In this document: positions 1-64,000 of the stretch, one piece after another
Position numbering within the stretch: position 1 is the first letter of the stretch
Layout of the letters: each line of letters opens with the position of its first letter
Origin: Mytilus trossulus
Lineage: Eukaryota
Direction: 5' to 3'
DNA: 64,000 bases
Assembly: GCF_036588685.1 (NCBI RefSeq)
Contig: NC_086374.1
Location: 35,588,001-35,652,000, forward strand
The notes under the pieces: generated by a model
Seen by the model: only the letters and a program-made list of their open reading frames with translations
The model's database searches: none
Told to the model about the DNA's origin: nothing
Made by a program: the position numbers and the translations under genes

Positions 1-959
1 AGATTTCCCAAATTGCAAAAGTCGTAGGAATATTGTTTGTCGTCAATACGTATGTATACGTCAGTAGTCTATTAAATAAGTTCAACTGATCACGCTGTTG
101 GCGGCAATTTTGAATGAGAAAACGAAAATTTCGTATCTTTTCAATTTGGACGCAAGGTTTCAAATTAGCGGTGGTCCGAGGTCTGCAACCTTCCAATTTT
201 GCAGTCGGGCTTTCTACTTGGTTACTAGCTACGCCCTACATGCCCGACGGACCTTGAAAGAAAATAAAAAAATATCTTTGCAATCATTTTTACCAAAGTT
301 TCCTAATAAAGATCAATAAACGATCTCAAACTTATTTTTATCATTACCATTCATGAGAGCGATGTTCAATTTGTTCAACCGCTAGCTTAATACAGAAAAT
401 CGCGATTAATAATGTGTAAATCCGACTAAAATCGTATCTCACTCTCTGTCAAAACAACATTGAAAATATAATGGCTGCCGCGAGATTACAATATCGTATC
501 CGATTCCGGAAGCGGATAAGGATAATCCCGGGTTTTGGTTATTTTAAACTAGAAAATCCAGACAGGTGACAAAATACATCTATGCATGGTGAATAAATAT
601 AAACACTAGAATTGAAAACCAAAAGATATATGCTGAGACTACTATAACAAAGTAGTCTCAGATATATATATAAAAGATGAAAAGGCAGAAAATATTTTGT
701 ACATCAATTATAGTGTCAAAATCCAATAGAATGTAACAGTGGTAACAGTTTATCATGGCTAACAGTTTAATTTTTTTTTATCAGTGATAAATGTTGGTAA
801 TGCATGTTAAATGTTTTTCAAGTTAAACATATTACTGCAATTTCAAGGGGTATTTTTTTCTTCTCAGTTTTGATAGGTCAGTTAATAAAATAGCTGGAAT
901 TTCTGAAGAAAAAAAAGAAAGATGTGGTATGATTGCCAATGAGACAACTATCCACAACA

Positions 960-1500
960 GACCGAAATAAAATATAGGGGAAGTCCCTGTGGTCACCCTA
1001 CCCCTCATGTTTAAGAACTTTGAAACAGTTGGGATCCACAACTCTAAATTAAATGAAATATAGGGGGAGTCCTTGCAGTCACCTGATTGAGAAATTGGAA
1101 ACAGTCGAGATCCCCACCTTTAGATTAAACCATATATATTCATGTATGAGAACTAATCAAATGAAATATAGGGAGAGTCCTTAGGGTCACCCTACCCACT
1201 CCTGTTTGATAACTTAAAAACAGATGAGATCCCCACTCCTCAACCATATATATTCATGTATTGGACAATATAACAAATCAAATTAAATAAAGGGGAAGTC
1301 ACTGGGGTCCCCCAACCCCTCCTGTTTGAAAACTTGATAACGGTCGAGATCCCCACCAATAAACCATATATATTCATGTATGGGACAATATAAAAAATAA
1401 AATGAAAATTAGGGGTAGTCCCTAGGGTCACCCCACGCCCTCTTGTGTGTGTTTGAGAACTTGTAAAAGATTGAGATACCAACGCCTAAACCATATTCAT
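960..1500. repeat. Degenerate ~120-bp tandem repeat array
   Basis: Recurring unit aaatataggggaagtcc...ggtcaccc...cctgtttga...gagatcccc...aaccatatatattcatgta, about 4-5 diverged copies. Confidence 0.75.
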
Positions 1501-2349
1501 TCCTGTTTGTCATTTCAAAAAAGATTGAATGACATACAAGGTCAATCTCATAGGCGACACATATGCATATCACTTTGCTAGACCCTAACACCTGTCATTT
1601 TATTACAAACTTAGACATCATGGACTTGGGGTGAAGGTGGGAGTCGTTTACATTTATAAGTCAGACCTCACCATTGATCCCTGTAGTAGTAAACATTTGT
1701 CTGATTTGTGTCTCATAACTTTTGTACTGTACAACACAAACTAGTTTTTGTTTCCAGGGAAGCAAGTCCATTCATACTTTTACAAGCTTGTACTAAAGTC
1801 AACTTGAACTACTAACAGTCAACTAATACGAACAATTACGATCAAGTAGAAGAACTGCAATCATTGCAAATTTGTACCACTGCTGACTCATTAAAGACTC
1901 GTGACCATTCGTGGTCATGTGCGTTGTTATTGAAAACCTTGATAAAATATGAATTATTTGCCTTAATGTTTAATTCATTAAATGAACATAAATGTACAAT
2001 TATATATGAATGTTTAATGTTTGTTCTTTTAAATCTTTAAAAAAAAAAGTTGAAGCAACATTGCCACAGTTTTCATAATTATGTTTGCCTTGTTTTTGGT
2101 TAACTGCCTACAGTGCTTACAGCGCTTTGATTTATGTTTCTCGGTCGTAAAAAGTATTCGTATGTGCATTTGCGTCACAAGAAGATCAGAGGTTTGGATC
2201 AACACTTTTTCAAGATGTTGCATGGTCTGAATAATGCAATAATGTAAAAATAAAGAAAAACTTTATTAAGTTTAGAAGAAAGATTAACAGTCACTAATCA
2301 AACGTACATTGTAATATTTATGACACATTTTTGATAAACACTACCTTTT

Positions 2350-2490
2350 CAATGCTCATCAGTTTCGTACTTTATTTGTACTTTTTTTGGTGTTTTCGAT
2401 TTGAGCGTCACTGACGAGTCTTTTGTAGACGTAAGGTACATCTTGGGTACAATATTTCAATCATTGTGTCTTTGATGAGTTTATTTACCG
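2350..2490 (+). repeat. Retrozyme-like repeat fragment with degenerate hammerhead ribozyme
   Basis: gagcgtcactgacgagtcttttgtagacgtaa at 2403-2434 (GAAA core mutated), followed by tgatgagtttattta. Confidence 0.6.
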
Positions 2491-2839
2491 AAATGTCAGT
2501 GAAAATGTTAAAAGATGAGTGAAATTTAAAATATTTGTTGGTCAGTCACGTTCATCTCTTAATAATATGTTTATGTCTGTATGGAATCATTTCCTTCCGG
2601 AACATTATAGGTAGGTCAATGTGATAAAGTAAAAGCACAACAGCAAAACGATACCAAGTTACAATTATAGAATTTGCGTCAAGGCATACAATAATGACCT
2701 ATGTAATGTATTTATTTTCATAATGAAAAAGAAATACAGTTTGTTAAAATATTTAATTCATTTGATAGTAATTGCGTGTTGTTGGAAATAGGTGATTATA
2801 TGTAAAATGTTCGTATTATTTAGTCTTTAATTATAAACT

Positions 2840-3090
2840 CTTCAAAGATACCAGGAATGAAATTTTATGTTTGCGCTAAACCCGCGTTTCGTCTTCATAA
2901 GACTTGTCAGTGACGCTCGAATCAAGACGTGTAAAAAAAAGCCAAATTAAGTACGAAGTTGAAGAGCATTGTGGACAAAAAATTCCGAAAGGTTTTGCAA
3001 AATACAGCTAAGGTAATCTATTCATTAGGCAGAAAAGTCTTAGATTTCAAAAATTTAAAGTTTTGTTGACAATTAATTCATAATTTTGAA
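2840..3090 (-). repeat. Retrozyme-like repeat fragment with degenerate hammerhead ribozyme
   Basis: Reverse strand reads gagcgtcactgacaagtcttatgaagacgaaacgcgggtttagcg; flank matches the 56082-56471 monomer. Confidence 0.65.
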
Positions 3091-3639
3091 CATATTAAAA
3101 ACATTAGTTATGTTGAAGTATCATTTTTTCTGCAATGATTAAATCAAAAAGAAATCCCCTCTACTCTTTATCAATAATCTTGAGTAAACATGTAACACAC
3201 ACAGAAACGGACCAAGCATCAGACAAAATCCCACAAGAATAAAAAATATAACTGAAATATAACTATATTGTGAAGCCGAATCACACTTTTGTCGTTAAGT
3301 TTTGTTCAAAACCGACCCTAGTTGTCAATTTTTAGTTCAGATAAAATACACGTACCTGTGTCAGTTTTATCCTGTATTTCAAATTTGATGCCATACATGT
3401 ATATGCATTCAAAATAGTCACCAAAATTTGAATTATTTAGTGAGAGGACATCATCTAAATAGCGATAGTGATGTAAACAGATAATGCTAACATCTTTTTA
3501 TTCTTCCTAAAAAGCTCAATAAGAACAAGTCTGCAAGAAGAGAAGCACATTTGATTTCAATGGGACTGCACATTGTAGTTAAAAATTAAGTCCTTCAAAC
3601 AAAACAAAAATATGCTGTCAATCAAAAATTTAGCAGGTT

Positions 3640-4020
3640 GATAACGTTAAATATCTAGGGATTACAGATACTACCGAAAGTAGAAGGTCTACTTCATCTT
3701 TGATCTTATCATAGATATTGAAACAGATCAACGACTTCAAATAGCCCTGACAAATGTGATGACTTTCCAACTATCAACTTTCCTTTTCTTAGAAGTAACA
3801 TATCTTCTGCTCTATAGGTTTGTGTTTATATATTTCAGTTTATACGATACTCTTGGTCATGCGCGCACTATACAGACTTCATCAACAGGTGTGTATTCAT
3901 TACAAATAAACTGAACAAATAGAGTAAGGAGGAAGAAGGACTTAAATCGAAACTACATAAGTTTTACTGTCACCATCATAAATTGGTTCACCTATACGGT
4001 CTCACAACTTACAACAGAGA
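3640..4020 (+). mobile_element. Decayed Penelope-like RT C-terminal fragment
   Basis: Broken reading resembling DDFPTINFPFLRSNI...VYISQFIRYSWSC, the same region as 20371-20670. Confidence 0.55.
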
Positions 4021-7000
4021 GATTTGAAGGCCTCAGATCATTAAATAACACTATAGTCGTGTAATTTGTAATTTTAAAGATGTGTCCTATTCCCAATATG
4101 TGAAAAGTAAAATCACAAAAATTCTAAACGCCGAGGAATTTGCATGGCGAGTGATGAATAAAGCATAGAAAGAGACGCTTACTCTATCGACTTACACAGT
4201 CTCGCTCGTTTTTGAGTTCTCTCGGTTTTTTGTTTGTTACCTTGATTTTTCACTTATCTCATAAATGAGAGATCCCAACTGTCAATCATAATTTCACGTG
4301 GTATAACCACCCAAAAAACTGCCAGTGAACTAAACCATGATTTGAATTTATCAAAATAATGTTAAGTCAAAAATGTAATGCTATTGAAAGAATGATTGAC
4401 AACATAGTCGAGTTCAAGAATCTCCAAAAACATGAAACCTGAATCTTTTATTTCTCAAGATTTGAAATCAGAAAGACGAATCTTCCATAGAGGGAAACAT
4501 CAGATAAGATAAGAGAGACAACTCCTGTCTAACAACTATGAGATTGAAATCATAGGATTTGCTTCTAAAAAATCTACTTTTATGAAATATTTTTAATCAA
4601 TAAATATTGAATACTCACTACACTGTCTATACATTTAAATATATGAATTGTTGATTAGTTTGTAAATGGGATCGTAAACCACGAATTTTAACGATATGAG
4701 AAGTAGGAAAAAAGATCGAAAACGCTTGGTTATTTGTTATATGGAGTTGATCAATCTTAAAAAAATAAATTTTTAAAATTTTAGTTAAAACATATATTTT
4801 TCAATAGAATTATAAGAATAATACAACTGATGAAACTGTATTAGGTAGTATTTTCATACAACGTGTTAATGAAAAAAATGAAATGGAGAGCATACATAAT
4901 ATGTGATATCTATGATAGAAAATATAGCTCACAATGATAACCATGCCAAAACTTTTAGTGATTCTACAGAGATTGTAATTTCTATATTATCATGAATGAT
5001 AGCTTTGTAAAATAGTAAGAACAAGAATAACTATTCGAGTTATTAACACTGTCCACTTCATTGAAAATCATTTGAAAAGTAGTGAAATTACCAAGGTGTT
5101 ATTAACATAAAATGAATACAGGGACAGCTATCCCTTTGAATTAGAAATCAATGAATGAGGTTGTCACATTCGATATGTGCCTTTTTGTGCATCTTTGTGA
5201 AGTATTTGTTTGCTTTTATTGGTATAAAGATACTCTTACTTGTACATTCTATCATTAATGTTTATAATATTCTCGTATTCTTGTCTTTCATTTTGCTAAT
5301 GTACTTTGTCTATATCTCTTTTTGTGTTACTTCGAAAGCTTGTTTATTGCTCGTCTTTCTTTTTTGCTATGTGCTTTGACTATATGCATTTTCATGTGTC
5401 TTCGTTAGATATTTGACGTAGCTCTGTACTTATACATCCCGTCATTGTGTTATTGTATTATGGTAAATTTGTGTATTCTTGTCTTAATTTTTTTTATATT
5501 TGGTCTGAATGCCGTTTTGTGCGTCTTAGTTACATGTTTGTATGTTTTTATTAGTGATTAAGATTATAGCACAATGTTAAATGTGGTATTATTGAAATTT
5601 GTACCAATCATGTCTGTTTGTTCTGTTCACTCATCGTTGTCAACATAATGGAATTTGATGTGACTGTCGTACAAGTGAGAGGTTTAGCTAGCTATAAAAC
5701 CTGATTCAATCCACCATTATCAACATAAGAAAATACCTGTAACTTGACAGTTGTTATTCTTTCATTTGATGTGTTTGAGCTTTTGATTTTTGCCATTTGT
5801 AAGGTACTCTCCGTTTTAAATTGTCCTCAGAGTTTAGTATTTTTGTGATTTTACATTCAAACCTTACAGCCATAAAGATTTTGTGGATTTTTTTTTATAA
5901 TCAATGGCAGAAAGGGAATTGTAAAATCTTGAAAAAAATGCCTGTTATATAGCAAACTATACTTATAAAAAACATGTGATGGCTAAGTTACATATTGCAT
6001 GGATTTTCGCAAAAATTAACGCCTTTCGAGGTATCGATGGGTACCCGTTTCCGTCAAAAAATATTAGCTAGTTTAATTTTTTGGAAGAATTCAAATAAAT
6101 GTCGGCGGTTGACTTTCATAGAAGCAGATGTTATATATGAATTTCATAGTACAAACTGATTAAGTAGCCATAAATGACTTGTCCTGTTCAGAGTAATGTG
6201 TATTTTTTTTTTTATCTCTTTGGATTAAACGTTTCAAAGGTTGATAGGAACAAACTTAAGTCAATATATTTTCAATGGCGGATATTTATGCGAGAAGAAT
6301 ATCTAGAAAAAAAGTAATGTAGCTTTTAATTTTAAAACAGTTGACTTCAGCTCCATTTTTGTCACCTTCCAACGATGTAATGCACCTTCAGTTGAGTGGT
6401 TTAATGCTACGACGTCACGTTAGATATCCTAGGGACTTTATGTTTATTATTCCAGTCAGTAGTTATGAATTATGTCCTATAGAGTATAATGGAGAATAAG
6501 TAGATATGTTGTCCTGATTTCCTTTTTAAACATAGTATTGTATTGAAGGATTGAAAGATATGCTAGCAGGATTACCATGAAAAACGTTCGATTTAATGAA
6601 AAATTTCAGGCTACGCGTTTTACATAAAAACTTATATGAAGACTTTAGTAATGTGTTAAAAAATTTGACATACAAAACAACAAAGAATGCATCGTTAAAG
6701 CACCTAAGAGTTAGCTGTCAACAATTAAGGTTACAGACGCACCCCTCTTAAGCAAGGGTTTAACTAATGAGCAAGAGAAGTCCACGGGATTATCACATTT
6801 TTGTACCCAAGACACCAGTTGAAATCAGTAAAATTCTGACAACAAAGTTTTCACTCCATGATTACTTTTAAAAGTTTATATAGAAAGTTTCTTTCAATGA
6901 ATCTAGGGCTAGTATCATGAATTATTATCTGAGCCCTTAAAACTGTCCAATCGCACTTGCAACACTTGAAAGTACTTTTATCGTCTTGTAACGCTCGCCG

Positions 7001-9534
7001 CTAGTTTTATCCGGCTTCTTGAAGATATAGCGTAGGCTTTATCTAAAGGGTGTGTCACTCTCCAACAAGGTGTTAAACATGTCAAATAAAGGATTTTTTG
7101 TTAAGAAATAATTAAACCTTCTTTTGTTTGGGTTTTGATTGAACTTAACATAAACGTATGATTGCTGGAAGGAGCAATATTTCATTATTTTAAACAAATT
7201 GGCTTTGATTTAGCAGGAGGCTTATGTTGGGAGATTAACACAGAGATATTTTTAGTTTTTTTTTAACATTTTGTCAGCCCTGTCACTTCTACTAGTCTCT
7301 TAACCCGATAGTTGAATATTATTTTCAGAGTTCTTTTTAATCTTATTCTAGTCTTTTTCTATTTTAAATTTCTCTTTGAAAAACATTTCCAACTCCAGAA
7401 ATAATACATGGTGGTTTTGAAGTATACATTCTAGGTACTGAATGATTACCATTCTCATTACATGTTATAGTGTTCTTTTATTTGTCTCTGTAAATTTTAA
7501 ACCATTACTGATTAATAAATTTTGATCATATGTTTTAGGCGTGGGCCGATACTTGCGTTGCGTTGCTCGGATGTGGCCAGTTTTGTTTTGTTTTCTTTCA
7601 TTGTTGTTTATGTGCTTTGTCTATGCCATTTTGTTTTTCTTTGTTGACATATTTGTTTGCTTTATAGTGATTAAGATTATAAGACGATGTTGACTGATGT
7701 CCCCCATTTCACATTTTTACCTTTTATGTGTCCTTTGATTTGTTCACCCCTTGTTGTCAATATAAATTTATTGTAGGCGACTTTCGTAAAATTGAGAGGT
7801 TTAGCTAGCTATAATATCCATTACCGCCGCCGTCAGATATTTGAGGCAAATATCGGCCAGACATCGGCCATCTGACAGAACAATATTTTATAAGCAACCA
7901 ATATGTATATTTTAGAGGGGAAACATGACATCTCCTATAACACAGTTTTTCCTATTAGTTGATCCCGCTTCTCACTTCTATTGCCAGTCATGTTTTCCGA
8001 TGACATGTTCTATATAAACATGATTATTGATAAATTGTTTCTCTTTAAAGACACCGGCTTTATATATGAACAACTAGTATCAATATGGAGAAAATCTTCA
8101 TTATGACGCTTATAATGTCTTTTTATTTTTTTAAGAAAGTTGTTTGAAGAATATCTGCAGTTTATATTTTTTCATTCGGTTACACTTTTTGTGTAAACGT
8201 TTAATAAGTTGCAAAATAGATTAAATAAACGTATGTGAAATTGTCACATATTTGACAGTCTTTTAACTTTTGACTCATACATTATACTAAAATGTACAAA
8301 TGATGGACTTCTCATATTTGTAAGTAAAACACATTTAAGAGTTTGAAATAAACATTTGCGCATGAAAACTCATCTATTTTTTATATATATCTTACAAACA
8401 AGTTTTGAACTTTATTATTGACTTCAGTAACTACTCATCGAGATATGGTGGTTGTGACAGGTAAAATGAAAAGCTGCCAAGTATAGGCATAACAACATCT
8501 AAAGTGGAAGATGGTCACATGATGACGTTAACTGAACTGAAATAGCATCTGGAACTCGGTAAACTACTGTAATTTTCTACAAAATAGAGAGAGTTTTGGC
8601 TAGCTTAACAACCAGTTTTAATCCACCAATTTTTACATAGGTAAATGTATGTTCCAAGTTAGGAATTTGACAGATGTTATCCTTTCTATTGTTGTGATTG
8701 AGCCTTGATTTTTTACCTTTGAATTTATGTTTGGAATTTTCCTCGGAGTTCGGTATTTTTGTTATTTTATTTTGTTTTCTATACTGACAACAACTCGCAT
8801 ACAAAAATCTAAGAAAATGTAGCATCAATGTCTATTTAGGACATTTACCATGTTTTCATGGAGAAAAAAATAGCTGAGGCGAATACATTTAAATTGTATA
8901 TTTAGAAGAAAAAAATCGAGCAAAAACCTGCATCTGCAGGCATTTCTATCATTAATAATGAAATCAGTAGTTCGCTGGTTCTTATGTTCAGCCATTGGCT
9001 GCAATCTTTACTCTCCAAAAACGGAGTTCAACAAGAGTTGGAAACCCTATATGTCATATCAAACCCAAAAGCTGTTGTGAATTTATACACACATCAAATT
9101 CAAATAAGCGCTCCTCAGGGATTGTCTTACAGAATAAAAACATATTTGTTTCAACAATTTAGTATCTAAGCTACTAATTTGTTTTACATAAAATCTTTGC
9201 AATATAACATGTTAGCAGATTTACAAATACATTTCAGCTACCCCTGGGCGTTGGTACTTGTTGTTTCCGTTTATTCTTTCGCAAGAAAGGAATTAATAAA
9301 AGAAATATGACCTGCACTTTTAATAAAGGGTTTACTAATTCAGAGCTTGGCAAACTGGTGAAGCCTTTGTATGAGCACACAGCTTCTTTTGTGCAGAAGT
9401 GTTATTATTCATCTGAAAAATATACAGGTTTAGGTTATATAACTAGACGGACATAACTTGTAAAACAATCATATTACATGCACTAGGCAAACATAGTGGC
9501 TGCATAATAAAATTAGCAACATTGTATTCCCCCA

Positions 9535-9850
9535 TTTATTTATTTACGACCACTGGGTCGATGCAACTGCTGGTGGAGTTTTAATTCCCGAGGGTATCTT
9601 CAGCCCAGTAGTCAACTGTGTTGACTTGCGTTATCATTGATATGTTCATAATTATAAATTAACTGTTAACAAAACATCAAGAAGAGATTACCTTACCTTT
9701 GGAAACTATTTGGAATTTTTGGTCCTCAAAGCTATTCGACTTCGGACTTTATTTGGCCTTTTTAACATTTTTCGATTCACTGATGAGTCTTTTGTAGACG
9801 AAACGCGCTTCTGTGGTAAATATAAAATTTCAATCCTGGTTTCTATTATT
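9535..9850 (+). repeat. Near-full retrozyme-like monomer with type I hammerhead core
   Basis: cactgggtcgatgc... start; ctgatgagtcttttgtagacgaaacgcgc at 9780-9808 (core intact, stem I damaged); colinear with 56082-56471. Confidence 0.7.
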
Positions 9851-11449
9851 TATCATACTAATGGGTCGAGTCGATGATGATCATTCCGGTGCAAATATAA
9901 GTTTGTGTTCAATACTTATGAGAAGTCAACACCTCCCAAAATGAATGCTATTTACATCGATAGTTGATGGGATATCAGTTGACTATGTAATACATGCGAT
10001 GTTGTCTTAGAAGTAAGATGAAAATCAACAGCCCCCCCCCCAAAAAAAAATCCCAACTCAAACTAAAAAGTTCCTTATTTAACTTTAACTTTAGATTTGT
10101 CATGCATTGCTTAGAACATAAAAACCAAAACTCAGTATTAAAACGCGCATCTGTGTGCATATGAAGCATTTGTCACAACACAAGAAGTATATATTCATCA
10201 GAGCAATGCTATAATTTCGACATTTCATGTAAGACAAATGGAGTATGTTTGTGGCATTGAACTAGCTGTCAATGACTACTCAGATCAGTAGTTAGTGTCT
10301 TTTTGTTGTTGAGATATACAAGTACCCTGCCATGTTCACTCTGTGTTTTTGTTAGATATACGGTGTATTTCTAATTGTATCCATCAGATGATTTAAGCCT
10401 TTTTCAACTGATTTTTATGGTTCGTTCGCAAGTTGTACTGTTACACCTCTGTCTCAGGTTAAGGGGATCCCGCTCACATGTAAAACCCGCCACATTCGTT
10501 ATGTATGTGCCTGTCCCAAGTCAGGAGCCTGTAATTTTAGTGGTTGTCGTGTGTTGATATGTTACATATATGTTTTTCGTTCATCTGTTGTACATAAATT
10601 AGGTCGTTAGTTTTCTCGTTTGAATTGTTTTACATTTGTCATTTCGGGGTCTTTAATGGATGGTATTGGCTTTGCTCAAGGCTGTACGGTGACATATAGT
10701 TGCTAATTTTTATATCATTTGGTCTCTTGTGGAGAGTTGTCTCAAAGGCAATCATACCACATCTTCTTTTTTATAAATGCCAATGAGACAACTATCCGAA
10801 GACAAAAGAACAAAAATATCAACAATTATAGGTCACCCTTCGACAATGTGGAAAAACCCTAACATATAGTTTCTCAATTATGAACTTCCAATTTCTATAT
10901 AGGAACATTCCAGCAGCACCTGCCGCTAAGAAGATATCTTTCAATTGATACGATATTCCAGGGTTTGTATTTATTATCACAATTACTTGAAAGAAGGTAG
11001 CAAAGAAACCAAAGTTCTTAGTGGGGAAGTAAAAAACGTCACTTTTAAAATATTTTATCAGAGGGAAAGGGTGCTTAACTTAATATTGGTGTTTTGCACA
11101 ACAACAAATAACAAAAAGACACAAAAGCCCATTCTAGACGTACTCAGACTTACTGACTGAAAGTTAGTTCAAACTCAAATTTCAAGTTATTGATCAACCA
11201 TGTTATCATGACGTATATATGTGAATGATAACATCTTTGACGGATTTAGTGAGCAACGTCAAAGTATAAGTACCGACAAGATGTGGAATTATGAGTCAAC
11301 AATGCATATTTCAAGATATTTATTGAATTGTCAAGAACAAAATCAACGTTACTGAGTAGTTTTATGTAGTCAAAACGTGCGTCTGTTGTACCAAAATATA
11401 AACTTGATATATTTGATAAGTTTTTCACCCATAGGATTGGTACCACTTG

Positions 11450-11834
11450 CTGGTTGGCGTTTTATCCCCAATCGTATCACAAGTTAATTAGTCAGCACTG
11501 GTTGGCGTTTTATCCCCAATCGTATCACAAGTTAATTAGTCAGCACTGGTTGGCGTTTTATCCCCAATCGTATCACAAGTTAATTAGTCAGCACTGGTTG
11601 GCGTTTTATCCCCAATCGTATCACAAGTTAATTAGTCAGCACTGGTTGGCGTTTTATCCCCAATCGTATCACAAGTTAATTAGTCAGCACTGGTTGGCGT
11701 TTTATCCCCAATCGTATCACAAGTTAATTAGTCAGCACTGGTTGGCGTTTTATCCCCAATCGTATCACAAGTTAATTAGTCAGCACTGGTTGGCGTTTTA
11801 TCCCCAATCGTATCACAAGTTAATTAGTCAGCAC
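11450..11834. repeat. Perfect 48-bp tandem repeat, 8 copies
   Basis: Unit ctggttggcgttttatccccaatcgtatcacaagttaattagtcagca repeated head to tail with no spacers. Confidence 0.97.
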
Positions 11835-14800
11835 TTTAGCGCAGATAATAAATGACTCCGAAATGTTCATTTTCTGTAAAATTAACTGTGAAAAATTAAA
11901 AAAAAACTACGAGTTTTTCTTATTGTTTTGGTCTTATTTGGCACAACCTGTTACTTTTTAATGTTTTTCACTTTTGTTTCAAGCGCTATAATGATAAATC
12001 TTTTGTAGACTGGCTTACACATTTACAAAAAAAGAGCAAATTTATTACTAATGTCGACATTGTCATAGAAATTACAAAAATGCTAAATTGATACTGTAAC
12101 TTTAAGAATGAGTTATCTTTCCAAGCGCATGAAGCTGTAAGCACAAAATTAACGTACAAATGAGAATGTAATCTCCCATTTGTTATAAAGTTACTACAGA
12201 CACTGGCAATCTATCCAATTAAATCAAGTGTATCTGAAAGTATACCGGATTTAACAATTTGCCAGTTATAAACAGGTTGCGTTTAGTAAATTAAAATCTA
12301 AAACATCCGATAGTTTCGGCAGATTAATTATAGTATTTGTATGCATGCGAGCTGCTATAAGCATACAGAGGAGGGGGATTGGAATAATTTTGGATAGTGT
12401 GCCATTTTTTAGACGGATTTCCAATGTTACCGAATGACAATGAAGCCATTCCTTCACATATACCATATATGCTAAGTTGGAACATATTGAGTTCTTTTGT
12501 TGTTTTTGTCTATTTATTATTCTCGCACCTAATCATTGAAATACCTTCAGCTTTCTTGCAGGTCTGGTGTCTATAACCATTTCTCCTCAAACGATCTCCG
12601 CTGCACAGGTGTTTGTCCTTACGCAGAATAAATGTTATTTTGCGAACACGTCCATTTCTGTAAACCTTGATCACATTTTTGAATCCTTTATTTTTGTTTT
12701 GTTTTGGGCGAACCGTTTGAAAGTAGATCCAGTAATTCGTTAATATAACTTGACCGTGTCGTTCGAATTTTCGATCTCTCAAACGTCCCCGAGGTAGAAT
12801 ATAATATAAGTTATATGGTTCGCTACTGACCCCATACGGATCCATAGAGGGTAAGTAAAATCCATAGGGGGTGAGGCCGGAGGCTACTTCATCAGGCAAA
12901 GTTGATCCACTATGGTTTTTGGCAATTCATTAAAGCTCCCTTTTGGGAAATAACGCGCCCTAGTGTATTTACACATCCTTTGTTTTTCGGTATTGGTTTT
13001 ATTATTTTAAGCCTTCTTGGTGAAGGTTATTCAGAAAAGGACTTCAAAATCTACATAGTGGTCTTTTTATTTAATATTTGTTATTATGATTTACCCGTAG
13101 CTCTGATTTTGTTATCTATCACGACGGTATGAAAGAGTCAACTACTTTCTTTGAACTGATTTAAAAGATATTTTCTATGTACCTTTTGTTATTCCACTGG
13201 TCAAGACAAGAAGGGGTACGTTGAGATCTAAAACAAACTAGCTTAAACATTCCATCTTTTCATGTACCTGTTACAAGTCCGGTATCTTATCAATGTTTGT
13301 CTCCAGTAATATCTTACCTTGTGTGTTTTCTTTTCATTTGAAGAAGATCTTTGATATTCGCTGATAGATTCATTGATCTTAAGAATAGAAATGACAGCTA
13401 GAGGTCAACACACAATTTTCAACAATCGACCGTGTCGTTCGAATTTTCAATCTCTCAAACGTCCACGAGGTAGGATATATATCACCATAGGCTACCTAAG
13501 ATAGGCCACTAAGACATAAATCTCCAAATAACAAAACACTGGGCTCACACTGGAACAGTTTTAGACGGGAGATATGTCATCCTACTGATATACATCCTAG
13601 GTTGGTCTATCTTTGTATTAACCTTGCTAGTTATCTTACTTAATTAAAGTATACTCTCTTAGTGGTAAAAAATCGACTCGCATCGCAGCTTTAGTAAATT
13701 GTAGTTGTTATGCTCGTTAAATGCGGATTTAGATACATATATATAATTGAGTACTATTTTTTATTATTTAAGTTGTATACTTTTAACGCCTTACAACAAA
13801 TCAAACGAATATTTTAGATAAAATCAGAGTAGTAGAGTGCAACAAATCAAGAAGCAAGAAATATACGGAAACAACTGTCGAGGGTTGAACAGAATCCCCT
13901 CATCAAAATTCTAGCAATGATATTCTTTAGTTAAGAACTTTATTTTTTAGTAATTACTGTTCTCCATGGTTCATGAGAAAATTATAACATCTACATAATT
14001 AAAACCCCCTTTTTAATAATTTCGTTTTTTCTTGACGGACGAAAACATGCATATTAATAAAAAAAATTTATTTATATCTATATTGTTTTAAGTTTCTTTA
14101 ATAAACATCATAAACTTATGTATTCATTCTTACTCAGACTAGAAGTGTCTTTCGTCTAATAGACATTTGGAATTTTGTATCTATACTCCCAACTGCACCT
14201 CTAGATCTTTAAGCGTATTAAATCACATATTCATTTTTATTGAAATTTAAATAACCTGTGGTATTCTGATTTTCTTCATTTTCTTTCAAGCGTGAAGTGT
14301 AAACAAGCCAACACGACATGTGATATTTCGTCTCCACAAAAACTTTATATACTTATATATTTCTATATCTATATCTGTCAATCTTTACCATGACTCACAT
14401 TGATCTGCTTCAACATTTGAGGCTGATCGAGAAACTTGGCTTGAATATGACAATCTTTAGAAATAAAACACAGTTAAATGACCTTTTCAATCGTCAAAAA
14501 TGTTATCATACCAAACCCATACAAGTATCTATGATATATATTTGTACATAAAATAAAGTTTAATAAATAATGGACTTGATATAAATCTTGAGGCCTGAAG
14601 GAGATAAATTCGTGTCATTCTCACGTTTTTTCAATAGCTAAAAGCACCTTGACATGTAAGATTACATATTTACATATTTAGACGTTATCAAATTCAATGA
14701 TATTTTAACAGCCAATTTTCTACTTAATATAATCATTAAGATATGACATGTGAGTGATAATTTTGTCTTTCGCCCACACGCATTCTAATACACAAATTAA

Positions 14801-15946
14801 AAGAATAAAAAATGAATGAATGCTTAAAAAAGAATATTCTATACATATACCATGTACATTGTACTAAACAAAACGGTTAATCGATTTGAATCGTGCTAAA
14901 ATACATGTATATCTTTTATTGATTCTTGACATAATTCTACAGATAATCAATTCTAGAAACGTAAGTATTTCACAATGATAGTATTATAATATAAATGCTT
15001 GGTCAGTACTGTAAAACTGTATAAACTGTCTCATTTGAGAGCCTATAATTGATATTTATAGATATACGAGACAAGACACTATTACTAAACATAGAGTATA
15101 GGAATCTTAGTGACAAAGGGTGTTCGTGAGAATTAAAGCCTTGAATGAATTCTCTTACAGATAACGAATGCTCTTCTATATGTTACACGTCGATATTTCA
15201 ACACCAATATTCAAATGTCATGAACATGCATGAAATATATGCCACTGGACATAAAGCAAACACCAATCAATTAAATTTAAAATTTAGAATTCGCAAAAGG
15301 CAGTTCCTGTTTAAAAGACCTACTATTACTTATGATGATTATTCTTTTTTTTTTATATCTAGCTATACGTTCTTTGCTGAGAATAAACAATTGTTCATAC
15401 CAATTGCGGATGAATATAAGAGCGGAGTATCTGAGAATAAGATATCTTTTCGACGGTACAGATAGCCAATATTAACCAACATATTATCATACAACCATAT
15501 ATATAGTTCTTCATACATTGCATTCACATGCTGTGGTTCATACGGGTAAATAGTATAAGAAGCACTTCCTTATGGATTCTATTGAATGCACAGTATAACA
15601 ATCTATCCGTCATAAAAGCGTGCGTATTTTCAAGTGGATTGTTGACACACTTTTAAAGTACTAAATCTGATGTTAATACTTTAAAGACACTTACTCTTTT
15701 AAGAAACACGGTGTATTTGGCAAACTATTTAAAACTGTTATGATTTATTTATTGCAATATATAAATGACAAAATCAGACAACTCACTAAATGTGGGTGTA
15801 CATTTGTAAATATTTATGCTTGTATACCTTAAAAAGGAACACACCGGGTACTGAAGGTATTCTTAGGAATAAAAAATGTGTTCTTGAATTTCGAATGAAT
15901 TCTATGGATGTCATTTAGGAAAGTAAGCATTTCATCATTGACAATT

Positions 15947-16894
15947 TTAGCACTCCTCTTCTTCGTCTTCTTTTGTATATGCTACCGCAAGCTCGTCAGG
16001 GGGTCTCAATTCAACCTGAAAGTTATGTGCTTTCCCTTCTTTGGCAAGTTTAGTTTTATATAATTGAAACGAAGCACCCAGCGAAAGTGCCATTTTTCTT
16101 GCATTGGTAGAGGAATCACACAGATAACCATGACATTCCATTTTTTTTGTTCTCGATGATAGTTCACTGACGACAATAAATGTAAATACTTTCCAGAATT
16201 TCATATCCTGAACTCCATATGATATGAAATCTATTGGTATATTCCCGAACGTTACGCCATTTTTAATACGATTTCCTTGATGTTCCTTCACGTCTATTCC
16301 CTTGTTAGAAATCACAACATATACCAGAGGTAGTTCGACTGTTTCATTTGCTAGTAAAGTCTTTTTGACCTTACCCACTAATTCATCAACTGGCTTGCGG
16401 ACATAATGTAAACCGTACACTCCTTTAACATCCCTTTTACCCAAGTATTTACACACAAACAGCTGAGGTAGTCTGTCAATTTTAATGTCCGATAGTTTTG
16501 TTGAATCTAATTTTGGGACTACAGTATTAGGATCAGGTTGCTTTGGTTTATCAAATTTAGTCAGTTTCTTCAATTTTGAAAACACGGATTTCTTTGGTTC
16601 TTTCGGAACCTTTCTGCCATTTTCTTTCCGTTCACTAATTTTCGTCTTATCGTTTGACTTAACACTAGAACTGTCACTTTTCTTGTCGGATATTTCATCG
16701 CTTTTTAAGGAACAATCACCTACAGATCCAGTTTCTGGAGTACCGTCATCATTTTCGTCTTCATCGATACTATAATCAGCATTCAAAGCTATATTATCCA
16801 AACGGTCTATAGCTTCTTTGAAGCTTGTATCCATGTCCGAGACATCAATTATGTCTTCAGGTAAGGCAGTAGCTCCAAGCACCTGTTCCGACAT
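15947..16894 (-). CDS. PTB/PID (phosphotyrosine-interaction) domain adaptor protein, single coding exon, ~315 aa
   Basis: Acidic, low-complexity N-terminus followed by a PID-like core: FVCKYLG...LVYVVISNKGIDV...IDFISYGVQD...VFTFIV...ECHGYLCDS..NARKMALSLGASFQ. First ATG is at 16894 (the ORF track starts at GTG 16900). Confidence 0.85.
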   Translation of the reverse strand: MSEQVLGATALPEDIIDVSDMDTSFKEAIDRLDNIALNADYSIDEDENDDGTPETGSVGDCSLKSDEISDKKSDSSSVKSNDKTKISERKENGRKVPKEPKKSVFSKLKKLTKFDKPKQPDPNTVVPKLDSTKLSDIKIDRLPQLFVCKYLGKRDVKGVYGLHYVRKPVDELVGKVKKTLLANETVELPLVYVVISNKGIDVKEHQGNRIKNGVTFGNIPIDFISYGVQDMKFWKVFTFIVVSELSSRTKKMECHGYLCDSSTNARKMALSLGASFQLYKTKLAKEGKAHNFQVELRPPDELAVAYTKEDEEEEC

Positions 16895-18729
16895 TTTCAC
16901 TATAAGTAAGTTAATCAGAAATGTTTAACACCTGTTCTTCCTGTATCATAGTTTGTCTTACTGATATCTTTATCACAAAAGATAAACAAATTGAGCATCA
17001 GAAAACATTTAGAGAAGATTGTAATGCGCTTACCTACGAACTCGTTCACACAGGTAAAATATGTTATGTTATGACTTTGTAATCGATTCATTCAGGTAAC
17101 AATTGGAATTTTAAAAGAGGTTCTTTAAGGTAATCAAATTTATGGTAAAAGGTATTCTATTTGTATATAAATATTAACTGTAATTGGGGGATAAAACAAA
17201 GTGTTACAGACTTAAACAAGAGATCTGAGTATGTAGATATTTGATTTTTCATGTAAGTGTTTACTTTTAATAATCCCTATAAGCACTGGAGATTACGTGA
17301 TGAAGTAATTCTAAGTTTTAAAAATATTTAAAGAGGAGCATCTAAATTTTAAAACAGAAATATAGCTAGTTTTCATCTGTCTATAAGCACTGAAAAGAGT
17401 CTATTCAACAAAATGTTTAACACAAAATAATCAATACAGATGTAACTTAATTGTAAGTACATTTATATTTTACAGGGCTGTCTTTACATATCCTTATATA
17501 CTTCGTTTCGTCTGAATAAAAGTTACATAATCCTAGATTGAAGTTATCCACTTATAACTAAAAAGCCTGAAGAATCCATCTTGTACATAGATTTTAGGTA
17601 TATTGATATCTTATAGACTTTACATCCCCAGTGTCATTTTTATATATTGAAAGCTTTGTCAGTGATTGATATTCTTTACAAGCAAACAAATCAATTCTGC
17701 ATGTCTCAAAGTTTGCAGTTCACGGTATTTTAGATTTCTGGCTCGTTGAAGTACTAATAAGCTCCTGAGACAGGCATGGGATCTTAAAAGATTTTTTTTC
17801 TGTTTTCAGTCCACATAAGTGACTTGAAGTTGTCCTCCCTCTTAATTTCTTTCTAGTAAACTGTTGTTGGGTATTTAAAAGATTATTATAATTCATCCGC
17901 ATCTAAATTACTAGGCGAGTCTAAAATTCGAAGTGAGAAAATTGTAAAATTATTCAAGCCTTCCAAAATTGTGTTTGAATAAGATGATATAAACTGGACA
18001 CTTTAGTGCAGAAATGTCATTTGTGACGTCAATATGATATCCTATGCGTGTCGAAAGTGACCAAGTCCTGAAATGAGCATTTTACACGATTTTGGGCACT
18101 TTTGCATCTTTGAAAACAGCAAAATATGCTTAAATTTTCTAGTTTCAATTTTGCAATAAATGCAAGAAGTTTGTAGAAACCATGTCATTAATCAAATATT
18201 TCAGACAAAATGAAAAAAATAAATAAAAAAAATATACTGGTGTGTCGTCGACTAATAACTTATGAACATCTAAAGGATGCCATTGGGAACTTTTATATAA
18301 CATTTAAGTTTACTTTTTTTAAAGTCAAGGGGAGAGAATAGTAACCTTTTCATCAATACCTTCTCCTTTTTGTCATTCTCATTCATGCATCATTTAAAAA
18401 TATAAAAATACGTTTTTTTTTGACAATTCAGAATTTAAAATAAGGATGACACCGATACATTAACCGGAATGCAGATTATAGAAAAACGAAGATAAAAAAC
18501 TTCGTTATTATATTATGTGATATTTTTGGCAAGTTCATTTCCGATTGTACCCTGATCTTTCATGGTAAATATACACTTACAATTTCTTCATTTACCTCAT
18601 TTTAATCCTGTGAGCAGCATAAATGTTCACACACAAATATAACTATGTAAATAAACAATTGGCAAATGTGATCTGGTACAAAAATGCAATACTTAAATCT
18701 GATTTTGTTTAAATAGCTTTCAAATTACG

Positions 18730-21475
18730 CCAAGATAGTCACAAATATTGTTTCACATTTGGATATTAAATATGCAATAAAGGTTTTGATTTTGTAAATA
18801 TTGCCGGTATTTTTAACGACCTTTCTGTTAAAGAACGAATTCCTGGATATTTTGATAATACTGAACTCCCTCTTATTTGTTATATTTACAAGAAACCTAT
18901 CCGGAAATATGTGTTTAATTATAGCCAATTCTGTAAAGATGTAAATATCATGGTAAAAATACACCTATGTCATGCAACTGCAGTAATTCCAAATACACTT
19001 ATGGCCATAATTTCCCATGTCATAACAGGAAACCTTAACATCGTTCGCGGCCGAGAGTTAAAATCATTCTTCAGTAAAGGACATAAATATCGTCCCCCGT
19101 CAATTATTAATTGGAATGAGTGTCGTAATATCATCAAAACTCACTCCGTGCCTACTGTTTGAAATGGTTAAAACGGGAAAAAGCTGACAAAAAAATTCTT
19201 TGGACTCTTTTTTTAATTGTGTAATTATGATAGTTGATATTCGAACACCACATTTTAAAGAACATTTTACTCTTAACAACAACCATATTAAAAAGCCTAT
19301 TTCGCGTATCAAACATACACTTAAAGAACTAGCCAAGGAATTTGTTTGTGTCCCGGATGATAAAGCTGCTAATAATTTCATTATTGCTTTACGTAAATTT
19401 AATATTGAGGTTCTGCAAAAGGAAATCACGAATTCACCAACGTAACAACTGACTTCATTTTCAGAAAACGACGTCTGTAACAAACACAAACTTTTAGCTA
19501 CTTCTTTACAAGCAGAGCCAAATACTAGTACAATGAAAGTCCCAACTATGTACTGGCTTCCAATGCTACACAACACATCTTACAAATATAGATTTATTTC
19601 ATCTTCAAGCCATTGTTCCACTACTAAATTGTTTATTCTACTTACTAGTACACTTGGTCCAAAAAAAAACCTGATAATAAATTGTTCAAATAAGGCCTTT
19701 GAAAATAGTGGAATTAATTTTTTTTGGAGTGTCAAAAACTCGTTGTAAGTACTTGATAAATTGCATGCATACATTGGTGATTTTGGATCTGTTCAAAGTT
19801 TTGATTTTTCTACCCTATATACCACTTTGCCTCATATTCTTATTAAGATTCTTATCAAGAAGAAAATCACATCCCTAATTAACTAGGCATTTAAAAAGTC
19901 AGAATGCGAGTATATATCTTCAAACTCTTTCAGGTCTTTTTTAGTAGCAATAAACAAAAGAACTATGTCAATTGGACATGCTTTGATACTATATATGCGT
20001 TTGGATATTTACTTGATAACATCTTTGTTCGCTTTGGAGATGCCGTATATCGTCAAGTTATTGGAATTTCAATGGGGACTAACTGTGCACCACTTATTAA
20101 GGACCTGTTTTTGTATTGTTATATATTACAATTTATGACTAAAATTAGCAAAGACCCATCGAAACAACATTTGATACAAAAATTTAACAATACTTTTAGA
20201 TATTTTGATGATATATTAGCTCTCAATAATGACGACTTTAGTATGTATACTAAAGAAATTCATTCTGTTGAACTTACTTTAAATAAAGCTAATACTAACA
20301 ATGACCACTACCCTTTCCTCGATCTTGATATATATATCTATATCATTAATGAAGCTTTATACAAAAAAATATGATAAAAGAGATGATTTTCGTTAATTAT
20401 TCATTTTTAGATGGTGACGTTCCCTTGTCACCATCTTATGGTGTTTACATAGCTCAACTTGTACGATTCACTCCTGTATGTAACAACGTATTAGATTTTA
20501 GCGAAAAAAGTTTATGTATTACTGAAAAATTATTACACCAGGGTTTTCGATATCACAAACTAGTCAAAACGTTTACTAAATTTTATCATCGGTATAAGGA
20601 AATAATTCGTAAATATAACTCAACATGCAGACGTCTTAAACGTTCAGGTATTTCACATCCAATCTTTTAAGGTCATATTCTTTACAAAGCACAAACATGT
20701 CAGTATTAACCCCAAAAGCTTACAAAACCTTTAAACAGACTTATTAAGAAGGGATATAGTTACGATACTGTTGTCAGGTCATTAAAGATTGCATATTTTA
20801 GCTTTAATATTGATTCACTTATAGGGTCTTTGCATCGCAACTTAACACATTTATTTAAAAAAAAAACAGTTGTTGGCATGACATGGGTTATGTTATTCTC
20901 ATATATTTTATGATAGTATGATACTAAACCCCTAACTGGAGGAATTGTGACTGATATTCATATGATGAAGACATAATCTTTCAATCACTTTAATTGAGGT
21001 CTGGAGCTGGCATGTCAGTTAACTGCTAGTAGTCTGTTGTTATTTATGTATTATTATCATTTTTTTTGGTTACATCTTCTGACATCGGACTCGGACTTCT
21101 TTTGAACTGAATTTGTGTATGGTTATACGTTTACCTTTTTACATTGGCTGGATGTATAGGGGAGGGTTGAGATCTTATACACATGTTTAACCTCGCCGCA
21201 ATTTTGCGCCTGTCCCAAGTTAGGAGCATCTGGCCTTTGTTAGTCTTGTATGATTTTCAGTTTTAGTATCTTGTGTTTAATTCGGATTGTAGTATGACGT
21301 CCATTATCACTGCAAAATAGTATACATATTTTTAAGAGCCAGCTGAAGGACGCCTACGGGTGGGGGAGTTTCTCGCTACATTGAAGACCCTTTGGTGGCC
21401 TTCGGCTGTTGTCTGCTCTATGGTCGGTTAATTGTCGCTTTGACACATTCCCCATTTCCTTTCTCAATTTTATTG
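18730..21475 (+). mobile_element. Penelope-like retroelement, 5'-truncated, RT pseudogene (~18730-20845) plus 3' non-coding tail
   Basis: Frameshifted and stop-interrupted RT motifs YWLPMLH..YKYRFI, FDFSTLYTTLPH, YRQVIGISMGTNCAPLI, FRYFDDIL, PFLDL, SYGVYIAQLVRF. Confidence 0.85.
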
Positions 21476-22509
21476 ATATCTAATAATTATTTTCTACCTC
21501 TAAAATTATAATTAATGTTTTTTTTTCGAAGTCAGTTAGTTCATAAATAAGATCACAATGTTGACATGTCCGTCTTCATGTGCATTTGACACAAATGATA
21601 ACGGTCCTCATATGCATTTCACATAAATGATAAAGCTGTGTCACAATGTCAACTTGACTTTTGATTAGTAAAATAAGGTGCAAAGTGTTAAATCTAAATC
21701 AACAAAAGAATAAGATGAATGACAGTCGTGTAACTATCGTTCAGTCGTAAATATTGTATGTTGAACCAGCTGTCTATTTACTAATTTACTATTTATCCCG
21801 CCTAGACAAGCTAAAACTTTATTTCAGAATGGTTCTTGCCTCTGATGGGAATATGCCAATTGACTTACCTGCATACCGAAGTTACCCTTTCCTTATTCAA
21901 TGATAGATGACTTGCCATAGTTACGTTGTCGAAAATGTCGCTCACTATAGAAGATGTGTATGTATCCAACATACATGCGAATACCGATTCCTCCTAAAGT
22001 ATCATTAAATGATTGTTTGTTTAATGATATGCATTTCTGCCATCTAATTTCGAATCAAAGGAATGTAAAAAAAACTAACTTTTATCGACAAATTATACAT
22101 TACAGGATTACACTCAACAAATACGTGTGTTGGTTTTGTTACCCTAATTATAGGGGTAAAGTTATTTTAAAGAAGTTAATACATGTTATATAGGGTAGCA
22201 ATGCTGTAATAAAGTACAAATAATATAACAAAACACCTGAACATATTATCTTGGGCACTAATAGTGGGATTTAAAAGACAGCTTTAATATAATGACTTAG
22301 AATTAAAACTCCAACTAAAAGTTTTATCATTTCAATGTGCAGATAAGAATTAGACACAACGCTTTTGATTTAAAATAGTTAATATAATGGGGGGGAAAAC
22401 CGAAAATCCATCTGAATAACAACTGGATTTAAGCCTTAATTACATGTATTTCAAAAATATAAATATTTTTTCACCAATTATTTATCAAAACTGACATGAC
22501 GAAACTTGG

Positions 22510-25110
22510 CAATGTTAAAGAATAAAGTGCTAGACGAAAGGAAAACTCCGAGGAATAACAGACCACCAGCATAGTAATCCAGCAATACACCTATATGTAA
22601 ATGAAAACTATACACTCATGTACTGCTAATGTTTTGTCGTCTCCTGCATGGAAACATGGTCAAAACTATATTTGTGGAAAAAAAACAGATTTCGTAAAAA
22701 AATATATGTAATTAAATGTCAATCTATGAAATATCAATATAAATTATTACATGAAAATATATGACAATAACACTTTATTTTCGCGTGTCCTAAATGTTTT
22801 TCTGGATGGATCTTTATGAGGAACGCCCAAAAAATTGGAATACAAAGATGTATGAATATCTGGATACTTGAGAAGCTATATCACCAGAAAGGACATACAA
22901 AAAATTGTTAACGTGCAAGTTCAACTTTGCCTGAAGGAGTTATTTATTTCTCGACACAGAGAATTGAAAAAAAATGTTATGAATCATGCCATTAATACAT
23001 AAGAAATTTAGCTGAACTGATGATACCCTCTGGATTAACAGTCCACCAGTAGCGGTATTAAATCACTGCTTAAAAATGAAAATAACACTTGATATCATTA
23101 TGTAATACATTATGTCCGTTCGAAGCGATATTCTCAATCAACCGTCATCCAAAACACAAAACGGAAAATATAGAATGGCAATAGCAAAAACTCAAACACG
23201 TCAAACGAAGGGAAAACATATGTCATATTTCTGGCTTGGTACTGTCAGGCATTTACAAAAGATAGAATGCCAAAAAAAAAGGTTGTATTACGGTTTTTCT
23301 TTCATTTATTGTTATATATGATCAAGGGCCACCCATATATACTTAAAGTCATAAGAAACGAGTGACCGGTGAAAAATAATGTTCTTCCAATTTTTGAACC
23401 AATGCATACAAACATCATAAACTTAGTCTTCTGTGCACGTAATTTATCATATTTTCGTGTAAATTTCGTATGATCGTCAATTTTTTTTTTCAATCGGTCA
23501 GTGTTGTTGTGAAAATATGGCAGGTAATTAAAGTTCGTTTTTTGAAGCCGAGGTTTAACGATGTTCACCTGTTTGTCAACAATCGACAAAAAATAAACAA
23601 AAAAGCATGGAACGAGAGCACGTGTTTAACATGTAAATTCAGATAATAGTTTATTTTAAGGACATTCATGCGTATTGTGACCACCGGATTTTTACGAGAT
23701 GGGTCACACTGAGGTCACTTTGCATACGGAGAATATATCGGGGGAATTGCTTGCTGGAAGGAAGCAATTAAAATAAAGTACACTTCTTCTAAATATGAAT
23801 AAGTTAAAGAATTTTCTTCAGAAAAAAGTATATGTACATAAGTTTTATAATGAAAACTATCCATTGAGTTATTAAAAACATATGCATTATTTTTTTTTAT
23901 TTGAGGTTTCTTATGACTTTAACAAAGAAATGGTCAAAAACGAACTTTGCTTCAATTTTGGAACGAGAAACAACATAATAAATACTGATGAGTATCGGTT
24001 ATGAAGTTGTTGCGCAGAAAGGATCGGAGCCAACTTTCAGTCTGAGTGTGCGTGACATTTTTGTGAATTTATTCAACTTTTTTCCTAAACAAAATATTAG
24101 AAAATAATTGTCAATGTTAAAGAATAAAGTGCTAGACTAAAGGACAACCCCGAGGAATAACAGACCACCAGCATAGTAATCCAGCAAAAGGCATTTATGT
24201 AAATGAAAATTATACACTCATGACTGTTTATGTTTTTTCGTCTCCTGCAGGGGAACATGGTCAAAAGTATATTTAGAAGAAAAAAGATTTAGTAAAAACA
24301 AAAATAAAATGTGAATCTATGAAATATCAATGCCATTTATAAAATGACAATATACGAAGACAACACTGGATTTCGGCTCGTCATAAATTCGCAATAATTT
24401 TTATTGAGAACGCCAAAAAAATTGAAACACAAAGATGCATAAAAACCTGAATACTTGAGAAGCTATGTAAACAGAAAGGACATAAAAAGAATTGCCAAAT
24501 TCGTGCAGGGTTAATTTTGCCTGAAGGAGTTGGAACCTAAGTTTCTAAATAATTTCTTATTTTTCAACGCAGAGATTGAAAAAAAGGATTTTATAAATCA
24601 TTTCATTACCTAAGTATTTTTATTGAATTGATGATATACCTCTGGGTTAACAGTCCACCTGACCGTCAGCAGTATATTGAATCACTGCTTAAAAATGAAA
24701 ATAACACTTTATTCATTATGTGTGTTCGAAGCGCTTTTCTCAATTAACCGTCATCTAAAATTCAAAACTGAAAGTTTCTCAATTATCAAATAGCAATACC
24801 AAAAGCTCAAACACATCAAACGAAGGGATTTTTTCCCCCTTTTCTTGACATGGTTCTGTCAGATTCACAATAGAAAAACTGTAAAAATGACTGTATCACG
24901 GGTTATATTAATACATTTCTTGTTATAATAAGTCAAGGGTCATATATACTGTTCTGCATGCGAGGTCGTTGTCAAAATCGAATTTCGTTTCAATTTTAAA
25001 ATGAGAAACAACATGATAATTACTGAAAAGGATTGGTTATAAAGTTACTGCACAGAAACGGTTGACGAGTGGGCATGACATTTTTGTGAATTATTTAGTT
25101 TTGTTTTTTT
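22510..25110. repeat. Local tandem duplication of a ~1-kb non-coding unit
   Basis: aatgttaaagaataaagtgctagac...cagaccaccagcatagtaatccagcaa occurs at 22511 and 24113 and stays colinear for ~830 bp; 23950-24090 matches 24990-25110. Confidence 0.85.
23347..23918. mobile_element. TTAA-target MITE (Kolobok/piggyBac-type ends)
   Basis: ttaa|agtcataagaaac ... gtttcttatgact|ttaa terminal inverted repeats; absent from the duplicate unit. Confidence 0.8.
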
Positions 25111-25289
25111 TCTAATCAAAACATATATTTTTTATACCCTTTCCCTTCCACGATATTTGTGACAATTTAAGAAGAATCTATGACCGCAGTCAACAAAGGG
25201 AAACTGGTTTCCTAATATAATATTCACAGTTCTAAAAAAAATAAATGAACTAAACATTATAATATATATAACCTGAATGCATATAAAAA

Positions 25290-25870
25290 CTAGAACACAC
25301 CCGTGATATCGCGGGTCCGTGACTGGAGTATTTTTTTAATCAAATCAACAGCATTGTCCTATATTAGTTATATAAATAAAGTTTAATTCTTTGATTCGCT
25401 GTTTTACTTCATGTCAGCTAACAAATTTAAAACTGTGCCATTACGCCTTATTTTAAGTCGAGATTTTTAGTATTCGTATTGTCATCTTAGAAAGTCTTAC
25501 TGATTAAAATGCTACCAAAGGGAACAATTTGACTGATTGAATTTAGAAGCGTCAACCCTGTGATTTTGACCCGTGTATATAGCAAAATCCGAAATACTGC
25601 GTTTGGTGGTGCGCCTGTCAGATGCAGAACGTATGTAGATAAAGTAATCGGTTACAGGTGAATGCACTATTGGTATCGGTATCGGATTCGACCCGGAACC
25701 GGGAATTATTGACAATATTAATTATGTGGAAAACAAAAGGGCTGGAGTGGTGTAATTTTTAATCAACACCATTGTCCTATATTGGCTATATATAAAATTG
25801 AATTCTTTGATTTGTCGTTTTAACCCGATGACGGCTGACAAATTGGACCTCGTTATTTTAGTATTATAGA
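25290..25870 (-). mobile_element. Non-autonomous Helitron-like element
   Basis: Minus strand ends acccgcgatatcacgggt (hairpin) gtgttCTAG|t; an internal repeated block (25325-25470 ~ 25742-25865). The far boundary is approximate. Confidence 0.6.
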
Positions 25871-25967
25871 TACTATTCTTTATAACCGTACACATACAAA
25901 ATACCAAATTATCTTGCATTGTTTTATAAGCTTCGTGGACGGATAAAAAAAATGAAGAACCTCAATC

Positions 25968-26245
25968 CTAGGTCCTTTTGTAAGTAATAACATACTCTGG
26001 ATAGCACATATTTAGTTCATAAACAAGAAATTCTCGGAAATTCCAGTGTCCGTCCACAACAACGGAATCATAGAACCAGTTCCCGGCTTGATCATGTGAC
26101 CTGTCACTACAGCGATCGTTTCTGCAGGTTTTACAAGGAGGACGCTGAAAAACTTCTTTGGAATTCAGAACAAACATGTCCCCTAGAAGCATACGCAATA
26201 AAATCATTTTTTTCTCCGACTTTATATCCCTGGATTGTGGTGAAT
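25968..26245 (-). CDS. Claudin-PARP fusion gene A, exon 5 (PARP catalytic C-terminal half, catalytic Glu)
   Basis: Acceptor ttttttgtcag; KMILLRMLLG...RPPCKTCRNDRC....H...YDSV...REFLVYE...CYPEYVITYKRT*. Confidence 0.9.
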
Positions 26246-27826
26246 CTGACAAAAAAAGAAAATATATCACAAATAACACACGTGTTTCTGTTACACGAAA
26301 AGGAATCAAAAAATATTTTGGATAAACGTCAGATAGATATTAACCAAACAACATTTGTTTACCAAACCAGACGTTGGGAGTTCATTATAAGGGTTCAGCG
26401 ATGAGTTTACGCGTTTACAGTTTACATTTAAGGAAGTTCGCTACTCAGTTTCAAAATAATAAGCTTTTCATAACACTAGTATATATTGATACGGGTTTAA
26501 TAAAGGAACCAAAAAAGCAAAAAACATAAATATAGGTGCTTGTTTTCAAGATATTAGCTATTTACATTTTGCGGGAAACTGTTCTTAATTGATTTTTCAT
26601 CGCTTTATCATTGACAAGTTTATGTACTGAAAAACTGTAAAAAACATAACAAAGATTTAATGAATAAAGACAACAGTAGTATACCGCTGTTCAAAACTTA
26701 TAAATCCATGGACAAAAAACAAAATCGGGGTAACAAACAAAAAACCGAGGAAAACGTATTAAATATATAGGAGGAGAACAACGACACAACACTTAAATTC
26801 TACACACACAGAAACGGACAAAGCATCAGACAAAATCCCACGAGAATAACAAATATAACATCAACACCAAATACATGACTTTGGGATAGACAAGTACCGT
26901 GACACGTCTTAGCGCAACGTGAATTTACACTCTAAAGATAAGAGAAAACAAACGACGCAACGTTAAAATGTAACACATAGAGAAACGAACTATAATATAA
27001 CAATGGCCATATTCCTGACTTGGTACAGGACATTTTTTAAGGAAAAACTGGGGGGGGGGGGGGGGGGGGGGGGGTCGAACCTGGTTTTGTGGCATGCCAA
27101 ACCTCCTAATAAGGCTTTTACAGATGGCTTATAATTATACATATGAATGATTTATAAAAAGAAAAGTGATGGTCAATGGGCAACATTTTTTAAGGCATTT
27201 AAATGGAAAAAACAAAGGATTCCAAAAATCTGACAAAAATCTTTAAAACATGACAATCAAACATCATGAAAGATGATAGAATATTTGAAACAATGCTTAT
27301 TTACCAGAAGTCAAGATCCATGAATAGAAGAAGCATGAAAACGATTGACGATTGTTTTTGACATGGAGCAAACACACACACATAACAGGATTAACCTACC
27401 AATTATTTGTTTTTGATACTCAAACCTCCTATAATATAGGTCAAGGGGAAATATGGATTCAGTAAAAATGGACGATATAACTACACTTCAGAAAATCTGT
27501 TCAATTGAACTTGTGAGTTTTGCTATTCTGTCTAGACTTTTTTTTTTTTTTTTTTATATCTGTACCTTTTTTATATTTTGATTTTCAAGAGATTTTGAAT
27601 CGGGAGTACCTGTTGTAGGTTCTAAAAACACTGTTTTATCTCCCTTTACAGTGAGTTCTTCATATAAGTTTTTAGGATGAATCTCCTTTATATTCAATTC
27701 AAAACATTTGATTAAATAAATGAAAACCTTTTACATAAACCCTTAAATATACAGGGAAACAAGCTTATTAGTGGTATCCACATAATAACTAAACCTTAAA
27801 TTATACAGACAATATATGTTCCTCAC

Positions 27827-28477
27827 CTGCATACGAATCGCTCTTGGTACTACTTTCTGCAGCATACACAGCTGGACCAAACATTCCCCTTTTATTTAAT
27901 CTGGCATCTAGGCCTTGAGTAACGATAGCATCAACTATTTCAACAGGCGTACCATGAAAGAGATAATATTCATTTACTGCGGGATACACGTCTCTTAAAA
28001 GTATGTCTTCGGTTGTTGTTATTATCGGCCCTTTTTGAGCCTTGCCTGTCTGTTCCAGCTTATTTAAGACCACTCCTCTACCTACCTTTCGAAAAAGTTT
28101 TGCTCGATTTTCAGCATATTTTTCGAATAATGGAGCATTTTCGACTCGTTCGACTTTGATGACCTGTAGCTTTTTATAGACTAGCGGATCTATACCTTTA
28201 GCATCTCTACCCACCCCAACTAGATCCTCCTTCCAAGTCCTTTGAACAAGTTTATCGATAGCAGTTTTTTCTAATGTTGACGCAGGTACCAGATGAAATA
28301 AGGAAGACGGATTTTGAGCTATCCATTCATCAATTCGTTTTGAATTGTCAAACTTTGTCCAGTACTTTGGAGTTTTTATTGGTCTTTTAGCCAGCCATAA
28401 ATAGTGACTTGGAAGTGATGAGCTTGGTCTAGGTTCTTCCTTTTGGGAAATATAAACAACTTCCACTTTATTTTCTC
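27827..28477 (-). CDS. Claudin-PARP fusion gene A, exon 4 (linker + PARP catalytic N-terminal half)
   Basis: ttttag| ... GCAG|gtgagg, 651 nt, phase 1-1; KVERVEN, NEYYLFHGT, GLDARL..RGMFGPAVYAAESSTKSDSY. Confidence 0.92.
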
Positions 28478-28723
28478 CTAAAATATATTCATTTGCTTAA
28501 GAACTATTTTGTTCATAAATATAATAGAAATTCAAAAACATTTAAAATCCAATAGCATCAAATGCTAGCAGCAGTAATGACGGTTCCTAGATAGCCTAGG
28601 ATACTAAAAATCAAGGCCTGTATTAAGTAACATTTTATTTTCAGTAACTTTGATTGCATGTTCAATAACAACGGCGGTAAAAGTTGAACATGGATAAAAT
28701 ATAAACTTTTGAAGTCATCTCAC

Positions 28724-28882
28724 CTTGATAGCTCATTATTATGATAGCCAAACCTCCACACAAGTACAGGAAAAATGCAATAGTTGCACATGCGAATGAA
28801 CCAGAAAGTCTGTGATCTTTTAGCCAGTCTTCTTTGTGATATGTTCCGCCATATACACTGATACTAATCATTAGTAAAAATG
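28724..28882 (-). CDS. Claudin-PARP fusion gene A, exon 3 (TM3, ECL2, TM4)
   Basis: tttcag| ... CAAG|gtgaga, 159 nt; AFLLMISISVYGGTYHKEDWL...SFACATIAFFLYLCGGLAIIIMSYQ; same length as exon 3 of gene B. Confidence 0.88.
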
Positions 28883-30099
28883 CTGAAATTGTAAAGTATT
28901 ACGGAGTCAAGACTCAATTTTCGGACATGTTAATGTTTACTTATGACGTTTATTTTTGTTGCACTAATTCAGTGCTCCTGTTGTTATTTTGTCCCTTTTA
29001 TAAGTTATAGTTTATGTGTCTCCCTCAGTGTTAGTTTGTAATCCGATTTTTTTCCCTCTCAATCGATACTGTTGCCTTTAATTACACAAACATATTCTTT
29101 CTTCCTACTTTAACTTGTTATCGCATGTATTGTTCTTTGCTTCTGTTTTGTACATTGACTATGCCGAGATGTATGGGGAAGGTGTATGTAACAAAAAGCT
29201 ACAAATGAGACACTCTTCATACTGGGGATTTTATTTGTATGTAATATGTAAAGCATCCCTGCTTTCATTGCGATTCTAGGGTAATCAGTATTTAATGTAG
29301 GATAACTCCGTTCACATATATTTGTTAAGTATTTGGATGTAAACGCATTTTTTACCACACCTGCTTAGTATTGTTTTTTTCCCTATTGTACAATACATAT
29401 AATGATAAACATTTGTGGACGACAAAGTGGAGAATATACAAGACAGCTTTTTCGTCGCCCTAACGCTAATACGAATACTAAATATAAAGTAGTAGTTCCA
29501 GTAAGACCCCTTTTTGGAATATAAATATGGTCCGTTTTTGACACTACAATTCACATATATATCGGGTTCTAGCAGCAGCATTAAGTCAGACTAAAGTACT
29601 GAAATCTTCAAAAATTTAGCGTTTTAGTTATATTTTGGACGGTTTCCGTCATAAATGAAAGTGGCGGCATTTGTGTTCATTCTTAATATTGAAATGTAAG
29701 TTGTATTTGATGATAATACATAACATATATGAAGGTTGAGGATGAACACGAATGTGGCCACTTTCATGTTTGACAAAAAAAAAAACACCTGAAAAGGGAC
29801 ATTTTTGGCATATTTTATATATATGTTATATTTAATTGTTGTTATGGTCAAATAATTGTGATGGCTTTTATATAACAATGGCAATTGTGTTTTGTTTTTC
29901 ATTAATCTATTTTCATTATCATTGGTGGAATGAAATTGTGCACATATGAAAATCGTCATTTGCAGATTTTATACCACCGCTTAAGATTAAAGATTTTTCT
30001 AAAATGATCATACATATAAAGGGAAGTGGTCAAGGTAAAAACTACGTTATAAAACCAGCAAATAGAGTCTGCAAAACTTTCTAATGCACGTTTACTCAC

Positions 30100-30245
30100 C
30101 TGTAATCAAATACGACATCCACACTAGTTTGTTAATTTTTATGCTGTCTTTATATTTCGAAACACACATTGTCGATATGACAACGACAGCGCATCCGATG
30201 CAAACATTGACATTATTTGGAAGGCACTTGTAGTTTTAATCCATC
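30100..30245 (-). pseudogene. Claudin-PARP fusion gene A, exon 2 (TM2), frameshifted in this sequence
   Basis: 146 nt versus 150 nt in gene B. Begins GWIKTTSAFQIMSMF and ends in another frame CIGCAVVVISTMCVSKYKDSIKINKLVWMSYLIT; donor G|gtgagt; premature TAA at 30141-30139. Confidence 0.8.
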
Positions 30246-32419
30246 CTTTATTAAAAGACAAAAGTTTTAATTCAGACATTGTCTTTCGCCCATTCCATTT
30301 CGTTTCATTGCATCGACTTATACCATAGAATATGAAGGAAAATGCACAAAGACCTGACTCTTTGTTTTCCCGGGTTTAAAAATTAATTGATCAAACATAT
30401 TTCTCATATTAGTATATGCGTATCTTTATGAAAATAATTCTTATTCATATAAAAAAGAAGATGTGGTATGATTGCCAATGAAACAACTATCCACAAAAGA
30501 CCAAAATGACACAAACATTAACAATTATAGGTCACCGTAGTCTGTTTTTAAAATTATGATTAGAACATTAACTGTTTTGATGGTAATTGACGTTGATGGT
30601 GTCTTAGGTTTAACTTACATGACATGCATATGTAATTCTGATATTGTACGACATATTATCACCTGACCGAATAAAGTTTATTAACGGGGATAATATGCAA
30701 AAACACAATATTTCAATATTTCTAAAAATATGTTAATTCCTGAAATGTACATAAGCAAATTTGTCTGGCAAAAACCATAAATTGACAGCAATTGATATTA
30801 TTACAGTAATCAACATCAACGTATCAATAAGCCATTATTTACAACGTACAGCTTGTGTCGTTGCCCTTTTCCTATTTTAAGAAATCAAAGTAGCACAATA
30901 CAAAGATTTATTTACTTCCAATATTCAACCTTTAAAATGCTGTTACTTAAGACTGCATATAAATTAATAAAAAAGGTATATATAATAGATAGATAATAGA
31001 TTAATCTTTTAAATGAATGCAATATTTGTGTTATGATCAAATATTATGCAATTAACGGCAAAATCTTGAATTTAGCTATATCATCTCTATACAGGAATTT
31101 CTTACGATATCTTAATCACGAAGCAGGAGCTACAAAAGGGTGTCTCAAACTATTGCTATCGTATTTTATCCTCGCATAAATCTGTAATTAGAACATCCTT
31201 ACCACATAAAAGTAGATAATGTTTGATAAGGTATAAAATTTGATCTATACATTCTTCCCAAAATCTGAGATAATGGCTCTAGGAACAACATACAAAGAAA
31301 ATCAACTCTCTCGTGTTATCCACGAAGAAGCTAATTTCGATTAAAAGTGGAAATTTCTTGTTAAATTTTGTAGACACAATTCACATTATAATAATTACAA
31401 AATTGTTGTATAAAACTAACACTTCATTATTTAAAAGAGTAGTCTGTTAGCTATCCATAAATACCACTTTTATAAATTTTTGAGGGTTATAAAGAAAATT
31501 ACAGCATTTTAAAACTGGGGAATTGGAGGTAGAACATCTTTGTATTGTGCTACCCTTAAAGACATTTGTATGTTTTAACTTACAAAAAACATATACTTTT
31601 CAAACTTTTATGTCACCTAGAACGACAAGGTATAAACCGCAAGAGGTAAGGACTACTTTACGTTATAAATCCATTATATAAAGCGTTGTTATCGGACTAT
31701 CCTGGATAAATTGAAGGCATTTAACAAACTTTACAATCAAAACCAGAAGGTAGATATATATATATAGGTAACAGGAAGTTTACCAACGTCAGATCAGTTA
31801 CAAAATTTGAGTTATTAATTAATTTCTGGAGGACCGCTTGAAACTAGTATATCTTTCATCAATCGCACGATTTCCAAGTTAGATAAAAAGGAATGTGTCA
31901 TATACAGGAACATAAAACCATACATTTTCAAATTAATCGTAGTTAAATCAGGAATGAGTGAAGAGCACAAAAAAGATCATGTCCGAAAAAGAAGGTACTT
32001 AATATTTTCTTTTACAATGTATATAAGAGATTGACACAATTAGCCAGTTGTGTATATACGATCTATACAAACAAATGGATATCGAGTAAACTAAATAATG
32101 TGAAACACTCACTCCATTAAAACATACCACGAAAATTACCTCCAATGAAACGAAAAATTGTCTTTCTATTTTGAATTTTACTCGGAGTTCAGCATTTTTG
32201 TGATATTACTTTTTGTCCATTGGAAGCGAAAGATATCATTCTGTTTTACCTTATGAACTTAATGAAAGTAAATATTTTCCATACTTTGGAAAAAAGAAAG
32301 ATAACATCGATATCCTCCCTAGTATATGAAAATAAGGGTGAATCATTGTTTACAAAACTTTGAATTTACGAAATGCGAAGGATATTGTACTTCAGATGAC
32401 CTTAGCTCTATATTACAAA

Positions 32420-32660
32420 AAAACTCATCATAAACACCAGGACTAAAATTTAATATTTACGCCAGACGCGCTATTCGTCTACAAAAGACTCATCAGTGAC
32501 GCTCGAATAAAAAATGTTTAAAATGTCAAATAAAATACTAAGTTGAAGAGCATTCAGGACCAAAAATTCCTAAAAGTTTTCCCAAATACAGCTAAGGTAA
32601 TCTATTCCTGAGGTAGAAAAGCCTTAGTTTTGTTCAAAAATTCAAAGTTTTGTTAACAAA
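32420..32660 (-). repeat. Retrozyme-like fragment with hammerhead motif (32459-32504) in intron 1 of gene A
   Basis: Minus strand: gagcgtcactgatgagtcttttgtagacgaatagcgcgtctggcgt. Confidence 0.75.
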
Positions 32661-33159
32661 ACTTTCTGCAATCTAGACCACTTGGACACCTAGACTTAAC
32701 CAAAAATTAAAATTTTGGTGGCCTAGTGTTTTTTGTCTCTTATCATTCTTTTAAGAATCGCATTAATATCTATTTATGTTTTTATGATATATGTAGATAT
32801 TTTATTCCATGTGTTTATAAATGGTGACGCACTAATAAACTATCTATCTATATAATATATCTACCTTTCCTCGTCAGTAGAATCTAGAGTTTAAACACAG
32901 TACATGATAAATATATTAGGCATGAAGATGGAACTAAATATAAATACTAGTATATAGAAGTCATATGAATAATGGCGTAGGACTTAATACCATTTACCAT
33001 AAACGATTTGCACACTAGTAGATTGATATTAAATCTTTAAATTACTAAAGTAACATAAATCGAATTAAAAATAAATGATTTGCAGACTGAAAATAATATC
33101 TAAATTGTTATCCGACGAGTCATTCCCACGGAAAATAATGTCTAAGCATATTTCATTAC

Positions 33160-33430
33160 CTGGTGTGTCTTTTCCAAGAAAATTGATGATACTTTCACAA
33201 CATTCGAAGGAGCCTCGGTAGGAAGTCAGCATTGAGCAGTGATCCCAAAGTCCTTGTCGTGATGAATCTGATTCCGACCATGACGAACTTACTATACCAA
33301 GGACTATGAACAAAAATCCTACTGGTATTATAAAAATTGTTAGACGAACATTCAGTGGAAACTCAAAAAAGTTATCAGTTCCTTTAATGAGAGCGTCTGA
33401 CCAGGACATCGAATTTTCAACAACTGCCAT
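33160..33430 (-). CDS. Claudin-PARP fusion gene A, coding exon 1 (TM1 + ECL1 claudin signature)
   Basis: MAVVENSMSW...IFIIPVGFLFIVLGIVSSSW..S..SRQGLWDHC...ECC; donor CCAG|gtaatg. The start ATG choice is uncertain. Confidence 0.88.
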
Positions 33431-33899
33431 TTCATGAACGAATATCAATCAGTATACAAGGAACTAAATTTCTTTATCGCATACATTTCATCTACAAAAT
33501 TTAATTCAACCCTTATTACCTGTAATAAAACGACAAGATATATCAATTCTTTTTAAATTGAATGGAGACTAATTTATAAACTTGTATACTAGTATGCATA
33601 CTGAGTGATCATACAAAACATTGATGAGCAAATGTGACGACATAGTCATAACTATGGAACGAGATTGAAACGATCAGTCATCACGAAATTTACGTTAACA
33701 TACTTTTGAAACAATCATGTAATGGAGATAATCTTTCAAAATAGTTCTGATCTAGCTTTATAAGATAAACAAAACAAGAATAAATATATGTTAAAGAAAT
33801 CAAATTCAAAAGAAAATAAACAAACCATAAAAAAACACCAACTGCTACTCCGGCTAATATTGAACAATACTACAGTGAAATAGTGATTGCTATTTTGAG

Positions 33900-36800
33900 A
33901 GCCGATATCGAATTCTAACCCGGCAAACAATATGTAAAACATTTAAAACCGTATTGGACAAAAACTGTGAAAGAATATTATACCATTATGGGAATACAAC
34001 GTCGAAAATGGATTGAAAATGGCAAATTTCACGGCCGTAATAAAACATTTCAGTGATTACAAAAGCGCTAAATTGAATTTTAGAAAACAGCTTGAGCTAG
34101 CATATGAAAGCTTCATTAGTGAAATAAATCGTAAAATCGGATAATCTGTCGACTGTGAACAACGTTTTGTATGGTCTGTGATTAAAAATGGGCGCAAACG
34201 TGTATCGCATTGTCAACAATTAAATATTAGCGGTACTCAACTTATTTCTTCAGACGAAATACGTGACGGTTGGGTAACTCATTTCCAATCTGTATTCAGT
34301 TTCGATAGCAATTTGATCAACCCTGTAAATGAAAAGGCTGTCGATAATACTGTCAACGACTTGATAAAAAACTGTCCGTACAAACACAAACAAAAATATG
34401 GAGGAATTTACTTTCGACGAACTATATAAAATTTTCCGTGCAACAAATCTCTAGGGTTAGATGGAATCTGTTACGAACATTTGAAGTACGACGAAAAACT
34501 ACTCCAGCGTCATTTGTGCAGTTTGTTTAATCGTGTACTGGAAACATGCTACAGTAACTCTATATAAAGGTGGAAACAAATCAAAGTCTGATCCGAATTA
34601 TCATCGGGGAATTTCTCTACTATGTATCATATCAAAACTGTTTGAAAAGGCATTATATACTCGTTTACTATCGCTTCATCACAACTTTCCACACCAATCA
34701 CAAGTTGCCTACCAGAAGACATTATCTAGCACACATGCAAGTTGTAACATGCAAGAAGCCGTATACCATAACTTAGAGCGTCATAGCAATATTATCGTCA
34801 CACTTCTCGACAGCATGAAAGCATTTGATACTCTATGGCACAAAGGACTATAAGTTAAATTGCATATATACACATGGAAAAAAGTATTGCAACACCTTGC
34901 TTTTTTAAAACTTGAAAAATCAGCCTCTTTTTTTGGATAAAAAATAATAAAATATGTGTATAATATTATTGAAACATAGTTTATGATAACATTGGCATTG
35001 AAACGAACAAAACATGTTTGAAAAAAAAATGATTTATATAACCACAATTTTAATAGCAAAATGAAGTGTTTTTATGTACAAAAAAAAATGCATTTTACAA
35101 CGTTTACTGTAGTCGAACTTTACAATGTCAGACATTTCAAAATTAATCTTCAGATGACTGTTCACATCATAGTTGATCGTTATATGCCAAAGAATTAGTA
35201 CTTTGTGCGCAGCCTCCATTCAAACGAATAACCGCATCTAAACGTCTTCTGATTCCTGCGATAAATCGACTAATTTTCTGCTAAGGTAGCAGCAACCATT
35301 TTTGATGAAGGGTATTGTTTATTTCATGATGTGTTTGAACTAGGGTGTCCTTTCGCGCACTTTCCGCCCAATAGTGTCCCAAATATACTCGATATGGTTC
35401 AAATCCGGGCTACGATCGGGACAAGGAAGATGAGCTGAATTCCATTTGAACATTGGATCTTCCTTCACGATGCTAATTTCCAACTCTGGCGAGCTCTGCA
35501 CTACATTGGATACGGAAAACTGTATGTCTGTTCGTTAGCAAAAGTCTCCGAAATGGTCTTATCGCACGATAACTAGTAGCGATGAGTCGATCTTGAACAG
35601 TTCTTGTTAAAAGGCTCCTGTATGACCACCACTCTTTTTTTTTGGATTGTCTTGTTTGTAATGGGTTTCCTTCTGACCAACCTTCATTATGCTTGATTTT
35701 CCCTATCAAATGGTATATGAGGGTCTTCGTTATCTCGGAAGGTCTAACAGCGTTTATTGCCTGATTTTTTATTCTCAAAAAGACTTATAGTGGAATGGTG
35801 ATATCCAACAATACGTGCAGTTGTAACATTGACATCCCTGCTTCTCTTATGCTGATAATATGGCATCTTGCTGCAGTTAAGAGTTGTCAAGGACCCATTA
35901 CAAGGTGTTAATCACATAACTTTAAAAACTTGGTTATTTAAAGTGTTGAAAACAATGAGGATAAAAAACATCTGGTTTGCTGTTTACGGGAACAGTAGCT
36001 GCATGCGCAGATAAAAACTTATCGAGTCGATGTTTATTGATTAAACTCAGGTGATACTTAAATAATGTTTAACTGGTTCTATTTTACCAAATTATATCAC
36101 AAAAAAATAAAGAGCGTTTTTTTTAATTTCAATTTCAATTTGGTGTTGCAATACTTTTTCCAATGGGTATTTTTGGAGTTCGGGGTTTAACTTGGTGTGG
36201 ATTTATGAAATGAACCAGAACATGCGAAGCTGTGTGCAATTTAAAGGAAAGTGTTCAAAATGGTTCGAACTCAAAAGAGGCGTAAGACAAGGCGGGATAC
36301 TGTCTGATGTTTTTTATTTAGTGTTCATTAATAATCTTCTTAGACAATTAGAAGAAAATCCTTATGGAAGTATGCTCTTCAATCTTCGTGTAAGCAGTAC
36401 CGTACAAGCGGACGCCATTGCTCTTATATCTACAACATCAAAATGTATGAAAACTTTAATAAACACTTGCCAAACATATAGCGAAAATTGGGGCTTCAGA
36501 TTCTCATCAGCAAAAAGCGAAGTACCGAAATTTTGTTCTTCAAAATGTGCTACCATCAGTCAACCATTGAAACTTTACGGGGCGGACATTCCAGTTGTAA
36601 CATCAACCAAGCATGTTAGAAATATATTAAATGCCGAATTTATTTAAGAGCATGTTAAGAACTTTAAATGCATGCCGAATTTTGCGTGCAACTGCGTTAT
36701 CTGTAATGAAATCCGGAATGCACCCGTCCTTCCTTAATCCATTGACGTGCTCCAAAATAGTATTTCAGATGTGTTATCCAAAGGCAATGTTTGCTTGTGA

Positions 36801-36960
36801 CCTTTGGTATGGTCTTTCAAATACTGAATTTTCAATGTTAGAACGTTCTCACAAATATATTTGTAAAATAATTCAAGGGCTTCCTGCACGAACACGATCC
36901 GACAAGAGCACAAGCCTACTCGGTTGGCTTTCTGTGGAGTGCTATATTGACAAGTGTAAG
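33900..36960 (+). mobile_element. Decayed non-LTR (LINE) retrotransposon RT, split by a Tc1 insertion
   Basis: KSLGLDGICYEHLK, LYKGGNKSKSDPNYHRGISLL, LLDSMKAFDTLWHKGL (to ~34868), then GVRQGGILS..F..FINNLL and VQADAIALI (from ~36170). Confidence 0.85.
34871..36167 (-). mobile_element. Internally deleted Tc1/mariner DNA transposon, copy 1
   Basis: TA-flanked TIRs cacatggaaaaaagtattgcaacacc / ggtgttgcaatactttttccaatggg; transposase remnant RSPDLNHIEYIWDT on the minus strand. Confidence 0.88.
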
Positions 36961-37524
36961 ATTGTTGGATTTCTTATCTCGAAAACAAGCACATCGATCC
37001 CTATATTTTTTTTGCTTTTTGGATTCCTCAATTTATTCCCTATCAAAACATACTAGTTTTATGAAAAGTTATTTATTTTGAAACTGAGCAGCGAACATCC
37101 TTAAGAGCGAAGCTTTGGGAGGACTTAAAATAAGTATAAACACGAGTATGTTCAGTGTGTATCTAGACAATCTAACGTCATCCACATTCACAGCAACACT
37201 TTTGTAATGTTATACGGAATATGATCTAGATAATGATAACAATATTTATTTCTCAAAAACTTGTATTACACATGTTCAACGAATGTGCAGCGTTATTTAT
37301 AACAGTTAACTTAAAAATTAATATGTGACATTTAAATCATTTAATCTCTCTAATGTCTTAATTCAACATGTAAATATTATTATTGTACAAACATTGTTTA
37401 ATACATGCAAAATCTTCGATAATAAGGAAATAAAGTAAATATATAATGATTCACGCTTATTAATAAAAAACAATCAGATTCAATAGTAATCAAAAGAGAA
37501 TAACGAAAATGAAACAATAGTAGT

Positions 37525-37770
37525 AGTTATCGAGAGTACCAGGAATAAAATTTAGTACGCCAGACGGGCGTTTCGTCTACATAAGACTCATTAGTGACGC
37601 TCATATCAAAATATTTATAAAGCCAAAGAAGTGCAAAATTGAAGAACATTAAGGATCCAAAATTTCAAAAAAATTGTGCCAAATACGGCTTAGGCAATCT
37701 ATGCATGGGATAAGAAATCCTTACTTTTTCGAAATATTCAAAGTTTTGTAAACAGGAAATTTATAAAAAT
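37525..37770 (-). repeat. Retrozyme-like fragment with hammerhead motif (37557-37602)
   Basis: Minus strand: gagcgtcactaatgagtcttatgtagacgaaacgcccgtctggcgta (CUGAUGA changed to CUAAUGA). Confidence 0.72.
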
Positions 37771-38039
37771 TTATAACAATATTTTTAATTAGAGTTGATC
37801 ATTTAAAAACAAGTTCGACGTACTTTACACGAAGTCCAAATTTGAAATATTTTTTGTTTTCAGTTATAGCTCGACGAATCAAAAATTTACACAAGAGCCT
37901 GTGTCGCTCAACTGTTTTTAATAATGTTGAAAATCATGTAAAATAAGGTTTAAATCATAATTAATTGTAAGAGATATTAGATATTATTAGAAACTATAAT
38001 GATAGTTCAATTTAAGCTACATCATTGCACATCAGATAG

Positions 38040-39158
38040 TCAAATATCTGTGGGAATGTGGCATTTCTTTTCAAGTATCCAGTGTGTTAAATTAAATTTA
38101 ATGCCTCGTTGATACCCTATATTTAGTTTTTCACAAACAGAACAATGAAGAGTTTGCAACATCTCCTGCTGTGAATACGAGCTTGAGAAGAACTGATCTT
38201 TTGCTTTCAAATAACTAGTGTACAAACGTTCATCACTTCCCACATGTTTTAGATACAAAGCTAGTTCTTTAGGTGTTGAAAAATCTAATGTGGAGATATA
38301 TGTACCTTTTGGTAAAATGTTTCTTACATTCGGAGCTCCTCGGTACACTGGAATAAGGTCAAAACCATCCTGATAGAACCGGTATGCCTTTTCAGTGACA
38401 TAGTCATCACAAAGAGAGTTTTCAAATGCCAAGTAAAATTTATATACTTTACTTAAATCGTTGAAACAGGAGTCATCATTCCAAGGAGAAGAACACTTTT
38501 TACCACACCCTCCAAACACGTCAACATCTATTGTTTTATCCATCTTCTTAACATATGTGTTCCTCTTTGATACAGCTTTACAATTGCTTACTACCCAAGC
38601 AACATTTTTTATCTTTTGAAGGAAAATTTGTGTGTAGTTTTTTTCAGATTGTATTTTTGTTCTTGCCAGTAGTCCATACGGAAAATATATATCAGCATCT
38701 GATCTATAGCTGAGTACCCAATCAAATTTATTGTCCCATTCTTTTTTTATAAAGTTTTTGTTTGTATATGCTTTAGATTCAACAGAAATGAATACCCATT
38801 TCTGACTGAATGACTTATTTGGAACCTTACCATTAAGGCTAGTATGATAAAATAACACAGCATCGCTTTTACTAAGTGAAGTTTCATTCGATGCTACATT
38901 AATCTTGCAATTCCTGAAATTACAATTCCTAAATTTGTATTTGAGCAGACCTGTTGGTATCACGTGGGGTCGTTTATTCCATGTTATTGAATATATTTTC
39001 TTGTATACATGTTTATCTGTAATTACTACTGCCTTTGTTTTTACCAACTGTAGCGGAAAGATATTATCGAAATAACAACTGACGAAAAGAATGCCAGTGC
39101 CAATTGACATCAATGTTAAAAGTCCATAATACATAATTGTGGTCTGAGAAAAGCGCAT
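38040..39158 (-). CDS. Alpha-1,3-fucosyltransferase, GT10 family, 372 aa, single coding exon
   Basis: N-terminal type II TM anchor; SDAVLFYH, WVFISVES, SYRSDADI..PYG, VAWVVSNC, VDVFGGCG, YKFYLAFENSLCDDYVTEK, PKELALYL. Confidence 0.95.
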   Translation of the reverse strand: MRFSQTTIMYYGLLTLMSIGTGILFVSCYFDNIFPLQLVKTKAVVITDKHVYKKIYSITWNKRPHVIPTGLLKYKFRNCNFRNCKINVASNETSLSKSDAVLFYHTSLNGKVPNKSFSQKWVFISVESKAYTNKNFIKKEWDNKFDWVLSYRSDADIYFPYGLLARTKIQSEKNYTQIFLQKIKNVAWVVSNCKAVSKRNTYVKKMDKTIDVDVFGGCGKKCSSPWNDDSCFNDLSKVYKFYLAFENSLCDDYVTEKAYRFYQDGFDLIPVYRGAPNVRNILPKGTYISTLDFSTPKELALYLKHVGSDERLYTSYLKAKDQFFSSSYSQQEMLQTLHCSVCEKLNIGYQRGIKFNLTHWILEKKCHIPTDI

Positions 39159-40800
39159 CTTGTTAGTCCTGAAATATAATATATGTACTATGTATCAAAT
39201 ATTAGTTATACAAGAATTTCACAATAAAATACAATAGTTCGACTTTCTCGACAAAAGGCCTTCAATGCCAATGTAACATTAACGTCAAGTATGAAATATT
39301 CCAAATATTTATTAGGGTCTGTATGTTAATTTTTTAATTTAAGGAATAAAAGATCAGTACTACGGAAAACGGGCTCAAAAGTAAAGAACAGAAAGAAAAA
39401 AAAATATGTTTAAACATAAAAGAAAAATAGAGCAGTTGGCAAAAATAATAGTTTTTACAGACGTCACACATTATTGTATAGCTCCGACGTACGCCAAGCA
39501 TGGTGAAAATCGGCGTGTCTAGGACGTTTTATTATTTGGTGTTTGTTACAAATATACCGCATACGTTGTGTCGAGTCGAACGAACTTGAAGCGTATACAA
39601 CGTGCCCTTAACGTTTCTCAAACTTATCCGTAGCGTTTTCAACGAGCTTTATTGAAGCATATGTATAACCTGCGTGTAGCGTACATGTATACGCTCGGCA
39701 CACGATTTAGCTGGATGAAAATATGTATGCTGCATGAAAAGATAGACACAAACTTTGAATAGCAAAAATAATAAAAAAAAAAACCTATAACATTGTTGAA
39801 ATCGTCAGTCGACTCCTAATCAGAGTTATTGCCCTATAATGAAAATTTTACCAAATTTTGTTAGTCGACTCCTTATTGAAGTTATTGCCCTTTATGTTGC
39901 ACATTGTAAATACAACTGTTTCACAAACCATGCCTCTGAGCCGTCTTGCATCGGTCGAGGATCGGACTACAAACACAAAGTTTCCTAGTTCGATCAGGGA
40001 TGGAATTTTCGGCTCTCCTTGTGTGTGAGTATGGTATTAAGAATCGACAATTGTCCGTTGCAATATCTCTTGCACGTAAAAAATATTTTTGATTTCGAAA
40101 AAGAGCAGGCTAATGTCACTTCAAGGCAGCACTTGCACGGGCAAAGAGGAAAAGGATTACTATTGTAATAACTTGTTTCCCAATCCACTACAAATAAATA
40201 TATTTTAAAAAAACCACGCATCTTTGGGTTTCATCTCATAGAGACAATAGTTGGGGACGTTACAATATAAATGCAAATGTTAGGCGGTGGAATTGATTTC
40301 TGAGAAATACCTAAAGTGAAGTAAGGGGCGTGCAAAATTTTAGTATAACTTCTCAGAAGTTCAGGTCATATAAATATTGAAGGTATGCCGCTCAGCATTA
40401 TGTAAAGACCTTTGAATATAAAGTTGTGAATATCAACTCCCCATTTTAGGATATATTTTTTTACAAGTGCATAGTGAAAGTGCCACAGTTTAGGCCGCAA
40501 AAAGAATTTCTAGGGAACATTGCATTGTCTATCTTTACAGAAAAAAGTAAAATCACAAAAAACTTGAGCTCCGTGGAAAATCAAAACGGAAAGTCCTTAA
40601 TCAAATGGCAAAATTAAATGACAAAACAAATCAAACGAATGGACAAAAACGGTCATGCTCCTGATTTCGTACAAGCATTTTCAAATGGAAAAATGGCTGA
40701 TTGAACATGGTTTTGTAGCGTTAAATCTCTCAACAAGATTTACAAAAAGGTCAAAGGTGCCAGAAATATTCAGTCAACTCTTTATTGAAGTTATTGCCCT

Positions 40801-41583
40801 TTTTAGCTCAGCTGGCCCGAAGGGCCAAGTGAGATTTTCTCACCACTTGGCGTCCGTCGTCCGTCGTTTGTCGTCTACCGTCGTCGTTAACATTTTACAT
40901 TTTGAACTTCTTCTAGAGAACCACTGAATGGAATGAAACCAAACATGGCATGAATGTTCCTTATGAGGTGCTGACCAAGTGTTGTTACTTTGTAGCCGAT
41001 CCATCATCCAAGATGTCCGCCAGCGGGGGACTTAGTTTAAAATAGGACCCTATAGGAAATGCATACAAATGACTTCTTCTAGAGAACTACTGAATGGAAT
41101 GAAACCAAACATAGCATGAATGTTCCTTATGGGGTGCTGACCAAGTGTTGTTACTTTGTAGCCGATCAATCATCCAAGATGTCCGCCAGCGGGGGACTTA
41201 GTTTAACATAGGACCCTATGGGAAATCCATACAAATGACTTCTTCTAGAGAACCACTGAATGGAATGAAACCAAACACGGCATGAATGTTCCTTATGAGA
41301 TGTTGACTAAGTGTTGTTACTTTGTAGCCAATCCATAATCTAAGATGGCCGCCAGCAGGGGACCTATTTTAACATAGGACCCTATGGGAAATGCATACAA
41401 ATTTCTTCTTTTAGAGAACCACTAAATTGAATGAAACCAAACATAGCATAAATGTTCCTTTCCTAATGAGGTTCTGGCCAAGTGTTGTTACTTTGTAGCC
41501 AAATTTTATCTTTTTTTTTTATATGAGTTCAAAAACCCAGGTTGTTTCAGGTGAGCGATACAGGCTCTTGAGAGCCTCTAGTT
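40801..41583 (+). mobile_element. Non-autonomous Helentron/HINE-type element with a central 166-bp tandem array
   Basis: 5' ttttagctcagctggcccgaagggcca, (cgtc)n tract, ~3.6 x 166-bp units (ttctagagaa at 40911, 41077, 41243, 41409), 3' ggtgagcga followed by hairpin aggctcttgagagcct and ctagtt. Confidence 0.8.
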
Positions 41584-43459
41584 ATATTTTACAATTTCTA
41601 ACATTTGCAATTTTTGACTTTTATTTTTAAAACGATAATAGATAAAAATAGACACTTCAAAAAGGAAAAATACCAGCAAGATACGAATTACTTATATGTC
41701 AACATGACTGAATTATGAGTCAACTCTTTATAAACTAATCCCCATATAATGTTGATTTTATTAGAAAGACGTCTATGTTGAGGATGCAGGTGACAGACAC
41801 AGGATATTAAGTTCTATTTCATTCTATGAATGTTAATTAGAAAAGGAAATATATGAATAATTTCCTTTTGAAAATGAAGACCAGACATAATCCAACGTTT
41901 CTTGACTCTTTTCTGAAATTAGTCATGATTTTCATGGACTTGCCCTTCGTTGATTTTACTTTGGAGCTCGATTTTTTTGTTACACTTTTTACTACTGAAC
42001 GAAATTTACTTCTACATAAATTATAAAGTATTATGGATACCAGTTTAAACCTGCAATTAGAAATACCAAAATATTATTGACTCAACATTAGCAGTTCATC
42101 TTAAACTGATCTAATCACACAAACTTATACATTTAAACTAAGTAAATAAATATCAATATACAATGAAATTTGTAGTTGTTTTAAAATTAGCACATTTAAC
42201 ACGATGATGACTGCTGTTCCCATATTTTGACTATCTTATTAATTGTGTCTGTTTAGTTAACGCATCATTGTAAATATAACGGAAATTGATGAGACTGTCA
42301 TCAAAGTGAGAGGGTAAGCGCTATGGAACCAGGTTTAAACCATCATTTTCTACATTTGAAAATGCCTGTTCCAAGTCAGGAATATGTCAGTTCTTGTCCA
42401 TTTGTTTTGATGCGTTTTGTATTTTAATTTTACCATGTCATTATGGACTTTCCGAATTGAGTTTCCTCTAAGTTCAGTATGTTTGTGATATTACTTTTCA
42501 TTTCCATGGACATTGTTGAAAAACGTATACACTCAGTCATGGTTCATCGACTTTAAATATTTGCATAATTTACGTGTTGAAGTCTTGCTGTTTTAAATTC
42601 AACCTGTGCATTTCAAAATTACAAGAAGGCGTGACATATATTTGCAATAACAGTTTATTGTCTGATGTTTTGACTATCTATGCAATTGTCGTCTCCCCCA
42701 ATTTTCCCTTTTCAAACAAACGTTCTTAAGGAACAAAAATGTAATACAAATATAATACATCATTTTTGTTTAGAACTAAGATGTAAAATGTATTTTTTAT
42801 CTATGGAATCAAAACGAAGATATAGCAATATCTTATAATGTGTGAAAGACAAACCTTTTTTTTATATTCAAAAATACGTTTCCAGTCAAGACGAACCAGC
42901 CCTTATGTTGTTCATAAACTAAAAAAAGTCAATGTATATGAAGATTTTTATTTCTTAAACATTGTTACAAGTTTAACCATCTGCCTCGATTGCATAATAC
43001 TTTCCATTGAATATTGAATGTATACATTGAAATAGATTAATCTTGAGAGATATTTTTACATACTATTAAATGAATGACTATCATTTATCAAAATTAATTT
43101 TATGGTTTACAACCATCTGCCTCGTTTGCATTATACTTTCCTTGAATGTAATATATTGAATATTGAATGGCTATTATTTATCAAAATTGATTTTATGGTT
43201 CAATAAATTTCAAAAAAAAAATATCGCCCTTCATTATAGATAAATTTCCATAAAAAATAAGGCTTAAAGAACTCTTTATATTATTCATATTAACAATAAC
43301 AATTTACACACATGTTGGCGTATGAATACACAATGTCAGAGTAGGCATGTTACCATAGACAATTGACAACATTAAAAATAAAAGTAATACTTTTAACCAA
43401 TCAGAAGACAGTAAATACACCACATTTATGTATTATTTAATAAATAGAAATCATTTATA

Positions 43460-43609
43460 CAGTGAAACCTGGCCAATCCGAATCATGTAAAAACCGAAAC
43501 CAAACATGTTCTTAAAAATCGTATCACAAGCTGTATGCATTATGTACCTTATACATCCGACATTAAAAGCTTAAGTCCCGAAGATGTTCGGTTTAAACAG
43601 GTTTCACCG
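43460..43609. mobile_element. Short TA-target MITE
   Basis: ta|cagtgaaacctg ... caggtttcaccg|ta. Confidence 0.7.
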
Positions 43610-44459
43610 TATCTTATATCACAATGATTGCTTTTGATTGAAAACATTCATATTACTCAGGCTACTGAATCAAATTAAATCAAATAATATTCAGTGTGCT
43701 TCTTTCACTACATGAAAGTTTTTTTATAGATGTTTCAACCTAACAACTGGTAGATGTACATTAGGTTTACTGATCGATTTAGTTGATAACTTTATCAAAA
43801 GAGGTACAGCGCGAAGTAGATGAGCAAACACTTGATTCGTTATCTGAGTGGTTCATATAACTGTTCTGTCATGCATTCAGAAATGCATGAAAGTCACAGA
43901 CGAAAAATGGGCACACGGGTTTATATTCCTTTCAGGAATTTTGCGGTTGTGGATACTGTGTTCTCTCTTGACAAGAAAAATTGTGTTGTTCCAGTAAACA
44001 ATATTGTTTAAATATGCGGAATTCATTTCTTTGCATTTCTTTTTTTTTATAAACATGGAATTCAGGGCAAACGATGAAAATCCTTCATTTCATAGTGAAT
44101 ACCTAAAGTTTTAAAAACCACTTTATGATGATGCACATGTATCTAAGTAGCAGTGGCATCAGCTTAAATTTCAAATACGTACGACAATCTTGACAATCTC
44201 ATCATGCTCATTATCTTTGCAGTAATATAAAAGAATTACGACAACATACTTGTTGAGTTTGGTCAATTGATATGTCAGCAGACATGCAGGCGGTTTTCCA
44301 ATATATACATATTATATACGTCTACGGGTAGAATTGTTTTGTATTCATATGGAGCATAATTCACACAGAACCTTAAAGTTTGTCTCGACAAAAAAAAGTA
44401 GCATCTTTTCATTTTTATTTAACAACATTCCATCTGCACCTGTATACGGAGTATATTTA

Positions 44460-45699
44460 CACCTGGAAAAAAATATTGAAACACCAAATTGAAATTAAAA
44501 TTAAAAAAAACTTTTTATTTTTTTTGTTAAAAAATTTGTTGAAATAGAACTAGTTAAACATTTTTTAAATATCACCTGACTTTAATCAATAATTATCGAC
44601 TCTATCAGATCTTATCTGCACATGCAGCTACTGTACTCATAAACACTAAAACAGCTGTTTTTATCCTCATTGCTTTCAACACTTAAAATAACCAAGTTTA
44701 TAAATTTATGTTATTGACACCTTGTAATTGGTCATCCAAAACTCATAACTGCAGCAAGATGGCAGATATCCAGCATAAGGGAAGCAGGTATGTCGCTGTG
44801 ATAATTGCACGTATTGTTAGTCATCACCATTCCACTATAAGTCGTTTTGAGAATAAAAATCAGTCGAAAAACGATGTTATAGACCCCCTATAAAATCTGC
44901 TAGGGAAAATAAGGCATAATGAAGTTTGGTCAGAAGGAAACCCATTGCAAACAATACAATCCTAAATACAGAATGGTGATCATGCAGGAGCCTTTTAACA
45001 AGAACTGTTCGAGATCGGCTCATCGCTACTGGTTATCGTGTGAAAATACCATTTCGGGGACCTTTGCCTACGAACAGACACACTCGTCAAAGTTGGAAAT
45101 TAGCATCGTGGAGGAAGATCCATTGTTCCAATGGAATTCGGTTTATGTTCCTTGGCCCCATCGTAGCCCGAATTTGAACCATATCGAGCATATATGGGAC
45201 ACTTTTGAGGGTAAAGGGCTTGAAAAGACACCCTAGTTCAAACAAGTCATGAAATAAACAATACCCTTCGTCAAGAATGGTATTGCTAGCTTAGCAACAA
45301 ATTAGTCGACTTATGGCAGGAATCAGAAGACGTTAAGATGCGGTTATCCGTTTGAATGGAGGCTGCGCACAAAATACTAATTCTTTGGCGTATAATGATT
45401 AACCATTATATGGACAATCATCAAAAGATTAATTTTGAAATGTCTGACATTGTAAATTTCGTACAGTAAAAGTTGTAAAATGCATTTTTTGGTACAAAAA
45501 AACACTTCATTTTGTTATAAAAATTTTGGTGAGATAAAACTTTATTTTTCAACATTTTTTTGTTTGTTTTAATGCCAATGTTATCATTAACTACTTTTCA
45601 ATATTATTTTACAAATATTTTATCATATTCCATTCAAAATAAGAGACTGATTTTTCAAGTTTTAAAAAATCAAGGTGTTGCAATACTTTTTTCCACGTG
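44460..45699 (+). mobile_element. Internally deleted Tc1/mariner DNA transposon, copy 2, inserted in a Penelope-like RT fragment
   Basis: TA-flanked TIRs cacctggaaaaaaatattgaaacacc / ggtgttgcaatacttttttccacgtg; HTH remnant IARIVSHHHSTISRF; PWPHRSPNLNHIEHIWD. Confidence 0.9.
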
Positions 45700-46434
45700 T
45701 ATATCTCCTATTTGATACGATACTCCAGGGTTTGTATTTCCTATCATGATTTCCTTGATAGGGGTTGTTGGGCACAGGGAAGCTATATAACCAAGTGATG
45801 AAATTGAAATAATTTCTTCGTGAATTTTACGGATGCCATCACGAGTTGGTTGAACCGTTACCGAATATTTGTGTTCCTAATGTCGGAAATACAATCCCAT
45901 CCCATTTTCCGTATGTGGCCTACAGGGTGTGTACTAACATAAGCAACACGATAGGTGACACATGTGGAGTATGATCTGCTTACCCTTCCGTAGCACCAAC
46001 AAATGGAATGTTTAACTACTTTGACTGGCTTTACAGCCCTTGCAACATAAGTGTTGATCTCAGATCACTTTCAACTCTTGTAGGTTCGTTTTGCTTAGTC
46101 TTACATTTTTATGTTGTGTTTTGTGTACTATTGTTTGTCTGTTTGTCGTGTACTTTTTTTAAGCCGTGGCGTTATCAGTTTATTTTCGACTTATGAGTTT
46201 GGGTGTCCCTTTGTTATCTTTCGACACTCTTTTTCAACTTTCAAACTTCAGTTTCAGATGTATAGATGATACGTCGGTACTCAATGACCCATATATCGAT
46301 GAGTTCAATAATCTGGAATTTTCAAGTATTCTTGAGATTAGGGATATTACCAAAACAAGGGGGTATGCTTGCGAGCGTGATCCTAACCTGGATATTGATA
46401 CAGATGGGCAATTTTAAACTAGAATCTATAACAA

Positions 46435-46720
46435 TAGTTATCAAAGGTACCATGATTATAGTTTAATACGCCAGATGCGGGTTTCGTCTACATAAGAATC
46501 ATCAGTGACGCTCAGATCAAAATATTTATAAAGTCAAACAAGTACAAAGTTGAAGAGAACGGTGACCAACAATCCAAAAGGTTGTGCCAAATACGGCTAA
46601 GTAATTAATGTCTTGTATAAGAAATTTTTTATTTTTTTGAAAAAATCAAAGTTTTGTAGCAGGAAATTCATAAAATAAACCATGTGATTGATATTCATGT
46701 CAAAACTGGAATGCTGACTA
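46435..46720 (-). repeat. Retrozyme-like fragment with hammerhead motif (46467-46513), within a decayed PLE RT fragment (46230-46810)
   Basis: Minus strand: gagcgtcactgatgattcttatgtagacgaaacccgcatctggcgta; flanks read FRCIDDTSVLN...LDIDTDG and DDITLKLSTS-like. Confidence 0.65.
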
Positions 46721-49700
46721 TTTCAAAGGTACGTGATGATATCACTTTGAAATTATCAACTTCCAAATCATTACCAGTACCAAATTATCTGTGCCTTCTT
46801 ATGGCATTTTCACGAGTACAAACGCCCTGAATATTATAATTAGCAAGGTTTGTTAACTGTGTGATGTATAAGAAGATGTCTGTTGAATATAATGTATGCC
46901 TACTGCAATAGACTGAAGCCATAGCTGCTCATCAGTGACGTCCCATGCACACATATGAAGTCGAAAATAACTGCTTCTCATATTTATAAAAGTTCTCAAA
47001 AGGTACACTAGACCCCATTGTAATAGTCATGTAACTTCTAGTAATCAATTCATTTACCAAATCCGGAAATCTTTGTAATAGAATTGTCATATAATTTAAA
47101 AACCCTTCAGTCCACTCACCAATGTTAGATAATGATCTTTGAGACGTTTGAAGTTCTAATCTGTATTAGTGGAAGAATTGTTGTAGCAATTGTGGTGGCA
47201 AAAACTGATGTGCGACGCCTTCAAGGCTGTTGACCGGTAGCTGTACATGAGGGGCCCCTCGTACATGATTGTCCGGCTTGCGTGCAGCACGGTATGGCAG
47301 TACCATCTTCTCGTTTCCTCTTGGCATACTGGCTTGCTTTAACAAATAATTACGATGTTAGTAAATGCATTAGTAAAATATACTATCAAGTGTCAATGAT
47401 GCTTCTTTAAGTTAAAAAATTGAATCAATATGAAAAAAATATATTTCAATATGTACATTGACTTATTAGTAATAAGATACAATGTTGATAACACATAGAA
47501 AAAACAAAAGCGCAAACACTTGATTGTTGCTTTCAATGTCAAGTGGCAGATATTTCAATTATATTCACAAAGATAATAAACAAACATGAAAACGAGTGGC
47601 AAGGATAATTTGTTTTGGATCGGTTATTTATTTTGTTGACTAAAAGGACAGATTATTAATTTTCTGCATTGTTGACGCATGATTTTTCATTTTCACTGAA
47701 ACAAGGGACTGATTATGTATTTTCACAATCATATTTATAATATGTGAAAACACACAATTTTAAGTTCATTGCTTTATTCTTGAAATATAATGCATATATA
47801 GTCAAGACATAAAGTCAAGGTGTTAAAGCTGGCTTTAAATCGCCTCTTTGAAAAGTAATGGCCAACATATTTGCCGAGCGGAGGGAGGCGAAAAAATACT
47901 GTCGAGGCTGAAGACCACAAGACAGTATGGAAAAATGATGAAAAATCATGCAATCTGCGCGTTTTCCAGACCCTTTCTTAATCTGAAATAAGTTCTGTTT
48001 TGATTATTTTTCGACAATATTTTGGTCTCATAAGCAAAATATATAGATTTAGTGAAAGACTTAGTTTTTAAGAGTAAACATCTAAAGACCAATATGAAGG
48101 ATTTTTAATAGATAAATAAGACTGGAACCTAGAAACAAATGAGAAACATGGACCTTGAAAACAGGGGCATGCATGTCAGAGGGTGGATATAACTTGCTTC
48201 TTGCAAGGCATTCGGCATGATGAAGGCAAGCTTTTGTTTTTGAAATTTCCTACACGAAGCGTTTCCCTTAAAGTAGTTACAGCCCTGTACATTAATAAGA
48301 GTGATTTTAATGTTCATGAGATAAAATACTGCAAGCTATAAGAAGCCAATTTACATACATTTCAATTACATTGATATTTAAACATTGTATTATTAAAAGA
48401 TTTTCATTACAAAGCACGTCAGGTTATTTATTTTCAATATACCCCAGAGCAAACCATTTATTTTGTTATTATCAAGGCTGAGTTATTTATTTTCAAAATC
48501 ATCGCCAGTCAAGTTTAGACACACACACATCGTACATATTAACCAACTCGTGATGGTGTTCTTAAAAATTTGCGAGTGTCATTTTTAATATTTCCTCCTC
48601 ATAACTCTAAAGAAGCAGCTTCTGTATAAGGGGCACACTCCTGTTTATGCAATACGTGTAGTAATGTACATGAACGAGCACGATGTTGACGTATCAATTG
48701 AGATAGGTAAACAGCATAAAACAGAGCAGAGGGTGGTATGTTACTGCTTCAGAAATAGGAAATAAAAAATTTGGAAGTTGTAGGACATTATCAATATATC
48801 TGAAAGAAAAATCAAAGAATTCGCAAGGTACTATTTCTTTTTTTCTTTAAAATATTCTGAATGAATTTTGCTTCTTACGAGAAAAAAAACCAAATTGTCC
48901 AGAAGGGGTGCATAATAAGTACTCATTGAATACCGATGGTGTGTTGAAATAGAAATCCTCAAAACTCAACTTTAAATTATTAATTAAGTCCAGTATTTTT
49001 ATGACATCATCTTCATTGTATTTTCATATAGAATCTGAGGTTAAAATCAGTGTGATTCTTCACAAAATAGGTATTATTATTAACTCCCAAAACAAGAAAT
49101 TTGTTAAAACGATTCTATTTTTCATATATTTTTTTTTAATGATGTTAAAGTCGATCTTACAATAAACATGTGGAATAATAGTGTTTAGAGTAGAAACGAT
49201 GTCTTAACGTTGCTGCAAAATTGGAGAGATTGTTATCTAAGACTCAATAGTAGACCTTTAGAATTTTTTTGAGAATCCATATAAGATTGACACCACTGGT
49301 TAACCATATATCTCATCGCAATATTTTAGAGGCTTTGCTGTAGAAAAACTAGTAGTTAGCACTTAGAAAAGATGTGAAGACGAAAATCTTGATGATCTAG
49401 CTATATATTATTCTTTATACAGAGTGTTGTGAGGTTGTGGTATCCAGTATCATCGACGGTAGATTTTCTTCATTTTCTTTGATGTTATTACCAATGAAAA
49501 GAAGGACAGATTTGTGATTTTGTAAATTATCATTCTTTCTGAATGATGTTTAAGAATATACAATTACCAGCTGTGCTATTTATTGCAAGGTCTTTTGTGA
49601 TACATTGCAAATAATGGTTTTTGATATGCAAGGACAATATTTTTAGGAAACTTTATCTGCTGGAACAACAAAACACTTGTCATTCAAAGAGAATCAAGCA

Positions 49701-49744
49701 TCCACACCCTGCGAGTTCTTGGATGGGTAAGAAACTAAACTCGT

Positions 49745-49850
49745 TAAAGATACCATGATTGAAAGACACGCGTTTCGTGTATAAAAGACTCATCAGTGAC
49801 GCTCGAATAAAAAAGTTAAAAAAGCCAAATCAAGTTCGAAGTTGAAGAGC
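49745..49850 (-). repeat. Short retrozyme-like fragment with hammerhead core
   Basis: Minus strand: gagcgtcactgatgagtcttttatacacgaaacgcgtgtct. Confidence 0.65.
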
Positions 49851-50513
49851 GTATAAGCCCGTATACTTCAGTCTAAATCACATCCAACCAATTTTTATTG
49901 CTATCCTTAGGCAGGATAACATGATGAAGTATTTGATTTGACGAGAGCCGAGATAAAACTTTTGATCTCCAACTCGAGTCAAACATTCTACCACGATAAC
50001 ACTGACCTCTTTAACACACATTCGAAATCATTTTGATAATTATTTTACATTTAGTTCTTGTGCACTATTCTGAGCATAGTTTTTTCTATAATAAAGCACA
50101 TAACAATTTAAATATACCTTTAATGGATTTAAAAGGGTCTAGTCCAACGATAAAATAATTTGACGCACGTACATGTATAGACAAATCTGCCAACATACTT
50201 CCTGTTCTTAAATTATAAGTCGATTTTAATTTGATATGATATTAATAAACAAAACATTTAAAACATGCAGCTAATACAAAATGCATGATCAATTTTCAAT
50301 GGAAGGAAGCTTATCTATGTTTATTGAATTCTATTATTATACCGAATATTTAAATCAGAAATTTCCAGTACTAAGAAAAACCAAACAATTTCAAAAAATG
50401 ATAGTGACACCCACACACATCAATATTTAAAAAGACAAAAAGGGCTACAAAGTGATATATGCTAACATAATTTGTACATTTTTAACTATATCTATCAATA
50501 ATTTATCATTAAG

Positions 50514-50748
50514 ATGTCTCAGAGCGAAATAAAAAACTCTTTAATTGTTGGAATAGACAATTTCTTTCAATTTCCTTTGCGTGTCCGAATGACAACAGCA
50601 ATAATTCCAGTAGGACTTATTTTCCTCATCGGTGGATTAGCTAGTCCGTCGTGGTCAAGATCAGAATTGTCTCAACTTGGACTGTGGAAATATTGTATAT
50701 TTTCTGACATATTAACTTGCTGTAATAATTTACCAGGCGGGTCACCAG
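50514..50748 (+). CDS. Claudin-PARP fusion gene B, coding exon 1 (TM1 + ECL1 claudin signature)
   Basis: MSQSEIKNSLIVGIDNFFQFPLRVRMTTAIIPVGLIFLIGGLASPSW..S..SQLGLWKYC...TCC; donor CCAG|gtaagg; 235 nt. Confidence 0.9.
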
Positions 50749-52907
50749 GTAAGGTTGATAAAAAGTTTATTTTATTTTATCTGTTTAAACGTGACTGTTG
50801 AAAAGGTATATTTTGCACAAACTTAACGGATTTCTACGCGCATTTCCATTATTTATTTCACTATTCTATATCCAAAAATAAAATATTGAAATTATCGTTT
50901 AGAATCTTCAAAGTTTTGTACAATGCAATTCGCTTATATTTTCAATAATCAGATAAACCATACAATATAAAAAAAGAAGATGTGGTATGTTTGCCAATAA
51001 GACAACTCTACACAAGAGACCCAAAATGACACAAAAAATAACAACTATAGATCACCGTTCCTTCAACAATTTGCAAAACCCATACCGCATAGTCATCTAT
51101 ATAAGGCCCCGAAATGACAATGTAAAACAATTAAAACGAGAAAACTAACGGCCTAATTTATGTACAAAAATTGTACGAAAAACAAATAAGTGACACATAA
51201 ACAAACGACAACAACTGAACTACACACTCGTGACTTGGGACAGGCACATACATACAGAATGTGGCGGTGTAAAACCTTGATCAACGAAAACCATGCACTG
51301 GTGGTATTTATGCTACGTGTGTTCGAATTCCAAAACATAGATAAACTAACATGTTTAACCCCCACATTATTTATGTATGTGCTTGACCCAAGTCAGGAGC
51401 CTGTAATTTAGGGGTTGTCGTTTGTTTATGTGTTACATATTTGTTTTTCGTTCATTTTTTATATGGTGTTACATTTTTTGCAATCACTAAGATGTCTGAT
51501 CAATCAATAGGCTATTCCACACTTTCACTACTCGGTTAGTTAAGAGTATTTTCTTTTTTCTAATCTGCCTCTGTTTCTAACCAATATCATCGAGTTGCCT
51601 GTTGTTGTCGAGCTTGTAATACAAATAAATAAACCTTATGTACACTCGAGTCATATACCCCTGTTGTTAATTTGTAGGTACCTGTCAATTCGCCTCTTAG
51701 CCTTCTCAATTTAAAAGTAGGAATTTCATAATTATCTATGGTTCTTTGTTTGAGTGAGCCTTGAGGTTGGGTAACACTGTTGTTGCTCTACGTTGGACGT
51801 TTACAATTGTCTCCATAGCTCTCTCTCTGTGTGGATTCAATACACTACTGTCATATTCAAGATGAGGACGGGCTAAGGTCTGAAATAGTAGACAGAAGCT
51901 TTTATAGTATGGATATTAAAAAAGTCCTTCTAAAATTTCAAACTAGTTTGTTTGCTTTATTGAATTGTGTCTGTATATGTTTATCCTACACAACTGAACT
52001 GTTTCTAGTGTGATTTCAGATCCATCGTATGTCGACATTTTATACTTGCTTTCTTGCACATAATTGGATTTGGTAGAAATTGGTAGAACTTTGCATTTGT
52101 CCGGATGGAAACATAAAAGCCTTTTTCAACCCATTTGAACTATTTATATCAATTTTCATTATGGAGTTGTCAATGTCGCTATGTAAAGATCTATACAGTG
52201 TCGAGTCATCTGCAAATATTCATTTTATTCTACTTATGAAAGAAAAAACATTGATTAGTTATAAAGACTTCGAGACTGACAAGGTATTGTAAACGTCAAC
52301 GGCCAAAATAAATTGAATTAGTGCAATATTAATTTCTTTTGTTGGAAAGAAATATGCTTATCAACAATAACTCATGTTAAATGCTTAGTACGAATCAAGT
52401 TGCGAATTTAATTTTTTAATAGCAATTTACTCAGTGCTCATAAATACAGTAATCTAATTTTGTACACTGTAAAAATCGCGATTAGAAATTATTCACATGT
52501 ATTTCATGTTTATTTCAAATCGTGTTTAGAATTGTATTTAATATCTAACCAAATGTCTCAGTGAGAACATTACATGTAAAAATGTTTTGAATTTGAACAC
52601 TTTTAAAAGTGTTTTATATTCTCAAAAAGATCCTAAACACAATCTTAAACACAACCTTAATATGTTTAGAAGAAGGGCAAAAGATACCAGAGGGACAGTC
52701 AAACTCATAGTTCGAAAATAAACTGAAAACGCCATGGCGAAAAAAAAAAAAAAAAAAAAATAGAACTGCGACACATTTGGACCAAAACGTGAAGACCTAT
52801 AAGTAAAAAAAAAGTGCACAAAATGTTTGTTTAGAACTATTCTTAGGTTCTAAATACTTTTTTTATTATTTATTAACAGATTTGCCTTTAAAAGCTAATT
52901 TTTGCAG

Positions 52908-53057
52908 GATGGGTAAAAGCAACAATAGTATTTCATATCTTTGGGATGTTTGGAGGAGCTGTTTGTCTCTTATTTACCATATTTACAATGTGTGTCTCGA
53001 AGTTCAAGTTTCACACTAGAGTCCATCATGCCATTTGGATAAGCAGCGCACTTACAG
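52908..53057 (+). CDS. Claudin-PARP fusion gene B, exon 2 (TM2); not in the ORF track
   Basis: tttgcag| ... ACAG|gtttta, 150 nt; GWVKATIVFHIFGMFGGAVCLLFTIFTMCVSKFKFHTRVHHAIWISSALT; homologous to 30100-30245. Confidence 0.87.
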
Positions 53058-54185
53058 GTTTTATTAAAATTTATTTGATCGCACATGTTTGTGGACATTG
53101 ATTGTCATCGTGTAAATCACTATAGATCGAAAACAAATACAAGATGTTTTTCTAGGATAAAACATCTTAAATAATTATATATGTCACGCTCTTATTTTTC
53201 TGAAACTCAATGAATGCTCCATTAACTTTATCATACGAATAAATATATTTATCCTGCAATAGGGTGTTCTACTATACAGATACAGCCCTACAGATATCGC
53301 TATGCTGTATCTGTAAACTATACTGAATGAGATATTGTTTTAAAGCTCCGCCCACTGAACTTGAATGTGTATGATTGTGTAACAAAAACAACTATGTCGA
53401 CGTCAATTTCAGCATGCATGTTTAGCAAATTTCAGTTCTGAAGCGTAGAACAACTCGTACACTCCTGTTTCAAATTGGACAATGTTTTGTTATTTATTTT
53501 TACTGTTGAAATTAGTTGTTATGTTAAAATAGATAATTTTTCACCTTGAGCGATGTATCATTGTTGACCATTCGAGGTTCTCGAATGTGTGATTAATGTA
53601 TCGTACTACTACACGGACCTCAGGGGATTTCAAATCGAAAATAAATGCAAAACATGTGTTTTTGTGTCTTTCAAAACAGAAATAATATACAGAAATTGCA
53701 GGAAAAGACAATACTGTTTAGTGTCTTTATATATCAGCTGTGTTTGAACTCGGCTAGAAACAGGTGTAGTATCTCGCTAAAAGCTCGCATACACCTAATA
53801 TTTCAAGACACTAAAACAGTTATTGTCTATGTACCGGCTTTCTGAAGAGAGTGTATGCGTCAATGCAAATCGTGTATCAAAATTAATCAAATCATATCAG
53901 AAACTTATTTATAGTCGCCAATTAATAACCAAAAACATAATCTCTTTGAACTTTTATAACCAACAAGTGCATACATATACAAAATATACTTACATAATAG
54001 ATATATAAGCATAAAAATCATACAACACATTATTTTAAGCACAGTAAGGCATTGCTTAATTAGGTTAGATAGGGTAAACGCAATAATACACATCGCATGC
54101 ATGCATGCATGAATGAGGATTGGATACGTAAGCTTAAATTTGTTTATAAAACAGAAAATGAATAAACAAAGACGAAGGAATACCG

Positions 54186-54800
54186 GTGCTTTGCTTTTGC
54201 GCCAATTGGCCTTTCATTTGCGCCCAAAACATCTTTCATTTGCGCCACAAACAATATTTCATTTGCGCCAAAATAAAACCTTTCAATTGCACCAATATTA
54301 CAGGTAAATACAGGTAATAGTATAAAACATATATATTTAGAAAAAAAGACTATTGATATAAATTAAAGTTTGTATCATTGATGTATTCATGTCTGAAAAA
54401 TTCCTGCTCTCAAGTGCATACCATATTGATAAAAGATAGTCCGTTTTTTCATGAACTGCAGTCCATTTCAGTTGTTATACTGGCTTTGCAAGGTTTTATA
54501 TATTTGGGGTACAAATAAACGACTTGGTTTCCATTTTTCAGAACGTATGGTCTGTAAACTCACCCCTATTATAAACCTTAGTGACTCTCGGCTTCAGAAA
54601 TGAGTGTGGCATTGAACTCACCAAATTATCCAGAGAAATACTGTAGAGACAAACCTTTTTGAGTAATGCATATTTAACGCTTCCGTTATTGTTTACCTGA
54701 ATTACCTGAAAAATGGCGCAAATGAAGTTTTTATTTTTTGGCGCAAATGAAATATAACCTTCTGGCGCAAATGAAAGATTGTAATTTTCAAAAATACTAC
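54186..54800. mobile_element. Foldback/MITE-like element with inverted subterminal repeat arrays
   Basis: Several ttcatttgcgcc(a) motifs on the left (54210-54270) and tggcgcaaatgaa motifs on the right (54714-54775); boundaries approximate. Confidence 0.6.
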
Positions 54801-55174
54801 TGGACTCCTTTCCAGACGGACTAAATCAGGGCGAAATGAAAACGTGAGTGTATCCTTTTGTGTATGCATTAGCCGCCATCAAATCCAGACAAAAACATGT
54901 CAAGAAAGGGAACAATAAATTTTCATAGCAAACCATCATCCTGGAAATTAGAATCCAAAACTGTTAAAAAGTGTTTTCCTGAGTTGAAGATTGTTGTTTG
55001 TTTGTGTTAAAACTAAAATTGTTATACGTTGCACATCAGTGTCCCTGAATACGTTCATGAAAAAGTTGGAGTCATACAGAAACAAGCAAGCAGCCATTCC
55101 TTTGTTTAAATGATCCGTAAAGAAATTTTTATATATTAATGCTTGGAAATGATACATTCCTAAATATTTTGTAG

Positions 55175-55333
55175 TATTTTGTCTTGCAATTAGTGTGGGG
55201 ATATTCAGTGCAAACTACCACAAAGAATCCTGGTTGAGCGGACATTACACATCTGCTGGTTTTCATATAACTGTCTGCGCATGTGTTGTTTTTTTAGCTA
55301 TATGTGTAGCTATGCTTATTTTTAGTTTCCAGG
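55175..55333 (+). CDS. Claudin-PARP fusion gene B, exon 3 (TM3, ECL2, TM4); not in the ORF track
   Basis: ttttgtag| ... CAGG|gtaagt, 159 nt; VFCLAISVGIFSANYHKESWLSGHYTSAGFHITVCACVVFLAICVAMLIFSFQ. Confidence 0.9.
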
Positions 55334-55533
55334 GTAAGTAGTCATCAGTTAATATACACATGTTAGCATAGTTGTTTTAGTAAATGTATTAACGTATTTC
55401 AATTAAATGAAAACTTTTAACACCGTAGTCAGTACCAACAATTGACTTGCAAAGAGTAAACCTAAACATAAATATGCCAAAATTATTACATCTTCAAATT
55501 TGCGATAGCAAATAAAGCCGCACATTTTTGTTC

Positions 55534-55625
55534 TTCCCTCAGCGGCTTTCGAACCCTTGCGTCTGTGGCATCGTGGCAAAACCACCTGCAACGTGCACAG
55601 AACCATAGACCACTCGACCACCTAG
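55534..55625 (-). mobile_element. Possible tRNA-derived SINE head
   Basis: Minus strand has A-box-like tggtcgagtgg and B-box-like ggttcgaaagcc; no clean cloverleaf. Confidence 0.4.
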
Positions 55626-56081
55626 TCTACATAAAAATAACGCTTTCGGTGTTCAATGTAGTCTATCCTCGATCATGGCTTTATCTAAGGTAGTTACACA
55701 GTAAATGATTATCGTGGCACGACGATTGTGTACTTTTCATGGCAGCTATTTTTGTCTGTCGTAAAGGTCGATAATGCAAATTGCTATGCCAGCCGCAAAA
55801 TCACATTTTAATTTTATTTTACTCGCCTAATATGTGACACCTTTATGACACACATTCTCCATTGGATAACACGTTGTTATACAGGGCTAACACCATATTT
55901 GAAGAATTCATCTCAAATTTATCCCATTAATGTTAGATATTCAACATTTTGCTTTTGCAAAGTTTTGTTCTTCTCTCAGCTGGATTAATCCCGGATGGTA
56001 TCTTTTACAGAATCTATCTATTGTATTCATTGTTAATTTGTTCCAGTGGCAAACATGCATGAAATATTTTTCACTTGTACG

Positions 56082-56471
56082 ATGATGAGTTTATTTACAA
56101 CCACTGGGTCTATGCCACTACCACTGTTGGAGATTTATTTTTCCAAGGGTATCAGAAGCCCAGTAGTCAGCACTTTTTGTGCTGACATGAACAATCATTG
56201 ATATGGTTGTATTTATAATTTAACTGTTTACAAAAGTTTTAATTTTTTGAAATACTAAGGCTTTCCTACCTCAGGAATAGATTACTTTAGCTGAATTTGG
56301 CAAACTTTTTAGGAATTTTGGTCCTCAATGCTCTTCAACTTCGTATTTTTTCCTGCCTTTTTAACTTTTTTGGATTCGAGCGTCACTTATGAGTCGTTTG
56401 TAGACAAAACGCGCGTCTGGCGTACTAGTATATAAAAAATTTAGTCCTGGTATCTATGATGAGTTTATTTA
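56082..56471 (+). repeat. Full-length ~374-nt retrozyme-like monomer with terminal redundancy and a mutated hammerhead (56378-56423)
   Basis: atgatgagtttattta at both 56082 and 56456; gagcgtcacttatgagtcgtttgtagacaaaacgcgcgtctggcgt. Confidence 0.78.
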
Positions 56472-57373
56472 TATTTGCAAATTTGCACTTCCATAAGAGG
56501 AATTGAAACTTTGCTTCGGTGACATCGTGTTAACACAACTGTACTTCTGTATGAGAGGTTGTTCAGGATGAAGGTTTAGGAAATTTAGACTGCCAGTGGA
56601 ATTTAACGTTTTTGGAAAGGGACAGACACCTTGCAACAGGACATCTACGGACCCCCCAAAGAGTTGTTAAAAGGGTTCCCAACGTGCAAAAAGTGTGGCA
56701 AACTCTGTGGCTGCGTACGAGTAATCATCACACACGGCCAGAAGGACGCCCACGCTTTTGCAAGGGTTTTACTGCAGGTCTTTCATATAGTTCACATATC
56801 ATACACTTATCTCTATAACTAGTATATACTTATTGATTTTGTGTAAGATTAAGAAGATTTTCCTGTTATCTTGCACTTTATAAAAAAACCTCTATCATAA
56901 GTTAACATGTCTGAAATATTTTACATTCCAAAACAATAAAATGTAGAAAGTAGGGTATATAAGTATACATCAAGAAATTACTAATGGCCAAATATTCAGG
57001 CGAAAACTGCTATGCTATTGCCATTGGTGCCATTTGGATGAAGGTCGACAGATTTTTAAACGGAATATTTCCTGATCCACTGACTAGGGATCATTCCAGT
57101 GATTTGTTTTCCGATCACTAAAAATTTTATACACGTAAAGTCGTTGATGTTGTGATGCGACTGTCTGTAGTGTTGGTTTACTGAAAGAGAACGATTTTGT
57201 TTATTTACTCAAGTGGCCATTTGCATGTTTCTGCACGAATTATTTGGGACTACGAATTAATTCATTCATAAAAACACAAATATTTCGCAGTGTACATTTA
57301 GTATAACATACGATTTTGTCAATAAAGAAAGTCATTTGTTGAACTGAAATATGTTGTTTTGGGTTTATTACAT

Positions 57374-57374
57374 G

Positions 57375-57405
<31 letters not shown>

Positions 57406-57413
57406 TAATAATA
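57374..57413. repeat. (AAT)n microsatellite
   Basis: taataataat... run with one interruption. Confidence 0.9.
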
Positions 57414-57515
57414 AAGAAGTAAAAGATTTTTAAAGTAAAAAGACAAGAACAATTTATGAAGTAACGACACATAAAAATCAAACAATATGATATTTAAAGA
57501 TATTTTGATTTTTAG

Positions 57516-58094
57516 GCCACAATAGAGTGCAAGACATTTTTAATAACATGACACCAATCAACTGGACCAAATACAATCAAGAAAGAAGTTTAGAAGCTTG
57601 GCTTTCACATATTGATCATGGGCTGGACAAAATAGAAATCAACGAAGCATCAGATAGAGAAAAAGACGCAATAGTGCAATTGATACGTCGTACATGGAAA
57701 CCCCATTTGGCTGGCAAAGGTCGTGACGCGCAACAAAGTGGATATTCACAAATGAAAGTAGTGAAGGTCGAAAGAATAGAAAATCCATCTCTTTTTTTGA
57801 AATATGCCCAGAATAGACAACATTTGCTTCGTCGTCTTGAAACTTCAAATCGACAATTTGAATTCTATGGAATGACAAAGCAAAGACCAATCGAAACAAC
57901 CGCAAACATGAACAAGAATGTATTTACAGATATACATTCTGAAATAAATGAGCATTACTTGTTCCATGGTACTTCAGATGCTACAGTTAGCGCCATTGCA
58001 CATGGTGGCCTAGATGCACGCTTAGCACGCGATGGTATGTATGGGCGAGGAATTTATGCGGCAGAATGTCCAACGAAGAGTGACCATTATGCAG
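57516..58094 (+). CDS. Claudin-PARP fusion gene B, exon 4 (PARP catalytic N-terminal half)
   Basis: ttttag| ... GCAG|gttatt, 579 nt; KVERIEN, NEHYLFHGT, GGLDARLARDGMYGRGIYAAECPTKSDHY. Confidence 0.92.
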
Positions 58095-59282
58095 GTTATT
58101 ATTTATCTTTGTAAGATAGATGTTCGTAATACGAATCAATTGTAACATACATGTACATGTAAATGTATATGAAATTAATGATAACCAAACATACCGCAGT
58201 CATCAAATTATCTACCCCCACCCCATGCACCCCCAAATGGTGAAATTATAGATGCCTTGTATTCTTGTTTTTATTTGTTTAAATAATTATAGATTATCGT
58301 TGATTATCTCAACGAGATTGATTTTCTCGCTTGAGCTGGTACAGCGAAAGTGAGAAAAGCAATCGAATTGAGATGACCAATGATAATCTGTTTATCGCTA
58401 TTTTACCTATGACGACGTTGTCAATTTCAATGTCAATTTCCTTAGCAACGCCACGTGGCCTCCTTAGTTTCTAGCGATAATTTTCCATCTCAAGCGAGAA
58501 GCATGATATGAAAATTATCACAAAAAAAGATCAAAGGAAAAATGCACAAAATAGCGATAAATACTTATACATTAATAAGAACACTAATATAACACAAACA
58601 GACATAATGAAAATGTAACATTAAAAGAATCATAACAACAACAGCCGTATAAACATACAAAACAACTGATTAACCATTCAAATCAAACATACAAATCAAT
58701 GCCGTGTGTTTTTTCATCAATGCGTCGCGCGGAGGAAAAATTTTAAATATTCAAGTTTGAAGCATGAATGAATCATCTTGTCGTCTGCAAGTTTAGACTT
58801 AACATATAAAAATTTTCAAAACAAAAAAAAATTTGCACCGGCACCTTTCTTTCGAAAAATGTTCGACAAGAATTATTTTTTCTAATGAACAATAATTTTG
58901 TCTAAACCTGCAATTTTAAATTCTATTCAGGAATAGGACTGTACACAGATGAGTTTTGATATATGTTGCTTCCATACGAACCGATCATCATGTTCTATGC
59001 ATACAGATATTATACAATCAAAACATGTGTATGAAGCCGATATAATACGTATTGACCTAAACCAAAGGCTACACCTGTTAAATTATTAATCAACAACTTT
59101 TGCATGAACAGTGTAACATCGGTAATTTCTAGGATATATTTAAGTAACACACCTGTGCAATGTACTGTTTTTGTCTATTTCAGCTCATTTGATTAAATCG
59201 TCGTCATGCTCTGATTGATTATCGATAAAACGATAATTTGTCTATCAAAAGTCTGAACTGACTGTAAAATATCGAATATATA

Positions 59283-59724
59283 CACTTGAAAAAAAGGATT
59301 GCAACACTTCCATTGTAAACAATGTAAAATGCCAAGATTGTCGAATATGTGTATAAATTTAGTTCTGCTAAATATTTTTTAACCATTTATGGTTTCAAAT
59401 TGAGTTCATTGTATCAACTTACTTTTCATCTACTATTTATGCTACATGGTTATGACATAACAGCTACACTCAAATATTTTTTGCGCTTTTCACAAAAAGT
59501 ACTTATTTTGCAGGACTCATTTTTTTCCAAAACAGTGGTTCTGCAGCAAATACAGATTTTAACGCATGAAACTCATTCAGAACTCTTTGAATATAATTTA
59601 ATAACACAAATTGTAAACCATATACGAATCAAAGTATTTGGTAAAACCCAAATTATACACATTCTAAAATCACGTCATTTTACATTGTTTTCAATCGAAG
59701 TGTTGCAATTCTTTTTTCAAAGTG
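59283..59724. mobile_element. Tc1-type MITE in intron 4 of gene B
   Basis: ta|cacttgaaaaaaaggattgcaacactt ... aagtgttgcaattcttttttcaaagtg|ta. Confidence 0.82.
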
Positions 59725-59765
59725 TATATTTACTAATTGTATTAAAATTGTTCAATATTTTTTAG

Positions 59766-60040
59766 GTAAAGATATGTTTAACCTTAAAATAATAGTAGTG
59801 CGCATGCTTCTAGGTGAAGTTTTTGTTACCAATGTCGGATACGCGTTCCAAAGACCACCTTGCAAACAATGTATAATGCAGGCTGGACATCTCGGTTTGT
59901 GTAACAATTCGGCTCATAAACAGGACATGTTTGACTCGGTCATGGGGGCTATTCATGGAAAACACAGAGAATTTATAACTTATGAACAAAACAGCTGTTC
60001 GAGTTATCCAGAATATATAATAACTTATAACAGAGAATGA
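59766..60040 (+). CDS. Claudin-PARP fusion gene B, exon 5 (PARP catalytic C-terminal half, catalytic Glu)
   Basis: ttttag|GT AAA GAT ATG; KIIVVRMLLG...RPPCKQC......LC....H...FDSV...REFITYE...SYPEYIITYNRE*. Confidence 0.92.
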
Positions 60041-60227
60041 GAACACGATATTTATGTGCAGCACATTTTATAATCTTTACATTATTATATATGTTTTTGT
60101 TGTGAATTGCAGTAGAGTGAAATAACTTATACAGCACTGAATAATGCAGTAAAGTGTACGCATATATGCATATTAAAAGTTGAATAACTATTAGAATTTG
60201 CCAATTTTTCGAGAAGGTCTTTGAATA

Positions 60228-60433
60228 CTGTAAATTCAGAAATTATTGCGTGCATTTATTATTGCGATTTTGTGATTTTAAACTTAAATGCGATTTTAAT
60301 GTTTACGGTTTTGAGAGAACTCCTGTATAATTCATATGAAATATTTCATAATGCGAGTTTAAATTATTGCGTTTACAGTTCTGTCGCATTTTTCGCATTA
60401 AGAAAAACCTCGCATTAATTTCTGAATCTACAG
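60228..60433. mobile_element. TA-target MITE downstream of the gene B stop codon
   Basis: ta|ctgtaaattcagaaattattgcg ... cgcattaatttctgaatctacag|ta. Confidence 0.8.
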
Positions 60434-61378
60434 TACATTGGGAAATTTACATAGAAACCCGTCTACTGATACTTATTTTGGACATTATATGGGGTATTCA
60501 AACTGTTTCAATTCCGATAAATTTAAAGTTACTTTAAAGCCAGCCATAGTGAAATAGTTCTGATGATATTAATTTCGAAACAACAATTGAAACGTTTATA
60601 CTGAAACTACAAATTAAGTTATAAGTATACAATAACTTTCGAAGTGTTATCAAAAGTACTTAAGTAACATATATTATTACATTACATTTCTATTATAACA
60701 GTCCAGTATAATATTCAATGGAGTTCAGATATGTGTCATCAAACGGCATACATCAGATACGTGCCACTCACTATATCTATTATTTGTTAGTGTTCCAATG
60801 TATGTAGATTTCGATAGCTTAATAAATATTTGATTGGTTAAGACTATCCTACGTGACAACCGTAGATACTCTTATTTTGTTGAGTTGTTAAAGATGCTTA
60901 TATTATTTTGTCTCCTTTATAAAAAAATCAGTCACACTGTTTTAGTAGTTTTTGTTCCTTTCTGTTTAGTTATTGTTATCTGTATACAACTGTGACACTT
61001 ATTTTGTTGTTTGATATACACATCAACCTAAACCTCTATGCATTAGCTGTAATCTGATTGTGAAATATTTGTATAGAAGAAAATATCATTCATAGTGAAA
61101 AGCGCTGTTACGGAATGTAAAGATTTCAGGCCTTCATTTACCTTGGGTAATCAGTAGTGGCATTAACATATGAAGGTAAAGATTTGAGGAAGGTGAACAC
61201 CAGGATATTTACGGGTGACCGATATTTGATGAGACAATGCATCTATTCCACAAACGCCTCAATCGGCAAAGGAGCGAAATGTCTTAAAAGCCATTTATCT
61301 CAGTGGGCTAGCAGTTCAAACTGATGGACTAAACTTTGGATTCCTTTCATCGCATGCAAGTTCTACAGACTGAAGACT

Positions 61379-61580
61379 ATTGAACAGAATACTCACTGTA
61401 ATAACGTGTGTGCAACCACACAGATTGAAAATCATTGAACAGAATACTCACTGTAATAATGTGTGTGCAACCACACAGATTGAAAATCATTGAACAGAAT
61501 ACTCACTGTAATAACGTGTGTGCAACCAAACAGATTGAAGATCATTGAACAGAATACTCAATGTCATAACGTGTGTGCAA
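61379..61580. repeat. 55-bp minisatellite, ~3.7 copies
   Basis: attgaacagaatactca at 61379, 61434, 61489 and 61544. Confidence 0.92.
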
Positions 61581-61894
61581 TATTGTCAATTCCAGACGAT
61601 CCGGTACCTAGTATGTTTGCTTGTTGCTTTTTCTCTATAAACTTTATTGATATACACATATATGTTAAGACAGTACATACCTCTAATATATATTCATAAA
61701 TGGTGTGCACTGTTTAGTAAACAATTTGTTTATGCCGGAGGTCATGGTCAATACTGCACATTTATTATTCATTTTGTACTTTCCTTCACTTCATCAGGCA
61801 TGATGAAGAAGAGACGGTTTGACTGTGTAATCTATTAGAAAAAGATTTCCTAGTTTTTTAACCTATTAAAAATTGTGTCGATTCAGTAACAAAA

Positions 61895-63150
61895 TCTATG
61901 ACAAACGAGACGATTTTAATTTTGAAATTATAAATTCCCCCACCTTAGTAGCAATTTACCAATTTCACCTGCATATGGGGTATATATTTCCCAACTTATT
62001 CGATATTCACGAGCTAGCAGCTCCTACTCAGACTTTGTAAAACGTCATCAGTGTCTGAGTAGAAAGTTGATGAACCAGGGTATGTCAAAGAACATCTCGT
62101 CCTTTTTTCTAAAAAAGTTCATCAAAAGGTACCAAGACCTTGTTGATAAATATTCCGTATCAACTTCTCAAATAATACACGATGGTCTCGATGTATAGAT
62201 TCTGCGTACTGATGTTGTTTATCATCTTAACAACTTGTTTTATAGTTCTTTCATTTGTCTTTGTTCTATTATTATTATTACTTTTACTGTTGAATGGTTT
62301 TATGTGATATCCGTTTGACGTGGCTCGGTACTTATACATCTCGTCAAATTGAATGTGTTTGTATTGGTTTTCATTTTTTGGTGGTTTGTTTTGTATATGC
62401 GACTTTTTGCATTTCTTTTGTTCTTATAACGTGACTTTGTACTTTAAAAGATCCCGTCAGTATGATATTGTTCTATTATTATGTCATTATGATATATTTC
62501 TATTATGAATTACAATATACGTTTAACCACAAACGTCAAAATCATTCAATCGCGTAGTGGAATTACCTATTTGTGGGTTCGTATAAATTCTATATATAAC
62601 TTTTGGACTAGTTTAAATCTCGGTCTATTTCTGAAATTTATTCTTACATACTTTTAATTTGTTAACCCTGTATACTAACAATTGCCTATGTAAATTTTAA
62701 AATTGTTTGTATGCACATTGAACGACAAATCTATGTGAAATATAAAATTTTCTGACGTCAGACACTCAAATCAATGAATGTGTTGGTAGATAGTAGATGT
62801 TTTTGTGTTCTGTTAAATTGTTCCTTTTAAAATTGTTATACGATGATGACTGATGTACCTATATTTTGACTATTTGATTTATTGTGTCTGTTTATTTAAC
62901 GCATCAATGTAAATATAACGATAATAATGATATAATGACAAGACTGTCATTAAAGTGAGAGGGTTAGCGCTATAAAACCAGGTTTAATCCACCATTTTCT
63001 ACATTTGAAAATGCCTGTACCAAGTCAGGAATATGACAGTTCTTGTCCATTCGTTTTTGATGCGTTTTGTTATTTGATTTTGCCATGTGATTATGGACTC
63101 TTCGAATTGATTTTCCTGTAAGTTCAGTATTTTTGTGATTTTACTTTTCA
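61895..63150 (+). mobile_element. Penelope-like element 3' end (RT C-terminus + long non-coding tail)
   Basis: YDKRDDFNFEIINSPHLSSNLPISPAYGVYISQLIRYSRA...; tail segment 62820-63150 recurs at 42190-42500 and 5560-5850. Confidence 0.75.
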
Positions 63151-63343
63151 CTGTATGAAGTAAGTGAGACTTGGTCATCATATTCAGTTTTATTCTAAAA
63201 ATATAATTTTATCATTCTATCATGTATTAAAAATAAACGCTTAGAATGAAAACTGATCAAATAAATTGATATTTATCATTTTATCAATAATGTGATAAAT
63301 CCCTAATCTCAAACACTGATAATGGTGACATCATACAGTAATA

Positions 63344-63493
63344 ATGGGTAGGAGCTCGGGTGGGCTCTATTCTCTGTCTGTCCTGTTTTTGTTTTGCTTT
63401 CTGCTCACCAAGCATGGTAGCTTATCTGCAGAAGAGAGTAGTACATCACAGGACGAGGAGAATGGTTCAACATTAAACTGGACACCGGTTACG
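63344..63493 (+). CDS. First coding exon of a secreted or membrane glycoprotein; the gene continues beyond the window
   Basis: ATG, hydrophobic signal peptide (LYSLSVLFLFCFLL...SLSA), acidic stretch with NGS and NWT sequons, canonical donor ACG|gtaagt, 150 nt. Confidence 0.7.
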
Positions 63494-64000
63494 GTAAGTA
63501 TGATGATAATATTGTCCTTGATGAACTTGTCAAATGAGGCTATTTTACCTGTATTTTTCTTAAAATCACTTCACACGTATCTATATTATCGTTTCAATTG
63601 TTTGAAAGTACATAACGTAAGATTAGATTCAAACATTATAAATATAATGCAACATTTTAAATTTGATCACAATGGTAAATATTTTATTAAAATATATATT
63701 ATTATTTTCATTTAATTTGTAAAAATATCCATGAAAGGATTGTTGTTTTTGTTCCATTTATTAATTTTTAATTTCACAAATAAGATACAATTTGTTGAAA
63801 TCTAACTTTTATAATTTTCAAATTTAATCGGTACAAATACTTTTTTTAAATTCAAAATTTTAGATCTTTATGCGCTATTTTATAATCTAATGTAAATATT
63901 CGCTTTTTTTGGAAGAACTGGAACCCATAGGGTCAAATTCAATCACAGAATGCAATTAACAATTTTAATAAAAAATAATAATGCATTTATATGGAAAATT

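What the first reader, a model, noticed from the sequence alone, without database searches (positions are those of the whole stretch)
25968..60040. Two diverged, head-to-head paralogues preserve the claudin-PARP architecture
Gene A (-, 33430-25968) and gene B (+, 50514-60040) point away from each other about 17 kb apart. All four introns are at equivalent positions, exon 3 is 159 nt in both, and motifs align (DNFFxFPLxVR, IIPVG, TMCVSK, YHKExWL, RTWK.L.G.GRDA, RMLLG, RPPCK.C, YPEY.ITY), although the proteins are very diverged and I saw no intron similarity beyond TE repeats. The same exon order in two old copies argues that the fusion is a real, selected gene family rather than chance adjacency. 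The ECL1 loops differ in length and sequence, which may reflect different ligands or partners (inference).
Basis: partly seen in the sequence, partly recalled or inferred. Interest (0 to 1): 0.8.

Follow-up and report, generated by a model that had tools for sequence, protein, structure and literature searches.

The report
Membrane-anchored PARP gene pair in mussel
Two old, divergently oriented mussel genes each splice a four-helix PMP22/claudin-type membrane domain onto a tankyrase-like ADP-ribosyltransferase domain, and transcripts and related species show this unusual, unstudied fusion is a real expressed gene family, although one copy carries a 4-base frameshift in this assembly.

Summary
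Gene B (+, 50514-60040) and gene A (-, 33430-25968) are five-exon genes. Their four introns lie at equivalent positions and are all phase 1. Exons 1-3 encode a four-helix membrane (4TM) domain and exons 4-5 a PARP catalytic domain.

The genome is Mytilus trossulus. Gene B is already a RefSeq model, XP_063419915.1 (465 aa, "uncharacterized protein"). M. edulis and M. galloprovincialis have 463-465 aa orthologues.

Gene A's exon 2 is 146 nt, against 150 in B, so A is frameshifted as assembled. An RNA contig from a near-identical animal joins A's exons 2, 3 and 4 exactly at my predicted junctions. That contig has 4 more letters in exon 2, as does a DNA contig from a second organism. Seven of the 8 listed coding differences in A are synonymous. 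A is therefore a live gene with a private null allele or an assembly error.

A transcript-derived A-type protein from a more distant mussel (P0193) passes Pfam's cut-offs for both PMP22_Claudin and PARP.

The PARP module comes from the bivalve macro-PARP expansion. It keeps the H-Y-E triad and is structurally closest to tankyrase (Z 22.6). Both modules are phase-1 cassettes, which fits exon shuffling followed by duplication.

Function is inferred, not shown. No paper on this fusion was found. First-stage notes of this scan covered the same stretch.

The parts
50514..50748 (+). Gene B exon 1: N-terminal cytosolic DNFFxFPL motif, TM1, and ECL1 with W..GLW..C..CC. Phase-1 donor CCAG|GTAAGG.
   Evidence: identical to P0168 residues 1-78
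52908..53057 (+). Gene B exon 2 (150 nt): TM2 and a basic intracellular loop (TMCVSKFKFHTR).
   Evidence: 98 % identical to the M. galloprovincialis/edulis proteins
55175..55333 (+). Gene B exon 3 (159 nt): TM3, ECL2 (YHKESWL), TM4. Phase-1 donor.
   Evidence: 98-100 % identical across Mytilus
57516..58094 (+). Gene B exon 4: linker, helical N-part (RTWK..GKGRDA), and first half of the PARP catalytic domain (His in HYLFHGT, Tyr in GIYAAE).
   Evidence: Pfam PARP E 1.3e-11; 16 matches to this exon in the genome, gene B's own included
59766..60040 (+). Gene B exon 5: second half of the PARP domain with a Cys-rich loop (C-x2-C..C..H), Glu in REFITYE, YPEYIITY, and the stop codon.
   Evidence: the Cys loop is the least conserved part between Mytilus B-type proteins
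33160..33430 (-). Gene A exon 1: start codon at 33430, DNFFEFPL motif, TM1, and a longer ECL1.
   Evidence: Claudin_2 E 0.024, below cut-off; RNA contig covers 33225-33479 with 0 differences
30100..30245 (-). Gene A exon 2: 146 nt, 4 nt short of the 150 nt seen in B and in the stand-alone paralogue. The frame breaks near 30195-30215, and reading on gives a premature TAA at 30141-30139.
   Evidence: RNA contig X11 record 1 has 149 letters over 145 window positions, and DNA contig X9 record 25 has 179 over 175: both +4.
28724..28882 (-). Gene A exon 3 (159 nt): TM3, ECL2 (YHKEDWL), TM4.
   Evidence: RNA contigs of X11 and X24 lie on 28723-28882, the exon within one letter
27827..28477 (-). Gene A exon 4: linker plus first half of the PARP domain.
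   Evidence: Pfam PARP E 1.5e-10; in X11 record 1 it follows exon 3 directly
25968..26245 (-). Gene A exon 5: second half of the PARP domain with C-x2-C-x4-C-x4-H, Glu in REFLVYE, YPEYVITY, and the stop codon.
   Evidence: Pfam PARP E 0.0026, below cut-off on its own
38043..39158 (-). Intervening single-exon GT10 alpha-1,3-fucosyltransferase ORF. Not part of the family, but it lies between A and B.
   Evidence: Pfam Glyco_transf_10 E 5e-44 and Glyco_tran_10_N E 2e-16

Best explanation
A and B are old paralogues of a mussel gene family. Each encodes a multi-pass membrane protein. The N-terminal part is a tetraspan domain of the PMP22/EMP/MP20/claudin family (TM1, ECL1 with W-GLW-C-CC, TM2, a basic intracellular loop, TM3, ECL2, TM4). 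It is followed by a short linker and a C-terminal PARP-type ADP-ribosyltransferase domain with an intact His-Tyr-Glu triad.

Both ends of a claudin-type tetraspan face the cytoplasm, so the catalytic domain would sit on the cytoplasmic face of the membrane, where NAD+ is available. It would modify membrane-proximal targets.

The family most likely arose by exon shuffling. A three-exon 4TM cassette ending in a phase-1 donor was joined to the two-exon PARP cassette of the bivalve macro-PARP expansion, which begins with a phase-1 acceptor. The fused gene then duplicated, before Mytilus split from the unidentified animal that carries the A-type P0193.

Gene B is intact. Gene A is expressed and under purifying selection, but in this assembly it carries a 4-nt shortfall in exon 2. 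That is either a null allele of the sequenced animal or an assembly error.

Shown: architecture, splicing, conservation, family membership.
Inferred: topology, catalytic activity, cellular role. My best guess for the role is membrane-proximal innate-immune or stress signalling, by analogy with the rapidly evolving macro-PARPs.
For: Exon models with eight phase-1 GT-AG introns at equivalent codons. B equals XP_063419915.1 of M. trossulus.

PARP: Pfam hits above cut-off for exon 4 of both genes. H332, Y362 and E443 are invariant across the 4TM-PARP proteins. The model of P0193 has pLDDT 82.8, and its PARP part matches tankyrase 2 at Z 22.6 (rmsd 1.8 over 192 residues) and PARP15 at Z 21.0.

4TM: P0193 scores 41.5 bits on PMP22_Claudin against a cut-off of 26.7, covering profile positions 7-160 of 161. 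Gene A's exons are 56-67 % identical to P0193. ESM Atlas nearest clusters for B residues 1-185 are PMP22/claudin families at 0.92, the top one molluscan. Four long helices are predicted.

Expression and splicing: X11 record 1 (1394 nt) lies on 30100-30244, then 28723-28882, then 27827-28476 with no intron. RNA depth is near zero in the non-repeat intron bins, apart from about 4.7 just beside exon 1. X24 shows the same exon edges.

Frameshift not general: +4 letters over exon 2 in X11 (RNA) and X9 (DNA).

Selection: 7 synonymous against 1 non-synonymous listed difference in A. In B the 4TM part is 91-98 % identical between Mytilus proteins, against 67-89 % for the PARP part.

Origin: macro-PARP paralogue P0233 has the same phase-1 acceptor and donor around the PARP exon. 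The stand-alone 4TM paralogue at C2:21.855 Mb has 150- and 159-nt exons and a phase-1 donor after TM4, with no PARP exon within 20 kb. The tree puts A+P0003 sister to B at 90/52.
Against: - Exon by exon, the window's own 4TM sequence gets only a sub-threshold Pfam hit (Claudin_2 E 0.024). P0168 gets no claudin-clan hit at E <= 0.1.
- The structural search gave no specific match for the 4TM part. ECL1 is modelled at low confidence.
- A-B sisterhood is not strongly supported (SH-aLRT 52). A's PARP exon is more identical to some macro-PARP paralogues (44-46 %) than to B (42 %), which I attribute to B's long stem branch (0.99).
- The PARP of P0121 groups with a PARP14-like paralogue (96/90). One clade of all 4TM-PARPs is only just not rejected (AU p 0.085), so more than one fusion event is possible.
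- Direct RNA evidence here is for the A type and the P0121 type. For B I have gene models only.
- No enzyme activity, localisation or topology was tested.
- Proper dN/dS per domain could not be computed, because no orthologue DNA was available.
Confidence: 0.8

Rival explanations
1. Gene A is a decaying pseudogene. Only B is a functional member, so the 'two preserved copies' argument fails.
For: As assembled, exon 2 is 146 nt. The frame breaks and a TAA follows at 30141-30139. No annotated A-type protein from any Mytilus genome turned up in three database searches.
Against: All other A exons are open. RNA contigs from two organisms show correct splicing. Contigs from two other data sets have 4 more letters in exon 2, which restores 150 nt. 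Seven of 8 listed coding differences are synonymous. An A-type orthologue (P0193) is an intact 473-aa ORF on a transcript contig.
Confidence: 0.12
2. A and B (and the P0121 type) arose by independent captures of a PARP cassette by different 4TM genes. On this view they do not descend from one fused ancestor by duplication.
For: Both modules are phase-1 cassettes, which makes shuffling easy. A's PARP exon is slightly more identical to macro-PARP paralogues than to B. The PARP of P0121 groups with C12_48.0M/P0086 at 96/90. A-B sisterhood has SH-aLRT of only 52.
Against: The best tree still joins A+P0003 with B (ultrafast bootstrap 90). B sits on a very long branch, which explains the low identity. 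The AU test does not reject one clade of all 4TM-PARPs (p 0.085). A and B lie 17 kb apart. They share the DNFFxFPL N-terminal motif, also seen in weaker form in P0159, and the same junction codon.
Confidence: 0.15
3. The fused open reading frame is a gene-prediction artefact that joins a small tetraspan gene to a neighbouring PARP gene.
For: B-type proteins in the databases are computational models. M. edulis also has 203-aa PARP-only models in the same 90 % cluster.
Against: RNA contig X11 record 1 crosses the exon 3 to exon 4 junction of A. P0193 and P0121/P0159 are uninterrupted fused ORFs on 1.8-2.8 kb contigs that must be spliced mRNA. There is no stop codon at the end of exon 3 before a consensus donor in either gene.
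Confidence: 0.03

Closest known systems
Tankyrase 1/2 (PARP5a/b) catalytic domain
   Same: Best structural match of the PARP module: Z 22.6 and 21.7, rmsd 1.8-2.1 over about 192 residues, 28-29 % identity. Foldseek top hits are all tankyrase. His-Tyr-Glu triad and a YPEY(L/I)ITY C-terminal strand.
   Different: No ankyrin repeats and no SAM domain (Pfam). The Cys/His motif here lies in the loop after RMLLG..RPPC. By my recollection the tankyrase zinc site is elsewhere; I did not test this. Here the N-terminus is a membrane domain.
Macro-PARPs (PARP14/PARP15/PARP9-like), expanded in bivalves
   Same: The nearest sequence relatives of exons 4-5 are Mytilus macro-PARP paralogues, named PARP14-like, PARP15-like or PARP10_14_15 by their sources. 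They share exon boundaries and phases and the RTW..G.GRDA helical N-part. PARP15 matches at Z 21.0.
   Different: A and B have no macro, RRM or KH domains. The 4TM module takes their place. By textbook knowledge, human PARP14/15 have Leu in place of the triad Glu, whereas this family keeps Glu.
PARP16 (ARTD15), the tail-anchored ER membrane PARP
   Same: A PARP catalytic domain tethered to a membrane with the enzyme in the cytoplasm. PARP16's C-terminal transmembrane region is described in PMC4245714.
   Different: PARP16 has one C-terminal TM helix and belongs to clade 6. Its structural match is much weaker (Z 12.2). Here the anchor is an N-terminal four-helix PMP22/claudin-type domain.
PMP22/EMP/MP20/claudin family (Pfam PF00822)
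   Same: Four TM helices, the ECL1 motif W..GLW..C..C, and a short basic intracellular loop. P0193 passes the Pfam cut-off. Atlas neighbours are PMP22/claudin clusters, the top one molluscan.
   Different: Known members are small proteins of about 160-220 aa with short cytoplasmic tails. No member with an enzymatic C-terminal domain came up in my searches. I cannot place this 4TM domain among true junction-forming claudins.
Sponge 'PARP12-like' protein with an N-terminal transmembrane domain plus PARP
   Same: An animal clade-3 PARP preceded by an N-terminal membrane segment, mentioned in PMC4245714.
   Different: It is described only as a 'transmembrane domain', not a PMP22/claudin tetraspan. 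Homology to this family was not tested here.

Membership tests
PARP catalytic domain (Pfam PF00644) | Profile match above the curated cut-off | tested here: met
   Exon 4 of B scores 44.8 bits and exon 4 of A 41.4 bits against a cut-off of 26.7. P0168 scores 50.6 and P0193 68.4 bits.
PARP catalytic domain (Pfam PF00644) | His-Tyr-Glu NAD+-binding/catalytic triad | tested here: met
   H332, Y362 and E443 (P0168 numbering) are invariant in the 4TM-PARP alignment. In the window: HYLFHGT / GIYAAE / REFITYE in B, and YYLFHGT / AVYAAE / REFLVYE in A. That the Glu sits at the triad position rests on anchoring to the YPEY strand of PARP12 shown, and on the fold match. It is not a residue-level superposition.
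PARP catalytic domain (Pfam PF00644) | NAD+-dependent ADP-ribosyl transfer (mono or poly) | not testable with these tools
   Needs a biochemical assay.
Tankyrase | Ankyrin repeat clusters and a SAM domain N-terminal to the PARP domain | tested here: not met
   Pfam finds neither in P0168, P0001, P0193 or P0121. It is therefore tankyrase-like in fold only.
Macro-PARP (PARP14/15-like) | One or more macro domains N-terminal to the PARP domain | tested here: not met
   No macro hit in the 4TM-PARP proteins. Paralogues P0010, P0013, P0019, P0233 and others have them.
PMP22/EMP/MP20/claudin (Pfam PF00822) | Profile match above the curated cut-off | tested here: met
   Met for the A-type orthologue P0193: 41.5 bits against 26.7, E 1.7e-10, profile positions 7-160 of 161. 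The window's exons alone reach only Claudin_2 E 0.024. B-type P0168 has no claudin-clan hit at E <= 0.1, but its exons match P0193 at E 1e-10 and its Atlas neighbours are PMP22/claudin clusters.
PMP22/EMP/MP20/claudin (Pfam PF00822) | Four transmembrane helices with a large first extracellular loop carrying W..GLW..C..C | tested here: met
   Helices 3-21, 58-90, 96-124 and 135-160 in the P0193 model. SWS..GLWKYC..TCC in B and SWS..GLWDHC..ECC in A. W47, G56, L57, W58, C61, C69 and C70 are invariant.
Claudins proper (junction strand-forming) | Claudin fold of ECL1 (beta-sheet over the helix bundle) and localisation to tight or septate junctions | tested here: inconclusive
   ECL1 is modelled below pLDDT 40. 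The structural search found only generic helix bundles for residues 46-166 (Z 8 or less). Localisation is not testable here.
Claudins proper (junction strand-forming) | Short cytoplasmic tail ending in a PDZ-binding motif | tested here: not met
   The tail is a roughly 280-residue PARP domain ending in ..ITYNRE in B and ..ITYKRT in A. That claudin tails end in such a motif is textbook knowledge.

The most novel reading that the evidence does not exclude
Mussels possess a family of plasma-membrane-embedded ADP-ribosyltransferases that may be competent for poly-ADP-ribosylation. A claudin-type extracellular loop would sense a cell-contact or pathogen-derived cue. An H-Y-E PARP domain with a fast-evolving Cys-rich substrate loop would write ADP-ribose on membrane-proximal targets. 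That would be a receptor-enzyme form of PARP signalling not known in any model organism.
Probability: 0.2. Interest if true: 0.8.

Novelty: new variant of a known kind. Interest (0 to 1): 0.62.

Why it matters
The only well-known membrane-anchored PARP is PARP16, which is tail-anchored. PMP22/claudin proteins are not known to carry enzymes.

A conserved, expressed tetraspan-PARP with an intact H-Y-E triad would be a new way of localising ADP-ribosylation to a membrane. It is also a clean example of domain shuffling through phase-1 exon cassettes inside a lineage-specific, fast-evolving PARP expansion.

It gives ADP-ribosylation and bivalve-immunity researchers a concrete protein to test. XP_063419915.1 and its orthologues can be expressed, localised and assayed.

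The frameshifted copy adds a possible case of presence/absence-type functional polymorphism. Such polymorphism is reported to be common in Mytilus (my recollection, not checked here).

Tried and rejected
- Exon-by-exon Pfam scans of the 4TM exons gave nothing above cut-off.
- A PDB sequence search with exon 5 alone gave only a chance hit.
- The first AlphaFold run, with a 10-sequence alignment, was useless (pLDDT 35). I repeated it on P0193 with 113 sequences.
- Structural search did not identify the 4TM part.
I therefore could not fetch orthologous loci, check synteny, name the organisms behind P0121/P0193, or compute dN/dS per domain.
- The Atlas could not read P0159. With whole P0168 it found no large cluster of the fused architecture; the best score was 0.80, a lead only.
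- dN/dS between A and B was not attempted. At about 40-50 % amino-acid identity and with no exon-level nucleotide match, synonymous sites are saturated.
- I considered whether an alternative acceptor or donor could rescue gene A's frame. The only in-frame option is a phase-0 GTAAGT inside TM1 joined to an AAG|TGC acceptor, which would delete ECL1. I rejected it because the RNA contig uses the canonical exon 2.
- Whole-protein work used database records returned by the tools: P0168, P0001, P0193 and P0121.

Full report
**What is there**

Reading the splice sites by eye gave two five-exon models.

| Exon | Gene B (+) | Gene A (-) |
|---|---|---|
| 1 | 50514-50748 | 33430-33160 |
| 2 | 52908-53057 (150 nt) | 30245-30100 (146 nt) |
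| 3 | 55175-55333 (159 nt) | 28882-28724 (159 nt) |
| 4 | 57516-58094 | 28477-27827 |
| 5 | 59766-60040 | 26245-25968 |

Gene B totals 1398 nt, or 465 codons. All eight introns are GT-AG, phase 1, and fall at equivalent codons. The junctions read ..P|G|W.., ..T|x|F.., ..Q|G|.. and ..YA|G|...

The genes point away from each other, with 17 kb between their start codons. That space is not empty. It holds an intact single-exon GT10 fucosyltransferase ORF (38043-39158, -) and a LINE reverse-transcriptase fragment.

At nucleotide level the two genes share only two intronic stretches. Read depth shows both stretches to be very high-copy repeats.

**The frameshift in copy A**

Exon 2 of A is 146 nt, not a multiple of three. 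Entering from exon 1 the frame reads WIKTTSAFQIMSMFAS and then runs into a TAA at 30141-30139. The frame that leaves into exon 3 reads ..GCAVVVISTMCVSKYKDSIKINKLVWMSYLIT.

Four nucleotides are missing near 30195-30215, compared with three 150-nt versions:
- exon 2 of gene B;
- exon 2 of a stand-alone paralogue;
- the 49-residue equivalent in P0193.

A first-stage note of this scan (s1-821074) says the same.

**Identity of the genome and of gene B**

A database protein of 465 aa, XP_063419915.1 ('uncharacterized protein LOC134705076 [Mytilus trossulus]'), sits on a record of 103,707,636 bases. That is exactly the length of the window's contig. It equals my model of B residue for residue.

M. 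edulis has a 465-aa protein that is 92 % identical. M. edulis and M. galloprovincialis have 463-aa proteins that are 87-88 % identical.

So B is already an annotated but uncharacterised gene model in three species. I found no paper on such a fusion. A survey of PARP architectures mentions only PARP16's C-terminal anchor and a sponge protein with an N-terminal transmembrane segment (PMC4245714).

**The PARP module**

- Exon 4 of both genes passes Pfam's PARP cut-off.
- In the alignment of 4TM-PARP proteins the His (HYLFHGT), Tyr (GIYAAE) and Glu (REF[IL].Y[ED]) are invariant.
- By sequence, the best solved relatives are PARP12 and tankyrase.
- A model of the A-type protein P0193, built on a 113-sequence alignment, has mean pLDDT 82.8, with the PARP part above 90.
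- Its best structural matches are tankyrase 2 (Z 22.6, rmsd 1.8 over 192 residues), tankyrase 1 (Z 21.7), PARP15 (Z 21.0) and PARP10 (Z 19.6).
- There are no ankyrin, SAM or macro domains.

Within the genome, exon 4 has at least 16 matches, gene B's own among them. Those I could map have macro domains upstream, and their sources name them PARP14/15-like.

The family carries a conserved C-x2-C..C..H loop after RPPC, which is a candidate metal site. In B-type proteins it is the least conserved segment, at 67-75 % identity.

**The membrane module**

Exon by exon, the window's own sequence reaches only a sub-threshold Claudin_2 hit (E 0.024). Three further results settle the family.

1. P0193 is a 473-aa ORF on a 1.8-kb Logan contig. 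It is 56-67 % identical to gene A's exons. It passes the PMP22_Claudin cut-off (41.5 against 26.7 bits, nearly the full profile) as well as the PARP cut-off.
2. The language-model neighbours of B residues 1-185 are PMP22/EMP/claudin clusters at 0.92, the top one molluscan, and all ten best hits share the clan.
3. Four long helices are predicted, and W..GLW..C..CC is invariant in the first loop.

The loop between TM2 and TM3 and the stretch after TM4 are rich in Lys and Arg, while ECL1 is acidic (read from the sequences). This fits the usual claudin topology, with both ends and therefore the PARP domain in the cytoplasm. That topology is an inference.

The structural search gave no specific match for this part. 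I therefore file it under the PMP22/EMP/MP20/claudin family, not under claudins proper.

**Is the fusion transcribed?**

I laid contigs of four public runs on 27700-33500.

In X11 (an RNA library by guess; exon 4 differs from the window at 3 of 650 letters), one 1394-nt contig lies on these stretches in direct succession:
- 30100-30244 (exon 2);
- 28723-28882 (exon 3);
- 27827-28476 (exon 4).

About 400 letters of that contig run on past exon 4, consistent with exon 5 and the 3' UTR. These are my predicted junctions, and the contig crosses the 4TM-to-PARP boundary.

RNA depth is near zero in most non-repeat intron bins. One bin next to exon 1 (32938-33131) has depth 4.7, which may be unspliced RNA or DNA carry-over.

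X24 is a declared RNA-seq run of another organism code. It has a contig covering exactly exon 3, with both ends running on, and one starting exactly at the 3' edge of exon 4.

The exon 1 to 2 junction was not shown, because only 31 letters precede exon 2 in the X11 contig.

The X11 contig has 149 letters over 145 window positions in exon 2. A DNA contig of X9 has 179 letters over 175. Both are 4 letters longer than the window, which would restore 150 nt. The tool did not list the inserted letters, so I cannot say where they lie.

**Selection**

Of the coding differences the tool listed for gene A, 7 are synonymous and 1 is not (R to M in exon 4, seen in X4 only). If about a quarter of random changes are synonymous, 7 or more out of 8 has a probability near 4e-4. 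The list is partial, since only the best-supported rows are shown, but it was not chosen by coding effect.

For B I have proteins only. The 4TM part is 91-98 % identical between Mytilus B-type proteins, the PARP core 84-89 %, and the Cys loop 67-89 %.

**Origin and age**

The genome holds two further 4TM paralogues on the same chromosome, at C2:21.855 Mb and C2:51.025 Mb.

The first has exons of 150 and 159 nt with the same phase-1 junctions, and a consensus donor right after TM4. No PARP exon lies within 20 kb downstream of it.

The macro-PARP paralogue LOC134696370 (P0233) has its PARP exon bounded by a phase-1 acceptor (CCAG|GT) and the same phase-1 donor after ..YA. So both modules are phase-1 cassettes. 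This is the classic setting for exon shuffling.

On a maximum-likelihood tree of exon 4, A joins P0003 (92/82). P0003 is an exon-4-only ORF of the A type, about 55 % identical to gene A and 72 % to P0193. This pair is sister to the B clade at 90/52. B sits on a very long stem branch (0.99), which explains why A is nominally more identical to some macro-PARPs than to B.

P0193 is clearly A-type: 56 % identical to A in exon 4 against 41 % to B. So the A/B split predates the divergence of Mytilus from the unidentified animal that carries P0193.

A third type, P0121/P0159, comes from an unidentified animal. It is not in this genome; the best match there is 46 %. It has the same architecture and a weak version of the N-terminal motif. 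Its PARP groups with a PARP14-like paralogue (96/90). One clade of all 4TM-PARPs is not rejected, but only just (AU p 0.085). A second, independent fusion therefore cannot be excluded.

**How it most likely works**

- **Shown:** a multi-pass PMP22/claudin-family domain is translated in one piece with an H-Y-E PARP domain, in at least two old paralogous lineages.
- **Inferred:** the tetraspan anchors the enzyme at a membrane with the catalytic domain in the cytoplasm, where it ADP-ribosylates nearby proteins. The variable ECL1 and the fast-evolving Cys loop would set input and substrate specificity.
- **Speculation:** a role in innate immunity or stress signalling. This rests on the module's origin in the macro-PARP expansion and on textbook knowledge that vertebrate macro-PARPs evolve fast in host-virus conflicts. 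Whether Glu443 supports chain elongation is open.

**Verdict**

The membrane domain is better named as PMP22/claudin family than as claudin. Copy A is frame-broken in this assembly but alive elsewhere.

It is a new domain architecture built from two known families. It is present in databases as uncharacterised models and, as far as my searches reach, undescribed in the literature.

First-stage notes of this scan cover the same stretch (s1-820498, s1-821074, s1-821075).

Noticed in passing
window 38043-39158 (-): Intact 372-aa single-exon ORF of a GT10 alpha-1,3-fucosyltransferase (Glyco_transf_10 E 5e-44). It lies between genes A and B, so the pair is not strictly adjacent.
   Followed up: partly
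window 36192-37056 (+): Two abutting ORFs. The first has a reverse-transcriptase (RVT_1) match, so this is a LINE-type retroelement fragment in the intergenic space.
   Followed up: partly
window 11454-11855 (+): An ORF made of about eight tandem copies of a 16-residue (48-nt) unit, AFYPQSYHKLISQHWL. It is a minisatellite that happens to stay open.
   Followed up: no
window 15947-16900 (-): 317-aa ORF with a weak, sub-threshold PTB/PID_2 match (E 1.7e-4, 22 against 25.4 bits). It may be an exon of an adaptor-protein gene.
   Followed up: no
window 29446-29833, 30416-30609, 32356-32743: Intron stretches of gene A with summed contig depth of 1e5 to 4e6 in DNA runs, also present in RNA runs. These are very high-copy mussel repeats. 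The last two carry the only nucleotide matches to gene B's introns (50965-51058, 56225-56473).
   Followed up: partly
G000:C2:21855131-21858918 (L017 5131-8918) and G000:C2:51025041-51029095 (L018): Two further members of the same 4TM subfamily (GIDNFV N-terminal motif) on the same chromosome, without a PARP exon nearby. The first has the identical 150/159-nt exon structure and a consensus donor after TM4, so a fourth exon of unknown content may exist.
   Followed up: partly
database proteins P0167/P0168 versus P0001/P0155, and P0151/P0156: M. edulis carries two B-type lineages: a 465-aa form 92 % identical to M. trossulus B and a 463-aa form 87-88 % identical. It also has 203-aa PARP-only models with consecutive accession numbers to the 463-aa gene. 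These could be deep alleles, extra copies or a partial tandem duplicate.
   Followed up: no
window 59852-59935 (B) and 26144-26090 (A); P0168 residues 403-440: A C-x2-C-x4..9-C-x4-H motif after RPPC is conserved through the whole bivalve PARP family. It is a candidate zinc site, and it lies in the most variable part of B-type proteins.
   Followed up: partly
database protein P0201 (Logan, 418 aa): The same PARP module fused to two ubiquitin-like domains. This is another sign that the cassette is shuffled freely.
   Followed up: no

What the first reader, a model, noticed from the sequence alone, without database searches (positions are those of the whole stretch)
50514..60040. Claudin-like tetraspan fused to a tankyrase-like H-Y-E PARP domain: a candidate membrane-embedded ADP-ribosyltransferase
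Seen in sequence: five exons (50514-50748, 52908-53057, 55175-55333, 57516-58094, 59766-60040) with GT-AG boundaries total 1398 nt and give one uninterrupted 465-aa ORF. The first ~180 aa have four hydrophobic helices and the W...GLW-x-x-C...C motif. The rest is a PARP catalytic domain (FHGT, GMYGRGIYAAE..TKSDHY, REFITYE). Established: W-GLW-C-C marks the claudin/PMP22/EMP family, whose N- and C-termini are cytosolic. Characterised PARPs are soluble or, like PARP16, tail-anchored, and I know of no characterised claudin-PARP fusion. Inference: the enzyme replaces the usual PDZ-binding tail and sits on the cytosolic face with access to NAD+. That could couple junction, membrane or pathogen sensing to ADP-ribosylation, like a receptor-enzyme.
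Basis: partly seen in the sequence, partly recalled or inferred. Interest (0 to 1): 0.93.

Follow-up and report, generated by a model that had tools for sequence, protein, structure and literature searches.

The report
Claudin-like membrane protein fused to PARP
A mussel gene that is really transcribed joins a four-pass membrane protein of the PMP22/claudin superfamily to an ADP-ribosyltransferase (PARP) domain that looks intact, an arrangement I found described in no paper and one that probably holds the enzyme at the inner face of a membrane.

Summary
The five exons all have AG/GT borders and give a 465-aa open frame. RNA-derived contigs from four public runs join exon 2 to 3 and exon 3 to 4 exactly at the predicted sites. 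One 1440-nt contig carries exons 2, 3 and 4 in one piece.

- **Conservation:** The same architecture is present in Mytilus edulis and M. galloprovincialis predicted proteins, 92% and 87% identical. It is also present in a diverged head-to-head paralogue in this window. This scan had already noted that paralogue pair.
- **A second lineage:** A further set of transcript-derived proteins has the same architecture.
- **N-terminal part:** It belongs to the PMP22/EMP/MP20/claudin superfamily. Evidence is the ESM Atlas match, a Pfam PF00822 hit at E 1.7e-10 in homologue P0166, and fold matches to MP20, TARPs and claudin-15.
- **C-terminal part:** It is a PARP catalytic domain with an H332-Y362-E443 triad. 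Its nearest relatives are mollusc macro-domain (PARP14-like) PARPs and PARP12, not specifically tankyrase.

A cytosolic orientation and enzyme activity are inferred. A sensing role is untested. I found no paper on this architecture. It is a new variant of a known kind.

The parts
50514..50748 (+). Gene B exon 1: start codon, short N-terminal tail, TM1, and most of extracellular loop 1 with the W...GLW..C...CC motif (50652-50723)
   Evidence: It is 56% identical to exon 1 of the paralogue (E 3.6e-13).
52908..53057 (+). Gene B exon 2: TM2, a K/R/H-rich intracellular loop, and the start of TM3
   Evidence: The splice joint 53057/55175 is seen in RNA contigs of X2 and X20.
55175..55333 (+). Gene B exon 3: the rest of TM3, extracellular loop 2 (NYHKESWL motif), and TM4
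   Evidence: The joint 55333/57516 is seen in X1, X3 and X20, with a one-base variant in X2. E..WL is invariant in all 7 aligned fusion proteins.
57516..58094 (+). Gene B exon 4: juxtamembrane linker, the P-x-x-W start of the catalytic region, and the first half of the PARP domain with His332 (57965-57967), Tyr362 (58055-58057) and TKSDHY
   Evidence: Pfam PF00644 at E 1.3e-11.
59766..60040 (+). Gene B exon 5: second half of the PARP domain with the C-x2-C...C...H cluster (59861-59917), catalytic Glu443 (59969-59971), the YPEYIITY end and the TGA stop
   Evidence: The AF2 model of the 92%-identical P0164 has pLDDT 85-97 here.
25968..33430 (-). Paralogue gene A, head-to-head with gene B. It has the same five-exon plan: 33430-33160, 30245-30100, 28882-28724, 28477-27827 and 26245-25968. 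All introns are phase 1 and H-Y-E is kept. Exon 2 is 146 nt and changes reading frame part-way.
   Evidence: The closest full-length relative is P0166, 56-64% identical on exons 4 and 5.

Best explanation
This is an expressed protein-coding gene of a Mytilus mussel. It encodes a multi-pass membrane ADP-ribosyltransferase.

**Structure.** Residues ~25-180 form a four-helix tetraspan of the PMP22/EMP/MP20/claudin superfamily. Its first extracellular loop carries the conserved cysteines. Residues ~190-465 form a complete PARP catalytic domain with His332, Tyr362 and Glu443 and no regulatory domain.

**Topology (inferred).** Tetraspans of this family have both ends in the cytosol. The PARP domain therefore most likely hangs from TM4 on a ~15-residue linker at the cytosolic face of the plasma membrane or a secretory-pathway membrane.

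**Activity (inferred).** There it would use cytosolic NAD+ to ADP-ribosylate itself and membrane-proximal proteins. Whether it makes mono- or poly-ADP-ribose cannot be read from the sequence.

**Origin.** The gene most likely arose by exon shuffling. A two-exon PARP cassette that is entered in intron phase 1, and that is shared with the expanded mollusc macro-domain (PARP14-like) PARPs, was joined to a three-exon PMP22-like gene.

**Status of each claim.** Shown: the gene model, its transcription, both domain identities, conservation, and a second lineage with the same architecture. Inferred: topology, activity and membrane-restricted targets. A role in innate immunity is a guess by analogy with PARP12 and PARP14.
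For: **The gene is real and transcribed as one unit**
- The ORF and splice sites check out.
- Spliced RNA contigs from 4 runs of 3 studies support the junctions, including one contig with exons 2, 3 and 4 joined.

**It is under constraint**
- Of 18 exonic variants seen in those contigs, 13 are synonymous and 5 are not.
- The 4-TM part is 96-97% identical to the Mytilus orthologues, against 80-90% for the PARP part.

**The architecture recurs**
- Orthologues of the same length and architecture: P0164 (M. edulis, 428/465 identical) and P0001 (M. galloprovincialis).
- Paralogue gene A has identical intron phases.
- P0166, P0121, P0165 and the 5'-truncated P0096 also carry it.

**The tetraspan is claudin-superfamily**
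- The Atlas's own model of P0164 residues 15-185 aligns at TM-score 0.76-0.82 to PMP22_Claudin, PERP, pickel, Clc-like and LHFPL clusters. Feature scores are 0.90-0.92.
- Pfam PF00822 scores 41.5 bits, E 1.7e-10, over profile positions 7-160 of 161 in P0166.
- The AF2 model of P0166 shows TM1, three strands, TM2, TM3, a strand, then TM4.
- That model matches a designed claudin fold (Z 11.8), TARP gamma-7 (11.7), MP20 (11.4) and claudin-15 (10.4).

**The PARP domain looks intact**
- Pfam matches it. AF2 pLDDT is 85-97. Foldseek gives E 1e-15 to tankyrase-1/2 and PARP12.
- H and Y are invariant in 49 of 49 aligned rows. E is present in 21 of the 28 rows that reach that column.

**Exon shuffling is plausible**
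- Three PARP paralogues fetched from this genome end their large exon at the same ...Y-A|G donor.
- The one paralogue whose acceptor I read (L011) is also entered in phase 1.
- At least 16 such exons exist in the genome, and the only two I found next to tetraspan exons are genes A and B.
- A tetraspan paralogue at G000:C2:21.855 Mb has no PARP exon within ~11 kb downstream of its third exon.
Against: - No protein-level, localisation or activity data exist.
- The runs are only guessed to be RNA. The inference rests on GT..AG skips and empty introns.
- Pfam does not recognise the tetraspan of this gene's own orthologue above its cut-off (P0164, PF00822 at 10.8 bits, E 0.47).
- AF2 models the TM part with low confidence: pLDDT 30-66 for P0164 and 50-70 for P0166.
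- An H-Y-E triad is necessary for glutamate-dependent catalysis but does not prove it.
- Paralogue gene A is frameshifted in this assembly, so family members can decay.
- The joined 465-aa protein of this window was not itself searched or folded. The 92%-identical P0164 stood in for it.
Confidence: 0.7

Rival explanations
1. Receptor-type enzyme. The extracellular loops of the tetraspan sense cell contact, membrane damage or a pathogen ligand, and they control the cytosolic PARP domain allosterically or by clustering.
For: - The tetraspan is the most conserved part of the protein (96-97%, against 80-90% for the PARP domain).
- Loop motifs (W, GLW, C, CC, E-x-W-L) are invariant across three diverged subfamilies. 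That is more than a plain anchor would need.
- The architecture occurs in two PARP lineages that are not sisters.
Against: - There is no evidence of any ligand or of regulation.
- The conserved loop motifs are those of the whole PMP22/claudin superfamily. They may reflect only folding and disulfide formation.
Confidence: 0.15
2. Pseudo-enzyme or scaffold. The PARP domain binds NAD+, ADP-ribose or partners but does not transfer ADP-ribose, as in PARP13 or PARP9. The protein then acts as a modified tetraspan adaptor.
For: - Catalytically inactive PARP domains exist in the related PARP13 and PARP9 (established knowledge).
- The B-type PARP domain sits on a long branch, 1.24 changes per column.
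- That domain evolves faster than the tetraspan.
Against: - H332, Y362, E443, the HG[ST] motif, the TKS motif and the second Tyr are all intact.
- They are conserved in the orthologues and in both other subfamilies.
Confidence: 0.1
3. Gene-model artefact. A claudin-like gene and a PARP gene are adjacent, and the fused ORF is a coincidence or a read-through.
For: - Some Mytilus edulis annotations in the same 90% cluster are PARP-only 203-aa models: P0151 'PARP12-like' and P0156 'PARP7S'.
Against: - The exon 3-4 joint appears in contigs of four runs, and one contig carries exons 2, 3 and 4.
- All introns are phase 1.
- The same fusion is present in RefSeq models of two species, in the paralogue, and in independent transcript assemblies.
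Confidence: 0.03
4. Ecto-enzyme. The PARP domain faces the outside of the cell or the lumen.
For: None specific. Extracellular ADP-ribosyltransferases do exist, namely the ARTC family (established knowledge).
Against: - An even number of TM helices and the family's N-in/C-in topology argue against it.
- The TM2-TM3 loop has 3 K/R and no D/E.
- ECL1 carries the conserved disulfide cysteines. In the P0121 type it also carries N-x-S/T sequons.
- The PARP domain has a conserved C-x2-C...C...H cluster and free cysteines, which suit a reducing compartment.
Confidence: 0.02

Closest known systems
PARP16 (ARTD15), the tail-anchored ER mono-ADP-ribosyltransferase (PMC3372510)
   Same: It is a PARP-family catalytic domain held on the cytosolic face of a membrane by an integral membrane segment. 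It is the only characterised membrane-integral PARP I know of.
   Different: - PARP16 has one C-terminal tail anchor after the catalytic domain, its own N-terminal helical domain, and an H-Y-Y triad (from my own knowledge).
- Here a four-pass claudin-superfamily domain precedes the catalytic domain, and the triad is H-Y-E.
- Pfam gave no ARTD15_N match on the whole-protein proxy P0164.
Mollusc macro-domain PARPs (PARP14-like), for example P0167 'PARP14-like' of Mytilus californianus
   Same: - These are the closest relatives of the catalytic domain.
- They share the P-x-Y-W start, the C-x2-C...C...H cluster and the YPEY(I/L)ITY end.
- The two-exon structure and donor position are the same.
- Many also have Glu at the third triad position.
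   Different: They carry macro, RRM or KH domains at the N-terminus and no membrane segment. This gene has no macro domain.
PMP22 / EMP / MP20 / PERP and other non-junctional members of the claudin superfamily (Pfam PF00822)
   Same: - Four TM helices, the W-GLW-C-C loop motif and a domain size of ~160-185 aa.
- Predicted fold matches: MP20 at Z 11.4 with 154 of 166 residues aligned, and Atlas TM-scores of 0.76-0.82.
   Different: Known members end in a short cytosolic tail. None I know of carries an enzyme domain. Sequence similarity of this gene's own tetraspan is below Pfam's cut-off.
Tankyrase-1/2 catalytic domain
   Same: An H-Y-E triad, no PARP regulatory helical domain, a top Foldseek match (E 1e-15), and a similar C-terminal YPEYLITY-type strand.
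   Different: - There are no ankyrin repeat clusters or SAM domain.
- Sequence similarity is weaker than to PARP12.
- The Cys/His cluster sits after the central beta-strand, not where I recall tankyrase's zinc site to be (from memory, not tested).

Membership tests
PMP22/EMP/MP20/claudin superfamily (Pfam PF00822 and clan) | Four transmembrane helices with both termini on the same side | tested here: met
   There are four hydropathy peaks at residues 22-40, 85-103, 121-139 and 160-178. Four long helices appear in both AF2 models. The side of the membrane was not tested.
PMP22/EMP/MP20/claudin superfamily (Pfam PF00822 and clan) | W ... G-L-W ... C ... C motif in the first extracellular loop | tested here: met
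   The motif is at residues 47-70. W, GLW, C and CC are invariant in all 7 aligned fusion proteins.
PMP22/EMP/MP20/claudin superfamily (Pfam PF00822 and clan) | Pfam profile score above the curated cut-off on this gene's own protein | tested here: not met
   P0164, 92% identical to the window protein, scores 10.8 bits (E 0.47) against a cut-off of 26.7, although the match spans profile positions 10-156 of 161. Single exons give no hit. This is an operational threshold, not a structural feature.
PMP22/EMP/MP20/claudin superfamily (Pfam PF00822 and clan) | Pfam profile score above the cut-off in a demonstrable homologue of the same domain | tested here: met
   P0166 scores 41.5 bits at E 1.7e-10 over profile positions 7-160 of 161. 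P0166 aligns with P0164 at 38% identity over 94% of its length. Gene A exon 1 matches gene B exon 1 at E 3.6e-13.
PMP22/EMP/MP20/claudin superfamily (Pfam PF00822 and clan) | Claudin fold: a left-handed four-helix bundle with a beta-sheet formed by the extracellular loops | tested here: met
   The Atlas model of P0164 gives TM-scores of 0.76-0.82 to claudin-superfamily clusters over residues 15-185. The AF2 model of P0166 has strands in ECL1 and ECL2. It matches solved MP20, TARPs and claudin-15, -19 and -4 at Z 8.6-11.7. Confidence is moderate, because model pLDDT is 50-70 and the helical-bundle background is high.
Classical tight-junction claudins | Short cytosolic C-terminal tail ending in a PDZ-binding motif | tested here: not met
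   TM4 is followed by ~285 residues of linker and PARP domain, ending in ...YNRE.
PARP / ARTD family (Pfam PF00644) | Catalytic-domain profile match above the cut-off | tested here: met
   Exon 4 alone scores 44.8 bits at E 1.3e-11. P0164 scores 50.3 bits.
PARP / ARTD family (Pfam PF00644) | H-Y-E NAD+-binding and catalytic triad | tested here: met
   His332, Tyr362 and Glu443 are present. H and Y are invariant in 49 of 49 rows, and E is present in 21 of 28 rows. All three are invariant in the 7 fusion proteins. Equivalence of Glu443 with tankyrase's catalytic Glu rests on motif alignment from memory.
PARP / ARTD family (Pfam PF00644) | ADP-ribosyltransferase fold | tested here: met
   The AF2 model of P0164 residues 190-465 has pLDDT 80-98. 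Foldseek gives E 1e-15 to tankyrase-1/2 and 7e-15 to PARP12, with target TM-scores of 0.71-0.82.
PARP / ARTD family (Pfam PF00644) | NAD+-dependent ADP-ribose transfer | not testable with these tools
   This needs an enzyme assay.
Tankyrases | Ankyrin repeat clusters and a SAM domain before the catalytic domain | tested here: not met
   Pfam finds only PARP, plus weak membrane-family hits, on P0164 and P0001.
Tankyrases | Catalytic domain closest to tankyrase | tested here: not met
   PARP12 scores E 9.5e-9 against 5e-5 for tankyrase-2. The nearest library relatives are macro-domain PARPs. By structure, tankyrase and PARP12 tie.
Macro-domain PARPs (PARP9/14/15 type) | One or more macro domains | tested here: not met
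   There is no Macro hit on P0164, P0001, P0166 or P0121. Only the catalytic domain is of this lineage.
PARP16 | Single C-terminal tail anchor and the ARTD15 N-terminal domain | tested here: not met
   The membrane segments are N-terminal and number four. The C-terminus is the soluble YPEYIITYNRE strand. There is no ARTD15_N Pfam hit.

The most novel reading that the evidence does not exclude
Claudin-superfamily tetraspans have been joined to PARP catalytic domains at least twice independently. The result would be receptor-like enzymes in which events at the extracellular loops, such as cell contact, membrane injury, or a pathogen or toxin binding the loops, switch on ADP-ribosylation of membrane-proximal targets. 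That would be a signalling logic not yet described for ADP-ribosylation.
Probability: 0.15. Interest if true: 0.85.

Novelty: new variant of a known kind. Interest (0 to 1): 0.62.

Why it matters
- **A gap in PARP biology.** All characterised PARPs are soluble or, like PARP16, tail-anchored. A PARP domain built onto a multi-pass claudin-superfamily protein would confine ADP-ribosylation to a membrane surface. It would also link it physically to a protein family known for cell contacts, membrane organisation and channel regulation.
- **Signs that it is functional.** The gene is transcribed, under constraint, and conserved across Mytilus species. A second PARP lineage has the same architecture.
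- **It is testable.** The catalytic triad is intact, so the hypothesis can be checked directly by topology mapping, an auto-modification assay and proximity labelling.
- **Evolutionary interest.** It illustrates how a two-exon, phase-1 PARP cassette has been shuffled onto different N-terminal modules during the bivalve PARP expansion.
- **Limits.** The protein already sits in public databases as 'uncharacterized protein' or 'Poly [ADP-ribose] polymerase'. Both of its domains are well-known kinds.

Tried and rejected
**Steps that gave little or nothing**
- Pfam on single exons gave nothing for exons 1, 2, 3 and 5. They are too short.
- The search for homologous proteins on the N-terminal region of P0001 and of P0121 returned only each query and one close relative. 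The length window excludes stand-alone ~186-aa tetraspans, so this says nothing about them.
- AF2 of P0164 with 49 rows gave the TM part pLDDT 30-66, unusable for a fold search.
- AF2 of P0166 with 7 rows gave an unusable PARP part (pLDDT 21-46), but the TM part was just usable.
- Adding single-exon translations to the alignment (A2) misplaced them, so that alignment was discarded.
The organisms behind P0121, P0165, P0096, P0166 and P0100 therefore remain unknown.

**Readings rejected**
- Tankyrase membership.
- Two separate genes.
- A single origin of the PARP domains of all fusion proteins. The AU test gives p 5e-85 and a log-likelihood difference of 87.9.
- An intronic gene or RNA under the very high RNA depth at 56250-56630. 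It is a ~220-bp interspersed repeat with at least 4000 first-look candidates in the genome. The only Rfam hit is far below threshold.

**Step deliberately left out**
- The joined 465-aa protein of this window was built only inside local scripts, to check the frame and to compare it with database proteins. It was not sent to any search or fold tool. Exons were searched by reference, and P0164 served as the whole-protein proxy.

Full report

Yes. The five stated exons all have AG before and GT after every internal border. They sum to 1398 nt and read as 465 codons plus TGA with no internal stop. All four introns are phase 1. Exon 4 alone matches Pfam PARP (PF00644) at E 1.3e-11.

Hydropathy gives four membrane-length peaks at residues 22-40, 85-103, 121-139 and 160-178. 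The W...GLW..C...CC motif is at residues 47-70. His332 lies in FHGT, Tyr362 in GIYAAE and Glu443 in REFITYE.

**2. Is it one gene?**

I laid the contigs of four public runs on 52700-58300. The runs are X1-X3 of organism A and X20 of organism F, from three studies.

- Introns are empty apart from repeats.
- GT..AG skips occur exactly at 53057/55175 (X2, X20) and at 55333/57516 (X1, X3, X20). X2 has a one-base variant of the second joint.
- One 1440-nt contig of X20 carries exons 2, 3 and 4 contiguously. It leaves 268 nt and 279 nt beyond them. These lengths fit exon 1 plus ~36 nt and exon 5 plus ~6 nt. That is an inference from length only.

The runs are only guessed to be RNA, but intron-skipping contigs with empty introns are what spliced RNA gives.

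Of 18 exonic variants seen in these contigs, 13 are synonymous and 5 are not. That ratio fits purifying selection.

**3. Relatives**

An exhaustive HMMER search with exon 4 found P0001. It is 463 aa and 86% identical over exon 4, and is named 'uncharacterized protein LOC143064382' of Mytilus galloprovincialis. A further search found P0164, a 465-aa 'unnamed protein product' of M. edulis. P0164 is 428/465 identical to the window protein. The window is therefore from a Mytilus mussel.

The joined protein has no reference, so I did not send it to any search or fold tool. Exons were searched by reference, and P0164 served as the whole-protein proxy.

Within the window, a paralogue (gene A) lies head-to-head on the minus strand.

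- Its exons are 33430-33160, 30245-30100, 28882-28724, 28477-27827 and 26245-25968.
- It has the same exon order and the same phase-1 introns, and it keeps H-Y-E.
- It is 37-56% identical to gene B.
- Its exon 2 is 146 nt where 150 nt is expected, and it changes frame part-way. Gene A is thus broken in this assembly, or the assembly or allele carries an error.
- Earlier notes of this scan (s1-820641, s1-821074) say the same. I confirmed both.

Three further fusion proteins come from transcript assemblies of unnamed organisms.

- P0166 (473 aa) is of the gene-A type, 56-64% identical to gene A exons 4 and 5.
- P0121 and P0159 belong to one cluster. P0165 is 65% identical to P0121 in the tetraspan part.
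- P0096 is a 5'-truncated member of the P0121 type. It retains TM3, the E-x-W-L loop motif and TM4.

In the seven-protein alignment the tetraspan invariants are W, GLW, C, CC, P-x-W and E-x-W-L. The PARP invariants include H, Y, E and a C-x2-C...C...H cluster.

**4. What is the N-terminal part?**

Sequence profiles are weak on this gene's own protein. For P0164, PF00822 scores 10.8 bits at E 0.47, although over profile positions 10-156 of 161. The P0121 type gives repeated sub-threshold hits to TMEM37, Claudin_2 and L_HMGIC_fpl, the same families that surface in the Atlas claudin-superfamily matches below.

The homologous P0166 is clearly above the cut-off. PF00822 scores 41.5 bits at E 1.7e-10 over profile positions 7-160 of 161.

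The ESM Atlas holds P0164.

- By language-model features, residues 1-185 are nearest to mollusc PMP22/EMP/MP20/claudin clusters, PERP, EMP1, TMEM37 and LHFPL. Scores are 0.90-0.92 with 178-196 shared features.
- By the Atlas's own model, residues 15-185 align at TM-score 0.76-0.82 to PMP22_Claudin, PERP, pickel, Clc-like and LHFPL clusters.

My AF2 model of P0166 is poor overall (mean pLDDT 44), but the tetraspan part has pLDDT 50-70. It shows TM1, three strands, TM2, TM3, a strand, then TM4. An exhaustive structural comparison put claudin-superfamily structures in nine of the top eleven places.

| Match | Z |
|---|---|
| Designed claudin fold | 11.8 |
| TARP gamma-7 | 11.7 |
| MP20 | 11.4 |
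| TARP gamma-8 | 11.0 |
| GARLH4 | 10.5 |
| Claudin-15 | 10.4 |

Claudin-19 and claudin-4 follow at Z 9.0 and 8.6. Z values in this range can occur by chance for helical bundles, so I weigh this as moderate support. Together with the Pfam and Atlas results it settles superfamily membership.

This is not a classical claudin. The first loop is short (~37 aa), and the PDZ-binding tail is replaced by the PARP domain.

**5. What is the C-terminal part?**

It is a complete PARP catalytic domain. AF2 pLDDT is 80-98 over residues 190-465 of P0164.

- By fold it matches tankyrase-1/2 (E 1e-15) and PARP12 (E 7e-15) equally well.
- By sequence the best solved relative is PARP12 (E 9.5e-9), then ZAP, then tankyrase-2 (E 5e-5).
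- The closest proteins in the 1.8-billion-protein library carry macro domains and PARP14-type RRM/KH domains.
- In a careful maximum-likelihood tree, the A and B types sit together (support 72/63). They are sister to P0167, a 'PARP14-like' macro-PARP of M. californianus, inside a group of macro-PARPs.

'Tankyrase-like' is therefore only true of the triad and of the lack of a regulatory domain.

Glu at the third triad position is common in this mollusc clade, in 21 of the 28 rows that reach that column.

A C-x2-C...C...H cluster (residues 407-425) is conserved in 17-19 of 21 rows for its three cysteines and in 12 of 16 rows for the histidine. It is a candidate metal site.

**6. Origin**

- The genome holds at least 16 exon-4-like PARP exons. 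The only two I found next to tetraspan exons are genes A and B.
- Three other paralogues end this exon at the same ...Y-A|G donor. The one whose acceptor I read is entered in phase 1, like gene B.
- A tetraspan paralogue at G000:C2:21.855 Mb shares the N-terminal GIDNF motif and the exon plan. It has no PARP exon within ~11 kb downstream of its third exon.
- This fits exon shuffling of a two-exon PARP cassette onto a PMP22-like gene.

The PARP domains of the P0121, P0165 and P0096 type fall in a different, well-supported clade (100/98 and 95/96). A tree that forces all fusion proteins together is rejected (log-likelihood difference 87.9, p-AU 5e-85). So either the fusion arose at least twice, or the PARP cassette was exchanged. 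A tree of the tetraspan parts would decide this, but it needs stand-alone relatives that I could not fetch.

**7. How it most likely works**

From established knowledge, PMP22/claudin tetraspans have both termini in the cytosol. Here the TM2-TM3 loop has three K/R and no acidic residue. The first loop holds the conserved cysteines, and in the P0121 type it also holds N-glycosylation sequons. The PARP domain has a Cys/His cluster that suits a reducing compartment.

I therefore infer that the catalytic domain sits on the cytosolic face, ~15 residues from TM4, with access to NAD+. There it would modify itself and nearby membrane-associated proteins.

The tetraspan is the best-conserved part, 96-97% against 80-90% between Mytilus orthologues. 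This hints that it does more than anchor. A sensing or receptor role remains a guess, and so does an immune role suggested by analogy with PARP12 and PARP14.

**8. Novelty**

Full-text searches combining claudin or PMP22 with PARP terms, Mytilus with PARP, and PARP14 with bivalve found no description of this architecture. The only membrane-integral PARP in the literature I found is the tail-anchored PARP16 (PMC3372510).

The proteins exist in RefSeq and UniProt as uncharacterised predictions. This is a new variant of a known kind: a new domain architecture built from two well-known families.

**9. Limits**

- There are no protein-level data.
- The runs are only inferred to be RNA.
- The TM models are of low confidence.
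- The whole-protein searches used a 92%-identical proxy.

Noticed in passing
window 25968-33430 (-), exon 2 at 30245-30100: Paralogue gene A has the same five-exon tetraspan-PARP plan and an intact H-Y-E triad. Its exon 2 is 146 nt instead of the expected 150, and it switches reading frame inside TM2. This could be a pseudogene, a broken allele or an assembly error.
   Followed up: partly
window 56250-56470 (intron 3 of gene B): A ~220-bp interspersed repeat reaches RNA-contig depth in the thousands in all four runs. The genome holds at least 4000 first-look candidates at 86-90% identity. It explains the only deep intronic signal.
   Followed up: yes
window 59861-59917 (residues 407-425): A C-x2-C...C...H cluster lies inside the PARP domain. 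Its three cysteines are conserved in 17-19 of 21 related rows, its histidine in 12 of 16, and all four are invariant in all 7 fusion proteins. It is a candidate metal-binding insert of this mollusc PARP clade.
   Followed up: partly
L001:5131-5364 and L001:8762-8917 (G000:C2:21855131-21858917): A tetraspan paralogue shares the N-terminal GIDNF motif and the exon plan. It has no PARP exon within ~11 kb downstream of its third exon. It is a possible representative of the parental stand-alone gene type.
   Followed up: partly
protein P0100 (664 aa, transcript assembly, organism unknown): This is another membrane-bound PARP of the same catalytic clade with a different N-terminus: a ~230-aa probably extracellular region followed by a block of several hydrophobic helices. 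Membrane attachment of this PARP cassette is thus not limited to claudin-like domains.
   Followed up: no
proteins P0151 and P0156 (203 aa, Mytilus edulis): PARP-only models named 'PARP12-like' and 'PARP7S' fall in the same 90%-identity cluster as the full-length fusion protein. P0151 has an accession adjacent to that of the full-length P0155, on the same contig. They may be partial duplicates or split gene models.
   Followed up: no
window 44919-45236 (+): A 105-aa ORF in the 17-kb spacer between the two paralogues ends in a stretch that looks to me like a Tc1/mariner-type transposase remnant. This is by eye only.
   Followed up: no
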